A stretch of DNA of 64,000 nucleotides from Marsupella aquatica (taxonomy: Eukaryota; Plantae; Marchantiophyta). This document shows, piece after piece, positions 1 through 64,000 of the stretch. The stretch lies in assembly GCA_973895155.1 (NCBI GenBank), contig OZ316891.1:18409987-18473986 (forward strand). The letters run 5' to 3'. The notes below the pieces were generated by a model, which worked only from the letters and a program-made list of their open reading frames with translations, was not told the DNA's origin and made no database searches. The translations under genes and the position numbers were made by a program. Every line of letters begins with the position of its first letter. Within the stretch, counting starts at the first letter, position 1.

Positions 1-143
1 CACTCATATGGCTTGATGTGCAGTCGACTAGGTGCAGGGTAATTTGATTACAATAATTTGATTCTACAATATCCAAATCTCGCCGATAGAATGTCACATA
101 AGCTTGCGTGCAATGAAAACCAAGCCGAGCTGACATCGCATAC

Positions 144-3100
144 CTTCATATCTTCTACAAAGGAAGGAAATCCACCAATGGACATGAATGTCAAAAACCC
201 TCCAACAAAGGACATGCACCCTGCTCGTCCCTGCAGCCAAATTTCGGGTCAAGATGTCAGGTCAGTTTGTACTCCTCCTTTACACTAAAGAATGAGTCCC
301 TTTTAATTCCCTTTTAATGGTCATTGAACTCTGGGCGGGCTTCCAAATAGAAGTCCAACGAGAAAGCCCATTCATAATAACTATATAATTATAATAGCGT
401 CATAAAACACTCCAGATTCCCAGCAGGTGTACGTTTTATGGCTGAGGTACAGGGTTAATCATGGCACTGTCCACGCGATTTCTGAACGGCGATCGGACAG
501 TTTTCGTTCAAATGTAGACTGTCGAAATGGACAACCTATTTGTACGTACTAGAAAGCGTCGATCGACTCAATTTCCCGCAATCTTTCCGTGCGAAATCGA
601 AATTCCCCGAGGGGCAATAAGAAACGTTCTCATGCTTGAGAGGTGGCAAGCTAGCTTTCGTGTCTTCACAGGGAAGTCCTGCCAGTGTGCTGACCTGCGA
701 GATAATCCTACCAAGTACCATACTGGCAGAATTAATTGCTGCAACCTTCGAGAAGTTATAATCATACGATAGGCCGATCGGCTCCGTGCATGCATGTGCC
801 GATGAACACCCCTCTGGCAGTACTGAAAATTCAGCGGCAGTCCAAGGATTGGCAATTACAGTATTCCATGTAATTATATGACTAAACCTGACGTGACGGA
901 CATTGAATGGCTACCAGTCTGCCCGATGCGAAACCGTACGTCAGAAATGTGACGAATTTAAGGAGAGCCGCGACCCACACACAAACTCGTATACTGTGAG
1001 ATCTGATGTTAAGGTCTAACGACTAGCTACCGAGAAGACTAGTAATCTAGGAATCTAGAAAGACTGATGTACAGTCATGTATAACGGCACAATACCCAGT
1101 TTGAGATTTACGACCAAGGACAATAGAGTACGTGTTTGGCCCGACGGTAGGTGTTCTCAGCAATCTGAGCTGTCAATGAAAGTTTCCGAACATGATATGG
1201 GCAGCTTACAAAGTAAGTCTCGGCAGATAATAACTCACGAGACATTTCGAAAGCTGGCAAGGGAATGGCCAGGGAGTAAGATCTTACTAGAACAAGTAGA
1301 GCGATGCTCACGGCAGATAGAACGCTACATCGCATGCGCAAACTCTACACGTCGAATCGTCATTGTGGATAGGTTGGGAAGGCGTGTCATCGAGTGAAGG
1401 AATCGAAGATTTACCAGAATAGCACCGAAGCTGTTGCCAACCCTGAAGTACATTGTGCCGATGCATAGACAGAGCAGTATATAGACTGCCAGCCGGAGCC
1501 AATAGTAGCCAATGTCTCGCCACATATTCACAAATGACCTTCTTGTCAAGACGTAACATTGTCTCAAAAAATTGGCTTGGCTCCCGGACCCTTGCAATAT
1601 TACTCCACCCTGCGCACAACGATTGAAGGCAGTGAGAGTTTCACTCTCAGAATACGTAGAGAAATGTATAAGACTGCTAAAGTACACTCATGACTCTCAG
1701 AGATGTAGAGAAATGTAGAAGACTGCTAAAACAAACTCATGAAAAAGTAAAACTGGCACGGCTGAAAATTCCACTTCTAGCAGTGCGGAGGCCATTCCCG
1801 CCAAATATTAATTCAGTAAGCTTAAAAAAGACTAGGAATTTGGGAAGTCCGGCAGATAGATTATCTTATTCGTTTAAACGTTCTTTATTCGGTGATCATA
1901 ATACCTGCGTAGTGATCTGACTGATTCTCGAGCCGACCTTCACGGCGTACTCCGATGTTTCGAAGTTCTCCCTTAAGATTCCTACCACTTGGGCAGTCGA
2001 CAATTTGTCGACAACGCTCATTCCTTCCAGTTCCTGCCCAGATAAAAGATGGGTACCACTTTCAGATAAGATGACTCGTAAATGTATTACAGATGTAAAC
2101 CATGCAAACTTCCTCTCGGAGAAAGATGGTAGATGGAAGCAAATTTCTGTGAATAAGTCAACGCAACATTACTGATACTTGTTTGTCGAGCGCCGATTGG
2201 ATGGTTACCCTAGATTTCAACAGCTGACCAGACTTCGTCCCGGCCATATTCATTTTCATTTGATCGAAGTCCTGGTTCATGCAGCGCAGAAACCAGTCGG
2301 CCGGATTTCGCAGGGGTGGTACCGGAAATCCAGCCGATTCGAAGAACTGCAAACAACGATGGAAAGTATGAATTAACTGAGCAGTTTTCACAAATACACC
2401 ACGAAACATCAACCACGTACCCCCGCGTTCCGGATCACAAGAACTGATGGTCAATTCTTCAAATCCATCATGCATGTACCGTAGCACACACGCGGAACCT
2501 GAACAGCGGAAGACTTGCGTTGACTAATCTACTCATTGCTAGAAGCTTAATTCCTAGCCAGTCCTGAAAATTATTACCTTGCTTGCTTGTAGAGCTTCAC
2601 CGAAGTAAACTTGGTGCCCGTTTGCGAGAAGGCATAAGTCGTCGAACATCTCAAAGGTCTCACTGCTCGGCTGGTGGATTGATGCAATGACACTCCTTCC
2701 ATCGCGAGCGAGTTGCTTCAGGGTTGTCACAACGAAGAATGCTGCAGCGCTGTGTAGGACAGTATATTGCCACCTCCCATGTCAACAACGGAATTGAATA
2801 AGCATGAGTCAAGACAATATCGATGCGTCGAGAGGCACAGCAAGTTGGTCAAAACTTCACAAAAGCTTTTCTGGACCTTCACAGTACGTTCCTTTCGGTA
2901 CCTGTCCAACCCGCTCGTGGGCTCGTCGAGGAAAATCAGCCGCGGACGTGTCAAAAGTTCCAACCCAATGCTAAGGCGCCTCTTTTCTCCTCCACTCAAA
3001 CCGCGGAGGTGCCAGGTGCCAATATAAGTGTTCTGACAGTCGAGCAATCCCATCTCCACAATGGTGCTCTCCACAATGGCTCGCCTCTCAGAAGCTGGCA

Positions 3101-4379
3101 TACTCCCAGGAAGCCGAAGGCTGGCAGAGTACTCAACGGTCTCCCGAACGGTGAGAGTCCCGAGGAGCTCGTCTGTTTGAGTCACATAAGCCTGCAGCCA
3201 GAGACGAGGTCAGAATGTATATCAGCCCCACCATCGTGACCTCCATCGGGACCTGCATCTCTCGGCCATGACATCGATCGTCGAAAGGATGTGATATATC
3301 TAGAGCCAACGAAGACGACGCTGGTGTGCGTAGTAAGTAGAGCCGAGGGAACTTACGGCAATCCCGAAAGAAAGGTTTGGCGACTTTCGCCCATTGAGCA
3401 TAACCTCGCCACTTAACCTGGCATTCCTTGCAAGCCGTCCTGTACGTTTACCCATCATTCCATTCAATTATACACAAACCAGCTTAATCTATAAAACAAA
3501 GTAGTTACAGCCAAGAGCACTTCAGTTGATTCACATTTGCTAAATCGTACGTGTCTCAATTATCTTATTCAAACATCGACATAAAAAAATTAATTGAACC
3601 CATCGTTGTCTTTCGTTTCAACACTAACATCTGAAAGCTCAGATTTGAGACAGAATTGGTTTGAGAGGACGAGCACACAAGAAGGTAATGCTCGAACGGT
3701 TCCTTACAATCCGCTGGACTGTATCCATGCAAAGTAGCTAACAAGCATGCACCTCCATCATAAGGTTCGGAAGGCAAAGATATGGGAAGGAAGCACCCTC
3801 ATAAATATACATTGAGAGGGCCCAGACCACATAACGGAGTTAGTAGGAGGATACTTTAGATGACTACATGAGCAAGAAAATACCCGCGAGAGAGTCGAGG
3901 AGTGTAGATTTCCCTGAGCCTGAGGGTCCCATGATCGCTAGCATAGCACCAGGCGCCGCAAAGCCAGTGAGACTGTGGAGCAGAACTTGGTCGTCAGCCT
4001 TGCCACCTTGAGCAACTTCGACCCATAGATCCCTCCATGTTAGTCTTGCTGACATGTCGATATTTCTTACTCCAGCTTCTCTTTCCGTCATTTTCATGTT
4101 GCACTTCCACACAGTCTCACTTAGAGGGCTCATCCCTCGAAACGGGCCAATGTGCCCTTTCACACAACCCTGCACTGCTTTGTGGTGCCCTTCCATACCG
4201 GTCACAACGTAGTGACCATTTCCGTTTTTATGACTCTGTTCATTGCCGTTTCCGTGGTGTTTGCCTCCATTTATGTGGTCGTGCCTATCTCCATTCCCGT
4301 AGCGTCCATTCCCACTTCTATGTTCTTCGATACCGTCTGCTTGTTTCGATTCAGCAGCCTCTAGCGGGTGCCCATCCAT
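144..4379 (-). CDS. ABCG11-like: ABCG (WBC) half-size transporter, ABCG11/WBC11-like; multi-exon, 3' part continues off the left edge of the window
   Basis: Walker [13 protein letters not shown], signature [12 protein letters not shown], Walker [22 protein letters not shown], and [16 protein letters not shown] region [18 protein letters not shown] and [19 protein letters not shown]. Exons read with GT-AG boundaries: 4379-3884, 3439-3357, 3191-2902, 2749-2578, 2346-~2230, ~2036-1905, ~1609-1415, 230-144. Confidence 0.93.
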
Positions 4380-7300
4380 CTCTGCAAGACGGCTCGATTC
4401 AGTAGCCTGAGCGAGGGGATCGATGCCGCTCCATCGTTGGAATCACATTCCGATCTGCCTAGTGTCACTCGGAGATGCACAGGACAGTTGTGAACATGGA
4501 CTTCCACCCATCTGCATCAACGACTAAAGACGGGGCCCGTGTGCATAGAGTTGTATTTCCAACCGCCGGAACCTTCGCTTCTAGAGTGGCCGTAAGCAGC
4601 AGCAGACTGCCTCATGTAGAAACCTTGACAAGCAAACTAACTGTACATACACTATCTATATAGATCATTACCATACTGTACTATAGCAGGACTGCGCAGC
4701 ACTACGACCTCACAAAATACCATATTAAGATTCTTAAAGCACGTCTTCCTTAGCGCAAATGTCAGCAATTCTAGGTGAAAATGAATCCGTTCATGAAAAA
4801 ATTATCTAACTACTGTACGAGTAAATTGTCGACGAGCGTGAACTGTAGCAAGAAAGTATGACAAGGTTTGATGGTGAGGCATGCGCAAAACATTAAGTTA
4901 ACAAAGTGCAAAACATTAAGTTAGCAAAGTGCATCCCTCTAAATAGCACAGCTACCTTAATTTCCACTCCAGAGCATCATCAGATATCCCGAGATGCGGC
5001 CAGCCACCAAAGTAATGCTCCACAAAACTGAAGTAGTATGACAGTATACATCTCAGCAGAACAATTGAGCGTGTAGTGTGCGTCTTACCGAGTAGACCGG
5101 GCAGTTTATGATTATGAGCTATGTGGAGGACCCAAAGCGATCCACTTAGCTTTCGTCCCCTGCATCACCGCGAGATATACCAGAAATAACGGAAATCAAC
5201 CGCCGCCTTGAGCGGATCCAAGTCTAGCGAGGATTTCACCTCGTGGGAAACGGAAAGTTCGAGACAGTCGAAATCTGCCAACCTCCTGCAAACTCGATGA
5301 TGCAGGCTGATCCCTGCTACTTCCAAGGACGAAGGCTGACCAAGTAAGCGTTGCCCACTCCTTCAATCTGCGACCTGAATTTCACTGTAACCCTTGGCTA
5401 TCGACCTCATGAGACAGCTGAGTAGTAACCTGGATGATGCATGACGAGAGTTCCTGAGAGGGGCCAACGGACACTAACTCCTCCAACAATACGGAGTCAG
5501 GAACACCACGACGAAACTATTGTATGAGCTGAACACGAAGCGTACGAGCACTTCAACGCGGAAACCGCGGGTGACGAGCGAACAGAACTGCAACAGGATA
5601 CGCATGACGAGGGCAAGGTCCTCAGAGTCAAGGTTGGACTTCCAGTAGAAGTAAACATCACTTCCTCATTCTCCAAGTGAGGTCAATTGCGGGAGGAGAG
5701 AGTGCATGCATCAGTACCGTAGAACGACAATCTGAGTACTATTCTGAGTGAGATCATGTGTTCAGAGGGCACAACGCGCAGATATGTTTCGTACAATTTG
5801 CCGCTTCCTAGCCAGAACATGCAATGGCCGGGGTGGCAAGAGAGAAGAGAATAATTGTTGTAATAAATCTCATCTGCAGTCCACGCGCGTACAGTTTCAT
5901 ACACCTCACGGGTATTTAAGACGAAGCTAACTCTCTCACCAACCTATCGTGTCTGCATTCGCCGATTCGAAGGTATTTGCTTGATGACCCCAAACCAAAC
6001 TTTTTCTCCCCAATTAACTCCAGTAGGTTTTGGCTACTTGGCTACGTTGATTTGAGATCTATCAACGATCTGGATCGTTGAGCGGTTCCATCTAGTAACA
6101 TTTTTCAATTTCGGGGTCCATCAAATAAACACCTTACCGATTCGTGCGCACGATTTTCCCAAGCGTGCATGCAAACCTACATATCAAGAGGCAGCATTAC
6201 AGGGTGTATTGTGACATGTCACAAGCGTTCACGTCTCTAATAATGAATTCAGCATTATGACAGAGAGTTCAGGTTCACCCGTTGAATGAATTTCCTACAA
6301 CATTATCAATCAGATATTTTTCTTATATCACTAATTGTTGTTCTTTTCTATATATACAACTTTTACTTTTTGTTGTGCGGTTTCTTTTGATCTAAGTATC
6401 TAATTGCTGATTTTGGATGTGCAATTGATCGGTTGAAGAATTTCCTATACCATGATAAATCACATGGTTTTTGTATATCACTAAATGTGGTTCTTTCTTA
6501 CTACCTATCCGCCTGTTACTTTTTGATGTGAAGTTTTCTTTTCGCCTATCCAGCGGTTGCCTTTTGATGTGCAGTTTTCTTTTCACCTATCCAGCCGTTG
6601 GCTTTTGATGTGCAACTATCACCACAGACAGCATGTAGTCAGAGTTTCCAGTCCTTTGTTAGTTATGGTTAAAATTATAATGAATGCTCTAACGTATCAT
6701 CCTCTTTTTAATTATCACATTAAACTATACTAGCCTCAATGTAAGCTAATAGGTGATAATTATCCAACTAATACCATGTGTCCAGTAGCCCTCTGACCCT
6801 AACTTTGGAGTTACTTCAGGTTGCTTTCTAATAGACAGATTTGAATCATTTAGTAGCTAGGTGACACCACATAACAACACAATTGAAGCAAGTCCTTTAG
6901 AGGGCTGTTTTGCAAACAAATTCCAACCATGCTACAAAAGAAAATAAGAAAATCTGGACATATGCATTAAATAAATGTGTCGGAAGAGAAATATAAAGTT
7001 TACAATTTATAAAATGTGTACAAATGATGTTAATGTAGTTGCACCTATGGTTATTAAAGTTGTTAGGTTTTGGACGTTCAGCTCTTCAAACTTCCCCAGC
7101 ATGGTGTGGTGTCCCCAGCCCTAATTCTCAATGCATGCATAATTATAGTCTTTAGTTGTCTGGGTCCCGATATTGCACATCAGAATATGACATATATGGT
7201 GTATAACATCACTCTATCCGTACCATGATTATTTCTTAAATTAGTGAATGCACTCTGTATATTTTCACATTTGATATGTGATTATAGATAGGGTAGTTGT

Positions 7301-8250
7301 CTTTGGCATTAATTTGGATAGAAACGAAGTTTGTATATTTGAAGAACTACTACTTATTAGGTATCATTGAAGACTTAGTGGAAAATGTTGGCTGGCTCTA
7401 GCTTTTTCTAGGTCAATTTTAGTCACTTTAGGGTGGTATTTTTGTTTCTCTTCTTACTAACTTTTGTTTGTATTCACTGCCCTTTTAAACTGGCGTCTCC
7501 CTTGTTTCAGTTTGAACCCCCACTTTGGATCGTAGGTTCTTTTCAGTTTGGTCACACTGGGGAAGAAACTACTGGCTGTCTGATTGGAAAGCCATCCAGA
7601 CCTTATTCAATTTGTTGAAGGGGTTTGGGTGTGACAAACTTGATCTCTTTAGAAGAGGATCCTCTGTAGATTATTATGTTACTTCAATTAAAATATACGC
7701 AAATCTTTGGCTGCCTCTTTAAGCAAAGATCCTGTCTAGATTATTATTAATGCTTCTTCCTCTACATACTTTAAATTTTTTTCTAGGATGAAAGATAAGA
7801 TTGAGTCTCATATTGAGTCTCCCGTCCTTCTCTGCCGCCCGTTGCCTATGCCTGCTACCCATGCCTTCTGATTTCTCAGAATTTTTTTAACATGTGACTA
7901 GAGTATAAATGAACCCCACTTTTGAATGAGATGAATTTGCAGCAAGTTGGCTGCTTTCTACAGAGTACTTTGCAATGGTCGTATCGATATCCCTTTTTGA
8001 AAGAAAAATGCATTAAGGCTTGCAGTTCATACAACCTAGATGGGGCCCTGAAGTGGGACACAAACTTACCCTTGAATTCTCCATGTGTATGCGGAGGCGC
8101 ATTCCACTTAAATGTTAAGAATCCAAGAGTCTAATCTCTGGTCTTATTTTGTTCATAGTTTTGGTGCACAATTTCCTGATAGATCACGCTATACCATATT
8201 CACCAAAGGATATCTCATCTTCCACGAAAGCGTACAAGATGAGTTTCTCT

Positions 8251-8251
<1 letters not shown>

Positions 8252-8281
<30 letters not shown>
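8252..8281. repeat. (TA)n microsatellite
   Basis: About 14 TA units seen directly. Confidence 0.95.
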
Positions 8282-8283
<2 letters not shown>

Positions 8284-10128
8284 ACAAGCATTTCAAGGCT
8301 CTGTCAGGCAATGGCACCTTCTTTGAAAGACAGCCTCTTGCATTCAATTCCAAGGACAACCAATTTTTCAAAGAACATTTGTACCTAAAGGGTGCAGAGG
8401 TCAGATTAATTCTTGTGCTGTACACACAGGGTGCTCTTATTAATACTCGACACAACAAAATTACTTTATCTGGATATCGATACCGTGCTACGGTGGTCTC
8501 CCTCTTGCAATCATTTTTAAGTAAACGAATCGCTCATGGGTACGCCTCATCTGTTAATCATGGACATCATTCTACCACGAGTCAGACAAAATGAATTCAC
8601 TCAATTCAGGACTAAGAAGCGTTGATCAGGTCCATCGTTATTAAGACTACCAGCGTTAAGGTAGTGTGGTAAGCATGCTAATCTATTGGTGCTGTGCTAT
8701 TGCCATTGTTGTAATAATTAGCTATAATTGGGCGGGAGCTTTCAAAGTTCTCTTAATTTTTTACCCTCCTTTTTTTAATCATGTTGGACGGAAGGGGGCA
8801 CGTGCTTCTGGTTTTTAGTTTTGGAGGGTGTGGGGAGAAGGAGAACAAATGACCAGACTAGAGGAAAATGATGGAGGCTAATGAATCGTTTTTCTACCTA
8901 GGCAGCACCTTTGGCTAACCTGTTCTAGCATCTGAAGTAGCCTCGATTTGGGTCTCGCTCCACTACTTTTGCTAGGTCTCGGCCGACTCTCCCTACCCAT
9001 TTGTACCTTTATTCCCTGCTTTAACTTACCGTCATCTACATCATTTGACAACCCTTGATTTCACCTTGCAACCATCCACACCATTTGATAACACAACTTC
9101 TGTGCCATGATAAGGTTAACACAAAGACAAGCTTGCTACAACAAACTTTCTATGTCAACAATACTTTTGTAGTGACAGTACCATCATAAGGACGATATAT
9201 TAACTGAATGACTACTATGCACTGCAAGGGCATTGAGCTAAGATGAGATGATTATGGTAAACCTGACTTAGTATGACCCATCTTTAGTACGACCCTTCAA
9301 ATTTGTGTGCGAGCAATAGGGCAACTCAAACTCTGCCATACCAGAATAACATCTTACATCATTCTAAGAAAAGCTCATGGGTTCAACACTTAATCCATAA
9401 CTTTCCTTCAACTTTGGTGTAAATCCAGAAATCTGGAACTCCATAGGCACAGTTGAAGGCACATGGGATAAATGATTAATTTGCAACTGATGTGATGATG
9501 AGTGTTGCATTTTGAGTCTTCAATGCACCGGCCAAATTTCTTACTTTCATGGCCCATCTTTGAGAAGCCCTGGCTATTGAGTCTTCAATGTCATGGCCAA
9601 ATTTCTTGCTTTCATCGTGTTTTGCATGGTCTAGATATGGTAGAGAAGTTTTGGGAGGCAAAACGAATCAACCCCATTGATTTAGAAACTCCATTGTGGT
9701 TGAAGTATATATTTGCTCAAACATAATAATCATTTGCTACCGAACTCGAAAAGTCTTGTACTTGGCGGTGAGGCCGTGAATGTGAGGCGCCCACACTCCG
9801 TAACGGTCCTTCACATCTTAATGAAGCTGCTGATCGACACCATGATTGAAAAATCCCGTAACAATCGGATTTGCAGCTGGTGTAGGGTGCTTGTTTACCA
9901 ATTTCAACGCTGACAACACTTCCCCAACAGTATTGACTCAGTTGACCTGCCACTCCTGTACTTCACGGCTCTGTGAGTCCAATCCACTCAAACTACCTTG
10001 AGTGCTGTCACTGCTGTGATAGAACCCACGTGAGCTTTCGAGTCCTCGCTGACAAAGGAACCTTCAGGAGTTTCTGACCGGCGTGCGCTCAGGGACAAAC
10101 TTACTACACAACTGCGTCGTGTCTAGAA

Positions 10129-10332
10129 AGTTTGTGCTGTTGGAAATGGACACTAGAACGCTGGCGTAGATGGCCACAAGAGTAGGGTGGAGGTGAGGGC
10201 ACTCCTGACAACTTTTCCCCAAAGCAAACTAGTTTGTGCTGTTGGAAATGGACACTAGTACGCTGGCGTAGATGGCCACAAGAGTAGGGTGGAGGTGAGG
10301 GCACTCGTGACAACTTTTCCCCAAAGCAAACT
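10129..10332. repeat. Tandem duplication of a ~102-bp unit (2 near-identical copies)
   Basis: agtttgtgctgttggaaatggacactag...ccccaaagcaaact occurs twice back to back with 2 mismatches. A second, looser duplication follows at ~10390-10577. Confidence 0.9.
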
Positions 10333-11371
10333 ACTGTAAAGGGTCACTTCTTGAGTTCTTGTTCTAACGGACGACCACTCCAGATCAAAACTCTGTTGAA
10401 ATGAGTTCAATAAATGCATGTTCTGGAAGCAGCCAAAAGTTGGCAAAGTGCGTGGACCAGCTTTGGCGGTGGTCTAAAATTTTAGATAAAAAGAAACGCT
10501 CCCCATTACTCTGCTGAAAATGAAGTTCAATAAATGCACGTTCTGGAAGGAGCCAAAGTTTGCAGATGTGTGGACCGGGCACGGAGGTGATACACATGTT
10601 TAGACAATTTACACGCTCAGAGTATATGCATATACTTGACCTATTTCCTTGCCAAGTAGGATTGGTGAGAAGTCACCACCATACCTTAAAGGCCTTGAGC
10701 AGTTTTGAAACCAAATGCAGGACTTTCCATCATTATACAGTACAGATTTAATCTAAGGGGGAATAGAAACAAGACTACCAGGTTGGAAATGATGGGTAAC
10801 TTGTCGAGTTGTCAGGCACTAAATTTGTCACTTGCCGAGAAAAATCGGCCCAAGTGACAAGCAACTTGCCAAGTTGTCGGGCACATAAACTTGTCACTTG
10901 CCAAAAATCAACCCTAATGTAGGATATTCCCTGTTATTCCCCGAGCTGGGCCAGGATAGGCCAAGGTCAGGCCGGGACAGGGTCAGGCCCGGTCAGGGCA
11001 GGGTGTGAGCCAGCCGGGTCGGGCTGGGAAGTCAAGATAAAACCACCTGGACAGTCTGGGTGACAAGTTGACGGACTCTAAAAGCTCTATTTGTTGGGCA
11101 AGTCCAAACCCGGCAAGACCATGACCCCACACTAATGCCACCTATAGTTTCCAGAAAGTGTAATACGAACTAGTTACTAGTAAGCTTTTGAAACTTCTCA
11201 GTTTTGAAGCCATGGTGACAGGGCCTGCAATTTAGGGACTCCGCTCAGTCCGCTGGCGTGTAGGCCCTCGATAAACGGCTTACTACGTTCGGCCTCTGCT
11301 TCGATTCCCGGGCCGTGAGACACGTGCTGGGACCTATTGGCGCTTCTGCGGCCTCTCTTGAGTTTTCCTTT

Positions 11372-11543
11372 CTTCAATGCAAAGCATCCTTCGAGGTTGC
11401 AATTCGTTTCCTATCAGTTCGATTCTCTAATCGCTCTAATCGCAAGGGAGATCTGTCTTTGTTCAATGCAAAACATCATTCCAGGTACCAATTCGTCTCC
11501 TATCAGTTCGATTTCTCTAATCGCTCCAATCGCAAGGGAGATC
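11372..11543. repeat. Tandem duplication of a ~90-bp unit
   Basis: ttcaatgcaaa...caattcgt..cctatcagttcgatt.ctctaatcgctc.aatcgcaagggagatc occurs twice. Confidence 0.85.
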
Positions 11544-13675
11544 GTAGAAGGATAGGGAGATTCCAAATGCTGCTGCGGAGCATTTTCGGACGAAATCGTT
11601 AGTTACATTTGACTGACCACACTACGGTAGGAAGGCCGCCCGCACCGCTTCCACAGGAAGATATTCTCCACCCCTGCGATAGCGCAACTAACACGGGATT
11701 TTCCAACACGAAGTACTACAAGATAAATCAGTGCATTCTAGAAGTGGGTGCTAATCGGTATGGAGTAAAGTGCAGTGGAGTTAACGACAAGGTACCCACT
11801 GTAACTGTCAGCGAAGGAGGCAGTTCAACAGGCAACAGATGCTCAAGCTACTGTTCAAGCTTGTGTCCATTCGGAAATCCACTTTGTGAGGTGGATTTTT
11901 CAGCCCATTGGCAGAATATCTTCGGACAGACATTACGTACGTACACTCATGGCACATCCTGATTCGTTGGAGGACGCATCACGAAGGAGTTTTCGCCTGG
12001 TCCCGAAGGTTGTGTATTGCCAGGAGGTCCCTCTATGCTCAGGTAGCACAGCATTATCTTCCATCCCTTAATCAACCATTCTCATGTGGCCAGTAGGGAT
12101 GCCAGAAAACTAAAGTAGGCATACCAAAATCCCTGACTAAATCGTTTCACTCACTAATCCTGTATCTAATTTACACGAAATACAATTGTTAGCGGTAGGC
12201 ATCTTAGGAGGACGTCTAATCCAAGGACTGTGAACTGTGAGAACCAGCCACAGCAACCCAGAATCTCAGTTGTCTTAGTCGGTGTGAAACCTGCAGTATT
12301 ACAGTCCAACACCTCGGTAAAGAGTTGAAAGACAGTCAATTTGAGCTAATCTTTTGCCAGAAACATGGCGTGTACGACGTGCAAACATTGTAATTGCATT
12401 GGGCCCAATTTCCAGAGCCACTTGCCAGTTCTTTATCTGGCCATACTACGACGACCACTTTTTAGCACTAAAGTGTGTAGACCCGGTTGCTCCCTGCAAA
12501 TTGTGGTTTTTTTAGTTTGAATCTTGATATGCATAAAGTATGAGGAGCATAACGTATTTAATTCCTATCTATTCAAATCTAAACAAATCTCAATCAACTT
12601 TGCAAGCGTGTAAATTCTAATCCTTATGGCCGGACAGTGTTTTGATTATTGCCCGCTGTGTTAATGATCAAACTTGAACAAGCACTCTAAGTAGAGACGA
12701 GGAACACTATTCTGAAGTAATGAAACAACACAGCAAGACAGGTGTAGCCCTTCAATTCTTTCCCATGGATTGGTAAGTCGCCTTAAATCGTCACACCAAT
12801 ATGAAGTTCTTCCTGACCTTTGTGCCAGAGACATTTGTGGACACTGCAATCCACATTTGACCCAGCTATTCGGAAGTACCCTAAACGTGACCCTCACACG
12901 AGACTATTTTTCTGTATACTCCAAACAGCAAAGGAAATTGTGACATGGATCGGGGCACACCATTCGTTGCACGGAAAACTCGTTCCAACATATGCTTCGA
13001 CCCCACACAGACCTATTAATATTCATTCATACAAGACCATAATAAGAACGACCTTCCCTTCGACGGAATGTCTTTAGTTACTAGTGCTGTCATATTGAAA
13101 CCTTGACATTGCGGAAGAATTTTCGTCCACGACAGTTGAGAACAAACTGTCGAACATTCATAGAAGTAAGCACAAACGGAAGCAGAACATGAACTGTCAG
13201 AAGCCAGCGTAACTATCGACCTCTCCTGAACGAGGAGTAGGATGGAATAGAGCTTCACATGCCGGAAAACGATTCGCACGAGAAAAACATGTCGAGCAGG
13301 AAACTTATCCAAGATGTCTTTTCATTCACAATTATACAAATATGCAAAAAGTTGTCCACACTTGGATTAATGGTCAACAATAAGAATTGACTATCAGTAG
13401 CCCTATATCTCAGAGCTTCCGCATTGCAAAGACCACGTCAGAAGTTTGATGCAACCCACATTATTAACGTCGAAGACGACGAGGCATATTTGACGACGGC
13501 AGGTAACTATAAACCCCAAGACATGAAGGGGAAACACGTATCGTGTTGCTTATCGGTCGAAAGCCAGGACTTTCACCGCACCTGTCCAAATGCACTCCCG
13601 GGCCAAATAACTGAGAACTCCATAGGAGACAGCTTCACGACGAATAGATATCGAGATGAAATAATCGAAATCCTA

Positions 13676-13906
13676 TCAAAATGGTATGCAGTTGGAGATC
13701 ATTGGGCGAACTACCATCACCGGGTTCTCAATAATGCGCCTTCCAGCCTTATGGTCGCAGCACCAGACGAGCGCACCCACGGGCCACTCAATAATTGCTG
13801 CAACAAGAAAGCCCACAAAACCCAGGGTGGGACCGACGATTTTGCATCGGCAGGGGTTATCCGTGTTGCCGCACTCGATGCAAATCGGGATCGGAAGGCA
13901 AGCCAT
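13676..13906 (-). CDS. Small (76 aa) Cys-rich protein with a central hydrophobic segment; resembles a conserved, uncharacterised land-plant family
   Basis: ATG lies in the ideal plant context AACAATGGC. Sequence PICIECG..NPCRCKIVGPTLGF...EWPVGALV...GRRI..NP..V...IPF is recalled as a conserved plant small-protein pattern. A (GA)n tract upstream is typical of a 5'UTR or intron. Confidence 0.8.
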   Translation of the reverse strand: MACLPIPICIECGNTDNPCRCKIVGPTLGFVGFLVAAIIEWPVGALVWCCDHKAGRRIIENPVMVVRPMISNCIPF

Positions 13907-14182
13907 TGTTGCAGCACACTAGCTGCGCGCTGCTTTAGTCCTCCACAGGTGCTCACAAAGCTAATGGGTCTGCGCAGAACAGGGTAACCCTTTCAACGTC
14001 TGACCGACTGACCTACTCCCACAATCAACGTCTTCGTAAACCAAAAGTCGACTGTTATCGAGTTAATTTCCAAGGGAATAAATGTCTTCCTCTGCTTCGG
14101 CCGCGTGAAATACAGTACAACGATTTCCAGGTGCAACAGATGAGCTCCTTACTGATCGAAATAAATGTCGACAATAAAGGTG

Positions 14183-14186
<4 letters not shown>

Positions 14187-14219
<33 letters not shown>
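14187..14219. repeat. (GA)n microsatellite in the 5' region of the small-protein gene
   Basis: About 16 GA units seen directly. Confidence 0.95.
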
Positions 14220-14222
<3 letters not shown>

Positions 14223-14959
14223 ACCAACCTCACTAGGTCTAGTTCGATGACCCGAAGCAGAACGATTATCAGCTAAGAAAGATGGGCTCCTTCTGAAACG
14301 ACCTCAAGCAGCTCAGTGGTTTGCAATGGTGAACACAAAAGCAGCTTTACAAGAGAGAGAGCAGCGACCGCAGTAAATCGCAACGCAAGTTCTAATGAAG
14401 CCTCTGCAATTTGAAACCTACTCTCGGCGGCAACAAGCTGGGCACAGCACGGTTCAGGAGCTAGAGACGGATCGAGAGAGAAAACAGAAAGGTGCGCTAA
14501 CTGCGACCAATGAGCAAACAAATCTGTCCTTCGCAGCACCGACTGACTGTGATCGAGCTGTGAGCCAACATTTCCTTCACAGCACATAGGCATTCCCCAC
14601 TTTACAGTCCAGCTCACCAAAAGGACTGCAGCAGAAGTGCCAGCCATCCATACCTGAGTGGTTACAAAGTTTTCGAGCTACACAGATGGCGGACTCGCAT
14701 GCCTTCAGATTTCAGAAGGGAAATCTGGTTGGAAGAGTGATGTCATTTGCGAGCTGGCGAAGTTACGGCTGCCTGTCATCTACTGTAGTGTGGTCCCATT
14801 ATTATTAGTTTTTCCTTTGGAACAGTCCAAGAAGGTACCTTCTTTCGCTTATTAAAGGGGGTGAATCAAGCGAAACTTTCAAGTCTACTCTAGGGTCCCC
14901 CTCCTTCTCCCCCTTCTTCCCCCCCCCCCACCCTTATTGGGCTTCATTGCCTTTGGGAC

Positions 14960-17900
14960 GAGATATGTACTTAGTGGACCTCCAAATGCAACTTTTTCTC
15001 TTAATGGACCAAAAGTTGCACACGCCTTCCAGTGGACCCCAACATTTAGATTCTCTCCCAATGGACCCCCGAGCCCACTCCGTACATTCAAGCATGTTCT
15101 TCTGAAACACCTTACCACACAGTTAAGGTCCACTACGTACCATGTGGACACCGTGGTTGGTCATGTGTAGTAGGCCATCAATAACGTTGCAGTCCACAAG
15201 CATCGTAGCCCTTGCCGCAATTGAGCACCGCAGCACCATGGCTTCCTAGTTTTTGTGAATACAATATGACTATTGTATTCAAAACTACAATAGCCGCAAT
15301 CTAGAACAATTGAAAGAATACAACATGGTCAATGTATTCACTCTACACATGCAATGACATGTCACGATTCTAGGTTGCGTCTGCTTTGCTAGTTCATCGT
15401 TAGGGATGAGGGCACGATCATTTGCGCATGCATGCCTTCTCTTTGGCGAGGGTTTAGGATTTTAGGTGGCCGCCGATAGGAATGGTGATCGAGAGAGGAG
15501 GATTGTTTTAGGGATTTGACTATTGGAGACCAGGCAGCTCGTAGACGGATCGAAGGCCTGTCAAGCTGGTGAAGGGAGACTACGAAATGAATCGGGATTG
15601 CCTGTCGGGCAATTTGGAGTGAATGCACAGTGATTCAAGGAGATCAACAAGTGCCTGCCTTGGTTGAGTTCAAAACTCACCATCTCTCGTCCTGCAAAGA
15701 AACCACAAAAATCGAGCAGCACCAGTGGGAAGAAGACGGAAGGTGTATCATGGATTCGTTTGAGGTCTATTGCAAAGCTAAGATGGCAGATGACCAAGCA
15801 ACGAAAGAAGAATCAGCTCAAGGAAGACTATTGTGTTTCAACTTTGGGGAAGAGTGAGCCATCTATCCCATCCAAATCGATCCTTGTTTGTCTGATTAAG
15901 GTGTTCCACATTCGAATCTAGGAGAAGAAGGGTTGGGGCTGCTTGGTAGACAAAAATTTCTTTGAGATGTTGGAGGAGCATGTGAGCTCTGCTCCTATCA
16001 CCAATGTTGTCTATCACTCGTGCAGTAGTTGCCTGTGGATCAAAAATTGTATGCTTTGCAAGTCGATTGTCAAGTATTACAAGTACTTTTTCCAAAGAGA
16101 AATGTTGCTGCCCAGTCTGGCCAACCTTCAACAGGTCAGGAGAGTAGAGAAGTCGTTGTCTACCAAACTTTAGGTTACTTTGAATGACAGAGCTCAAGCC
16201 AAAGAATCAGGGTAGAAAGGAAAGAAACCCAAGAAGCCAAAAGAACCCAAAAAGTAGCCTCCACAAACTGTTACGCCTCTTGTTGACACTCAGTAAGCCG
16301 ATGAGGTAAAATTTGCACTTCCAATGTAAGTACCCCATTTGTATACAATGATATCAATGTATGCACGATGGTTTAGTGCTCTTAGCCCGAATATTGCATT
16401 TTAGGTTCCTCCCAATAAAGAAGCAAAAGCCGACCAATCAAAGCAAAAAACAACAAAGAACCAAGAAATCTGCAGAGCCACATTTGCCCACACCGAACGA
16501 CAATACCACCCTTCCTGTAGATTCTCAGCAAGCTGACCAGGTAACATTTACTGATCAAAGATCTTCTCAACATCTAGTGTGGAGAATGTTTTCTCTTTTA
16601 CAACACTACAAATTCAAGAGTATGACATTATGTTGGGGTTGCATACCATGATGTTCATGTATACTTAATGTTTGAATGTGCTTGCACCCGAGTACTGCAT
16701 TTTAGGTTCCTGAATCCAATGAAGGACCTAAACTCGACCAAATTAAGAGGACATCAACAAGAACCAAGAAATTGGTACAACCAAAGAAGCCCGCGCCTGA
16801 GGTAACCGTCTTTTCAATAGGCCCGAGAGGAACATTCCACAGTACTAGACATAGTGGTAAATGTATTCTATGTGCAACAATACTTATTTGATTTAAACAT
16901 CCAATAACCTTTCTCGTAACCTTTGCAATTACAGGTTCCAAAGGAAGGAGAGCAGACAACGGCAACCGCAGAGACGGAAACAAGTCAACATAGACGTTCA
17001 AAGAGGAAGCAAAACATTGCTCCCGCCCAAGAGAAAATTGCTGAAACAAAAAAGATGACCAAAAACAAAACCAAGGTAAGTACAAATAATTACTTACCTT
17101 GGTACTCGCTGGCCATAATATATAGGGACTAAACACATGATTGATTTTATACTTATTTATGCCTTACAATTGCACGATTCGTTTGAACAAGCGGAGGATG
17201 TCGATGCTCAACCAGGACCAGAGGGAGGCAGCGCTATTGATACTGAGGGTATTGCCCTTCCACCAAATGTGTATGCAATCCCATTAGGAGAGGTGACTAC
17301 ACCGGTAGGGGTGAGCTAATTAATTTTGACCGGTGGCTACGATTCATTGGTAAGATATGTTTGTTTGCTGATTGCTTTTATATGTGAATTGGCAGGAGTA
17401 CTAGAAACTACCTGATGTGCAACCAGACCCATATGCAAGTAGACGTCGGACTAAGTCAATAGTTTGTGGGCCATTGTGCAAAGTGAATTTGTAATCCCGG
17501 GTCTGTATCACAAGAGGTCACTGTGCTAGAGGATGACATTTTGGATACCTTGCACGCATCACAAATTCACCAAGACTGCAGCCAGGCTGATGTTAGCTCT
17601 TTCCGCAAGGCAATTAGTGGTGGACTTCACCACCCAGCGCCCTCACCAATCCCAACACTCACGCCTGAGTGCCCTTGGTGCCCGAATGCCTCCACGGAAT
17701 ACCTCAAGCAAGCAACCTAGTGCCCCTTTGCACCGCCAGCGGCCCCGCCCATACGAAGCCGCACTTGCTCTCTAACACGACCGCTACTCAATGGTCCTCC
17801 CTATCTGCACAAGCAACCAAGCACCTCGGTAAGTAACCCTTCAGGATCTAGAACTCGCCAAGTCTAGCATCCTAACTCTTGAGCTCAACAGACGTTGGTA

Positions 17901-20459
17901 AATAGGTCAACGATAGGTCCTCCCGATGCCATAAGCCCAAACTAGAACCCACGTCCACTGTTCGTCCAGAATAGCTTCTTCCTTGGGCGCGGCCCGGTTC
18001 CCCCTCGTACCTATCCATCACCAATTGACTGCCCTGACCTCAGGACATGCTCATGGCCCAAATAGCGTAGCTTATCCTAAAGCTTGTCCCAAGACGCCGA
18101 GACCAGAACGGTCCCGACTCTAGCAACCGCTCCCGGTTTGCCCCACTGGTGGTCTAGGGGCCAAGCACCCTTGGAACTCAGCCTCCGCACATACTTGGCC
18201 TTGCCTCCCCAACGCAAGCTCCCTTGGGAGACTGAACGCGGCTTGGCTGCTATTCGGCAGGATTTGGCAAGCGGGCGAGCTAACACCCACAAACCACGAG
18301 AACCCATGACACCCCTTGACCCATTTGAGCTCAGGAAGACGTAGCCCTCCTCAAGAGCTTTCCAACGCACCCAAGAAGTCCTCCAACGGACTTCCCGTTG
18401 GGGAGATATCGCCATTTCTGTTTGACGGTTTTTCTTAGTGTTGCGACCGCCGCGGCTCATGACTTCGGCTCGGCCTTAGCCCCTCATATATGCTTCTAGA
18501 GACCTGCCACCCCCTGACCAGCTTTGGTCCCTAAACATTTGGCCCCCAACCCGGATCCCATTGCGCATAATGGGCGCGCCACCAACTGGCAACGCCCATA
18601 ACTTTCTTGATAGGCATCCGCAAGCGGAGTGCCTTAGCCCGTTGTGACCGGGCCGACCCAGTGCTCATGCCTAGGCCCTCAGGTCTGATCGCCGCTCGGG
18701 GCCCATAATCGGCCCAACCCGGATCGGGCCACAACTTGCGCCCCAAGCGTCCGTTGCCAATTGCGTCAACTCCATTGACCTTGGGCCCAAGAGGAGCTCA
18801 CTCCCAAGCCCTCAGAAGTCAAAGTCCATTCGAAGGTCCGGACGGCCATCCTTGAGCCCGGCCCATTTCCCCTTGACCCGACCAGCCATAGGCTACTCCA
18901 AGTCCTTAGTGTGTCCCCAGCTTGGCCCCTTGCCTCGCTAGTGCCACGTCTCATTGCCCACAAGTCTCCCATGCTAAGTCCTCCTCGGATGGCCTGGACC
19001 ATAAGGGAGCTCGACGCCGGAGCTAAGTGTTAAGGTAGTCGAGTTCCGTGACTCAATTGATATAAGCATGAGTAATGTGGATGAAAATTAGGGTACAGTT
19101 AGCAATATCTGACGAATAGTTTAGGGTGTCTAGCCCTATTTTGTCACCAATGTGTTTGTGATAATAAATATGACATGTTGTTTCATTTCTTGCTCTCTTT
19201 GAAGACTGTACAACATGATCTGTTTCAGGGATCTGTTCCAAAAATGGTCAGAGTAGACAAGAATGCCGAAACCATGATTGGACGGTATACATGCCACACA
19301 ATGTATTCATTACTCACACTTCAAAAATGGTATTCATGACTCCGCAACCTACAAATGGACAAACCATTTTTACCTTGGATATATAGTGGACATTGTATTC
19401 AAAGTTTGCACTTAAACAAAGTCAAGACTCCCCTACCTTACATACAGGCAACAAGGCTTGCTATAATGGACAAAAGCAAAACCTGTTCAACATAGAAATC
19501 GATATATGTGTGTTTTGCATACAATATGCATGTTGTATTCACATTTCCCCCGTCCTTACAACGAAGACACCCCCTTGCCGAAGCCTTCCCAAATGGACAA
19601 AATTTATCGTATTCCAACACAAAAATATAATTTGTCATGTATACACTTTGCACGTTGTATTCAAATTTCACACTTAGAAAAAAAATTTGTCCCTCTAACT
19701 TTACGAACTTGACGCCCCCACCAAAACCTGCCCAAATGGACAAAACCTATTGTATTTCAACATAGAAATATGATTTGTCATGTATACACTTTGCACGTTG
19801 TATTTAGATTTCACACTTAGAAAAAAACTTTGTCCCTCCGACTTTACGAAGATGCCCCCCCCCCCGCCGAAGCTTGCCCAAATAGACAAAAACTATAATT
19901 GTATATTACACACATATATGATTTGTCATGTATACACTTTGCACGTTGTATTTGGATTTCACATAGACTTAGAAAAAAACTTTGTCCCTCCAACTTTACG
20001 AAGACGCCCCCCGCCAAAGCCTGCCCAAATAATCAAAACCTTTTGTATTACAACACAGAGAAATGATTTGTCATGTATATACTTTGCACGTTGTATTCAG
20101 ATTTCACACTTAGAAAAAATAAAATTCCCTCCGACTTTACAAAAATGCCCCCCGCCAAAGTGACGGTTCATGTTTGTATGCATTGTGGTCAATGTATACA
20201 TGCGGGATACATTGATTCACTAAGAACTGCGATCGTAGTCGACCACATTCGGCGACGCGGTCAAACACTGAAGAACAGTAGAACATGTTGCGTTTTATAG
20301 TGACAATCTCGCGTTATAAGAACTGCACAATGTGTTAGAAGAACATCTCACACAAAATGGCACCTTTGGTGGGCCCAGAGGTCCATTGGGAGGGCGTGTG
20401 CAACTTTTGGTCCATTAAGAGAAAAAGTTGCATTTGGAGGTCCACTAAGTATATCTCTC
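14960..20459. mobile_element. Non-autonomous Mutator-like element (MULE), 5.5 kb
   Basis: Long TIRs start GAGATATGTACTTAGTGGACCTCCAAATGCAACTTTTTCTCTTAATGGACCAAAAGTTGCACACGCC (14960-~15040), with the reverse complement at ~20380-20459. Perfect 10-bp TSD CCTTTGGGAC at 14950-14959 and 20460-20469. No MuDR transposase motif recognised inside. Confidence 0.93.
19480..20160. repeat. ~145-bp subterminal tandem array (~4.5 copies) inside the MULE
   Basis: tgtcatgtata(c/t)actttgcacgttgtatt...cttagaaaaaa recurs at 19633, 19776, 19924 and 20069. Confidence 0.9.
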
Positions 20460-21272
20460 CCTTTGGGACCCTCACTCCAGGTTTAACCTTTTTGCCCTTT
20501 GGCAGTGTGATATATATCCATCCACTACAACACTATGGCCCTCTATTGCGAACCGGAATCCATCGCAAACAACAAAGGGACACAAAAAATAAAATTGTCA
20601 CTTGCGAACCAACCCGCATCGCACTTTCCCATGCCAAGTCCTTTGCAAACGGACCTTCGCAACTCCATCGCAACTTTCAAAGCTAGTGCTTTTGCAAAAC
20701 AAACGCAACATTGCGATTCCCAAATCTTCCCAAAAAATGCCATTTCGCCACCATCGCCCACGTTGCGACGCAAATACGCTCGGAGTTTTTTCAAAGCAAC
20801 ATTGCTCGCACGTTTGTGAGCAAGTTTGTCTCGCAAAGTTGCGATATTGTATGGCTTTTAAATTTGCGATTAGTATTGAATCACTTCATTGTGAATCTGG
20901 GACAATCTCAAGATTTGCGATTGTTAAAATATCGCAATATTTGCAACATGTCTGTGGACGCTTGTTTTGTGATGAAAATATTCTCTGAAGTTGTGAAGGG
21001 ATGAGTGTCGCAATTGGTTCGCAAAAATGGGAAATCTTTGAAATTGGTTTGTAATTCCAGTTTAGGGTTCAGGCTTAGGGTATGAATGGAATAGGCCTTG
21101 TATGGAAGGCAAAATGGAAGGCAAAATCCGGAATAGATATGAAATTAATCAAAATGTGCAAAATTTACAAAATGTAAAGGTGCTAACCCTTACCAAAGGG
21201 GCATGTCAAATGCATGGAACATATAAACCCTAACTACGGGTCTAAACCACTAAAACCTGCCACCTAAATCCT

Positions 21273-23360
21273 CTAGAAAGGGGACTTCCTTCCCTTGCTT
21301 GCCTTCTTCCCCTTGGCCTTGTCCTTCTCTTTCTCCTTGCCCTTGCCCTTGCGGGTTTGCGCAGGGGGCGGTGGGACCTCCTCCTCCTCTTCCTGGTCAT
21401 CCTCCTGGTCCGCTTCCTCATCCCCCTCCTCATCTCCATCCTCCTCCTCCTGGGCTGCTGCACTACCGGAACCACTACCACGGGCTGATGCAAAAGATTG
21501 GTCTCCAGTGCTAGTGGGCCCGGCACGACTACCAGGAGCAGTGCTCAAATCCTCCTCGTCGCTACTAGCAGTGTCACCCTCCTTGTCAGAGGTACTATCC
21601 CCCTCTGGTGCCTGCTTCCACACAAACCAAAGGGTACCAATTAGTGGCTTGCCTTTAACCTTAAAAATGTCTTCACAATAATCTGTATCATGAATGCCAA
21701 GGGTCCAAAAATGTGAAAAGGCTCACCAACAACTCGTCAACTTGCCAAAATAGAGTCTCCTTTCCATGCTTCTGCCCCACCTCCATTTCTGTTGGGGTGA
21801 TCTTCCTCCTGTACTTCTTGTACTATGCATCATCAACACCCGCAAAAAACACCCGCAAAAAGAAGAGGAACAGCAAGGCATTAGGCCACATTAAACCTCA
21901 AATCATGTAGGTAGGAAATGTTGGGGTGGGTTTAGGAGGGTTATGGTGGGGGCCAAGGTGTTGGGGCCTTAAGGGCCAAAACTTAACATTAAAAAAAAGA
22001 CCGTTTTTGAATTTGCAAAGCCCATACCTTCGCAAAAAGCAGCATGATTAGGTTTGCAAAGCTGGTTGCGATGCGCGTTGCTTCACAAGTGCTTCGCAAA
22101 ATCTCCCCAAAAAATATTAATAATAGTGTTTGCAAACATGTTGCAAAGCAACACGCATCGCAAACGCTTCGCAAACTCTGTTACGACTCTGTTATGTCCA
22201 ACCCGAGTGTGCACGACCTAAAACGACTTGTAAGGTTCAACAGTAACTACTTACTAGCAAAAAGGAAACAATCGGGAGCCATTGCAAATGTCTTGAAACA
22301 AGAATTGGAGAAGGAAGGAGTGAAGGGAGGAGAGGGAGGCACTCACGAATGCTGCCTTGAGGCCGAGGAGGCCACCTTGACCAAGCCTGTGGGTTATGTT
22401 GGGCTTCTCCTGGATGCGCTCAGCTGCCTTGAGGAATTTCTTGGGCGGATCGCCGACATTTGCCACAACCTGCTGGAGTTGGGCCACCTTTTGCTCCATA
22501 GTTTTCAGGTCACGGTCAGACTTCCCGGCCTCTCTCGCCTTCTGGGCCTTTGCTAGCTTCTCAATGAATTCCTTGAGGAGCCTGGTTGCTTTGAGCTTCA
22601 CCTCAGTCTGGTAGAAGGCGTTCCAGACATCCTCAGAGAATTGCAGCGGCCGCTGTAGATTTATGTACTCCTCCAGGTCTCTCAGGTGAGCTATGATCTT
22701 CTTCCTATCGTGGTATCTTGCTTGGGACATAGAATTGCCAATTTTGTCTGCAAGCCATTGTGAGTCAATCTCTCCTCCATTTCAAAATGCATCCTTCACT
22801 TGATTCATGACTCGCCTCTGCTCTGCCTTCGAAACACTGCCCCACTCAACCCCTCGAGCAAAATTGGTTGACACAATGTGCCTGATTGTGCTCTTTGCCC
22901 CGAGATAAGCCAGCTCTGTTGGAATTCCTTCTTCTTCTAGAGTAATCAGGGGCAGCTTCTTCCTGGCCTCCTCTGTCTTTCTCTGCTCTTCCCCTTGCTT
23001 CCTGATCAGGTCTCGCTCTTCCTTCCTTCTCTTCTTTTCCAGGGCATGAGGGGAGAGGACACCGGCCTTCGCCCTCTCATCTCTCTTCCTCTTCTTCTCA
23101 ATAGACTTCTGCTCCGCTGCCTTCTTCTCCTCCTCATCCCTTGCTGCGTGCCCTGCAATCATACCAAATTGCAATGCCTGGCCTAAAATTGCACTCAATG
23201 ATCCCAGCCCTGCTAGTGTGGTCAAATCCAGTTTGCTCAATTGTGCCACGGAAAAGTGCTTGTCCACCATCTTCTGCAGTTGGTCCTCCCCCCCTCTGTT
23301 ACCCCCATTGCTACCAGAAGCTCCATCACCTCCAGCACTACCTCCTTCGCTCGCAATCAC
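21273..23360 (-). pseudogene. CACTA ORF2 / TnpA-like accessory gene, transcribed divergently from the transposase; one in-frame stop
   Basis: Exons 23360-22347 (TGA at 22782-22784, frame continues), 21822-21727 and 21659-21273, joined in phase 0 by GT-AG introns. Features: coiled-coil K/E region, W-rich helical segment, HRLGQGG motif reminiscent of Ptta/En/Spm ORF2 (Transposase_24), and an acidic/basic tail. Confidence 0.7.
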
Positions 23361-24935
23361 TGTGCCTGCACCCTAACCTTCGCTCTTCCGATGAAAAAAT
23401 GCACTCTCCCGGCCGTTCCGCGCTCGGGATTCATAAGGGTCAATGGAGATAGGGTTTGTGAAACTCTACGCATCTCAACTTGCGATGCAGAACCTTTCGC
23501 CAAAAGCATCGCAAACGCCTCCATTTGCGAAGTTATTTTGTTCACAACGAGGTTTTCGCATGAGATTGCGAAGATGTTCTTCTCGCACCCATCACGTGTG
23601 AATTTGAATTTTGAATTAAGGTGGGGGGTATACTTAAGCGGGTGTATAAGTGATAAGACTAATAAGCTAAGGTATGTAGGAGGGGTTTTAAGGTTGGAGG
23701 GATATGAAGGATGGTGTATCCTATTGTTGTTTGAGATTATGGCCAATTTAGGAGAGATAAATGATTTGGGTTTGTTTGAAGTAAGGGTCTGATGGTAATT
23801 TTGGAGGGTGAGACCTTGGCTTTGGCATTGGGTACTAACATATGGTAAGAGGGATTTGGCATGTGAAGTTTTGGTCATTTAGGAGGGTAAGAGGGGTTTT
23901 GGCATTTGCTCTTTACAGGAACATAGGAGGGCTTAAGTGGTGAGGGTTTAGGGTCAGATTATGTTAATTTAGGAGGGTAAGACCCTCGGCTTTGGCATTT
24001 ATGGTTTATGGTAACTTATGAGGGTAAGAGGGGGTTGGTGTTTGGATGTTATGCTAACATAGGAGGAGAACATAATATATAAGATGCAGGGTGACCATTA
24101 CTTTGGTGGATTTTGACAAATGCATAGGCATTGTGGGAGCTTGGGCATCTGAAAGGTACAAGGTGTATGTATTGGTGTGGTTTTGTTTTTCATTGGACAT
24201 ATATACTTTGGCAAATATATATATATTTTTAGGGGCCCACAGTTTGGGGTAAAAGAAGCATTGCAACTTGAGTTGCATACAGTTTTTCCCTCCTACTCTT
24301 CGATATGGTTTTTTGAACCATAAGACTATTAGGCACTATTGAGCCCAAGCTCCATAGAGGTATTTTCCATACTTCATTTGAGGTTTACAATTTTTAGGGT
24401 TTTCCAAGGGTCTAAAGTGGTTCTCTTCTAGAGTTGTTGAAGGGAGGGAATTGAATGAGTTTTTCTCTGTTTGGGTTTATCCTAACAAATGAGGGAAAAA
24501 ATCTATGCTTACATGATACATTGCAGGCCATCAATTTCCTCAACTTTTGAGTAATGTTAATGCATATGCATTGTGGGAGCCCGGGCATCTGCAAGGTAAA
24601 AATATATACTCTGTAGGGTTTTTAATGTGTGACCTATTTTTTCATGTACATGTATATATTTGGGGACCAACAACTTGGAACAAGTTAGCTAATGATTGTT
24701 TTAATGCACGTTATATCTGTAGTTTTTTCTTCCTACTTCCAGATTTGGCTTATTTTCCTTGAGCCACATGACCTATAGGCACTGCTGAGCTGGGGTCCCA
24801 TACAGGTATTTTCTATGTACTTGAAACTTATTTTTGGACCTCATTTTTGGAATGGTTGAGTGGCTTCAATTGTTACCTAGAAGGTTGCTAGTTGGCCTAT
24901 ATTATGCTAATCATGTTGTACCCTAAATTTTGCAG

Positions 24936-25171
24936 TGGATATATCTTCCTCCTCAGAACTTTCCAGCAGTGACTTCTCCTCCTCTGATGAGGATATACCA
25001 CCTCCTCCTGAACCTGAAGTTACCGGTCCTCCTCGTGGTCCACCCCGACAACTCTGTCAATGCACCAGATGTGTGGGCCAAATTTCTCAAAAATCTTATG
25101 TATGTGCTCAACATATTGAGAGATATGGCCGTCATAGAGGTCTTACTCCGGGGGCTTCTTCATCCCATATG
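24936..25171 (+). CDS. CACTA exon encoding an acidic/Pro stretch plus a transposase-associated Zn-finger-like motif
   Basis: TTGCAG acceptor ending at 24935. Encodes CQCTRC-x13-H-x3-YG, like the CPCxxC...HL..G transposase-associated domain. Donor ATG|GTGAGT at 25171/25172 (phase 0). Confidence 0.7.
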
Positions 25172-25269
25172 GTGAGTGTGTAACAATACTTTGCTATTTT
25201 CTCCTCATATTCTTACAAGTGAACCAATGTTTACACCTATGGTTGTTTGTGGGTTTTTGGATGAAATAG

Positions 25270-26100
25270 GGATCCAACATGCGTAGAGTGGTGACACCAC
25301 CACCCTATGTCCCATCACAAGGGGTTCTAGATGCTATAGGAAATGCACTTTCACAAGCCTTGGGTGTAGGGATGAGCACCATTCATGGGGAAGAAGAGGA
25401 ACAACCTCAGGTGCCTAGTGGGACACGAAGACCGCGGTCCAGGCCCGAGTCCAGGAGGAGGCCACGAGCGCCCACTGACCCATCCAGAACACTTGTTGAG
25501 GGTAGGTGGGGTATATGTGAGTTCACTGGCAAGTGTGCTTCTATCATCAAGATGTGGGATGCCTCGACTCTTGGCTTGCCATATTTTATAGGTTTTGATG
25601 AGGAGGTTGGGGTTTGGGGTAGACGTTGGGTTGTGAAGGCTTCGACGCTTGGAGAGAGACATGGCTATGGGGTTTTTGCTTGTGAGGACATCATTGTGGA
25701 CGATGTGAGTGGGTCAAGTGTTCGTGGTAGAGAGGGTCCTACTTTGTTCCCATACGGTGGACCCATCTACAAGAGAAGACACTTGAACATGATCCTTGCA
25801 CAACATCCTGAGTGGAAAACATATGCCTTAGAGATGGATACTTTTGATGGTAGCACTAGAAGGTATAGTGAACAGCGAGTGATAGACGGTGACCCCATAC
25901 GTAATGGGAATATTGCTGGCTTCATAAATAGTACTGTGGGGAGTCGGCCCAAGCGTAGGGCCAATTGTGAGTGAGTTTTTATTGATGGTCCAATGTCGGC
26001 ACCATATGGTGAGAGATATCATAAGGACCATTGCTTAGTTCTTGCTACTAGGACCATTAGAGCTGTCGATGAGTTATTCACACACTACGAGTGGGATTAG
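25270..26100 (+). pseudogene. SET-domain (lysine methyltransferase-like) exon embedded in the CACTA transposase gene; one premature stop
   Basis: SET motifs in canonical order: STLGERHGYGVFACEDI, PYGG, YALEM, IDGDPIRNGNIAGFINST..ANCE, then TGA 25972-25974 (probably from TGG), then VLATRTIRAVDELFTHYEWD* ending at 26100. TAG acceptor at 25267-25269 is in phase 0. Confidence 0.85.
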
Positions 26101-26342
26101 GCTGCCATGTCATCACCTTTGCCATATTTTGTACTAGAGACTTACCTTTATGTATATGGCCTTGGCCTCATTTTGGAGTAATACATTTAGGCCTCATTTT
26201 GGAGCAATACATAATTTACTTTGTATTATTTATGTTTATGCAAATGTTTTTACCTTAAGTTACTTAATTTTTTGTCTAAAGTATGTATTACTTTACCTGG
26301 TAAATCATACATGAAGAGGATTTTTGGTTGTATTGTCCATAG

Positions 26343-29300
26343 AATGCGCAACCCTCTCAACAAATATTACCACGAAGGTTGAGGGTAGCATATCGGGAGA
26401 TGGGTATGCCAGCAGAAGGAGAACCATCAGATGCTGATTCCTCATCAAGTAATAATCCAAGTGATGCTGATGAGGAAGAGACACCCCAAACTGATGACCA
26501 GGTCATGCATGACCAAGACAGAGCCATGGATGACTTCATGGTTGATTGGTTTGGTGCTGATGTTGGGGATGGTGTCCATGACATTAGTGTTGAAGGAGCT
26601 GCCCCCCAAAATGACCCACGACCACAACATACTCCTGAGGGACAACAACAATGGAAGGAGGCTGAGGAACATGCCCGGACACCTATCTTTGAGGGTGCTC
26701 GGTTGAGTCGGTTGTCAGCCATATTGGGGTTGTTGAACATTCAGGCTAAACATAAGGCAAGCAATTCTATGTTATCAGACATATTTGAATATTGTCATGA
26801 CCTGATGTTACCTAGTGAGAATGTGTTGCCAGGAACCTGGAAGGATGCAAAAAAGATTCTCTCATCCATTGGCATGGATTACCATATCATTCATGCGTGT
26901 GTGAATGATTGCATGTTATTTCATGGGGACAAAGCCCATGTCATAGTATGCACCGTGTGTCATGAGCCACGGTATGATCCAAACATGCTAACCCAGAAGG
27001 TGCCAAGGAAAGTTGTTCGTTGGTTCCCCATTATTCCTCGCTTGTTGCACATGTATAGATGTTCTAACTTGGCCGAGTTGATGGTATGGCACAAGAAGCA
27101 TCGTTCAGAGCTTGGTGTGATGCGATTACCAGTTGACTCTCCTGCTCATAAACATGTAGAGTCAACATGGCCAGATTTTGAGCGTGACCCTCGGCATGTG
27201 CGATTGGGGTTGGCTTCAGATGGGGTTAGCCCTCATTCACTTGGGGGGAAGGGGAGGCCTACATCGGTTTGGCCAGTGGTTCTCATGAATTACAACCTTC
27301 CACCATGGTTGTCCATGAAAAAGGGCTTTTTGTTGTTATCTTTGATTATCCTAGGGCCAAAGAAGGTGAAGAACATGGACACCTACATGGCATTACTGGT
27401 TTAGGAACTCCAAAAATTATGGGAGGGAGTGTGGGCATATGATGGTCGAAAGATTACAGAGGGTTTATCACGGGTTTTCAAACTGAAAGGGATTTGTATG
27501 TGGATCATGCATGACTATCCAGGTAAGAACTGTTACACTCTAGTACTTACTTATTTAATTTCCATCATATGAGGATGCATGGTATTATTTTCTTTTCTTT
27601 GTCAATCATAACACAATCATTTGCTGATGTATTTTTTGGCAGGCTTTGGTTTTGTCAGTGGGTTGCAAACCCAAGGCTACAAAGCTTGCTCCACTTGTGG
27701 CCCATGCCTTGGTGATATAGCCAAGTACTCATCGCACCTTCACAAGATTATTTATCTTGGGCATACAAAATTTCTCCCAATGGGACATGCAATGAGGTTT
27801 GATCCACTTCTATTTTCCTCCATTGATATGCTGCTTGGTGATGAGCGTGAAGTACCTGAGCCAACAACTTTTGCACACTGGAAAGACTTGGCTGATAGAG
27901 TGGCTGACCCTGAGGATCCCATGCAGTTTGAGGGTAGTGGGTTGACAAGGTGGAGTACGTATTCTAACCACTTTGCCCTATTGGGGAGAATTGAAGATCT
28001 GTCATCTATTAGATCCCATGCACATTGAGGGGAATGTGGGAAAGGCATTGATAAAAGCTTTCTATGGAGAGAAGGACACTAACTTCAGGGAGGCTTGTGA
28101 GGATCTTGAGATGCATCCAGATGTGTGGGCGACAACTGATCCAGTTACAGGGATGGAACACCGACCATCAGCTCCATGGGTGCTTCCTGTTGGACAACAA
28201 AGGGAGTTTTGAAATTGCATAGGAGACATGAGGTTTCCTACCGGTTATGGAGCCAATCTTCGAAAGGCTTTTGGGATGGAGGACAATCATAAGTGGCCAC
28301 GATATTTGAAGACACATGACTACCACCGACTATTGCAACATATATTGCCCGTGGCAATACTAGGTTTGGCAAGTGAAGAAGTGCAAGATGCCCTTTGGTC
28401 ATTGGGAAAACTATTGAGATGGATATGCTCAAAGGAGATTTATAGTGAGGAGATCCCAGGGATGAAGGTATTGGCTGTAGAGGTGGTGTGCAAGTTGGAG
28501 AAGGCCCTCCCTCCTTCCTTTTTTGATTGTCAAGTGCATTTACTTGTTCACCTTGTTCATGAGGTTGCCATTGCGGGTCCTGTGCATTGTCGGTGGATGT
28601 ATTGGTTGGAACGATACATGACAATTTTAAAGGGATATGTACGAAACCGTGCAAGAGTTGAGGGAAGCATGGCTACAGGATATTTGGCAGTAGAAAGTAT
28701 GTTTTATTGCAGCAACATATTAGCCACAATAGATTGTACCTCTCCCCGTACTTGGAACGAGGAGAGGGAGGATGAAGTGGATCGTTTGACAGGGGCCACC
28801 AAAACCCGCATGTTGACACCCATGGAGTTGAAGCAACTGAGTACATTCATGTTGAGTAACAGCACTATCATGGAAGAATGGAGGAACTTCTATGAAGAGG
28901 CCAAAAGTAACAGTCGGAGGCCAAGGATCTTTCCCAAGTGTCATGACTATATGAAGGCAAAGCTAGTTGAGGTGGATGACATGGTGGCCAGGGGAGAGAG
29001 TATATTACATTTTCCAACCATCATAGATGATGTCCGTACCATTATGCATGGTCCCTTGAGAATTGTAACATCAAGGACAGCAATGTGGACACAAGGGAGG
29101 CATTTCAGGTGATTGATCCTACATACCTTACTAACCATCCTCTCTTAATATTTTTGTCAAACGTGATATTAGTTATGTATATTGGAAATATATTTGTGGT
29201 GTATTATGTTAAAATTGTAATATGTTTGCATCTATTTTTTTGTAACATGTCCATATGGTTTCACTAAATTTAGGATTTCTTCCCTTGATGAGAAGAGGGG

Positions 29301-29787
29301 TCGTACATTTGATTGTGGAGTTCAAGGACAATTCTCTCAAGATTCTCGCAGCAGTCGTCACGGCAGATATATTATTCGAGATGTTGTGCCACATTATGGA
29401 AAAATAGAGGAGATCCTAGTGGTATCATATGATGCATAGTCAAAGTTTCAACAGTATATCTTCAAGTGCAAGTAGTTCAAAGTGAACCTTGCAGGTAACA
29501 ATCCCACTGTGGTTCAAGATGAGTGTGGATTTACACGACTCAAGACGTCTGCCACTAGTTTCCAGCCATCGCACTGGCAAACATCAAAGCCATTTACATT
29601 TCCAAGCCATGTGGAGCAATGTTTCTATATTCCATACCCCCCAAACCCAGAGGAGTGGTCACTTGTCATCACGTATGTGCCACAATCTCGTTCTATTATT
29701 GGGGAAAGGCCTGATGTTATGGTTGTGTCCCGCCTGATGAGGATGTGGACCAAGAATGAGGGATATGTATATTATGCGAATATATAG
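26343..29787 (+). pseudogene. tnpD: CACTA TnpD transposase (Transposase_21 + DUF4218 + DUF4216-like), disrupted
   Basis: IHACVNDCMLF, CTVCHEPRY, WFPIIPRL, RLGLASDG, WPVVLMNYNLPPW, WIMHDYPG, LDPMHIEGNV, LKTHDYHRLLQ, FFDCQVHLLVHL, RWMYWLER, EGSMATGY, DECGFT, VEQCFY. Introns at 27523-27642 and ~29109-29272. Stops at 27402, 28210 and ~29440-29475, plus a frameshift near 27965. Confidence 0.95.
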
Positions 29788-29979
29788 TGATGCCAATTCC
29801 TATCATTGGATTCATATTTATGATGATTTCTCTGTCTTCTTTGTTGAAGATATATTCATGTGCATTTGTGAATTGATCATGTCATTTTGAAATGTCATTG
29901 ATATACTCTAAACCCTAAACTCCATGCCTCCACACCTTTTGCTAGACTTTGTGTTATGACAACTCATGCTACTTGTACT

Positions 29980-30830
29980 CTTTCTCCTTCCTCCTTTCCT
30001 TGACACACCTCCTTTCTCCCTAAATCCCTCTTTCCTTTTCACTCTCTTAACCTAAACCCTGGCTCCTTAATTTCTCCATCATATATATAATTATATACAT
30101 CCTCCCTCCTTCCCTCTGGCTCCTTTCCTTGTCCAAAATCCTTTCTCCCTCTTACCTAAACTGACCCTCCCTAACTTGTCCCGGCCTCCCTCCTTTCCTT
30201 GTCTCACCCCCTTTAATCCCTCTTAAGTACCTATACTGGCCCTCCCTAACTTGTCCCTCCAACCTGCCCCATCCTTTCCTTGTCCCACCCCCTCATCCCT
30301 GTACCCTAAATTCATGGCCCACCCTCCTCCTTCCCCTTCCCTCACTTCCTTGTCCCATCCTGGACCCTTACTTTCTTCCTCTTACCCATATATAACCAAA
30401 CTCCTTCCTCCCTCCTTTCCTTGTCCCAAACCCTTTCTCCCTCTTACCTAAATTAATTGGCCAACCCTCCTCCTTCCTCCCTCTTTTCCTTTTCCCTCCC
30501 TCCTTTCCTTGTTCCAAGCCCTTTCTCCCTCTTACCTATATTAATTGGCTAACCCTCTTCCTTACTCCATCTTTTCCTTTTCCCCTTCTTGTCCCCCGTG
30601 TCTCCTTAATTTCTCCCTCTTACCTTGCCTATACCCTCTTTCCTCCCTCGATTCCTTGCATCCCACCCCTTTCTCCCTCTTACCTATATACCGGCCTTCC
30701 CTAAATTGGCGCACCCTCCTCCTTCCTCCCTCCTTTCCTTGTCCCAACCGTCCCCTTTCTCCCTCTTTCTCCCTCCTACCCTTGTCCCTCCATCGTCCCT
30801 CACTTGGCCCATCCCTTTTTTTCTCCTAAA
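29980..30830. repeat. Degenerate CT-rich (polypyrimidine) repeat tract in the CACTA-1 3' region
   Basis: Recurring cctcctttccttgtccc / ctttctccctcttaccta units. Confidence 0.8.
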
Positions 30831-31559
30831 TTACCTTCAATGTCACTTATTAATTTTGCGAACTATTTTGCGAACAAGATTCCTTTGCAATACCTTCGCT
30901 AAACATTTCCGATAAAATAATATTTGCAACTTGTCCATTCCCACATCCTCGCAATCTTGCGAATCAACCCGCATCATAAATTTGCGAACCGTATTTCATC
31001 GCAAGCATTGTTGCCAAAGTCGGCATGATATTGCGATATTAGTCTCTTCGCATAGTTGCCATACATTCATGTTCGCAAACTTGCGATAGAATGAGTCTCA
31101 CAAAAGTCCGAGCGAGGGCTGATGACTCACAAAAATATTGAGGGTATTAAGATCGCATAGTAGTTGCGATGACGAACGATTCACAAACGCGTCCGAATGG
31201 AAATGATATCGCAACATGTTTGCAATTAAGTAAGCACCGCAAGCATTTGAGATGGATTCCGCATCGCAAATTGGGGTTGCGATGCTATTATGATCGCTAA
31301 TTGAGATGAGTTATTGCAAAGCGAGCGATGGACAGTGTCTTGCAGGGCGTTTCAGCGCAACTAAATCGCCTTCGCAAAAAGGCCCAATATGTAGTAGTGA
31401 TCTTGGATACTTTGGTGGGCACCAATCTAGAATTTCACTCTTTAATAAGTAAAAGAAGATACCTTACAGGAATGCTCCAAAGTATCGTTTATATATAGAT
31501 GACATCTCGTTCATAGATAACTTGATAACAATGGCAGAGATCATCCCATCTATTTTGCA

Positions 31560-33174
31560 AGTAGACTCCTAGCTGCTGCTAAAAAGAACTATTCTGCTAC
31601 CGATCGAGAAGCTCTAGGGATAGTCTACTCGTGCAAGAAGTTTTGACACTACTTGCTGGGCTACAAGGTAGTATTTCACACTGACCATAATGCTCTGAAA
31701 TATATGGTCAACAAACCTGATTTGATTGGGAGAGTGGCAAGGTGGATGCTACTACTCCAAGAATTTGACTATGACATCCGGGTGCGGCCAGGTAAGCAAC
31801 ACACAAATTATGCTGATTTTTCCTCCAGGATTGAAGGACCAGCAGATGAGAAGGTGATTGATGATCAATTCCCTGATGAGGACTTATTCCAAGTCAATCT
31901 CAACCCGCCAACCTGGTATAAGGATATCATCGATTTTCTATCCTCGGCAAGGATGCCAAGGGAGATGAACCAAGAGGTTGGTGCTGTCTTTTTGAGAAAG
32001 ACCAGACCCTACAGGCTGATCAAGGGAGTGCTACACAAGGAAGGAGTTGATGGAACGATCAGGAGATGCTTGGAGAAGAAGGAAGTAGAGGTAGTGATAA
32101 GAGCTTTACATGAAGAAGAGGCCAGAGGACATTTTGCAGCAGCAACCACATCAAGGAAGGTCATGGATGCTGGTTATTGGTGGCCTACTTTGCACAAGGA
32201 TGTTCAGTTGTTTATCAGGGCTTGCGACCCCTGCCAACGGACAGGTAAACCAGCTTTCTCGCAACATCATCCTCTTACTCCAATTTTGCCTCTAGCTCCT
32301 TTTGAGAAGTGGGGTATTGACTTCATTGGTCCAATCACCCCAGTCACTAAGAGTCGCAAGAATAGATACATCCTACTAGCTACTGATTATGCTACCAAGT
32401 GGGTAGAAGCTAGACCAACAGCAGGGGACGATGCCAAAACAGTGGCCAGATTTCTATATGAGCAGATTTTCTGTAGATTTGGACCACCCTTAGAACTAGT
32501 GAGTGATCGGGGGACCCATTTCTTGAATACAACTATCGAGGAGCTTACCAACCAGTATTGGGTGAAGCACCAAAAGACCACTCCTTATCATCCGAAGGCT
32601 AATGGTCTGACAAAAAGAGCTAATGGAATCATTGGCAAAATTCTCAACAAGACGGTGGCATCTCACAAGACTGATTGGGACGTCAAGCTCTATTCGGCGG
32701 TGTATGCTTACAACCTGGCCTACAAGACCACAACAGGTCAGACGCCATACTTCCTGGTTTTTGGACAACACGCTCTTGTACCGGTTGAATTTGAAGTGCC
32801 TTCCTTGAGAGTCGCTTTGGAAGATAGAATGCCGGCGGGTTTAAGTCTAAGGGAGAGAACATGCCAACTGGAGAGATTGGAGGAGACTAGGGAGCATGCC
32901 AGCGAGCGCTTGGAGCATCAACAGCAGCTTGCAAAGAAATATCATGACAAGAAGATCAAGCCCACCCCACTACAGACTGGTGACTTGGTCTTGCTATGTG
33001 ATTCTCGCTATGTCCATTTCCTGGGTAAGCTTCATACTCGCTGGTTGGGGCCATACAATGTGCATACTGTTTTTCAGAATGGCTCAGTCCAACGTACTGG
33101 CAACATTGGAGGGTGAAGTTTATCCAGTCAGGGTACACTTTGATCGGCTCAAGAAGTATCACATGGGAGTTTAG
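31560..33174 (+). mobile_element. pol: Ty3/Gypsy pol fragment: RNase H C-terminus + integrase
   Basis: KNYSATDREALGIVY, HTDHNALKY, RVARWMLLLQEFD, HHCC zinc finger (H...GHF...YWWP...CDPCQ), DDE core (WGIDFIGP, SDRGTHF, YHPKANG), GPY motif. Stop at ~31645 and frameshift near 33090. Confidence 0.93.
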
Positions 33175-33211
33175 TGTTTGCGAGGACGCTTCACAATTGA
33201 GACGGGGGCTA

Positions 33212-34780
33212 TGTGAGCCGCTCAATTAGTGGGTTAAATTAGTTTTAGGTTAGATTTTTTTCTTTTTTGTTCTAAGTAAGCATATTATGCCTGTAAATGA
33301 GTGGGAAGTAGAAGTGAAACTGAAGTAAACTCTCTTCAGTAAAGCAGAGTAAGAAAGTTTAATTAGTTTAAACCATGGTTAACTTAACACTGGATTAGTG
33401 GATTAGATAGGTAATCAGATCCTTAGAGTTTGTAATTTAGGCTGGGATTTTTTCTGAAGGTTCTAGGCAGGCCGTGGAGAACCCTTGTAAAAGTGCAAGT
33501 AATTTCGACCGTTCATTTAGAAGCTATTTACAGTGGAACAAAACTTAAAATAGCCAACTTGCAAGACCTAGGGAAAATAGCCATAGAGCAACAAATGTAT
33601 TTTGAAGGCTAGCCATGGTGTTACTATACCTATCACTATCTCTTAGAATTACTAAACCTAGTTTTGGACTTATGGATACTTTTTAGGAGTGGTCCGAATT
33701 CTGTAAAAGTAGCTATGAATTATGACGGATTGCAGACTTTGAACAATTATAGAAAAACCAAGTTTAGTTATATATCAATTCTAAGAATTTTTTTAGGAAG
33801 CCCTAGGGCTAGGAAAGCCAGGAGTATGTTCATAATAGTTTTTTTTCTTATGAGTAAGTTTTGAGCTATAGGCGAAGATGGCTAATGTTAAATGCCATAA
33901 GTAGCACTTAAAGGGATGACTACTTTGGAGGCTGACTTAGTCCCTGATTTGGAGGGATAGGACAGCCAAGTCAGGAGGTGAGGTGGACCTGAATGAAGGG
34001 CTGAAATCAAGGAATTGATTTAGGCTTTCGAAAGGTTACCAACTAGCTCATTAGTTAGGTAAGACAAACAAGTGAGTTAGTGAGATAGTTAGAAGGATAA
34101 GTAAGGATCTTTGACCCCCTTGGAAGGTGGGCTGGTCTTTTTTTAGTGGTGAGTCACTTGCTGGCCTTTGGGGTGGTTTTGGACTTTGTGATGAGTTGAA
34201 GCCAAGCAAGGAGTACTTAAGTTGGTGTGAGTTACTTTGTGTGGGTCCAAGTATGGAGAATCAAGGAGTAGCACTAAGAGACCTTAGGGGAACTAAGGTA
34301 GATGTTCTAGGGGTACTAGAACTCAAGTGTATGCCTTGAGGCTTGAGAGAACCATAGTGTTAAGTAGTAGGAGTTGAAGAAGCTAAAGTATAGCAAGTAG
34401 GTAGTGACAACCTACCCATGTACTTCCTTTGAAATTCTTATGAAATTTCAGCGCATTTCTGGGAAAGAAATTGTTGATGTGCACTCATCTGAAATCTTGA
34501 GACCCTTGTGGTCTAGCATGTTGCTCATATGATTGTTGTGAGTCCAGAAGTCTTCTCCTTGGGTAGGGGAGACCTAGATTAGTTGTCTTGCCGGGTAGGG
34601 GGACATTTCCAGCGATGGAAACCAAAGAATACCCATTTCTGGTGACGAAAACCAAATACATCTGCACAGTCTCAAGGAGAAGCAAAGGCTTAATGGAAAT
34701 AGAGGTAGTTCCTTCTTATGGAGCTTCCCTCCCGTAGTTCCTGGTGATAAAGAGCTATCAAGTGCAAGCTTTTAGTACAA
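33212..34780 (+). mobile_element. Probable 3' LTR of the Gypsy element (right boundary uncertain)
   Basis: Polypurine tract GAGACGGGGG is followed by TGTGAGCC at 33212, just after the integrase stop. No partner LTR is in the window. Confidence 0.5.
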
Positions 34781-37700
34781 TAAGGCTTATTAGCTCATAA
34801 GCGAGGGTCTGACACTCTCCCACTCCAAAGGTCGTTGTGGGTGTTCAGGGGTTATTAATGGTGGATAAATATGCTCATCAAAATGACAATCTAAAAATCT
34901 GTCTTTAAAAATGTCGCCTGTTGTAGGCTCCATATATCTGATTATGGACGGTGAGTCAAATCCGATGTATATCCCCAACTATCGTTGGGGTCCCATCTTG
35001 GTTCGTTTGGGTGGAGTAATGGGGACCATTACTTGACATCCAAATGAACGAAGGTGGGATAGATTGGGTTTGATACCGTTAGCAATTTGGTATGGGCTAT
35101 AAGTATTAAAAGCTGATAGGCAGTATTGAATTAATGCGTTAGCCTGTAATATGGCATGTCCCCATGCTGAGACGGGGAGTTTCGACTGTATTAGTAGTGG
35201 GCGTGCAATTAGCTAGTGATGTACAGAAGTCGTCAAATGTTTCAGATGTGAATTCCCCTGCATTGTCCACCCTTAGTGTCTTAATGGGGTGGTCAGGAAA
35301 TTGTGCCTTCACGCGCAAGATTTGCGCCAAGATGCGAGGCATAACCATGTTCCGCGTCGAAAGTAGGGTCACATTTGACCATTTGGTTGATGCATCGATC
35401 AGTACCATAAAGTAGCGGAATGGTCCGCTCGGTGGGTTAATTGGCCCGTAGACATCCGCATGTATGAGGTCCAAGAATTTTGGTTGACAATTTTGATGTC
35501 GTGGGCCTTGTTATTAGTTTGCCGCGTGAGCATGCAGTGCATGGAGTGCTAGCTGGAATGTGGTGTATGTTAGTTGGAATGCCTCATGAATTCTTAATAA
35601 TTTTGCTTAGCATGGATTGACCGGGGTGGCCAAGGCGTGCATGCCAAAGTGCAGGCAATTCACTTTGTTATAGTGCATTGTTATGCAAACATTCAATTTC
35701 GGTTACGTAAAACCCGCATGGGTACGAGAAAAGAGTTTCTTTAATGATTTTCCCCATAGGGGTATTTTTAACCAAATGGATTACTTCCTGGTCTTTTGTA
35801 TTGCCTGTGTGGACGTGTAGTCCATTTGCTTGTATATCCCTAAAGCTTAGAAGATTACGGGTTGCATTTGGGGCGAAGATAGTTGATTCTATCTGGATTT
35901 CTGTACCCTGCGGAAGTCGAATAGAAGCTGGGCCGAAGCCCTCTTCTATCTGGCTTGGACCATTGATAGTGGTCAGTGATCTACTTGAAGGTGGACCCGT
36001 AAGTTTAGCCATTCTTGGCGGGCTCTAGGTAATTCGACCAATTTCTGGTGGTCGAATTGGGTCTTAAGCGCTGTCCATAGCTCGCGAGGGGTGGTGAGAT
36101 GCATGTACTGTCTCTACAGGAACCTATGGATATGGCGTCTAAGAAATACTAGGGCCTTTGATTCATTGGCCTTGGTTAGCGGATCTGGTTGAGGTTCGTC
36201 TGCTAGTATGGGTTGAGCTATCCCTATAGCTGGGAGTAGGGTTAAAGAGGTCAGGTTCTCCTTGAGGTTCATGGACCACTCGAGGTAATTGTTACCATCA
36301 ATTTCTAAGGCTGGGAAGGTCAATTTCTCTAGGTTGGCCATCTAGGGATGCTATGTCTCTAGCTTTCTAAGTTCCTTTTAATGGTAAAAGTTGACAAAGT
36401 ATATTTATGCGGCATGCAAGTTTGCTTTTTAGGGTTCTTTAACCCTAAATGCATTTTAGGTTGGGTGCCGCATGCCATTTAAATGTAAAGGGTTGGTTTT
36501 GTGAAAATGTGCACTTAGATTCGAGTTTTCGTGTGTTTATGGTTAATTGCATATTTCTTTTGTATTCTGTGTTTTCTTTGTATCGATTGTGCGGTTATCC
36601 GGGTTTGCAGTTATGGTTACGTGCAACTTCTCCTTTGTAAGTGAGATTTCTTTGACAGATTGTGCGCTTAGGTATTTTGCACTTAAATGTGCATTTATGG
36701 TTAAGTGCAACTTTTCCTTTGTATCTAAAATCTCTTTGACGGATTTTGCAATTAAAGAGGGTTTTGCACTTAGCAGCGGTTTCTCGACGTTCCTCGACGT
36801 TTTTCGATTGAATGTTGTGAGATTTTTCTAGCACTTGGCGGTTGCGCCCTTTGTGTTCTCGTTGCTCTTCTCTACCTCCTTCTGCAACTCCTCGTTCTTG
36901 CCTTCGATTTGTTTCCGAGTTCTTTCAATCCCTTCTTACGGCATTTCAGTTTTAGCCTTTCTGCTGCTTCGTTTGGCTACGATAGGATCTCTCTTGCTTA
37001 CTTCTTTCTCGATCTTCTATTCCTGCTCTCTGGCTCTTCCTTTTCTGAATCTTTTTGATTTTGTTTGTTTGCTCTCCTTTTTCAATGACCGATGATTTCC
37101 TGATTCTGTTGCTCGGCCTTCCTTCAAATGTCTTCTTGGATTTCTATTCATTCGATGTCCTTATTGGGTTTCGTTTATCCTTCGCTTTTCTTTAATCCTG
37201 CTCTTTCTTTTGATTCTATTCCTTCGATGTCCTCATCAGGTGGCGCCTTATGTTTTTGATTAGTTTTCTTCTCACTCAATCCTTGTTCATGCCTTTCTCA
37301 GCTTTTCTCTTTCTTTCTTCTATTTTCGCTTCCATGTATGGGCAAATTTTATTTCCCCGTGTCTTCATATGTTTTTCTTCGCTTCTGGCAATTTTGATCT
37401 CTTCACTCTTGAATTTCTTTTGGATACCTGTTGTGTCCTTTGATCTCTCTCGGACTTTGCAATTGGCATTGGGCGCCTGCAGGGTCCTTATGGATTTCTC
37501 TTCGAATCCTACTCTATTCAATCCTTAGTTTTCGATGCTTTCCTTATCAATTTACTTCTCAGCATGCGGCTCCTCATTGTGTTCTCGATCCGTATCGATC
37601 CAAAGCAGTTGAATGTTCCTTATGGTCTCTTTTTCTATTCAATGCTTTCTTTCAATCTCCATAGCCCTTTGAAAAATTCATGGCCTCCTTGCTCAGCCAC

Positions 37701-38829
37701 GGAGAGGCTAGTGCTGATAACGTGTGATAGGATAATGAATAGTAACTGTGTATAGAATGAGTAGGGTCATGGTACATATAGGTGTGTCGGGTGACCGATT
37801 GGTCCGGTGTCCTAGGAATAGTGAGCTCTCAAGAACACGCGGGGTGCTTGGCTGCATGTGCTAATTATGCTACTTATCACTTGTAAGAGACCTCATGCTT
37901 AGAACCAATTCCCTTGAGAGCTTTGTCCCCTCCCGGCCATTTCTCAAGTTCCTTGGGTTCCCCTGTGCCTTTTGCGGTTTTCTCCAGATAAACTGGGTGG
38001 GAAGGGCGTACCCTTTTCCGCAAGGACTCCTAAGCACTTTTGGTACCAAGAGATATGTGTGATCTACTCCAGATAATGGCAATAACACCAGAGTAGTCGG
38101 GGCCAAGCCCACACTCCACAAATCTCTCCTCCAAGTGATAATCTTCTCTACTTGCTTCTATCAACTCTCGGCTATGATCTCTCTTCTCTTACACTATTAT
38201 GAACACACTCACATCCCCATCTGTGTATCTATATAGTATTAATGGATCTGACGATGCGATAATTGCAGTGTATCCTTCTTCCCCAAACTTCTGTGTAAGA
38301 ACCTGCCTAATATCTACCTTCCTCTTTACTATCAACTTAATGCTCACCGTAGAACGCAAATTCAGAATCTGCGGACTCTCATTCAAATCAATATTGACAT
38401 TCATACTTCCTATTATGCTTACTAACTAAGAGAGGTTCAGTGGTAGAGCCGCCCCTACTTGATCACAGGTTCGTGGACATTATATCTATGGTATTGGCGG
38501 CATAGCCAACCTTGCTAGATTCAAAGCTCCATCTTCAAGGTACTCGAGTGGTGGTAGTGCCTTCCATGATCAAGAATCAAGAAACATAGAACCCTTCCAC
38601 CATAAAAACCGACGGCATAGCCATTCTGTTAGTCCTAGAACCAATGTTCAAGCATTCCTCCAATGCAAATGCACACAATATGCGCTCTATGCACTCTCTA
38701 TCCTCACACTCATACACTTGAAATGCTGGAAAATGGACTCCCCTGGGAGGGCGAGCCTCCCTCTTATTTATAGTTGGAGCCAGGCCACGCTGGTCCCTTT
38801 ACAAGAGTATCCTAGAAGATACAAGAATT

Positions 38830-39065
38830 AGCTAGAACTTACTAGAACTTACTTTTTACCACGGTAAATTCTAGAACTCACTTTTTTACCATGGTAAATT
38901 CTAGAAGTTACCAGAATTTACCTTTTTACTATGGTAAATACTAGAAATTACTATTTACTAAGGTAGATTCTAGAAGTTATTGGAATTTACCTTTTTACTA
39001 TAGTAAATTCTAGAAGTTACTATTTACTATAGTAGATCTTGAAAATTACCAAAACTTATAATTTT
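38830..39065. repeat. Short tandem subrepeats (~28-40 bp) inside the Gypsy LTR
   Basis: Recurring tagaa(c/g)ttac...tttac(c/t)atggtaaattc units. Confidence 0.8.
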
Positions 39066-39909
39066 ACTTGGTAAAACCCAAAATCCCCTTTTTACCACAA
39101 AAACCTCTTCTTTTACATTTTCACACAAAACCAAGCTATTCTTCATATAATCTAATTCCCTTACGACATTCACCCCCACTGAATCTGTGCAGCCTCCGGT
39201 CTGCACCAACCTTCGTCTTCCTCTTCTTCTTCCAAGTTGTCTAGCGCCTCATTTCCTCCAAACCCACTCCTTTGTTTGAAAAGTTTGACTCGTTTCCCTG
39301 CATAAGGTGTACGATGCTCTGTTCCATCCAACTCTCGAATGCTGTAAGTCGCATTTTCATGAACCTTAGTCACCACATAAGGTCCTCCCCACCTCCTTGC
39401 AAACTTCTTAAGTGCCGAATGTTGATTATCCAAACTGTTGTCTGAAATCAACACCCAATCACCTTCGCGGATGGGAATTGGTCGGAGTCGATGGATTTTG
39501 TCAAAGCGAATCTTGTTCTTCAAGCGCGCCTCTGTCACCCTCTCCCTTGCAAGCTTTATCATTTCTGGCTTAAGACTGAAGTGCTCAATCCTTCTTGCAA
39601 TCAGCTCTTCAGTGGAGACCGGATTTCTCCATTCTATGGTGCGCCAACTATAGACATCTTCCTCAATTGGCATGAGTGGTAGATGCCCTTAAACTAGCTC
39701 GACTGGTGGAAACCCAGTGACCGAACTACAAGTGATTCTATCAGCCATGAGTGCCAAAGGTAGCAATTCAGGCTATAGTGAAGGCTTACCATGACACGCC
39801 TTCACTAATGCATTGACAATAGGTGGATGTCCTCTTTCACTTTTGCCATTTGCCTCTGGATTGTAAGCTGTGGTTAGCTTGAGGCGAATATGAAATTTCT
39901 CTAAGAATT

Positions 39910-40893
39910 GGAAAATCTGATGGTTGTTGTGTGCTTTGTGTGGGACTCCTTGAGTCTATCCCACATATTTTCTTCTCATGCAGGCACGCCAGCAGGTGTT
40001 GGACTGATGCTCATGGGTGGATGCATGGTGCACTCTGCAATGGAACGCCATCCATGATTGGCCTTATCAAGTCTGCTGTGGGAAAATTACCTATTCACTC
40101 CCTTCGGATCTACACTACCTATCAGATTTTGTGGAACATTTGGTTGGCTAGGAATGCTCAGACTTTTGACCGGACTAGACATAGGATTTTTGATCAGATG
40201 CTGATTATTTCGGAGACCCTGGACCACCTGACTGCTGTTGCTGCGGCTACTTCCGTGCTTTCTCCTTCATCTTTGAGCCGCAAGCACCGGCGTCTATCAA
40301 GTGCCAAAGAACTGCTGGAGATCGAGCGCATTCACACTCTCAGACGTGGGTCGCTTCGGATTGTTTCCTCCATCATTTGATGGCGGCCTTATGAGAGATT
40401 GATTTATACTATGTGGCTATCTGGGAGTTTTGACTTCTCCTTTGACACCGTTACTCCCGTGATATATTTCCTCATACAGAGTGCCACTACCTCCCGCACT
40501 GTTTTCAATCTCTGTAGCTTATGGCTGCACCACTCTTGGTGGCCCTTACAGTTCATGCCGTTGGTTTTTTTCCTTCTCCCGCTACGGTATACACCCTCTT
40601 CTTACTAATTAGGTGGATTAATTCAGTACTAGACAATGGTTTGACACTTTACACTTTTACTCTGCTGACCTACCGCGCCTTTTGGTGCTTATTCCCTAGC
40701 TGTTACTTGCTGCATGGAACACTAGTAGAACGGCTTCGTAATCTTTACCTGATCTGGTGACCCTGGTTGAGTAACTCTTTGTTATTGCCTCCTTTGGGTG
40801 TTGAGGTTTTATGATGCCGTTTGGCCTGCTGGTTCCCCCATTCATGGGTTTCACGCGGAATAAATGTATAAAAAAATAAAAAATAAAAAAAAA
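39910..40893 (+). mobile_element. 5'-truncated L1-type LINE (3' end of ORF2, 3'UTR, poly-A)
   Basis: zf-RVT motif CVLC...ESIPHIFFSC and LWNIWLARN. AATAAA followed by an A-rich tail at ~40859-40893. Confidence 0.85.
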
Positions 40894-43800
40894 CCCAAAA
40901 TCTCCTTTTTACTACAAAAACCTCTACTTTACATTTTCACACAAAACCAAGCTATTCTCCATATAATCTAATTCCCTTACGACACCGGTCAATGGGTAGA
41001 GTCTAACAATAAGTACATAGGTGGCCCTTTTTTCCGTGCCAGTTCCTTGAGTATGCACTAAGAGCTTTGACTTAAAGTGGCTTAGTTTACAAGACACAGG
41101 GATACCCCATTGTCTTCATTTTTCTTATTTTTCTGGACTCTATAATGAGTGGCAGTTGCTGCAGGTGGCTTTAATTAGCAGAACTTATTGCCCATTCAAA
41201 GAACATAATTTTTGTGATGTTGCTATATGCTATACTAGCTCAATATATACCCGTGAGTTGCACAAAAGATATTGTGGAGAAAAAAGATATTGTTAAGAGA
41301 AAAGATGTTATGTCGCCCAGGATGTTGTTAAAAGAAAATATGTTATATTGCCCAAGATTTAGTCAAGCAAAAAGATGCCGTGCCGCCCAAGATGTTGTTA
41401 AGTTAGAGAAAAAATTCCGTTTTGCCCAGGATGTAGCTAAAAGAAAAGTTGTAGTTAAGGAAAAAGATGATGTTAAGTACAAAATGATCGATAAGTAAAT
41501 GAATGTCGTTGCGCGAGGGCAGTTGGGCAAGGCGAGCAAGGTGCGGGGTGTGGGTCAGGGTTGTCGGCAAGGGGGCGGCCGCCAGGTCGTCACCTTGGGG
41601 GGGTTCATTATCAAAATTTTTAAGAACCACATGCTCCAAAATAGGTATTTTTGATAGAAATCAACTAAATTTTTTAAAATTGTAGGAGGCAAAAGAAGGT
41701 ATTATAAACTCATGTTTATAGAATATGCTTTAATGCATACCTTTTATAAATAAAATAGGTTATTAATATTGAAAATAAAGAATATTTTATTTATAAAATA
41801 GGTCTATTTATATTAGACTAGGATTAACCTATTAAAAATATTTAAGAGCTCAATAGAGCTTCAAAGATGGGGTGCTTTGAGGTGGCACAAGTGATGGTAA
41901 CGTCCTCATATATATTAAGTAGAGCACAGTCTCAAGATCTTCTCCAATTGAATGATAGATGTGATAGTTTTGGCATTTATTTGTGCTATTTTCTAATTCA
42001 TACAAAATCTGCTATGAACTGGCTTTAGCTACAATTGCTTTACGCTATTGTGGCCTGTGTTGTGGACATCTTTTCCGCAAAACAAATAGTAGACACCATA
42101 TAGAAAATTGAGTGGCTTGCTCTACGTTTGTCATAAGCCTTTAGTTGCTTTGTGCCCTCTTGATCACACTACTATTGATAAGTCTCTTGCCCAATAGTGT
42201 CCCCTTATGGAATCCTCGAGCAGGTCAATTATGCCTGCTTGAACGGCTCCCTTCCCTTCCCCACGCTTCAAGCAATATATTTCCCGACAATTTAGGTAAG
42301 GAGTGTTTCCTGACAGATGGATGAAAATGACAGAGTCAGATTCAGGAATTTTTTTCAAGGTGAAAAAGGAAGATAACAGATTCTCATGCAATACCAAATG
42401 GGTCTCACAACAAAGAGCTGTCCCTAGTGACAATGATGACAACAATGCCGCGGAGGATGATTGCCAACACTACCTCCAACTAAGCTCATTAATTAAAACA
42501 CCCAAATTATGCAAAGAAACAAGGGGGTCCATTGATTAATTTATAGGTCAATAGGTGTCACCTAAAGAGCCCCTCAAAATAGAGCCTAAAATTAGAAAGG
42601 TACAAAGTTAACTTACTTGGTTTTCATTCACAATATACTATCTACATGGTACACTTAGTTGTATGTTTAAATTAACTTAGTACTTATCTTTCACCAGGAT
42701 AGGAGTGTACATCTCTTCCGCGCGGTTTTCGTGGCCCTTATTTATAAATGAAAAAAAACAATTTCAAGGAGTAGTGTACAGATCTTCTTCTTCCCTTTAA
42801 TGATACTAGCCTTGATTACCTGAATACAGGATTGCAAGCAACTTATAGAGGACTATACAATAAAAATGTCAACAAAATATATTTATTATTCACATTCTTT
42901 GAAGGTTAATGAAATGATTAAAAAATTATCATGATTGGGCTTATCATTTTTAATTAACAATCATAGATATCATAACATACTCCTTTCTATGCACATATAT
43001 TATGGTGGGACCCTAGAGTCAGGGTCTAGAGGTTTCACTCTAGAAACCTAGGCTTCAACTCTAGCTTCCCTTCACGTTGTACATATAAAATAAAATTTTC
43101 CTATTAGTTTCTTATAATTACTCTTTCAATATTTTTGAATGATTCATTTGGGATATGTGTTTCATAAACTAGTTATATTAATCAATACTCTACTAGACTT
43201 TGTTATTAATAAGTTAAAATACATGTGTCTTAGAACATGCCAGCTATATCAATAGAGTGTCTATAGATCCTATACACTAATAATAATAATTGACACAAGT
43301 ATATGTTGATGTAAACTAAAAGCTCTGATGGACTGATAGGTTGTCTATGAAACCCCCATGGACAAACCAAACTTGGATGGACTTGACTCAAACACACATA
43401 TATGCTTGGATACACTTGTGTACAAAAACTTGGGGGTTTCACTTCCACAAAAATGATATATCATGTGCAACAAAATATAGGGCCATTTTATTGGTTCGAA
43501 GGGAAGACTTAAGAATTTTTTGAGAAGAACAATAGGGTCTTTTAAATTCAATTTTGAGATTTATAAGAATATTAGGGTTCTTATAACCAAAATTTTGGAA
43601 TATTCCAAGAATATTCCAATTTTATAGGGATTGAAAAATAAATATTTGTTTCTTACATTTTAGGGGGTCTGAGGCATATAAATGTCACAAGTGATGGGGA
43701 GACATACATATAGTGAGACCCCCAATACAAAAATACCCTATCAGATCATCACTTCTGTCCAACTATCCAAAAGTACCATGTCAAAGCACCACCTCTGTCC

Positions 43801-46314
43801 ATTTTTGTCCAAGGGTACCATGTACCAGCCAGATCATCGATTGCAAACCTCCTTGTATTCTCTTAAAATTCTATTCCCTCAAGCTAGTCACTTTAACCAT
43901 ATTTTTAGAGTTCAATAAAAAAACATAAAATATGTAAGGTATCTTCAGATATTTGTAGTCCTTATCTGGCCTTTATGGTAAATAAAATTATGTTCTCAAA
44001 AAAATTGAGTTAATTTTGCTTTTGCTCATTGAAAAAACTATTTGAGAAGCTATGAGTAAATTGTGAAGAGCTATAATTATCTCAAAAATTTCAAATGGAG
44101 TACTAGATGTATACCTTTATTTCATTTCATATATGTTTTAAGTTCACTTTTAGGTGCACAGTCTGCTAACGTAATTAAAATGTAGGTAAAGAGCTAATGA
44201 GAACATTTATTACCTGTATTTTATCATCTTAGGTGTAAGATGCTCAATTTATGTGTCACATTCCATGGGGATGTTGGGAGACAACCTCCCTGTCCATTCG
44301 GGCTTTGGTTTCCTTATTTTTTCTAGAATTCTAAACTACCTCCAAGTGGTCGAAACATTTGCAAACTGTGCTTCGTTCCAGGTATTTGAAGTTATTGAAG
44401 CTAATTTCTAAAAGGCCCCCTTCTTGGAAATGTACTTAGGAGTGTTTTCTGGAATTTCAAAATGACGTGTAAAGATACCCTTTGACACTAGAGTCCATCT
44501 TGGTAAAACTGTATTGCAAAACATCGATCCACAGGTGTAAAATCCAGATCTTCATTTGGACAGTAATCGTCTTGGTTTCGTGATCTGTCTTTGTTCTTGG
44601 TATTTTCGCCCTTCAATTGAGACGAGTTCAGTCATCTGAGTACCTGGTGGTTTCCTAAGAGGTGATCGAAGCCACGGGCGGTCGTCTCTTTAATCGGGGA
44701 TTCCTCGTTGACGGTTTATTAGTATTTAGCATTTCGCCCTTTTTGAGCTTTCCCGGTTCTAATGAGAGAAAAGCCCAAGAGGTTCTCCATACCCTGAAAA
44801 CATAAAATTACAGAAAAGAAACCGAATAATTCATGAGCGTAATTTGTATTTTTCAATGTGCAGTATCCTTGTGAACAACAAAATTCCTACGATTTCCTAT
44901 TTTCGTGACCGCAGGCGATGGGACGGTCCAAATGGTCCACAACGGTAGGTAGGATCGATCAGCCTAAGGTTGAACTTCAGTGTTAAAGTCAGAGACATCC
45001 GTCCAAAGAGAAAAGATATACTGTCCGCACAAGTGTGATCAAACCGCAACCAGTTACTGCAACTGAAAGATGGGTTGCAGGGTCCAAGTGTTTTATAGTT
45101 CAAAATCGGCGGCCATCCTTGACAAGTAAAGTCGAACAGGGCGATGAAGCAGAATCTGCAGCAGTGATATGCATGATTTGGGTGTCAGAGAGTGTTGAGG
45201 TCACCAAATATCCCCTGAAAGCGAATCGTTAGCCATGCCCCACAGAATACTTGAGATTTGTATCATGCACCTTCCGTTTGTTGTGGCAGCACTTGAGATC
45301 AACCCCAAGCTCCCGCTGAGAGTCTGTCTGAACGTACACTTAATACACCCAACGTTACACATGATGGATAACTGGTTTGCAAGAGAACATTGACATATAT
45401 AATAGCTGACCCAGAGGAGACCCAAAATTGTAACTGCTGAGAAACAGGAACGGTCAATCATTCATGTATGTCACTATTGGGGTGGGGAGAGACTACTTAA
45501 AGTTCTTCCCCAATTTCGAAACAGGGACGGCCAATCAATTATTTCTAGAGTGTCATGCAATTAAGCCAATTAAAAGTGAGTCCTATGGTCAGGCAACCCC
45601 AAAATTTTCCTTCGAATCAACAGGACGTACACCTTGGGTCGGTAGGTTCATGGCGTAGAAAAGACTTCTGTGTGGAATTGTCGGTTTTAGTTGTCATTTA
45701 CGTGACCCAGATAATTAATTATATGAAAATATTCGGTATCGCGCCCTTTAAGGCATGCAGGTTGGAAATTGTTGTGACAGATCCGGATGCTTGTGACCTC
45801 GTCTCCGGAGTTTCCTATCACTGCACTGCGCCAGGATCAAGAGCTCCAGAGAGCCGGTGAAGAGGAGTTGTCCTTGCATGCTCTTAGATACATAGCTTTT
45901 AGAAATCACCTGTCCTTGTGGCCTCTTACTGACAAAATTATGAAGAAAAAATTTGAGCACGCTAAGTGTTACGTACTATCAATGAACAAAAGTGGTACTG
46001 TACGTACATCGGAAGACTTCCTATTTATCTTTGGACCAGAGACGTCCCCACCTCCTCGGTCCGGTCCGTGGTCAAATTCCGACTGAATTTGAGTAGCCGT
46101 CGTCCACACCTGTCGAATTCCAAACAGTCCCGGCCAGGCGCCCACCACTTGTGTGTACCGTGAGCGTAGTGCGTACATCTGAATACCCAATCATTGTCAC
46201 CTCAGTCTGTCACTGTTGGGGTTGACTACCCTGAGAGTAATTTACGAGCTGCATAATTATGTACAGAAGTCAATCAAGTCCAGAATTTGAGCTTTTGTCA
46301 GAATAATTCCAAAC

Positions 46315-48722
46315 TCAAGGCAAAAGAAGCCTGCCTTCTTTGTGAAATTTAATTTCGGGATAGGTTCTCTGTCTTAGAAGACTTGCGTTCGCCCCATAGA
46401 GTGGGATGCATGTCTTCCGCTTCAACCCGCTGTGAACTGCCGCAAATTCAGATACTGGATATCTAAGCACCACATCTAATGCCTCCTTCAGAGCATGATT
46501 CCCATGTCTGCTGTCAAACAGATTCACGAAACACAACTTGGGCAACGTTTCCAGGATCTCCACTATTGTATTGGCCATCGTCGTGGCTGCACAGTGCCCG
46601 ATTTGGTTGCCCAAAAGATTAAGCCATTCCAGCTGCGGCGCTTGTCCCTCACCTAGAGCTTCAAGAATTGCCAGCATTCCATGGCGAAGCCTGAACTCAG
46701 TCCCAATTTCACAGTATCCCAAGTTAAGCCGTCGGAGCCCTGAAAGATGCCCTGCTTGAATTACCCGCGATAAGGCCAATGCTCCCTTCACATTCAAAAT
46801 ACAGATAAGTTAATTAGACAATATATAGAGGTGGCAGCGAATCCGGTGGTCGGCTGGTGGAGATTTTTCTGAATGACCTTTAGCTCCCTTGTACAGCAAT
46901 ACTTCTCGACCTACGGTGAGGCACATCACGAAATGTGTGGCTTAAGAGTTATTACAGTTCTTTAACGAATTGAAACCCGAATGTAGAATATACGCGTGCA
47001 ATAATCTTGAACGACGTGTACCTGATCTTTGAACTTGTTCCACGATACGTCTAGATGCTCCAAATTGCATAACTGGCCAGACTCGAGTCCTTGCATAAGA
47101 GTCTCCATCTGCTCTCCATCAATGCCGCACGAAGAAAATCTCAAGTTTTGGAGTAACACCAAATTTCCGTCTTCTATTAGCCTCGCCAGCGCAATGCTCC
47201 CCGCGACGCCGATAGTGTTGCACGAAATATCGAGAGTTTGCAGGTTTATTGCAGGATTGCAGTGCAAAGCCCTCGCTAGCCCTACCGTGCCGTTTGATCG
47301 TAGCAACTGTCCCTTTATGACGAGCTTCTTAATTTGGGTCATATGTCCTGCCTCAAACAATCTGTGTACATCTGACGCCGTTGGCTCCTCGATTGGATCC
47401 GTGCCTGCAAGTGATATGAGTTTTTCTCCAGAGTCAATGATTCTGCGTTTGATTGGATACTTAATGAGATGGCTGATTCACAACTATCTACACAATTTCA
47501 GCTTTGCAGTCAAATTCATAATTGGTAATCTCCGTCGTACTGAAGGTCTTCACCTGAGAGAACCAAGGCTTTCAACTGCGTAATCTTTCCTTCATGGATA
47601 GCATCCGCAATCTCCCCAATATTGCATCGTGGCAAGCCAAGGTGTTCTAAATTTGCGAGCCGGCCGGACTTCAGCGCCTTAATAATTGCAGCGTTTCCCT
47701 CATCTGTGAAAGTACAGTGGCCGGACAAATCGAGGAATCGTAGGACCGGCAGATTGCCGACGGTTAGGAGTTCTGCCATCATGGTGATAATCTTCTCGTT
47801 TTCGAAGAGGCAGCCGGAAAGGTTGAGTACCTGCGATAACACTCGCAACACGAAAACATCAATCATCACCAGCCGGGCAGATTTCCAAGAATTAATCAAT
47901 GACGTATCTAAACACTTTCTGCAAAAGTTTGTTTCTCAGTCTCCAAGGAAAAATCTCTCAGTTTGGAGGAGTTCTCGTCATAAATGATCAACTTCTGCAA
48001 CTTTTCTTGATCTGAAAAATCGCCAAATTATATATATTCAATGGCTAGTGCTCTATCTATTGCAGCATTGTACTGCCATGGTAGGATGGGCGGGCTCGTC
48101 TATTAAAGTAACCTATTGGTCGTCTATTCAAGAACAGCTCCTAAGTTCTATTCAAGAACAGCTCCTAAGTTCAGGAAAACTCGGACAGATCTATCATGCT
48201 GCGCATTTTAATTCGGATAGTGATCAATTCACGCCCATTCTTATAATGTTGAGGAGGGGCTTGAACGTTCATTTTTCATACGAAGGTCATTGTTCTATTT
48301 CCTGTCGTGATTAACCGTCCTCTATGCAGAATCCAGGAAACTCGGTAAAACAGATTTGTGAATCGTTATTGGGAAAAGCTTTGCGGGAGGGATTCCAATC
48401 TTACTTGTAGTCTGGACAGGTCAACTTCCCTCATCGCCGCTATAAGGAGAAGCAATTGCGGATCCCCGACTGTCCGCTCCCTCTCGTGACCTGTATAATG
48501 CAGGTCAATGCACTCGCTCTTCTCCAGCTCATTCAGGATGGAGGAGATGATTTCCTGGATGACATCTTGGTCTTCGTCTGGATTAACCTCCCTCAGTTGG
48601 AAGAGGCTCTCTTTCAAGACCGAGATCCCGTGCTGGCGTGGGAACCCCATGGCTGCAGAAAAGCTATAAGATCGCATCGACGGCTCGCTGGAAGAGCGAC
48701 TTGGCTGCCGTTGAAGTCCCAT
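46315..48722 (-). CDS. RNI-like (ribonuclease-inhibitor-type) leucine-rich repeat protein, ~482 aa, 4 exons
   Basis: Exons 48722-48405, 47830-47554, 47404-47022 and 46785-46315 join in frame (1449 nt). Repeated LxxLxLxxCxI/NxI units with GxxxLAxxL helices (LQTLDISCNTIGVAGSIALARLI, LEHLDVSWNKF, LRRLNLGYCEIG). Confidence 0.85.
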
Positions 48723-51299
48723 GGCTGCCTGCTGGCGAGCTGTATCACGACTTCACGAGAGAATGGAGGAGGGTATTCCCCGAAGAACCAGACAGCGAAG
48801 TCTTTCATTCAGCTATGGAGGCTGAATCCGTATGCGCACAATGACGACAGCGATCATATGACGTCGTGTGAGTGGTGGTAAGTGATCACATGTCTGCGCG
48901 CTTCTAATCATCGCTCCCAATCCTTCGATTTGACGATGGACGACATGGCAGCAAAACATGTGCACGAATTCTCAAGCATATGACTTTCTTCTGCACGGCG
49001 CTCCTTCAGTAGAGACCTCTCTTTCTTCTTCCCTAAAACCATATTTTAATTAAAGGCCTCTTTCTCCAAAGCCGGACTCGACTACTTAGGGGGACTTTCC
49101 AAAGACTGTGGGGGCCTTTCAGTCTCTCCATCCAAAGCCAAGCTTACCCATATACTAACGTTAAAACGGTCAGTCCATATCCTAAAGTTAAAATGCCTAC
49201 TGTAGTTGGGTTTCATTGGAGGTAATAAATTCAAACCCTTGAAAAAAAAGCTACACTACAGCTTGCTCCATTTTGTAGACCACCTGGAGAGGACTTCCAG
49301 GCAGGGTTTTGACCAAAAAACAAGTATATATATCAGCACAAAAAAAGAGGGACGCATTAGGGGCCCACTGGCAGATGAATTAGGTTTGGTAATGGTTTTG
49401 ATTGTGCCCTCAAGTTCATGTAAATTGAAGTTTGGATTGTTCACAAATTTGAATGACTAGGATTATTGCTGCCCCCAGTTCTCGCATAACCAGGCTCAAT
49501 TTGACCAACCTGCCCTCCTTTGTGAGTGTTGGTTTGTGAAGGAGCAAAATTGGTTACTTCTGTCATCGTTCAGCTTTCCCCTGGCCAGTGAAATTCACGC
49601 TGGGATGTATCTACACAGCTGCCAGGTTGCAGCTAAACTGCCGCTGTCTCGGGAGGAAAACCAGGTGGATCCAGGCTACCAAATTAGTCACTAATCTTAG
49701 TTTTTAAGTGAGAAGCAAAGTGCACTATAATTTTGTTCTCCCCAAAACTGCTGGGCACGGGTGGTTTCAGAAACTCTTAGATTATTAAAATTAATACATC
49801 CAAACACAATCTCATGAAATTCTAATTTTCATAGGAAGAGGAATCTCATAGAGTCAAGGTTACCCAAGGTAACTATAATTAATTAAATTACACCTGCCCC
49901 TATAAAAAGGGTTACAAGTAACCCCTAGCTCTCATTGTAAAGAGCACAGGTTCAAGAATGGGTTTGAACTCCACAAAAAGTGCTGACTGCAAAATATTAT
50001 TTTGGCAAGTATTCCACAACAGTGCTAGTAGTGGTGAGACATGGAATGAGGCTTCCATGAGGCTTTATAGTGGTAGGTGTGATGTAATCAACTACCCAAT
50101 ATTGATCAATCTTACTTTGAGATGGGAGTGCCAGGTTGACTCTAAGAGCATTAATACCTAAGTAAGAATTCAGAACTTTGAATAGCACCACGTCATACTA
50201 ACCCGGCCAGTGTCCACTAATTGTTGAGTCCCACGCAAGTCACTATTTTGATTCTCTTCATCTATTATTGGTGAAAAATATTTGTGGAATCTATTATGAG
50301 AAACAAACAAGTCACCCAAAAGAAAAAGAAAAACACCAAGAACAAAGGATTTAGTAAACCGATCCGCTATTGTATTCAGCGTACGTGGTGCTAGGAAGCC
50401 CAAAGAAAATGGCATTGATGCAATTTCTGTTTGAGTTGACACGGAAGTTAAGATTTTTTCATTGTAGCCGAAGCAATTTAAAGTCCTCCCTTGGCTGAAA
50501 TTGTTCAATGTTAAGCTGTCAACAAAACATTGGAAATTGGAAAAGTAACGCTTTTCAGGAGAATGCACAGTGCACAAAGAAGGAGAATTTGTTTCAGAGT
50601 AAAGTTTACCAAAATTTGGACTCAAAACTTATTTAACCTTAGTCATCCCCTGTTGAGAGTTATTGGTGATGACTAGAAGCTATTGAAAGTCGTCTTGCGC
50701 AGGAAATTGTGCAATGAAATTGAAAAACTGTTAGGCGGTTATTTTGACCACTGCACTCCCGGGAGACCCTCACCTCATACAAATGTGGTCCTCCAACTGA
50801 ATTAATAAAACAATGAGATGAAAAGTTGGAGGATTAAAATTTCATCTTGGCCCAGACATTAAAAACATCAAAATGCCATTTCATAGCTTCCACATTATAC
50901 TACTTGACTGATAGAACCAGGACTGATGGATATTTTTTTTGTCTTTTTCTTCACTAGCTTGTGTATGACAAATCTTTTAATGGCATATGACCACTCTTTG
51001 TGGCATAAAGTTATGGATTATAAATTTGGTAGTTCATAATTCTAATCTTAGCTTAGTAATTAAAGTACATCACATTTTGAGGTTTGTGAGGTTTGTGACC
51101 CCCTCTTGGCACGCATCTGCTTTGCCATCCTCATTGATTGATAGTTTTAACTATGATTAAAATGCTGTGTAAATATGGATTAGTGTTGGTTTTGAAGGTT
51201 CAAACTGAAGCCGCCACAATTCTACTGTAATACTTTGGTGAGTACGTTGGTTGTTTTGGCAGCTGGTAATTAAACAAGGTAATTAATCTCTGAAGGATT

Positions 51300-51373
51300 C
51301 GTCGTGATACATGCATCCGTCAAATATCTTTACTCCGGACACATAACTACTGACGGATGCATGTATCACGACG
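51300..51373. other. Perfect 23-bp inverted repeat with 28-nt loop (hairpin)
   Basis: CGTCGTGATACATGCATCCGTCA (51300-51322) pairs with TGACGGATGCATGTATCACGACG (51351-51373). Confidence 0.9.
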
Positions 51374-54300
51374 TGTTTGACTAATTTCTCCAGTGGATCT
51401 TGGATGATTGAGCTCAAATAAACAGTGTGACCTTTGGAAACTGATTCAAACTCGTTACTGCAATAACATATTAATAATTGTTGCCATGCAACCTTGGGAG
51501 GTTAGGGGCGACCACTACAAGGCAGAGTAGGTCCAGGGTTCGTACTCGGCAGTCAGTCGACCTGCACCAGTGGGAGGACATCACAGTAGTTTTTGACACG
51601 GTGGAATCTGCATCGAAGGGTCAGGTCAGGTCATAATGTTACTCGATTATTAGAACGAATTGGGCTGGCCTGCTCTACATCATGTTATGCGATTCATTGT
51701 GAACGAGTTGGACTACATTATGAACAATTTGTTACAGTACTACCCACCAAGGTAGAATTGTCTCGAGCGCTTGGAATTTATCGTGCCCACATGCACGCAT
51801 GATTCTTAGAGGTCCAGGTCTGCAAGTCGGGCCCCAGCTCAACATCGGATTGTAAGTGTTAGCTAGACTTTTCTGAACATATTCATTGATCCTCTTAAGA
51901 CTCTAGGACTGTCAGGACCCAATTCAAGAAATGATTCATCATTCGAAAAGTACCAAAAGTTGAAGTGTCTCGGAAGTGAAAGTCAGTGCGAGACTGATGC
52001 TTTATTGAACACCTTCAAATTAGGTGCAGATCTCAACAAATGCTTGTAATCGTACAAATCTTGAACTTCCTTAGTGTGATTCAGCTTTCCACGGCATAGT
52101 GTATTCATCAGTTTGGAGATTTCAGGTGCATTATAATATCCCAAAACTCGAGTATGTGCTTTCATTTGCAAAATAATGGTCTGAAAACATTGATTTCTCG
52201 TGTGCGGTGTCACCGAGTCGGACGTCTCCAGGAAATATTTGCACTGAATTACTGGCCAGCTACAGATGTTTTGCACTTGGACACAAACTGCGAAATTTCG
52301 TTGCTAGAATAATCACTGCAAATCACCCGTGTTATACTCATTTTGTCCTCAAAAATTAAACTTCCCTGAGATGGCAACCTGGCTCGTGATTGCGCTTGAG
52401 AATGAGTGGTGCGAATTGTAACATTGGCCTGAATATTGCCTCCACGTGATATTGGCCATGCAATATGCCTAAAACCTTCTGTAGCTTGGTTTATTTCACA
52501 AGTCCTGTCAGTGCAGAAAAAGCAAGACCGCTGTACATATTGCCATGACAGGAAGCCGCCATCCCCTGATCAAGCTTGTAGCGATCGTAAGTAACGACTG
52601 CTTGAGAAAGCCCTTGACATTTAAGATTCTAGACTGCTTCTGTACGCAAATCCTGTTGTGACGCCGGCCTCAGAAACAGTAGTACTGTGCAGTGTTTCGG
52701 TGTTTCCTGTGGCCCACATTATGTCAAGTGTCGCCAAAATTTCACGGGTGAAAACTAACAGAGAATCTGCGTGCAGGAAGATGCCAGTCAGAATGATGAA
52801 GAAAGTTTGACATTCATCCTGATTCAGCTCGATTTCAGATGAGGAGGGTACGGACAGAGAAGGGAAAATCATGAGCTTCCATGAATCCACAAACTACACT
52901 GGGTGTGTGCCACGTCAAGTAATATCTTGGAGTTAAATAAGATTTGGGGTGGTCATTTCTACCAGTTTGGGATATGACAGTAAAAACTGCTATGCCCAAA
53001 CCTCCCAACCATTCCAGTGAACTAAAATCATGTTGATGTGGATCTGGAGTTTTGTGCTGGTGTGTGTATGGTTGTTTTGCCTAAAATAAACAAATGAATT
53101 AAAATTCATTCAAAAAGCCAACATGCAAAAGCAGTGTGAATGGGTTGCTTGTGGGGTGTGTGCACGCTCGACAAGTTATTGTTAGGGTGTGTCAAAGCAC
53201 AGTTGTACCTGAGTGAGTTACGACACAGGATATAAAATTCACTTATGGCCAGGATAGAATCTTAGTGGGTTACCAAAATACGTACCCCATAAGGGTGGTA
53301 CATCCAAAAAAATTAAGCCATAACCAAGCCATAACCAAAGTGTTAGGAGAACTTTGACACGCCCTATTGGAGTAAGTGTGGTTTTCTACATTCCACTATC
53401 CTTAATCTAAATACACATTTTGCCATTAATAAATTGATTACTACATTGCATGTAGTCTATTGCCACTGTTGGTTCAGCAAAGTAACTATATAGTTTGCTC
53501 AAACTGTGCACATTTGACCAGGTTATATCAATGTATGGTGATAGGTCCAAGTCTTTCACTGGAACTACAAGTGACACCCTTTTCATTGTGACACCCTTTT
53601 CACTGGGACTTGCCACGGATTGGTCAAATTCTGACTCTCTTAGCTTGAGAATTTGGTTGCATGTAGCAAAACAACCTGATTTTGACAATTGCTTGTGATA
53701 ACCACGCTCCCTGTTGAAATCAACCTGCAAAGCAACGTGTGGCAGTTGAAAGAATGCCAAACTGCTCAGGCCATTGCTGAATGAGTCCATAACAATTTCG
53801 TGAGAAAATCTAATCTAAACAATGCAAACTGTAAAATTTATCCTATTTGTTGACTTACTACCAGCTTTCCATCCTAATCAGACTTCTCTCTTCTCTAAGC
53901 TTAATCTCTATCCTTCTCCATTTGGTGAATAGTTGCGCTAACACTAGTAGAAAATGGGGCCTTTTATGACTATGACACATATGACTTATGTGCTCAAATG
54001 ACAAAATATGTAAATGACATAACATAAATGACATTGAAATGACTGTCCAAAATGACGGGGTGCAAAAAATGACTAATACTTGCAATAGTGTCATTTAAAC
54101 CAATGAGCCAAATGACTTTGACTGCTATAATGACAACAATCATGAGTTGTAGTCATTTTGGACAGTCTTTGTGAATGACACAATTAACAAAAACTCTGTC
54201 ATATCAGTGTTTCACATATGGGAAGTCATTTCAGACGACGGTGACTAATGACTAATAAATCAAATATGCAAATATCAGTGTTTAAAAATGTTAGTAGTCA

Positions 54301-54829
54301 TTTAAACCAAAAGTGATAAATGACATGATAAACAACATATGACTATTTTGAGGTTTATGGTTTAGTACATGTTTTAGGGTTTAGGGTATGATTAGTCATC
54401 CAAAATGTATGGTAGTATATATAAAGACCAGTGGCACTCACATATTAGATTTGAAATACATTTAGAGACCTAACAAGCCTTCTTTTGTTGTGAGTCTCAT
54501 CATTAAATTGATGTACAACTTAAAGGCTTGATAATCTCTAATAAGTATGTACATTTAAATATATACTTGCACCCATTCATTACATCTTTCCTATATATGC
54601 CAAGGACTCCTGAAGTGTTTACATTCCTTAAGCTGTATTCACATTTCACATGTTTGAGTATAGATGGGGGCATGCAAGGTTGCCAAATAACACTCTCTGG
54701 CATAGGTCTAGGGTTTAAGGTTTAGAATTTAGGTACTACATGCCTATATTTGCTCATGTCATTTTTTTCAATATATTATTCATGTTATTTGCAAAGGATT
54801 CCCAATCATTTTTCCCGTCATTTTTGCTC

Positions 54830-56770
54830 TCACTCAACTTTCTAGTCATTTGACAAGTGCCGCTAGATGTCATTTATGCAAATGTCATTTGGGATGTCAA
54901 TGTTGTGGTCATGTATGCCATGCAGAATATGACTCTTAAGAGCCTTTGGTGGCTGATTGACCCCATTGGTGATAGGGGCCGGCCATTAAGGATGATACCC
55001 ACTTCACATGGTGCGGGATAGGGTACTTGACAACCCTGGGCCACTAGTTATGCCACTTGGCCTCCACAACACTTTTTAAAACACACATTTTGCATCATGG
55101 AAGGGCATCACCCAACTTTGGGCAAAACACTCCCAAGTTGTTTGACTTTGGAGTCATTTGCCCAAAGTAATTTGGTCATTTGCAAGGGATCTTGAGTCAT
55201 TTGTGCGTGTGACTAAAGGTTTTTGTCATTTGTGGAGTGCCGAGGGGTGTCATTTAAGCAAATGACACAAAAATAAGTCATTGATGATGTCAATGCGGCA
55301 GTCAAGCATGCCATGGACAATATGACTCCTTGGGGCCTTTGGGGGCTTATTCGCAATATACGCGATCGTAGCCGGCCATTAGGGATGCTACCCACTCCAC
55401 ATGGCGCGGGATGGAGTACTTGTACACCCTGAGCCACTAGTTATGCCACTTGGCCTCCACAACACTTTTTAAAACACACATTTTGCATCATGGAAGGGCA
55501 TCACCCAACTTTGGGCAAAACACTCCCAAGTTGTATGACTTTGGAGTCATTTGCCCAAAGTAATTTGGTCATTTGCAAGGGATCTTGAGTCATTTGTGTG
55601 TGTGACTAAAGGTTTTTGTCATTTGTGGAGTGCCGAGGGGTGTCATTTAAGCAAATGACACAAAAATAAGTCATTGATGATGTCAATGCGGCAGTCAAGC
55701 ATGCCATGGACAATATGACTCCTTGGGGCCTATGGGGGCTTATTTGCAATATCTGTGATTGCAGCTGGCCATTAATTAGGGATGCTACCCACTCCACATG
55801 GTGCGGGATGGGGTACTTGTACACCCTGAGCCACTAGTTATGCCATTTGGCCTCCTCAACACTTTTTAAAACACACATTTTACATCGCGGAAGGGCATCA
55901 TCCAACTTTGGGCAAAACACTCCCAAGTTGTATGACTTTGGAGTCATTTGTCCAAAGGGGTCCAAATCACTCCCATATGGTCATTCCCAAGCCATTTTCA
56001 GTCAATTGTGCCTGTGAGTCATTGTGTTGGTCATTTTATTAGTGCTAGGATATGTCATTTATTCAAATGACACGGAAACGAGTCATTGTTCATGTCAATG
56101 TAGTAGTCATGCATGCCATGGACAATATGACTCTTCTGGCCGCTGATCGGCCATTGTTGGTGATAGGGGCCCGCCATTGAGCATGCTACCCACTCCACAT
56201 GGTGTGGGATAGGGTGCCCCTCAATCCTGGGCCACTAGTTATGACTAATTGGCAAAGCAATAGTTTTATGACCAAACTTTTGCACAATGATAGGGCATCA
56301 CCCAACTTTGGGCAAAACACTCCCAAGTTGTACGACTTTCAAGTCATTTGCCCAAAGGGGTGCAAACCACTCATATTTTGTCATTTGCAAGGGATTTTGC
56401 GTCATTTATGCAAGTGACTGAATATTTTCGTCATTTATAGAGTCATAGGATACGTCATTCCTGCGTATGACACAAAAACAAGTCATTGATGATGTCAATG
56501 CGGCAGTCAAGCATGCCATGGACAATATGACCCGTTGGGAGTTTCGGGGGCTAATTTGCAATATCCGTGATTGTAGCCGGCCATTAGGGATGCTACCCAC
56601 TCCACATGGTGCGGAATGGGGTATTTGACAACCCTTGGCCACTAGTTATGCCAGTTGGCTTCCACAACACTTTTTAACATGCACATTCTGCATCATGGAA
56701 GGGCATCACTCAACTTTGGGCAAAGCACTCCCAAGTTGTACGACTTACAAAAATGGTCATTGATGTCAAT
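54830..56770. repeat. ~400-bp tandem array, ~5 copies, within CACTA-2
   Basis: Anchor cactagttatg at 55042, 55435, 55832, 56233 and 56640 (periods 393-407). Each unit contains gggcatca(c/t)ccaactttgggcaaaacactcccaagttg and multiple GTCAT motifs. Confidence 0.93.
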
Positions 56771-57429
56771 GCAACAATCATGTAAGCCACACACAATATG
56801 ACTCATTACACCCCTTGATGACATATTCCGCCATATTGATGGTAGGAGCCGACCATGAGTTACATACACAAAACAATGATATATATAGGGTGTACGACGG
56901 AACATGCATAATTATGTTCATAAAAGGGCAGGGTTTAGGGTGAAGTGTTAAAATTAGACTAAGTCAGTCCACAATTATGTTTGAATGGGATCCTTCTAAA
57001 CATACCCCCAAGCTCGCCCCCAAGACCTCATCAATCAATAAGCTCCCCCTTGTATGTATTTATATGTTTTGGGGGTCATAATGAGTAATGGTTTAGGGTG
57101 CACATGGCCCCCCCTTTCCTAAGGGTCTCCCAAGTCTTTTGATGGGGGATAGGATCACAGCATCTGGACCGTCTATGTAGCATCTATAATCATCCCCTCA
57201 TGCAATCGTGGCCCTTTGCACAGGAATGTTATTTTACACTACCTTGCATTGGATGCCTTCCTTAGTCCGGTCAAACATCAAGAACAGCATATCGAATGTT
57301 GCGTTTTGTGTCCCAGTCGGTGCAGGTTTACGTGTAGGGTTTACCGTTGCAAGGCAGTGCATGCTCAGGCAGAGTGCTCTCACATTGTCACCCGACAACA
57401 TTAGGGCTGTGAGTTTCCTCGTAGCGATA

Positions 57430-57575
57430 AGCGGGGAGTTGAGGTGCGACCTTCAGTTGGTGTTGTGGGGAGTGAGTGCGCAACCTTGGTGCTGCGGGGA
57501 GTCAAGGTGCGACCTTGGTGCTACGGGGAGTCGACGGACTAAACTGCGGGGAGTCGATCGACCTTGGTGCTGCAT
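57430..57575. repeat. Degenerate GC-rich tandem repeat (GCGGGGAGT...GCGACCTTGGTGCT)
   Basis: About 5 imperfect units seen directly. Confidence 0.7.
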
Positions 57576-60500
57576 TCATGGGTAAACACGTTGACGGACC
57601 AAACGATAAGTGTGACAGGCTTCTCGTTTGGGCCACCCCAAATTTTTTCTAAGTGTAAAATGCGACGTGATACAAACCAAGATTTCCTACAAAATCAAAC
57701 ATTTTCAAGCGCAAAATCAAAACATCTCAAACTTTGACTAGTGAACCTTACAAAACGAGGTGGAATGACATTTTGTATCACCAAGTTTTATCGAGGCAAT
57801 ACGAAATATGATACGGGGCATCACATTTCACATTCCTTAACAAGTAAATTCGATGTGATTGCTTTATCAATAGAGAATATTCCAAAAAGATACCAACTAT
57901 GGTCAAGTTAACCCATTAATAATTGTACTATGGTAAAACTTAACTCGACCACAGTACAAACTAAACTAGGCTGAATCTGAAAAGTATATATAAAGGACCA
58001 CAAAAAATAATTAGCTTCATAATTTTGTTTTGTGTCCTCTAACCCATGTTACTCCTTCCTCAATGTTGAAAGCAATTGTCCATACAAACCCGGATTCAAC
58101 AAGGCCACCGACTAAAATGCTAGTAGTTATCCTCACTTATCCTCCTTTTCCTTTACTTCAAACCCAAATCTGATTCTTTGTATCACATTTCAGATTCTTA
58201 ATGTTACTTTACCATTCAAAAGTGATAGAGTACTCTTGAAAGCAAAACCCAAATCTGATACGCTGTATCACATTTTGGATTCCTAAAGGGTTGAAAGAGG
58301 TATTAGTTTGAGTGGGAAATGAGGGTATTGGGCTTGAGAATTAGATTTTGGATATACTTGCTTGAACAATCCAAAATCTGATACGTGTATCAGATTTTGT
58401 ATTCTTTATAGAGATTTTGTAATTTTGTTTCGGTGATCATCCTTTGCATTCCAATGCAAATTCCTGGTCATTTTGAATCTGGTGTCGGTATTCCTATATC
58501 CAATGCTCTCATCACGGACGAGACTTGCTTCCTCTCTGTTCTAAATTGAACAAATGCTTCCGGGGATCCTAAAGGTGAGCCAATCTGACGTCATTGACAT
58601 AGAAAATTGAGTAGACAACATTTATCTGGTTTAGTGGGTGAGACGTAATATGAAGAAATGTCTTTGTCACTTCCCTCTGAATCGGAGTCTTTAATGTCTA
58701 CTTGGGGCTCCACTCGCTTAGAGGGTGGAAGTTTGGCTTGCAAATGAGAAGGAATAAATCTATGAACAACCCCGGGGGAGGATTGGATGTAACTAGCAAT
58801 GCTTTCTTATGACTCAGAGCTAGACATGGTTATCATAAACTCTATACAACCCAGGTTTTCTCACAAGATGTGCCTCTACGACTGTTTAAATACTACAAAA
58901 TTTTCAAAATCTTGAGCACCCCACAAATGAAAAATATGAAGGTCCTATGAAAGTGAAGCTCAAAATTTGATGACGGACCATGCTTTTATAGTTTTGGGGT
59001 TGTGTTTGCCACGTGGCATAGCTTGATTGGTTTTCACTAAGAGACAAAATATAGAAATGATCTGGTTTCCAGAATTTTGAGAGCATTATGATCCAGGTAT
59101 CATGGTTAGGATTATACTCAATGTTTTGCTTCTAGTGACAAATGGACTGACCAGGTGTTTTGATAGGAGGTTTTTGGGTGTTCGCAATAATTCTGATCTG
59201 TGTATCATGATTGTAATTCCTCTCAAGGTTTGGAGGACTGGAAAATAATTTAAAGCATGTTTTTGAAGATGTGTTTTGAGTTTGGGAACCCAACAATCCA
59301 AGGATCACAAATTAATTGAATTCCTCCCATTATTTTATGCGCTAGAAAATTATTTGTATTTTCAATGGGTAGTTTTGTGTATTGGCAACAATCCATGATC
59401 CGTGGATCATGGTTGGGATTAGGTTTGATGGTTTGAATCGTGCAACAGTGTCATTTAGTTGTGAGTCTTAGCTTAACCGGAAGTGAGTTAAAGTAACTGA
59501 CTATGGATGTAACTGCGCAGTTGCATGGTAGTCCCCAAACCTTGGGTTCACATGACGATCAAATTTGGAGTTTTGGGTATCTTTCAATTCATAAATTATT
59601 ACTATTATTTTGAATTTGTTGTCAAACATCGTTTGGGCAGGTTGCAAAAGTCAATTCGTAAACTGAATCCAAAATTTGATACGTGGTATCACTTTTGGTA
59701 TGTGAAAAGTTAAGCGTACTGTTGCTCATCATAAAAAATTTAGTTTTTGGTCAAAATCTTGAGTTTGGAAACAATTGCAAAAATTTATCTAACACATTTT
59801 ATTTTTCCAAATGTGTGTATTCTAGTCTCTAGTCTCTCGCAAAACATGACATCCAAATATTTTATTTCCAAATCATTAGTTTAGCTCCCAAAACGTCACT
59901 AGGAGCAATACGAAAACTGATCCATTTCTTAATTTTTTTCAAAAAAGCTTGTTTTAACAAAAAAACATGTTTTGTATTACCATTTTTTGCAAAATCTGAA
60001 GAGGCTTCTCGTTTGGTGGTCACACTTCTCGTTTGGTCCGTCAACGTGTTGGTAGACATTGAAGGAGGGCCGCTGCGCTTGGCTGCCATTGTCGAGGCCC
60101 CGGGTCGAGGCAGGTAGGAGGACAGCTGCTACCATCGTCGAGGGCAACCTGCTTGCAAAATGGGAGAGTGATGAGTTGTTGTGTGGGAGGTGCGGGTTTC
60201 ACCGTGGGGAGGTTTGCACTTGGAGGTTGAGACCAAGCTCTTCATTGGAGGATTGCCTTATTTTGACTGCAAAGGTTTTTGAGAACCAGCTCAGTGGAAC
60301 TCAGCTTGCTCAGTGGAAACTTGTAGCTTCTTGTCACTAAGGTTGGCTGCTTACAGAGCAAGCTTGGTGGAGAAAGGACTCCGCAACACCGTTGCTCCCT
60401 CGGACTATCTACAGAGCGCAAGCTCCTGTATGTGCAAGTTGAGACCCGGGACCTTCAATGTTGTAGTTGCCTCCAACCTGCAACGCTGCTGCAACGCCAT

Positions 60501-62614
60501 TGCTCGCAAGCTGCTACAGAGCGCAACCTCTTGCGACTTCCACCTCAAAGGTATGACATGGATGATTGGAGTCAGTGGATAGTTGCGCATTCTCTGTCCA
60601 ATTTATGTGGCACTACGTCCCCCAAGTAAGTATCTGGCCGTGCTGCAATGTTGTGCTTCGAGCTGCGATGAAGGTGGACATGCATTAGAGATACCCTGTG
60701 TGTCCCAAGCACTAGAATAGACTGTGGCCTACTTTGCTTTGTCTATCCTTGAAGTTGCTTGATGCCACACACAGCGGCTTCATCACATCAAGTGTTCCGC
60801 AGACTCTCGTCTCTTATTTCAAGCTTCCTATTTCTACCAACATTGCTCTGAGTCTTAAAAAACTTTAATGATCAATTCCTCTTCAATGCTCTCTGTTGCT
60901 CTCCAGAAGTTTGCGTTCCTGACTGTATTCCTGTTCATTTTCTATTCATTTTTGTTCAGTTTATGTCCTTGTCTGGCCATACCTCAATTTTTGTCTTTTC
61001 TCATACTCTGCTTACTATGCTTTGTCATGCAGTATACTCATTTACTACAGATTGAATGTGGAGCCGATTGGAGGTGGGCATTGGAGTTGCGATGACCAGC
61101 AAGGTGAGTCCAAGAGGATTGCATCCTCAAGCTTAGGGAAAGAAAAGCTCTTTTTTCCTTGTATCCCCCGTTCTATCCTACTCCTCCTGCATGCAATAAT
61201 TTCTAACTGTATTCTCGTTTCTTACCTGTGTTGGACATACGTGCATTCTAAAGAGACTAGTCGCTGCTGAGGTGCCGCGATTGGATCTGCATTGGAGCTG
61301 CATTCCTGCCTGCATCATCCAAAGATTCTAAGGAGGATTGGAGCTTTGTTTTACAATTTGCGCCATCTGTAAGTATCTTGTGCTCAAATACTAGAGAGCA
61401 GTCTTACAAATTTTTTGCAATGCTGTCAGAGGTGTCTAGATTGTTGGACTATTGAATTGGTTGCCCATTCTTTGTGTTCTTCCTATTGCTGGTACTTATT
61501 TTTTGTGGAACATCCTAGTGAATTTAAGCTACGCAAATTGCCATAAGTCACAAAGGCATCTTTCATGCCATCTGGATATTGTGCCATCAAATTTTACGTT
61601 CCATTTCTTACATGATTGTGTTGGACTGACATTGGACCTGCATATCTGAAGAGACTTGTTGCTGCACCGGTGCGGTTAGTATTGGATAACCCTAAAGCTG
61701 CATTCCCACAAGCTGCAGCATCCAGGGATTCTAAGGAAGATTGGACCCTTGTTTGGTGGTGCTGCTACACAAGAAGGCTCCAGTGGAGGTGGGCTTGCTT
61801 GCATCCATGTCGTGTGTTTGTTGTTGTGATCGATTGGGTTGCTGTTGAGATTTATTTTTCTTGAATTTAGAAAATGCTTAATTGAGTCGTCTTGACTGTT
61901 TTTTCTTCACTAAGTAACAAGGCGGCCCCAAGAGACTCTGAATAAAATCCCTAAATCCTTGAAAGAACATCATTTTAAGAGTTGTGGTGACTTTCTACAG
62001 TGGTGACTTGATGTGGAGGTGAGCTTATTTCTCAGTGAAGGGGGGCCCAGTCCACTGTACTCAGATAATGACTTGTGTGCAGTGGCTAGTATACCAGTTC
62101 CTTTCTTTGTGCAAGTAAGACCTGTGAATGTTTAAATGAGTTTTTAAAAGGATAGAGGTTTTAATCCGATGTAGTTAGCCCCCCCCCCCCACAAGAAGAG
62201 CTACAGCCCTGTCTATACTATCCCCAGTCGCTACTGAATTCTACCTGCTCCAACAAGTATTGAATGAGTACAATTTCAGTGAACAATATTTAATTTGTGT
62301 GCTCTATGGTCTTCACAGTGGTTGCCTTTTTGAATAAACTTCTCTTTGACTCTTCTGAACATTTTTTCCAAGTCTGCCTGACACTAAACCCTGAACTGCT
62401 TGCTCTCTGTGCAGAGCACCCTTAAGCCAAAGCCAAGTTATTTTTGACATTGCTTGTACTCCGTGAGATCAAGGTGGGCAGGACATCTCCTGATTTGTAC
62501 TAAGACCTCTTACGGTAAGTACACTATGTCCACATACCATCTTTGTACTTGTCTGTTGCCCTTCTCCATACACTTCTTGTAATATTCAAGGTAATTACAT
62601 GTGCAGATCCACGC

Positions 62615-63328
62615 ATGACATCGGGCATGGCACGAGCTGATGCTGCCTGGCTGGATCCAAAGTTTGCCCATAAAGAACACCTTCGCTTGGATCCCCCTTG
62701 TTGTTTTGAATGTGATGAGGGAGGCACTATTTTGTTTTGCGATGGGCCTTGCAGTCATCATTTCCATTACTTAGTTCATGGCCAGCAAGCTCCTCAGGAG
62801 CCTGATGGCCATGGGCCTGAGTGCACACCCGTTGCCATTTCTAGAGGGCATGATTGGGCCAAGGAGTGGCTCTGTGACCTCTGTCAGCAGAACCAAGGTC
62901 GTTGCTTTGCTTGTGGACTACTTGGCCGAACCCTAAAGCCCACTACAGATGAGCCCCTTGTGGTCCAGTGTGCACAAGATGACTGCTCTTCTTTTTATCA
63001 CGTGGGTTGTCTGCGGACCATACTGAGGGCAAGGGAGTTGCCTCTCCTGGGGTACGCACAAAACTCAGATGCACATCCCGCTGCTCTGATATGCCCAAGG
63101 CATTATTGTGATGTTTGCAAGGAGTATCGGGATGGCATCTGGGAATTCATCCAGTGTCGTAGGTGCCCTCGTGCGTGGTGCAGGGATGAGGGACCATAGG
63201 CAGACAAACACCTCAAGAGAGGGGTGAAGGGTAGAGAAACGTGGGATATTGGTCCATGGCGTATGGTGTACTGCAATCGCCATGTCATTCCAGAGAGTTC
63301 TGATGTGCCACCTCATGATTTCAAATAG
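62615..63328 (+). pseudogene. EDM2-like: Stand-alone EDM2/NSD-type triple PHD-finger cassette (~237 codons), intronless, one in-frame TAG
   Basis: CFECDEGGTILFCDGPCSHHFH...WLCDLCQQNQGRCFACGLLG...VQCAQDDCSSFYHVGC...ICPRHYCDVC...IQCRRCPRAW. After TAG 63197-63199 the frame continues RETWDIGPWRMVYCNRH. The order and spacing match the EDM2 PHD array (CxxCDNGG..CCEG.C..SFH; CF.C..LG; CGxFYHPxC; CPLHKC; CRRCPKSY; RAW...IYCxxH). Confidence 0.85.
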
Positions 63329-63499
63329 ATGATAAGCCTTAGTTCAGTTGTGTAGAAAACACTGCCTAGTACAAAGTATATTGAACTTGTCATGGGTTAA
63401 GGACTTCTGGAGGATACTGGACACAAAATGGACTAAAGGGGTACAGTGGAGCACCAGAGTTTTTTGTTGGATGAAAATAGAGTGAAGTGCCAAGTTGGA

Positions 63500-63612
63500 T
63501 TCAATGGACTAAACTGAAATGGACTAAAGCAGGATGATTGTATGAAATGGACTAAACTGCCTGATTGTATGAAGTGGACTAAATTGTCTCACTGTATGAA
63601 GTGGACTACACC
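63500..63612. repeat. ~27-bp tandem repeat (GGACTAAA...GTATGAA)
   Basis: 4-5 imperfect units seen directly. Confidence 0.75.
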
Positions 63613-64000
63613 TGTGGTTGAGACTGTTTGCCCTAGAGTAGAGCAACACTTAGTGGAGAAAGACCAGTATCAATTCTGATTGTATGATGACTGTTACAGC
63701 TGTACTCAGCAATATATGAACAGCCTGAATGGAGATACATAACAAAAGAACTAAAACACTAAAAAACATCACACTGACCTTAGAGGCAAGACCTAAAATC
63801 CACCCAAGGTCTTAAAAATGTTGTTGTCCCTTTGAGGGATCTGGCCATAAGAAGGCAAACTTTACATAATGTCTCTCAAGTTTTGTAGTACTGCCTTTCT
63901 AAACCTACAGCCTTAAGAACTCCTTCAACCCTTCAACCTGGGTCGATCTCTGAACTTCGTCATTTTTGATAATTTTGAAGACTGAGTGACTGTATTTTAT

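Follow-up and report, generated by a model that had tools for sequence, protein, structure and literature searches.

A 64,000-nucleotide stretch of Marsupella aquatica DNA (contig OZ316891.1; hereafter the window) contains one CACTA transposon and the left end of a second, the former associated with a SET domain and the latter with an array of PHD fingers, and raises the question of whether such elements possess histone-code genes of their own or have picked up stray pieces of host genes. To the following overall reading we give a probability of roughly 0.5: the SET domain is a conserved alternative last exon of the transposase (TnpD) gene, by which the element would mark its own copies, and the PHD array is a separate matter, probably belonging to the second transposon.

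CACTA-1 and its SET exon

The first element, CACTA-1, has CACTA at both termini and ATC on either side; with these termini, the 3-bp duplication, a TnpD gene, and subterminal repeats, it is a CACTA/EnSpm element. Its features are as follows.

20520..20522 and 31400-31402 (no strand): left and right copies of the 3-bp target duplication ATC
20523..31399 (+): CACTA-1, whole yet broken; it has CACTA at each end, terminal inverted repeats that are imperfect, and a target duplication
20546..21024 (no strand): left subterminal TCGCAA repeats (14 observed vs. 0.14 expected)
21273..23372 (-): accessory gene, likely TnpA-like, kept in relatives, with TCGCAA clusters on either side
21724-21826 (-): small conserved exon of the accessory gene, which also has an acidic/basic tail
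22254-23372 (-): main exon of the accessory gene, with a stop at 22782-22784
24941..25171 (+): exon 1, a small Cys/His domain with a phase-0 GT donor
25270..26100 (+): SET exon, which has a phase-0 acceptor and a stop codon of its own and carries a premature stop at 25972-25974
26343..29790 (+): TnpD transposase exons, with a phase-0 acceptor; several stops and one frame break
30856..31399 (no strand): right subterminal TCGCAA repeats and right terminus (14 observed vs. 0.16 expected)

The SET exon sits within the first intron of the TnpD gene, inside CACTA-1, and the TnpD exons match PF02992 (E 1.8e-27) and PF13960 (E 3.4e-33) above the cut-off, with a weak match to PF13952. TCGCAA is also enriched in two inner clusters (~22030-22170 and ~23350-23570) that bracket the accessory gene. 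Relatives of this gene are 64-70% identical to it, with a median dN/dS of 0.14 (10 loci); the Pfam scan gave no family, and a single-sequence structure model of the protein has a pLDDT of 48, too low to be of use. The gene is likely TnpA-like, a label that comes from its position and from a motif that we take to be that of TnpA. Exon 1, for which the Pfam scan gave no match, encodes a Cys/His domain that is likely zinc-binding; the window copy has ATA where relatives have the start Met codon, and the donor GT is present in 17/17 loci reaching that site. The TnpD and TnpA-like genes of CACTA-1 are also broken in the window copy. We also considered whether CACTA-1 had inserted into, and so divided, an inverted end belonging to an older element, but discarded this, as the match was weak and spanned just 51 bases.

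With the stop read as X, the SET exon matches PF00856 (E 2.9e-4) at 21.7 bits, a little short of the cut-off of 22.4, which is exceeded in P0004, P0041, and P0042 of the eight relatives scanned, with two intact relatives clearing it comfortably or narrowly. The predicted fold has matches with Z 11.7-11.4 and rmsd 2.4-3.1 over 122-147 residues (best match: Z 11.7, rmsd 3.1, 147 aligned residues), and by sequence profile and predicted fold the exon encodes a SET domain, and hence a putative lysine methyltransferase. Conservation across the relatives is high at G134 (37/38), G164 (39/39), N220 (37/37), and Y273 (33/33); the motifs that we take to be GxG and YxG are kept, together with the Asn and the final Tyr, and Ser replaces the His of the presumed NHS motif in 33/37 rows. 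The fold matches are tied across enzymes for H3K4, H4K20, H3K27, and others, so that neither the substrate nor the direction of the effect can be read from them. A PDB sequence search with SET returned EZH2 (E 0.84) as the sole match, and searches of viral contigs found no SET relatives.

Relatives of the SET exon number 49 among 739 candidates, including one cluster of 360 members with many Sphagnum entries, plus Calypogeia and Riccia. Metagenome loci repeat the order terminus, TnpA-like gene, exon 1, SET, TnpD: TnpD follows SET in 22/22 loci with a complete SET end and at least 250 bases beyond, a TnpA-like gene lies upstream in 9/11 sufficiently long loci, and the CACTA left end is reached, with three different flanks, in 4 of the 38 SET-CACTA loci, which are mostly of one Sphagnum-type family (and hence non-independent) and in many cases short. 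The acceptor AG is present in 25/27 loci for SET and 21/22 for TnpD, all in phase 0, like the exon-1 donor. Comparison of the window with these loci gave a median dN/dS of 0.18 for SET (29 loci), and values of 0.11 (15 loci) and 0.18 (4 loci) for TnpD, whereas near-identical copies gave 0.99 (333 pairs). Low values between families combined with 0.99 among near-identical copies indicate selection during transposition and decay after insertion; the SET exon is under purifying selection, and belongs to the ancestral make-up of one CACTA clade common to mosses and liverworts.

From the layout of the sequence, we are fairly confident that one transcript would yield either exon 1 joined to SET, with an early stop and poly(A), or exon 1 joined to TnpD, with the SET exon skipped. 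Among 15 gene models containing exon 1, 12 join it to the SET exon and none directly to TnpD. The SET product would probably be an active lysine methyltransferase, which would likely methylate chromatin at the element's own copies. More tentatively, and at slightly less than even odds, the finger encoded by the shared exon 1 would bring SET to the element, where it would write a histone mark against host silencing.

CACTA-2 and the PHD gene

The terminus at 53942 belongs to a second CACTA element (CACTA-2), different from CACTA-1, in agreement with the original prediction of two CACTA families in the window: GTCAT/ATGAC occurs 21 times at its left end vs. 0.95 expected, and TCGCAA is absent. 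The features from this point rightward are as follows.

53942..54420 (+): left terminus of CACTA-2 and GTCAT/ATGAC subterminal repeats, with TAA as the 5' flank
54817..56892 (+): tandem array of 393-bp units in which the CACTA-2 motif is abundant; the last unit decays between 56756 and 56856-56892
57585..60050 (no strand): nested element, non-coding, bounded by 32-bp inverted ends and flanked by GGTA at left and right
60051..62606 (+): repeated non-coding leader with several donor-like sites, likely spliced, judging by motifs
62615..63328 (+): stand-alone PHD array of the EDM2/NSD type, encoded by a single exon (237 codons) that carries a premature stop at 63197-63199

Neither a right terminus matching CACTA-2 nor a paired target duplication was found within the window, which closes at 64000 and to which the search was confined (the sequence that comes closest to the left end differs from it at 5/20 positions). 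Among the frames scanned to the right of 53942 in the window, none encodes a transposase, and a Pfam scan of 70 additional short frames yielded nothing informative. The GTCAT enrichment ends near 56830 (further right, 1 vs. 1.5 and 11 vs. 7.8 expected), and the motif is not enriched near the PHD gene, in contrast to CACTA-1, whose inner gene is bracketed by clusters of its motif. The nested element is skipped by one contig joint, and its right end occurs with varied flanks. The last intron-like stretch of the leader (62515-62606) stops 8 bases ahead of the PHD start codon, and one 2533-base contig connects the leader to the PHD start. Among the contigs listed, the one nearest the end of the tandem array shares just 5 to 41 bases with the decayed final unit.

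The PHD array matches PF22908 (E 2.2e-9) above the cut-off, is of the three-finger NSD type, and has full-length profile matches to EDM2-like proteins; the EDM2-type array predicted to the right of the CACTA-2 left end is indeed there. Solo PHD relatives are 67% and 54% identical to it, with Cys/His ligands retained, compared with about 30% for host EDM2-like proteins (28-33% for the liverwort paralogs), and the solo PHDs form their own clade on a branch of 3.2 changes per site in a quick tree that joins long branches. The RFD domain (PF12047), present in several long EDM2-like matches, and the long C-terminal part are absent from the window PHD gene, P0085, and P0086 in profile scans; thus, the window gene is not classed as an EDM2 member. 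Searches of viral contigs and genome contigs found no PHD relatives, and a PDB sequence search gave no match. The PHD gene is present in many variant contigs with a summed depth of 500-610, vs. 9-12 on single-copy-like contigs (run X3; depth is not copy number), and its CpG observed/expected ratio (0.38) resembles that of CACTA-1 (0.34-0.46) rather than those of two host genes (0.92 and 0.88). The gene is very probably transposon-borne, and its placement inside CACTA-2 is somewhat favored. A solo PHD protein of this kind might dock onto marked H3 tails of the element that encodes it, shielding that element from, or competing with, host readers, although we hold this step to be rather doubtful.

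Alternative readings of the two modules

That both modules are neutral gene fragments captured in the manner of Pack-CACTA elements is very improbable. CACTA elements are described as taking up host DNA (in the available text of PMC13317346), and both SET and PHD are broken in the window copy, but TnpD and the TnpA-like gene are broken as well, neither module has a close host parent, and the purifying selection and constant position of SET across families largely refute this explanation for that exon. It is conceivable, though unlikely, that SET is active without countering silencing, either because the mark that it writes is repressive (limiting the element itself, or shutting down host genes) or because it methylates something other than histones, for example TnpD, TnpA, or a protein with which the host imposes silencing. 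In keeping with this, the tied fold matches include PRC2, ATXR5, G9a, and SET7/9; SET ends three residues past the invariant Tyr, without a Cys-rich post-SET part; and a giant-virus SET cluster is among its nearest non-self Atlas clusters (0.96; a lead only). By analogy alone, the known transposon chromatin factors for which text was available (VANC and TnpA) mostly relieve silencing, which argues for the anti-silencing role.

For the PHD gene, the main competitor, also unlikely, is that it forms part of another repeat (CACTA, Mutator, or Helitron) in or beside a truncated CACTA-2. The end of the GTCAT enrichment, the failure to find a transposase or a right end for CACTA-2 within the window, the nested element already in the region, and a PHD contig depth above that of the leader in 4/4 runs all agree with such a repeat, yet the tandem array grades gradually into the next stretch, where neither a terminus nor a target duplication was seen. 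Depth across the tandem array divides the runs, being alike in X2 (3061 vs. 2940) and X4 (586 vs. 458) and unlike in X1 (4168 vs. 678) and X3 (312 vs. 130). That the PHD gene is a normal host gene, present once and located next to CACTA-2 by chance, is less credible than any other reading considered here: liverwort host paralogs carry a C-terminal PHD array of the same type, but the many variant contigs at high depth, the CpG depletion, the premature stop, and the low identity to those paralogs count against it. The prediction had also tied EDM2 to the choice between SET and TnpD, and a solo PHD protein acting in trans like EDM2 to decide whether the CACTA-1 transcript ends in SET or in TnpD would suit a layout that amounts to an intronic last-exon choice, given that EDM2 suppresses proximal poly(A) sites in H3K9me2-marked introns (available text of PMC7529245). 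This link found no support: the solo protein lacks EDM2's other domains and lies in a different transposon family, none of the 38 SET loci (many of them short) has a PHD match, and host EDM2 could do the job unaided, making the proposal highly improbable. The most far-reaching reading, also improbable if less so, is that bryophyte CACTAs keep two ancient histone-code genes of independent origin, a SET writer spliced into the transposase gene and a solo EDM2-type reader, with moss-liverwort horizontal transfer, rewriting or masking of marks, and the reader serving as a decoy for EDM2 in poly(A) choice.

With respect to our preferred reading, the SET and PHD modules were likely gained independently, and no interaction between them is required. 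The expectation that both are cargo stands for SET, which lies inside CACTA-1, and residence of PHD in CACTA-2 is probable. Recruitment of chromatin domains, rather than one-off capture, fits because both modules behave as old transposon genes and not as fresh host-gene scraps, although two cases are too few to establish an enrichment of such domains; SET is not specific to this lineage, being common to mosses and liverworts.

Related systems and significance

SET genes in transposons are already known from red algae and oomycetes. As far as the available text goes, PAG2, an accessory gene of red-algal Plavaka elements (EnSpm/CACTA superfamily), has a SET domain (10.1101/2025.02.11.637652), and is likewise a case of a CACTA-superfamily element retaining SET over long evolutionary time. 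In PAG2, however, SET sits in a gene of its own within a three-gene cassette and is joined to an adenine methylase, whereas the CACTA-1 SET is an exon within the TnpD gene, uses the common exon 1, lacks any methylase partner, and occurs in bryophytes. Transposon-borne SET methyltransferase genes are also cited, in the portions available, for HarbingerS, Phytophthora MuDR families, and Helitrons (PMC12730594; 10.1101/2025.02.11.637652), but these are of other superfamilies and hosts, and apparently act as accessory genes, in place of the alternative transposase-gene exon of CACTA-1.

In Spm of maize and Arabidopsis, according to the main text of 10.64898/2026.08.24.746577, alternative splicing divides the transposase from a regulator, as we propose for the second product of CACTA-1; TnpA, bound to subterminal motifs that occur in clusters, relieves silencing, and the Spm1 target motif includes TCGCAA, as in CACTA-1. 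Spm TnpA uses host DNA demethylases and H3K9me stays, whereas the alternative product of CACTA-1 has a predicted SET enzyme fold; that main text contains no passage on a SET domain, PHD, or bryophytes. VANC of VANDAL Mutator elements and fungal TET/JBP transposon genes are similarly transposon-encoded and aimed at epigenetic marks, but they target DNA methylation, and the proposed likeness is one of function, with no homology claimed (available text of PMC12730594). Arabidopsis EDM2 binds H3K9me2 and controls poly(A) choice, and, together with its liverwort paralogs, has a three-finger PHD array (PF22908 plus neighbors) with an identical ligand pattern; the window-type solo protein, by comparison, has ~230 residues, no RFD or C-terminal part, and ~30% identity, and is repeated and CpG-depleted (EDM2 from the available text of PMC7529245 and PMC7890070). 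Literature searches outside Repbase, subscription journals, and bioRxiv supplements returned no paper on SET in a land-plant CACTA or on an EDM2-type PHD reader in a transposon. The 962-protein Spm survey and the Plavaka supplementary tables may contain such SET or PHD entries.

VANC and TnpA, the plant transposon anti-silencing factors, act on DNA methylation in the accounts available. If a CACTA clade of land plants does possess a SET enzyme, it would be a case of a plant transposon directly writing histone marks, and because the SET exon is intact in 5/14 full-length loci, the enzyme can be assayed now. CACTA is the commonest classified repeat in Sphagnum, at 6.8% (PMC9946827), and bryophytes vary in whether H3K27me3 or H3K9me2 covers their transposons, which makes them a good setting for such conflict. 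A transposon-borne EDM2-type reader, if true, would be a new route by which a transposon meets the host intronic-heterochromatin pathway.

The SET exon of CACTA-1

CACTA-1 is a complete but broken element, and as originally predicted it carries a SET domain, encoded by an exon within the element:

20523–31399: CACTA-1, with CACTA at either end and ATC on both sides
25270–26100, plus strand: SET exon, between the Cys/His exon (24941–25171) and the first TnpD exon (start 26343)

By motif count, TCGCAA occurs 14 times per CACTA-1 end against about 0.15 expected, and also forms two inner clusters flanking the minus-strand accessory gene (21273–23372; likely TnpA-like). The terminal stretches lie at 20546–21024 and 30856–31377, and the motif is retained in Sphagnum-type loci. 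TCGCAA is described as forming the core of the motif that TnpA targets in Arabidopsis Spm1 (10.64898/2026.08.24.746577). The TnpD pieces match PF02992 and PF13960 (Pfam), and the SET exon matches PF00856 (E 2.9e-4). In a fold search, the SET structure model (mean pLDDT 75) matches SET enzymes, with COMPASS, SET8, SET7/9, and PRC2 tied (Z 11.7 to 11.4). GxG, YxG, Asn220, and Tyr273 are retained in the SET alignment; the His of the NHS motif is replaced by Ser. A premature stop in the window SET sits where 29 of 34 aligned rows have Trp. Because TnpD and the accessory gene are disrupted as well as SET, the entire copy is dead.

To the left, an inverted repeat of ~80 bases (94–96% complementary) at 14955–20461 surrounds 5.4 kb including a 143-bp tandem array (19561–20160); it gave no useful Pfam match and is likely a non-autonomous TIR element. 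To the right lie retroelement remnants (31647–33116, 35139–36024, 39170–39688, and 39883–40380): an RNase H/integrase frame that stays open for 489 residues, Copia-like fragments, and a zf-RVT fragment. Two minus-strand host genes (536–4442 and 46315–48752), which encode an ABCG transporter and a leucine-rich-repeat protein, show no CpG depletion.

Spread, selection, and splice layout

SET relatives (49 of 739 candidates) include a 360-member cluster rich in Sphagnum entries, further Sphagnum clusters, Calypogeia fissa, and Riccia sorocarpa. A metagenome scan yielded 38 SET loci, the majority from one Sphagnum-type family. TnpD lies downstream of SET in all 22 loci where the SET end is complete and the sequence continues for 250 bases or more; the 16 loci excluded from this count include L024, L031, and L032, whose truncated SET runs into other DNA. 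The accessory gene lies upstream of SET in 9 of the 11 loci of sufficient length, and four loci reach a CACTA left end, with three distinct flanks among them. Between the window and these loci, dN/dS is 0.18 for SET (median of 29 loci, one saturated), 0.11 (15 loci) and 0.18 (4 loci) for two TnpD parts, and 0.14 for the accessory gene (median of 10 loci); among near-identical SET copies it is 0.99. Thus, selection on the element maintains the SET exon, at a strength matching that on parts of the transposase.

Because SET core identity is 79% between liverwort (Calypogeia) and moss (Sphagnum) proteins (P0003 vs. P0004) and 80–81% to the window copy, and dS between the window (25270–29790) and Sphagnum-type loci (L001–L037) is only 0.7–1.2, sequence comparison suggests horizontal transfer among bryophytes. 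Deeper SET lineages (P0051, P0050, P0046, P0048, and P0041–P0045; two in Calypogeia and Riccia) have a core identity of ~41–45%, and a similar type of Cys/His N-terminal motif is retained in P0046 and P0049; several ancient SET subfamilies seem to coexist.

The exon-1 donor is GT in 17/17 loci, the SET acceptor AG in 25/27, and the TnpD acceptor AG in 21/22. All three sites are phase 0 and the SET exon ends in its own stop codon, a layout that fits an alternative last exon. Counting against it, exon 1 is joined to the SET exon in 12 of the 15 gene models containing exon 1, and directly to TnpD in none of them. One Sphagnum annotation is reported to have discarded gene models rich in transposon domains (PMC9946827), and such filtering may explain part of the missing exon 1–TnpD models.

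The PHD gene and CACTA-2

53942: start of the CACTA-2 left terminus, a CACTA end with GTCAT/ATGAC repeats
62615–63328, plus strand: PHD gene, single exon, 237 codons, stop at codon 195

Over 480 bases, the terminus at 53942 holds 21 GTCAT/ATGAC motifs where 0.95 would be expected, and it lacks TCGCAA; therefore, the window holds two different CACTA families, as first proposed. Its left flank (53214–53941) is repetitive in public contigs, and the insertion site of CACTA-2 may therefore lie within another repeat.

The PHD gene matches PF22908 (E 2.2e-9), and an intron-like stretch terminates 8 bases upstream of its start codon. Close relatives number 3 of 117 candidates; two of them are full-length, both solo proteins, with 67% and 54% identity. 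A profile search gave 232 matches among 1.84 billion representatives, led by solo proteins, then liverwort proteins with C-terminal PHD arrays (Marchantia, Riccia, and Calypogeia), then EDM2-type proteins. Identity to the liverwort-array and EDM2-type proteins is 28–33% among the top rows, and in a quick tree (48 rows) the solo proteins make up a separate long-branch clade. Judged from these relationships, solo PHD is an old, distinct gene family rather than a recent EDM2 fragment; it is a real repeated gene, apparently undescribed so far. P0088–P0093 form an EDM2-related host subfamily in liverworts, with a C-terminal PHD array and without the long tail.

We put the probability that the PHD gene is transposon-borne at about 0.85. 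CpG observed/expected is 0.38 over the gene and its repeated non-coding leader (60051–62606), 0.34–0.46 in CACTA-1, and 0.88–0.92 in two host genes. In four public runs, depth over PHD greatly exceeds the depth of single-copy-like contigs, and a single site has as many as 26 variant contigs; summed contig depth, which does not equal copy number, is 500–610 vs. 9–12 in run X3 and 3311–3582 vs. 29–40 in run X4.

The PHD array predicted alongside CACTA-2 is real and lies right of the 53942 end; no CACTA-2 right end or transposase was detected within the window. Carriage by that element is a somewhat favored reading. Public contigs join the CACTA-2 left end to the tandem array, span 56852–57469 and, across a nested element, 57516–60074, and run from 60138 into the first 50 bases of PHD. 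The array end is the weak link in this path: its last unit decays to 56856–56892, and overlap with the next contig among those listed is only 5 to 41 bases. Right of 56830, the window shows no enrichment of the CACTA-2 motif. The nested element (57585–60050) is non-coding and has inverted ends of 32 bp, with the 4-base sequence GGTA repeated on its flanks; its right-end flanks vary in public contigs.

Proposed roles of the chromatin modules

SET genes are described in the Plavaka elements of red algae, which share a superfamily with CACTA (10.1101/2025.02.11.637652), and in HarbingerS, Phytophthora MuDR, and Helitrons (10.1101/2025.02.11.637652; PMC12730594); general background is found in PMC11982613, PMC13317346, and 10.1101/2022.10.24.513474. 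Our literature search, with Repbase outside its scope, returned no report of a SET or PHD module in a land-plant CACTA. The SET half of the finding is solid; overall, the original observation is partly confirmed and its interpretation partly supported. EDM2 is reported to repress proximal poly(A) in H3K9me2-marked introns, in a three-protein complex (PMC7529245, PMC7890070), but the solo protein has none of the remaining regions of EDM2, and a PHD match occurs in 0 of 38 SET loci; EDM2-type control of the SET/TnpD choice, suggested from resemblance, is unlikely.

In Spm, alternative splicing reportedly separates transposase from regulator, and TnpA lifts silencing via host demethylases (10.64898/2026.08.24.746577). 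For CACTA-1, one transcript would most likely yield either a small finger-SET protein, the finger being Cys/His exon 1, or a finger-TnpD transposase. The finger would recruit SET to the element, where the predicted enzyme would methylate a histone lysine, a substrate not readable from fold or sequence, and so oppose silencing. Solo PHD would act as a shield or decoy at its own element by binding H3 tails that carry marks.

Follow-up and report, generated by a model that had tools for sequence, protein, structure and literature searches.

A SET-domain exon under purifying selection in the predicted first intron of a bryophyte-type CACTA transposase gene

A CACTA transposon of the liverwort Marsupella aquatica carries a SET-like exon inside its transposase gene, and the question raised by this locus is whether the exon is a passenger or a part of the element from which a methyltransferase would be made by alternative splicing. 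The window analysed here is a stretch of 64,000 nucleotides (assembly GCA_973895155.1, contig OZ316891.1, positions 18,409,987 to 18,473,986 of the forward strand). The element is complete, occupying positions 20523-31399, with CACTA at 20523 in the left terminal inverted repeat (20523-20552, plus strand), TAGTG ending at 31399 in the right terminal inverted repeat (31370-31399, minus strand), and a flanking 3-bp target-site duplication, ATC/ATC (20520-20522 and 31400-31402), in agreement with the initial annotation, which had described a duplication-bounded CACTA. Loci L006, L013, L028, L038, and L042 have related ends with differing flanks; at L028 the duplication is ACA/ACA and the right end is TAATG.

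The plus strand encodes a TnpD transposase in exon 2 (26343-27522; phase-0 start, Transposase_21), exon 3 (27643-29108; remaining Transposase_21, DUF4218), and a last exon (29274-29760, 3' end approximate; weak DUF4216 match), with Pfam matches for Transposase_21/DUF4218 at E values of 1.8e-27, 2.4e-8, and 3.4e-33. The TnpD of the window copy is broken by stops at 27402 (27402-27404), 28210, 29437, and 29473 and by a frameshift near 27955-27964; the copy is a dead member of its family. A divergent accessory ORF on the minus strand (22254-23372), with one internal stop at 22782-22784, is conserved in the family, being present at 11 of 14 loci and having a dN/dS of 0.16 against locus L032. Its product is highly Lys-rich, has no Pfam family and no usable atlas match, and gives a poor structure model (pLDDT 55); a likeness to TnpA, judged by eye, is backed by no computed result. 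The divergent ORF may also include an acidic ORF at 21273-21722.

The SET exon (25270-26100, plus strand) lies, as first annotated, between the finger exon and TnpD on the same strand, and comprises 276 codons, encoding a linker, an N-terminal extension, and a SET domain (approximately 25624-26088), followed by TAG at 26098-26100, which agrees with the end first given for the exon. Every motif named originally is present: G132-Y-G134 (GxG, 25663-25671), Y162-G-G, IDG, GNIAGFIN220-S-T (Asn220, 25927-25929), ATRTI, and DELFTHY273 (Tyr273, 26086-26088). An in-frame TGA at 25972-25974 is private to the window copy, the codon being TGG in all 29 loci that cover it. The window exon matches the Pfam SET profile (PF00856) with an E value of 2.9e-4 and 21.7 bits, just below the 22.4 cut-off, and matches at E≤0.1 were obtained for 36 of 45 homologues, the best at 7.5e-8. 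Structure prediction used P0010, a homologue 77% identical to the window copy, and gives a SET fold with pLDDT 89 and pTM 0.84. The best Foldseek match of the homologue model is SETD8 (E 2.8e-7), VIA Z scores are 11-12 to EZH2, COMPASS, ASH1L, and SETD8, and SET7/9 and ATXR5 are also among the fold matches. The ranks of this predicted fold are ties across unrelated SET classes and point to no substrate or mark. A single-sequence PDB search gave 0 matches, and the A2 profile gave only matches at E>1; the best PDB sequence match is Legionella LegAS4 (E 0.0035). A homodimer prediction of finger-SET with SAM and Zn, which used no alignment, scored 0.00 and speaks neither for nor against the dimer. 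Both a SET profile match and a predicted SET fold were found.

Aligned homologues keep most of the residues expected of a SET enzyme. The GxG glycines are kept in 162/171 and 166/173 aligned rows, the Asn of the NHS motif in 186/199, the Glu and catalytic Tyr of the ELxF/YDY-type motif in 160/161 and 152/155, and an aromatic residue at Tyr+2 in 122/130. The His of the NHS motif is replaced by Ser in 175/198 rows. The reading of NST in place of NHS as a sign of a decoy had weak grounds, because the His is missing in other SET proteins: LegAS4 reads NFS and PRDM9 has Cys. The missing post-SET segment casts stronger doubt on activity than does NST. The tail after the catalytic Tyr is short, with a median length of 3 residues and no more than 4 in 54 of 94 homologues, and a Cys cluster occurs in 0 of 94, bearing out the initial annotation on this point; in the available text of PMC3178901 a very short post-SET is proposed as the cause of inactive PRDM constructs. 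Because the post-SET is missing, we do not class the SET product as a proven enzyme. With a pI of 7-9 in the close clade, the SET core lacks an acidic character and differs in this from the histone groove, which the same text describes as electronegative (PMC3178901). SETD8, LegAS4, and giant-virus SET proteins likewise have a SET fold with neither a Cys-rich pre-SET nor a Cys-rich post-SET, and LegAS4, like the SET exon, is without the His of NHS; identity to these proteins is 16-29%, too weak to indicate origin or substrate, and the SET exon differs from these minimal enzymes in having an N-terminal extension and inserted loops, and its C-terminal tail is almost absent.

The exon belongs to the family and does not evolve neutrally between families. 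Relatives with the order finger, SET, TnpD occur in Sphagnum, Calypogeia, Riccia, and metagenomes: TnpD is downstream of SET in 22 of the 27 loci whose downstream sequence reaches 300 nt or more, and the finger is upstream of SET in 19 of 22 loci. Riccia gene models fuse SET to Transposase_21 in the same order, with SET identity of 32-44%. At L034 the finger and SET are present and TnpD is not recognisable within 350 nt; at L025, L035, and L036 there is no TnpD and the SET match stops early. The dN/dS of the SET core against the window copy has a median of 0.21 over 33 loci and is 0.27-0.29 when the window copy is excluded from the comparison, as compared to 0.11-0.18 for TnpD. We conclude that purifying selection acts on the SET core between families, with a strength near that of TnpD. 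Individual copies undergo neutral decay, biased toward C>T/G>A changes, and any protection from methylation is therefore not lasting. SET is intact in 11 of 22 copies and TnpD in 1 of 9, numbers that are small, refer to different lengths, and are not taken as evidence. CAK9871772.1 (P0003) is an example of an intact natural finger-SET protein. The family is abundant in the sequencing runs examined.

Exon 1 (24941-25171, plus strand) encodes a Ser-rich start and a CxCxxC-x13-H-x3-YG finger resembling Transpos_assoc. In the window copy its start codon is ATA (24941-24943), with G at position 24943 in 4/4 sequencing runs; the codon is ATG in 19 of 20 related loci, and the median dN/dS of exon 1 is 0.05. 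The window finger has no Pfam match, Transpos_assoc (PF13963) falling below the cut-off, and the finger of relative P0146 matches at E 0.031, also below the cut-off; the likeness consists of spacing and weak profile matches. TnpD relatives without a SET exon (P0100 and P0102) have an N-terminal CxCxxC-x13-H finger, as in exon 1, with the spacing in P0102 the same. Comparison by hhalign of the exon-1 finger with the fingers of SET-less relatives gives 93.8% for fragments picked by Cys pattern, and exon 1 matches a profile built from SET-less fingers at an E value of only 0.17.

A single donor following exon 1 is in frame with two acceptors. The donor (ATG|GTGAGT, 25171/2), the near acceptor (ATAG|G, 25269/70), which ends the 98-nt intron A (25172-25269, plus strand), and the far acceptor (CATAG|A, 26342/3) are all phase 0, as first proposed for the joining of this donor to both the SET exon and TnpD. 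Intron A has GT in 20/20 loci and AG in 25/28, and the far acceptor has AG in 22/23. In L033, with SET identity of 31%, the finger exon, donor, near acceptor, stop, and far acceptor are all present, all in phase 0, and the first Met is approximately 60 codons past the far acceptor. The score of the L033 distal exon against the window TnpD start is reached by 20/1000 shuffles, and against four other TnpD starts by 46-297/1000, which is only suggestive that the L033 distal exon is TnpD. A conserved LPRRLR..YRE precedes the first shared TnpD Met, and 12 of the 19 residues encoded by TnpD codons 1-19, before that Met, are kept, 5 via different codons; the dN/dS interval for these codons extends to 1.3. 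The intron sequence beside them, in the AT-rich gap, is not alignable between families. Because phase 0 is conserved to 31% identity and the pre-Met codons are kept while the intron is not, two isoforms are likely. Because, in addition, the same finger starts SET-less TnpD, the sharing of exon 1 by SET and TnpD is well supported on comparative grounds.

Among 54 gene models and ORFs carrying the end of exon 1, 35 continue into the SET exon and 0 into the far acceptor. Among the joints listed for sequencing-run contigs across introns (X1-X4; X1, X2, X5, and X6), neither 25171>25270 nor 25171>26343 occurs, a result that says nothing on expression; a joint matching 29108>29274, the last TnpD intron, in X3 and X4 was not counted, the sequence between containing unknown letters. 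The AT-rich gap (26101-26342, plus strand) is predicted to serve as the 3' UTR of the SET isoform and as the 3' end of the long intron, terminating in the distal acceptor CATAG. AATAAA is absent from the gap in 4/4 families, and TGTA shows no clear enrichment in it over other introns. The internal donor CAG|GTGCCT (25408-25416, plus strand; 25410/1) exists in the window copy as reported, but is not a family feature, because GT is present in 1 of 29 loci and base 25410 is mostly T by depth in 4/4 sequencing runs; we do not count it in the system.

According to the explanation that we favour, tentatively and at somewhat less than even probability as a whole, a bryophyte-type CACTA keeps a selected SET exon in the first intron of its transposase gene, makes two proteins, and uses one of them as an active anti-silencing methyltransferase. 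Splicing of exon 1 to the near acceptor would yield finger-SET, a predicted lysine methyltransferase helping the element resist silencing, and splicing to the far acceptor would yield finger-TnpD; the finger would bring the SET form to chromatin at or near the element. The parts of this explanation differ in strength. It is quite probable that both junctions are used and moderately probable that the SET form is catalytically active, and the SET form ends rather more probably by poly(A) in the gap than by a long 3' UTR run-on. If the SET form is active, the balance tips slightly toward finger-delivered action on chromatin at or near the element. The anti-silencing activity of En/Spm TnpA, as described in the available sources, supports this explanation. 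Of the original proposal, an element-encoded SET protein tethered by a transposase N-terminus, the family exon, SET fold, selection, and predicted shared exon 1 stand, and the internal donor falls away. Two of the three conditions under which that proposal would fail, no SET match and an exon confined to this copy or evolving neutrally, were checked and neither held.

Two other explanations concern gene structure. Passive capture, in which a host SET fragment is carried along neutrally, could account for the broken window copy and for a SET pN/pS of 1.07 among private changes in the peat-moss-type family, but is extremely improbable: TnpD decays alike within that family (0.85-0.95), a dN/dS of 0.15-0.3 between families contradicts neutrality, the exon persists in the same position at 31-44% identity, and no close host SET gene was found. 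Two tandem genes, with the finger only on SET and with TnpD on its own transcript, starting at an internal Met and having no finger, would fit the absence of models joining exon 1 to TnpD (0/54), an MGMP start found both in the window copy and in the peat-moss-type family (the latter with a further Met at codon 8), and the alternation of Arabidopsis Spm families between splicing and split genes described in the available text of PMC13547354. This arrangement is nevertheless quite improbable, given that every family examined has its far acceptor in phase 0, L033 with its late first Met among them, that a 5' UTR intron would have no need to keep phase, that pre-Met residues are conserved, and that the finger is the TnpD N-terminus in SET-less relatives.

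Two further explanations change what finger-SET does. With the same two isoforms, finger-SET could act off chromatin or without catalysis, methylating or binding TnpD, the divergent-ORF protein, or a host silencing protein, or serving as a SAM- or lysine-binding decoy. The tied fold matches include SET7/9, an enzyme with many non-histone substrates, and the absent post-SET, the Ser at the NHS His, the neutral to basic SET core, and the Lys-rich divergent ORF all point the same way; yet the GxG motif, the Asn, the catalytic Tyr, and an aromatic residue at Tyr+2 persist from family to family, LegAS4, whose solved structure includes an H3 peptide, also reads NFS, and SAM is held in SET domains by backbone atoms and the Asn side chain, according to the available text of PMC3178901. 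We consider this explanation rather unlikely. Finger-SET could instead be an active enzyme but a brake, through a repressive mark or through competition with TnpD via the shared finger, in negative autoregulation by splicing. Use of the near acceptor, the gene-model default (35/54), removes transposase; copies show a methylation-type mutation bias; the H3K27 enzymes EZH2 and ATXR5 are among the fold matches; and, in the sources available, transposable elements are H3K27me3-marked in some lineages. Against a brake, the tied fold ranks are silent on the mark, the family is abundant in sequencing runs, and the accessory proteins of plant DNA transposons characterised in those sources (VANC, TnpA) are activators; we regard a brake as distinctly improbable.

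The favoured two-protein explanation has a counterpart in En/Spm of maize and Arabidopsis ENSPM3/7, in which, according to the texts available, alternative splicing of one gene yields both TnpA and TnpD (PMC13547354; bioRxiv 10.64898/2026.08.24.746577). The element resembles En/Spm in its CACTA ends, 3-bp duplication, Transposase_21/DUF4218/DUF4216 content, and predicted second product from the same transcription unit. It differs in that the second product is a SET-fold protein and not a transposase-derived DNA-binding factor, that SET is nested in the first TnpD intron with the N-terminal finger predicted to be shared, and that there is a separate divergent accessory ORF without a Pfam match. 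SET cargo has precedent inside the EnSpm/CACTA superfamily, unmentioned in the initial annotation: the available text of bioRxiv 10.1101/2025.02.11.637652 describes PAG2 of red-algal Plavaka as SET (PF00856) cargo and a proposed chromatin modulator. In that description PAG2 stands as an accessory gene of its own, with SET fused to an N6-adenine methylase, whereas here the exon is inside a land-plant transposase gene; no methylase family was found on the SET proteins or scanned element ORFs, and the PAG cassette (methylase-SET PAG2, PAG1, PAG3) is not present in them. Among DNA transposons with a SET gene, the HarbingerS and MuDR families of Phytophthora and proto-Helentron-Pi (PMC12730594, PMC4067079) differ from this element in superfamily and host; in the Helentron, SET is an intronless ORF of its own, and exon sharing with transposase is not described in the available text. 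VANC of VANDAL (MuDR) is likewise an element-encoded factor proposed to act against silencing, but is, in the sources available, a sequence-specific DNA-binding regulator with a demonstrated effect, whereas the SET exon encodes a candidate writer enzyme. A SET exon nested in a transposase gene was not found in the literature surveyed, which, as far as available, also contains no functionally tested transposon-encoded SET protein, the known cases being in oomycetes and red algae.

A broader version of the favoured explanation, doubtful as it stands, is that a land-plant CACTA lineage, which owes part of its spread among mosses and liverworts to horizontal transfer, assembled a histone writer aimed at its own chromatin from a finger and a minimal prokaryote- or virus-like SET, with 3' splice-site choice deciding between "mark my chromatin" and "jump". 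The SET cargo described here comes from land plants, and its hosts have tractable models among their relatives. Because many intact natural copies exist in such hosts (a 360-member cluster), the writing of histone marks by a transposon on itself is directly testable, and the finger-sharing layout provides a concrete targeting hypothesis. In Sphagnum, 6.8% of the genome consists of CACTA elements (PMC9946827). In the annotations of Sphagnum, Calypogeia, and Riccia, many gene models named "SET domain-containing" probably represent transposon cargo, which would make chromatin genes look more numerous than they are.

The CACTA element in the window is complete (20523-31399), with related termini and an ATC target duplication. 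On the + strand, the finger exon (coding exon 1, 24941-25171) is followed by a 98 nt intron (intron A), the SET exon (25270-26100), an AT-rich gap of 242 nt, and, from 26343, the TnpD (transposase) exons, which match Transposase_21, DUF4218 and, weakly, DUF4216; a divergent ORF occupies 22254-23372 on the - strand. The window copy is dead, because its start codon is ATA (ATG in 19/20 related loci), codon 235 of its SET exon is TGA (TGG in 29/29 relatives), and its TnpD carries four stops and one frameshift. The divergent accessory ORF (in the window with a possible further part at 21273-21722, also -; 383-1615, -, in metagenome locus L032) is Lys-rich and largely helical, is conserved across families with a dN/dS of 0.16, has no match in Pfam or the atlas, and is possibly a new TnpA-like factor. 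A second TIR element, marked by a 71 nt inverted repeat pair (14960-15030 / 20389-20459; 96%) that encloses ~5.4 kb of exon-like stretches and 143 nt repeats, ends 63 nt left of the CACTA, and a Gypsy-type RNase H and integrase ORF (31647-33116, +) lies a short way to the right of the CACTA. Elsewhere lie a 32 nt inverted repeat pair (57585-57616 / 60019-60050; 97%) that is probably another TIR element, a tandem array (54884-56828) of ~393-412 nt units, each containing a hairpin-like inverted repeat, an ORF with an NSD-like PHD finger (62519-63199, +; PF22908, E 2e-9), and ABC transporter exons and a leucine-rich-repeat ORF (2727-4442 and 46962-47477, both -) that are probably host genes.

The initial annotation recognized a SET domain within this element, and that observation is confirmed; the interpretation it offered is partly supported. 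Pfam SET is matched by the read-through SET exon at E 2.9e-4, just below the cut-off, and by 36/45 homologues (E<=0.1). A fold model of P0010, a natural homologue with 77% identity, built from an alignment of 33 rows, reached a pLDDT of 89 and a pTM of 0.84; Foldseek ranked SETD8, LegAS4 and MLL1 at the top (best E 2.8e-7), and VIA gave Z of 11-12 across ~120-135 residues, with EZH2, COMPASS, ASH1L, SETD8 and SET7/9 tied. Giant-virus SET proteins match with similar E-values, and the atlas is in agreement. Because the fold matches are tied across SET classes, neither subfamily nor substrate can be read from them.

Across 249 aligned, non-independent rows, the GxG glycines, Asn, Glu and catalytic Tyr are almost fixed, and the His of NHS is replaced by Ser. 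The resulting NST had been proposed as grounds for a decoy. SAM is reported to be bound through the side chain of the Asn together with five atoms of the backbone (PMC3178901), and PRDM9, an active enzyme (PMC6917776), has Cys in place of this His (PMC6054832); LegAS4, the top PDB sequence match (E 0.0035), has Phe. Since neither protein has the His and PRDM9 is active, NST need not mean a decoy. The real doubt on activity is the absent post-SET: past the catalytic Tyr, the median tail is 3 residues long (94 proteins scored of 112 with a full core), and short post-SETs are tied to inactive PRDM constructs in PMC3178901. Nor is the SET core of the close clade acidic. We predict that finger-SET is fairly likely to be catalytically active.

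The SET exon characterizes a family and not this one copy alone. A word-based search returned 49 homologues, the closest named proteins being from Calypogeia fissa and Sphagnum species, which makes a bryophyte host likely. A profile search (E<=0.001) returned 165 clusters (50% identity); in one of them, finger-SET and SET-only models together number 360, and the 15 members listed include named ones from five Sphagnum species. In the 42 metagenome loci examined, the order finger-SET-TnpD recurs: TnpD lies downstream of the SET exon in 22 of the 27 loci with >=300 nt downstream, the finger upstream in 19/22, and the divergent ORF in 11/14. Among the loci missing a part, three have a SET match that ends early; two, L033 and L034, are diverged beyond tblastn reach, yet their finger was found by pattern. 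One locus, L028, holds a full-length element from a second family, flanked by a target duplication distinct from that of the window, and three Riccia gene models have SET sequence fused to Transposase_21. Remote SET-family members, transposon-borne or domesticated, occur in Ginkgo (P0221, Gb_21150; gymnosperm) and Adiantum (P0244; fern), and also in Calypogeia (P0168 and P0178). The dS between the window family and peat-moss-type loci is ~0.7-1.4 (SET core and TnpD), and the window element represents a family distinct from the peat-moss-type family. In a SET-core tree of 65 of 112 sequences (near-duplicates removed; window part 25492-26097), window, Calypogeia and Sphagnum cores, including P0002, P0096 and P0003, form one short-branched clade (100/97), with the Riccia lineages far away. 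The moss-liverwort split is very ancient, so this short-branched clade hints at horizontal movement of the element between bryophytes.

Transposons reported to carry a SET gene include HarbingerS and MuDR of Phytophthora (PMC12730594), a proto-Helentron (PMC4067079), and Plavaka, of the EnSpm/CACTA superfamily, where the gene is PAG2 (bioRxiv 10.1101/2025.02.11.637652). The production of two Spm products by splicing is classical (PMC13547354; bioRxiv 10.64898/2026.08.24.746577), and 'SET domain' occurs 0 times in the main text of either of these two papers; 'methyltransferase' is absent from the main text of the Sphagnum genome paper (PMC9946827). No SET exon in a bryophyte CACTA is described among the titles and abstract openings listed; subscription journals, Repbase or supplements may hold one.

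Between families, the SET exon evolves at a dN/dS below 1. Of 42 loci tested, 35 had 60% cover and 33 gave a value (two were saturated), with a median SET-core dN/dS versus the window of 0.21; the values were 0.11, 0.18 and 0.13 for TnpD segments, 0.05 for the finger and 0.41 for the linker, all pairs sharing one branch and so being non-independent. With the window excluded, L003 versus L001 and L002 gave 0.27-0.29 (upper bounds <0.45). Private changes within the peat-moss-type family are neutral (pN/pS 1.07 for SET, 0.85 and 0.95 for TnpD). This combination indicates selection on the transposing lineage rather than on inserted copies, and so counts against passive capture and also against a family of domesticated host genes. 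The private changes are biased towards C>T and G>A, and show that element copies do become methylated eventually.

The predicted shared donor (25171/2) is GT in 20/20 loci, the near acceptor (25269/70) is AG in 25/28, and the far acceptor (26342/3) is AG in 22/23, reading CATAG|AAT likewise in L003. In L033, where SET-exon identity is down to 31%, the same parts recur with every junction in phase 0 and a long intron of 1176 nt, vs 1171 nt in the window. The first 19 codons past the far acceptor lie ahead of the first Met common to both close families; 12 residues are kept, 5 via different codons, and the adjoining intron does not align (355/500 shuffles score equally well). The LPxxxRxxY motif of the TnpD start also occurs in L033. 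The internal donor (25410/1) is private to the window copy, not a family feature. AATAAA is absent from the gap after the SET exon in four families; a poly(A) switch is therefore just one option for ending the SET transcript. P0115 (Logan contig of 2.1 kb; 423 aa) has finger and SET in one protein, and is a spliced transcript or else from a family without intron A.

SET and TnpD may be two separate genes: among 54 proteins carrying the exon-1 end, which are single-isoform predictions retrieved with SET or exon-1 queries, the end continues into the SET exon in 35 and into the far acceptor in 0. The SET-less TnpD proteins P0100 and P0102 start with the same CxCxxC-x13-H finger, so TnpD here without exon 1 would miss its usual N-terminus. 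Finger-SET may instead act on a non-histone target or as a decoy, or its role may be repressive. Most likely, exon 1 is transcribed from a single promoter; splicing to the near acceptor would yield a finger-SET protein of ~350 residues, and splicing to the far acceptor would yield finger-TnpD. By analogy with TnpA and VANC, we infer that the finger would target the SET domain to DNA of the element or to the transposase complex, and that the SET domain would there methylate lysines favouring expression or access.

Follow-up and report, generated by a model that had tools for sequence, protein, structure and literature searches.

The triple-PHD gene at 62615–63328 is a broken member of a small family of conserved PHD-only proteins. 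This family is likely to have derived from short EDM2-like paralogues of liverworts and, on balance, the gene appears to be a passenger of a CACTA transposon that begins at 53942. Throughout, 'the window' denotes the whole stretch of Marsupella aquatica DNA that was analysed (64,000 bases), and 'the cassette' denotes the triple-PHD coding part.

The coding exon and its premature stop

The coding exon and its elements were delimited as follows:

62615–63328, plus strand: triple-PHD coding exon, 237 codons when read through one stop
62702–62884, plus strand: PHD finger 1 (C30–C90), ligands intact
62903–63103, plus strand: PHD finger 2 (C97–H163), PHD_NSD, ligands intact
63107–63283, plus strand: PHD finger 3 (C165–H223), cut by the stop in the window copy
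63197–63199, plus strand: premature in-frame TAG at codon 195 of 237, a sense codon in both P0002 and P0003

Three Cys/His clusters were encoded in a single frame, from the ATG at 62615 to a terminal TAG at 63326–63328. The read-through protein matched PHD_NSD above the Pfam cut-off (E = 1.5e-9), while PHD-1st_NSD (E = 0.015) and PHDvar_NSD (E = 0.07) fell below theirs. An earlier note on this DNA had described a triple-PHD block with its own ATG just after a TGCAG acceptor and a stop directly after the last ligand. The ATG was indeed found eight bases past TGTGCAG (AG at 62605–62606); a second ATG at 62627 aligned with the start of P0003 and with a Met of P0002. The description of the stop did not survive, since the terminal codon lay 14 codons past the last ligand and the in-frame TAG at 63197–63199, which had gone unmentioned, breaks finger 3. 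This codon precedes H199, C220 and H223, and therefore finger 3 is destroyed in the window copy; the ORF proper comprised 194 aa. In all three full-length members of the cassette family, the HxxC of finger 3 was replaced by CxxD/E/K, with a conserved His further on. The note had also reported that other EDM2 domains were absent, and none was seen elsewhere in the window, either by tblastn with 159 relatives (39 stray matches outside the cassette at E <= 1, the best with E = 0.042) or with a profile of 8 full-length liverwort paralogues, which produced nothing better than E = 1.8 outside the cassette.

Upstream of the coding exon, two further features were identified as candidates:

60051–62514, plus strand: candidate multi-exon non-coding leader
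62515–62606, plus strand: 92-base intron candidate (GTAAGT...TGTGCAG) within the 5' leader

The PHD coding part is likely to be one exon behind a spliced 5' leader, because the exon before the candidate intron had an in-frame stop 22 codons upstream and contained no ATG. The gene had been described as lacking introns; this applied to the coding part, but a candidate intron precedes it. An exon-like stretch was duplicated within the leader (61218–61351 and 61604–61754, 71%). Splice-like motifs in 60051–62620 differed between strands, with 13 vs. 3 donors and 9 vs. 3 acceptors when overlapping matches were included, a bias that is weak because the same patterns produced none on the ABCG gene of the window.

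Intact stand-alone relatives

Close relatives of the cassette numbered three among 117 candidates, and the same three among 1193 when a profile was applied. Two of these were intact and had the same boundaries as the window copy: P0002 (247 aa), which was 67% identical to it, and P0003 (226 aa), which was 54% identical over the alignment. The third, P0004, was a 128-aa piece that had P>Q and R>C changes relative to P0002 and ended just before a Gln; it may be a second decaying copy or a fragment from a contig end. All three belonged to unannotated sequence and were without informative names. In alignment with P0002 and P0003, the window copy had no frameshift, and it retained 29 of the 30 Cys/His residues common to both relatives and 82 of 98 other common residues. 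A relative-rate test (17 vs. 10 changes in 224 columns) was not significant (p = 0.18). Its premature stop looks recent, given that 29 of 30 family Cys/His residues have been kept. Because intact relatives share the same boundaries, almost all ligands persist, no frameshift has occurred and the relative rate was unexceptional, the family would seem to be under purifying selection, and not debris.

Longer, fused forms of the cassette were absent from 155 candidates, although this was a weak test. Searches for the loci of the relatives gave 122 pattern matches in the metagenome and 28 in viral contigs, none of which was confirmed in either case. No member of the cassette family was found among named proteins, though named paralogues of four liverwort species were; such an absence is as expected if annotation masks the cassette as a repeat. 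When compared with a protein-cluster atlas, the cassette was most similar to a streptophyte PHD_NSD cluster of 339 aa (0.93), with all unnamed clusters below 0.9.

Probable origin from liverwort EDM2-like paralogues

A profile search of 1.84 billion representatives returned 229 matches, the best 150 of which were analysed. Immediately after the cassette family, short EDM2-like host proteins occupied five of the first six places and six of the first seven among these best 150 of 229. The named short liverwort paralogues were:

Marchantia polymorpha: Mp1g03210 (P0007) and Mp4g03050 (P0009, 280 aa)
Riccia sorocarpa: P0008
M. paleacea: P0010
Calypogeia fissa: P0011 and P0013

The cassette was about 30–33% identical to these six. 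Three motifs, D/EPPxC, QC[RL]RCPxxW and C[PS]RHxC, which were picked after the alignment had been seen, occurred in 8, 9 and 12 of the best 150 of 229 relatives respectively, and in 5/6, 6/6 and 6/6 of the named short liverwort paralogues. Among the matches listed, the relatives with the three motifs were mainly the cassette family and these six proteins.

Two trees were estimated: a quick one with 52 rows, and a more careful one with the 31 left after removal of 21 long, gappy or redundant rows. The cassette family (100/98) sat on a long branch and grouped with the short liverwort paralogues (94/89, unstarred); in the careful tree its branch exceeded the host paralogue branches several-fold. 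An AU test did not reject a grouping of the cassette with canonical liverwort EDM2 (p = 0.106). Descent of the cassette family from short liverwort EDM2-like paralogues is likely from these comparisons.

Four of the six named liverwort paralogues end 19–20 residues past the last ligand, so that the 3' end of the cassette need not be a transposon trim and may have been inherited. Five of the six have 410–540 residues before finger 1 that are absent in the cassette; Mp4g03050 is also without them. On this comparison, the derived feature of the cassette is the loss of these N-terminal 410–540 residues. The earlier note had envisaged a transposon capturing precisely the heterochromatin-reading module. 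Its EDM2-type origin and stand-alone design were upheld, but the precision of the capture was weakened, because the likely donors already end after finger 3, host PHD-only genes exist and the window copy is broken. Annotated EDM2-like genes with PHD fingers only occur both in Marchantia (P0009, 280 aa) and in Triticeae (wheat and Aegilops; the P0096 cluster, 259–339 aa). A SET domain was identified in none of 33 relatives by Pfam and, with a sequence motif, in none of the best 150 of 229; PF12047, the RFD-like domain, was present in 8 of the 33 relatives scanned, and EDM2-type C-terminal motifs in 75 of the best 150 of 229.

Other short proteins were observed in the same data. The P0096 cluster, P0121, P0138 and P0150 formed a separate clade of short (about 260–345 aa) PHD-only EDM2-like proteins. 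Beside the liverwort paralogues there were also six unnamed, short and mostly long-branched EDM2-type PHD proteins (P0028, P0044, P0126, P0140, P0141 and P0146), possibly the result of repeated independent captures; the last four clustered as a separate clade in which finger 2 is shortened.

The CACTA surroundings

The surroundings of the gene contained several repetitive features, with a complete CACTA element elsewhere in the window:

20523–31399: complete CACTA, 10.9 kb, with an ATC target duplication
53942–54900, plus strand: CACTA left end, preceded by TAA and dense in subterminal ATGAC/GTCAT motifs; end sequence CACTAGTAG
54893–56746: 393-base tandem repeat, 4.6 copies, with the subterminal motif
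57585–60050: likely nested element of 2,466 bases, with 32-base inverted ends (31/32) and a direct GGTA duplication
63515–63608: 3.4 tandem copies of a 27-base unit, past the stop

The CACTA left end and the TE-like tandem repeats to which the earlier note had drawn attention were both found, the former at 53942, which is 8,673 bases upstream of the gene and without a matching right end before 64000, and the latter with units of 393, 29 and 27 bases. The end at 53942 resembled the ends of the complete CACTA, and ATGAC/GTCAT occurred 17 times in 54001–54500 against approximately once per 500 bases elsewhere. CACTA-type repeats extended to about 57.1 kb. With the nested element subtracted, the gene lies 6.2 kb from the CACTA end, a distance smaller than the 10.9 kb length of the complete CACTA. 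No matching right TIR with a 3-base TSD was found downstream in the window, which ends 672 bases past the stop. A right TIR at 59137 was considered and rejected, as it matched at 11 of 14 positions, was flanked by ACA instead of TAA and had no subterminal motifs; by a rough estimate about one 11/14 match would be expected by chance in the window, and two were seen. Tnp2-like sequence was absent from 56701–64000 when compared with the window's own Tnp2, no long ORF besides the PHD gene was found after 53942, and there was no host gene between 53942 and 64000.

Base composition was compared between the gene region and its neighbours. The observed/expected ratio of CpG over 60051–64000 was 0.35 (70 seen, 201 expected); it was 0.42 and 0.40 for the two CACTAs, and 0.89 and 0.86 for the ABCG and LRR host genes. 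CAG/CTG (CWG) was depleted in both CACTAs (0.68 and 0.50) but not in the gene (1.39). A Gypsy integrase in the window displayed the same split as the gene (CpG 0.37, CWG 1.24), and CWG content was therefore dropped as a test of cargo status. Continuity across the nested element scored 38 (0/200 shuffles), but one of 21 control windows scored higher.

The nested element at 57585–60050 was unclassified; its ends begin AACACG, and it contained an internal 40-base repeat family and no long ORF. A 51-base motif at 57268–57318 matched 20258–20308, outside the complete CACTA (score 49, 0/60 shuffles), and each of the two sites follows a tandem array, of 393-base and 143-base units respectively, at a distance of a few hundred bases. 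The complete CACTA encoded a Tnp2/DUF4218 transposase on the plus strand (26343–29109, in pieces) and a second gene on the minus strand (21276–23372). It also contained a SET-domain exon at 25540–26100, which matched Pfam SET above the cut-off (E = 9e-5) and was interrupted by a single TGA, and an upstream exon near 24936–25170 with a small CxC-x2-C...C-x2-H motif.

Cargo, host gene or residue

Carriage by a transposon is plausible and, in our judgement, more probable than not. Cargo status was favoured because of CpG loss, the position of the gene, the lack of a host gene or right TIR from 53942 to 64000 and the SET exon of the neighbouring CACTA, and we consider it slightly more probable than not that the cassette travels with the CACTA itself; that it belongs to another element is improbable, while its being a host gene or a residue has appreciable though lesser weight. 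In the host-gene account, the cassette would be a fast-evolving paralogue or a retrocopy of a short EDM2-like gene, which by chance lies beside a truncated CACTA end in repeat-rich surroundings and has lately been reduced to a pseudogene or null allele. This is possible but doubtful. PHD-only EDM2-like genes are annotated in hosts, such as Marchantia Mp4g03050 and the Triticeae genes of 259–339 aa, but no named orthologue of the cassette was found even though paralogues from four liverwort species are named. Purifying selection on the family would suit a host gene, as would a spliced leader, which is ordinary in such genes; against this, the cassette branch is several-fold longer than the host paralogue branches, and P0004 resembles a second decaying copy, with a contig end also possible. 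While CWG is undepleted over the gene and neither a right TIR nor a transposase was found in the window after 53942, CpG depletion has reached the level of transposons.

An origin as cargo of a different element, in or beside the CACTA end, for example a Helitron or an unnamed family with the 57268–57318 motif, would fit with the second occurrence of that motif outside the complete CACTA and with the character of the window, which is a nest of insertions. It is improbable, as no ends of another element were seen around the cassette and repeats of CACTA type run to about 57.1 kb. Less probable again is that the cassette is a processed fragment in neutral decay, or a single exon from a larger EDM2 gene, both of which the earlier note had named as alternatives. 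The premature stop, intronless coding part and CpG loss would be expected of a fragment, but relatives that are 33–46% diverged keep the same boundaries and ligands, and decay of this kind is unlikely for the family. A larger host gene is likewise unlikely, since no other EDM2 exon was found in the window, the upstream exon contains an in-frame stop and longer forms were absent from 155 candidates (the weak test noted above). For the family, this explanation is largely refuted.

Predicted fold and putative mode of action

The fold of P0002 was predicted with a mean pLDDT of 77 and a pTM of 0.74 when 122 sequences were supplied, most of the core being confident; with 5 sequences, pLDDT was 31. 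The nearest solved folds to this model were the PHD tandems of NSD1-3 (PDB 9gbf, 4gnf, 4gng and 2naa; E = 9e-4 to 4e-3). Searches of PDB returned no match by sequence and 2 weak matches with a profile, and no EDM2 structure occurred among the sequence, profile and fold matches. In NSD2, D1240, D1247 and D1255 are reported to pair with H3K4, H3R8 and H3R2 (PMC11724302). In a register based on the Cys ligands, E35 and D43 of the cassette corresponded to NSD2 D1247 and D1255, while the D1240 site was occupied by P28, with D26 two residues earlier. Since two of three NSD2 acidic anchors are in register, finger 1 of intact members probably binds the H3 N-terminus.

The mark that would be read is a separate matter. 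NSD2 is described as reading H3K4me0 and H3K27me3 and as being blocked by H3K9me3, whereas NSD3 reads H3K9me3 through a tyrosine (PMC11724302); because the nearest solved folds read different marks, the mark read by the cassette cannot be inferred, and H3K9me2 specificity cannot be carried over from homology. H3K9me2 reading by the cassette would be an analogy with Arabidopsis EDM2, taken over at about 30% identity. In Marchantia, a large fraction of transposons is reported to carry H3K27me3 (bioRxiv 10.1101/2022.10.24.513474), so that the chromatin target may differ from that in Arabidopsis.

The explanation that we propose, which as a whole has an even chance of being correct, is that the cassette family is a PHD-only offshoot of short liverwort EDM2-like paralogues and that it forms a passenger gene inside the CACTA starting at 53942. 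The gene would be the final exon of a plus-strand transcript that is spliced and may start in GC-rich repeats near 57.4 kb. Intact members would form three PHD fingers in tandem, with finger 1 binding the H3 N-terminal tail. Without an RFD, methyltransferase-like or catalytic domain, they would act by nucleosome occupancy, by competition or as an adaptor, competition being with host EDM2-like readers on the chromatin of the element. The window copy, whose product would not exceed 194 aa and whose finger 3 would not hold zinc, is probably inactive. An anti-silencing role is speculative. We think it unlikely, though conceivable, that bryophyte CACTAs have reduced a host reader of silenced chromatin to three fingers and maintained it by selection as a gene of their own, for competition with host EDM2-like proteins or for tethering the element's proteins to marked nucleosomes. 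Together with the SET exon of sister CACTAs it would then constitute a reader-and-writer kit against silencing, and the window copy would be a member that was disabled recently.

Comparison with known systems

The short liverwort EDM2-like proteins share with the cassette a triple PHD with D/EPPxC, CPRHxC and QCRRCPxxW, an end soon after finger 3 and the absence of a methyltransferase-like tail. They differ in being only 30–33% identical, in having HxxC where finger 3 of the cassette has CxxD/E/K, and in the stop of the window copy. EDM2-like proteins have been noted in bryophytes (PMC2956552), and none of the short liverwort proteins is described as transposon-borne in the literature cited here. 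When judged as a possible member of the EDM2-like protein (ELP) family, the cassette, on read-through and in P0002 and P0003, has the characteristic cluster of atypical PHD fingers, which number between two and a half and three (finger 3 being cut here), but it has no C-terminal N6-adenine-methyltransferase-like domain and no N-terminal RFD-like domain, and both were absent from the window also. Arabidopsis EDM2 has the same type of atypical PHD cluster, together with RFD-like, PGR, N6-adenine-methyltransferase-like and proline-rich parts that the cassette lacks; it is reported to bind H3K9me2 and to work with ASI1/AIPP1 (PMC7529245, PMC9910501, PMC4980392). PMC11982613 does not mention EDM2. 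The PHD5-C5HCH tandems of NSD1-3 are the nearest solved fold, and the acids that they use for H3R8 and H3R2 line up with those of the cassette; unlike the NSD/ASHR3 methyltransferases, the cassette has no SET domain.

Chromatin factors borne by transposons are reported to include VANC of VANDAL Mutator elements, SET in Phytophthora MULEs and PHD in the Rehavkus transposase (PMC6446971). For VANC, which has a demonstrated activity, sequence-specific DNA binding is described (PMC10398659). Capture of host sequence is described for Pack-CACTA elements, the passages cited making no reference to PHD (PMC13317346). In these systems, as proposed for the cassette, an element has a chromatin factor of its own or has captured sequence from its host; the cassette differs from VANC in being a predicted histone reader derived from the host and a separate gene, of putative passenger status and activity. 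A literature search with few subscription journals in its range listed no publication that describes either the cassette family or an EDM2-type PHD gene carried by a transposon. If the proposed explanation is true, a transposon with a host-derived reader of histone marks would represent a different route in transposon-host conflict from that of VANC and other known plant anti-silencing factors, which recognise DNA. The intact relatives (226–247 aa, predicted to be well folded) are small enough for work on binding and structure, which would bear on EDM2-type mark reading. If the cassette is instead a host paralogue, it makes a modest addition to the EDM2-like family.

Other features of the window

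The 20-base CACTA-end pattern matched a metagenome contig, L001, which had only those 20 bases in common with the window and was taken as a chance match; positions 1–2394 of that contig, on the minus strand, read like the genome of a small RNA phage. Host genes in the window comprised a leucine-rich-repeat gene (46318–48752, minus strand) and an ABC transporter with an ABCG-like reading (1–4442, minus strand), neither with CpG depletion. Retroelement remains were located at 31647–33113 (plus), 35142–35510 (minus), 39173–39688 (minus) and 39883–40377 (plus), and comprised two integrase pieces, one further LTR-type piece and a zf-RVT LINE end. A perfect 23-base inverted repeat with a 28-base loop was found at 51300–51373.
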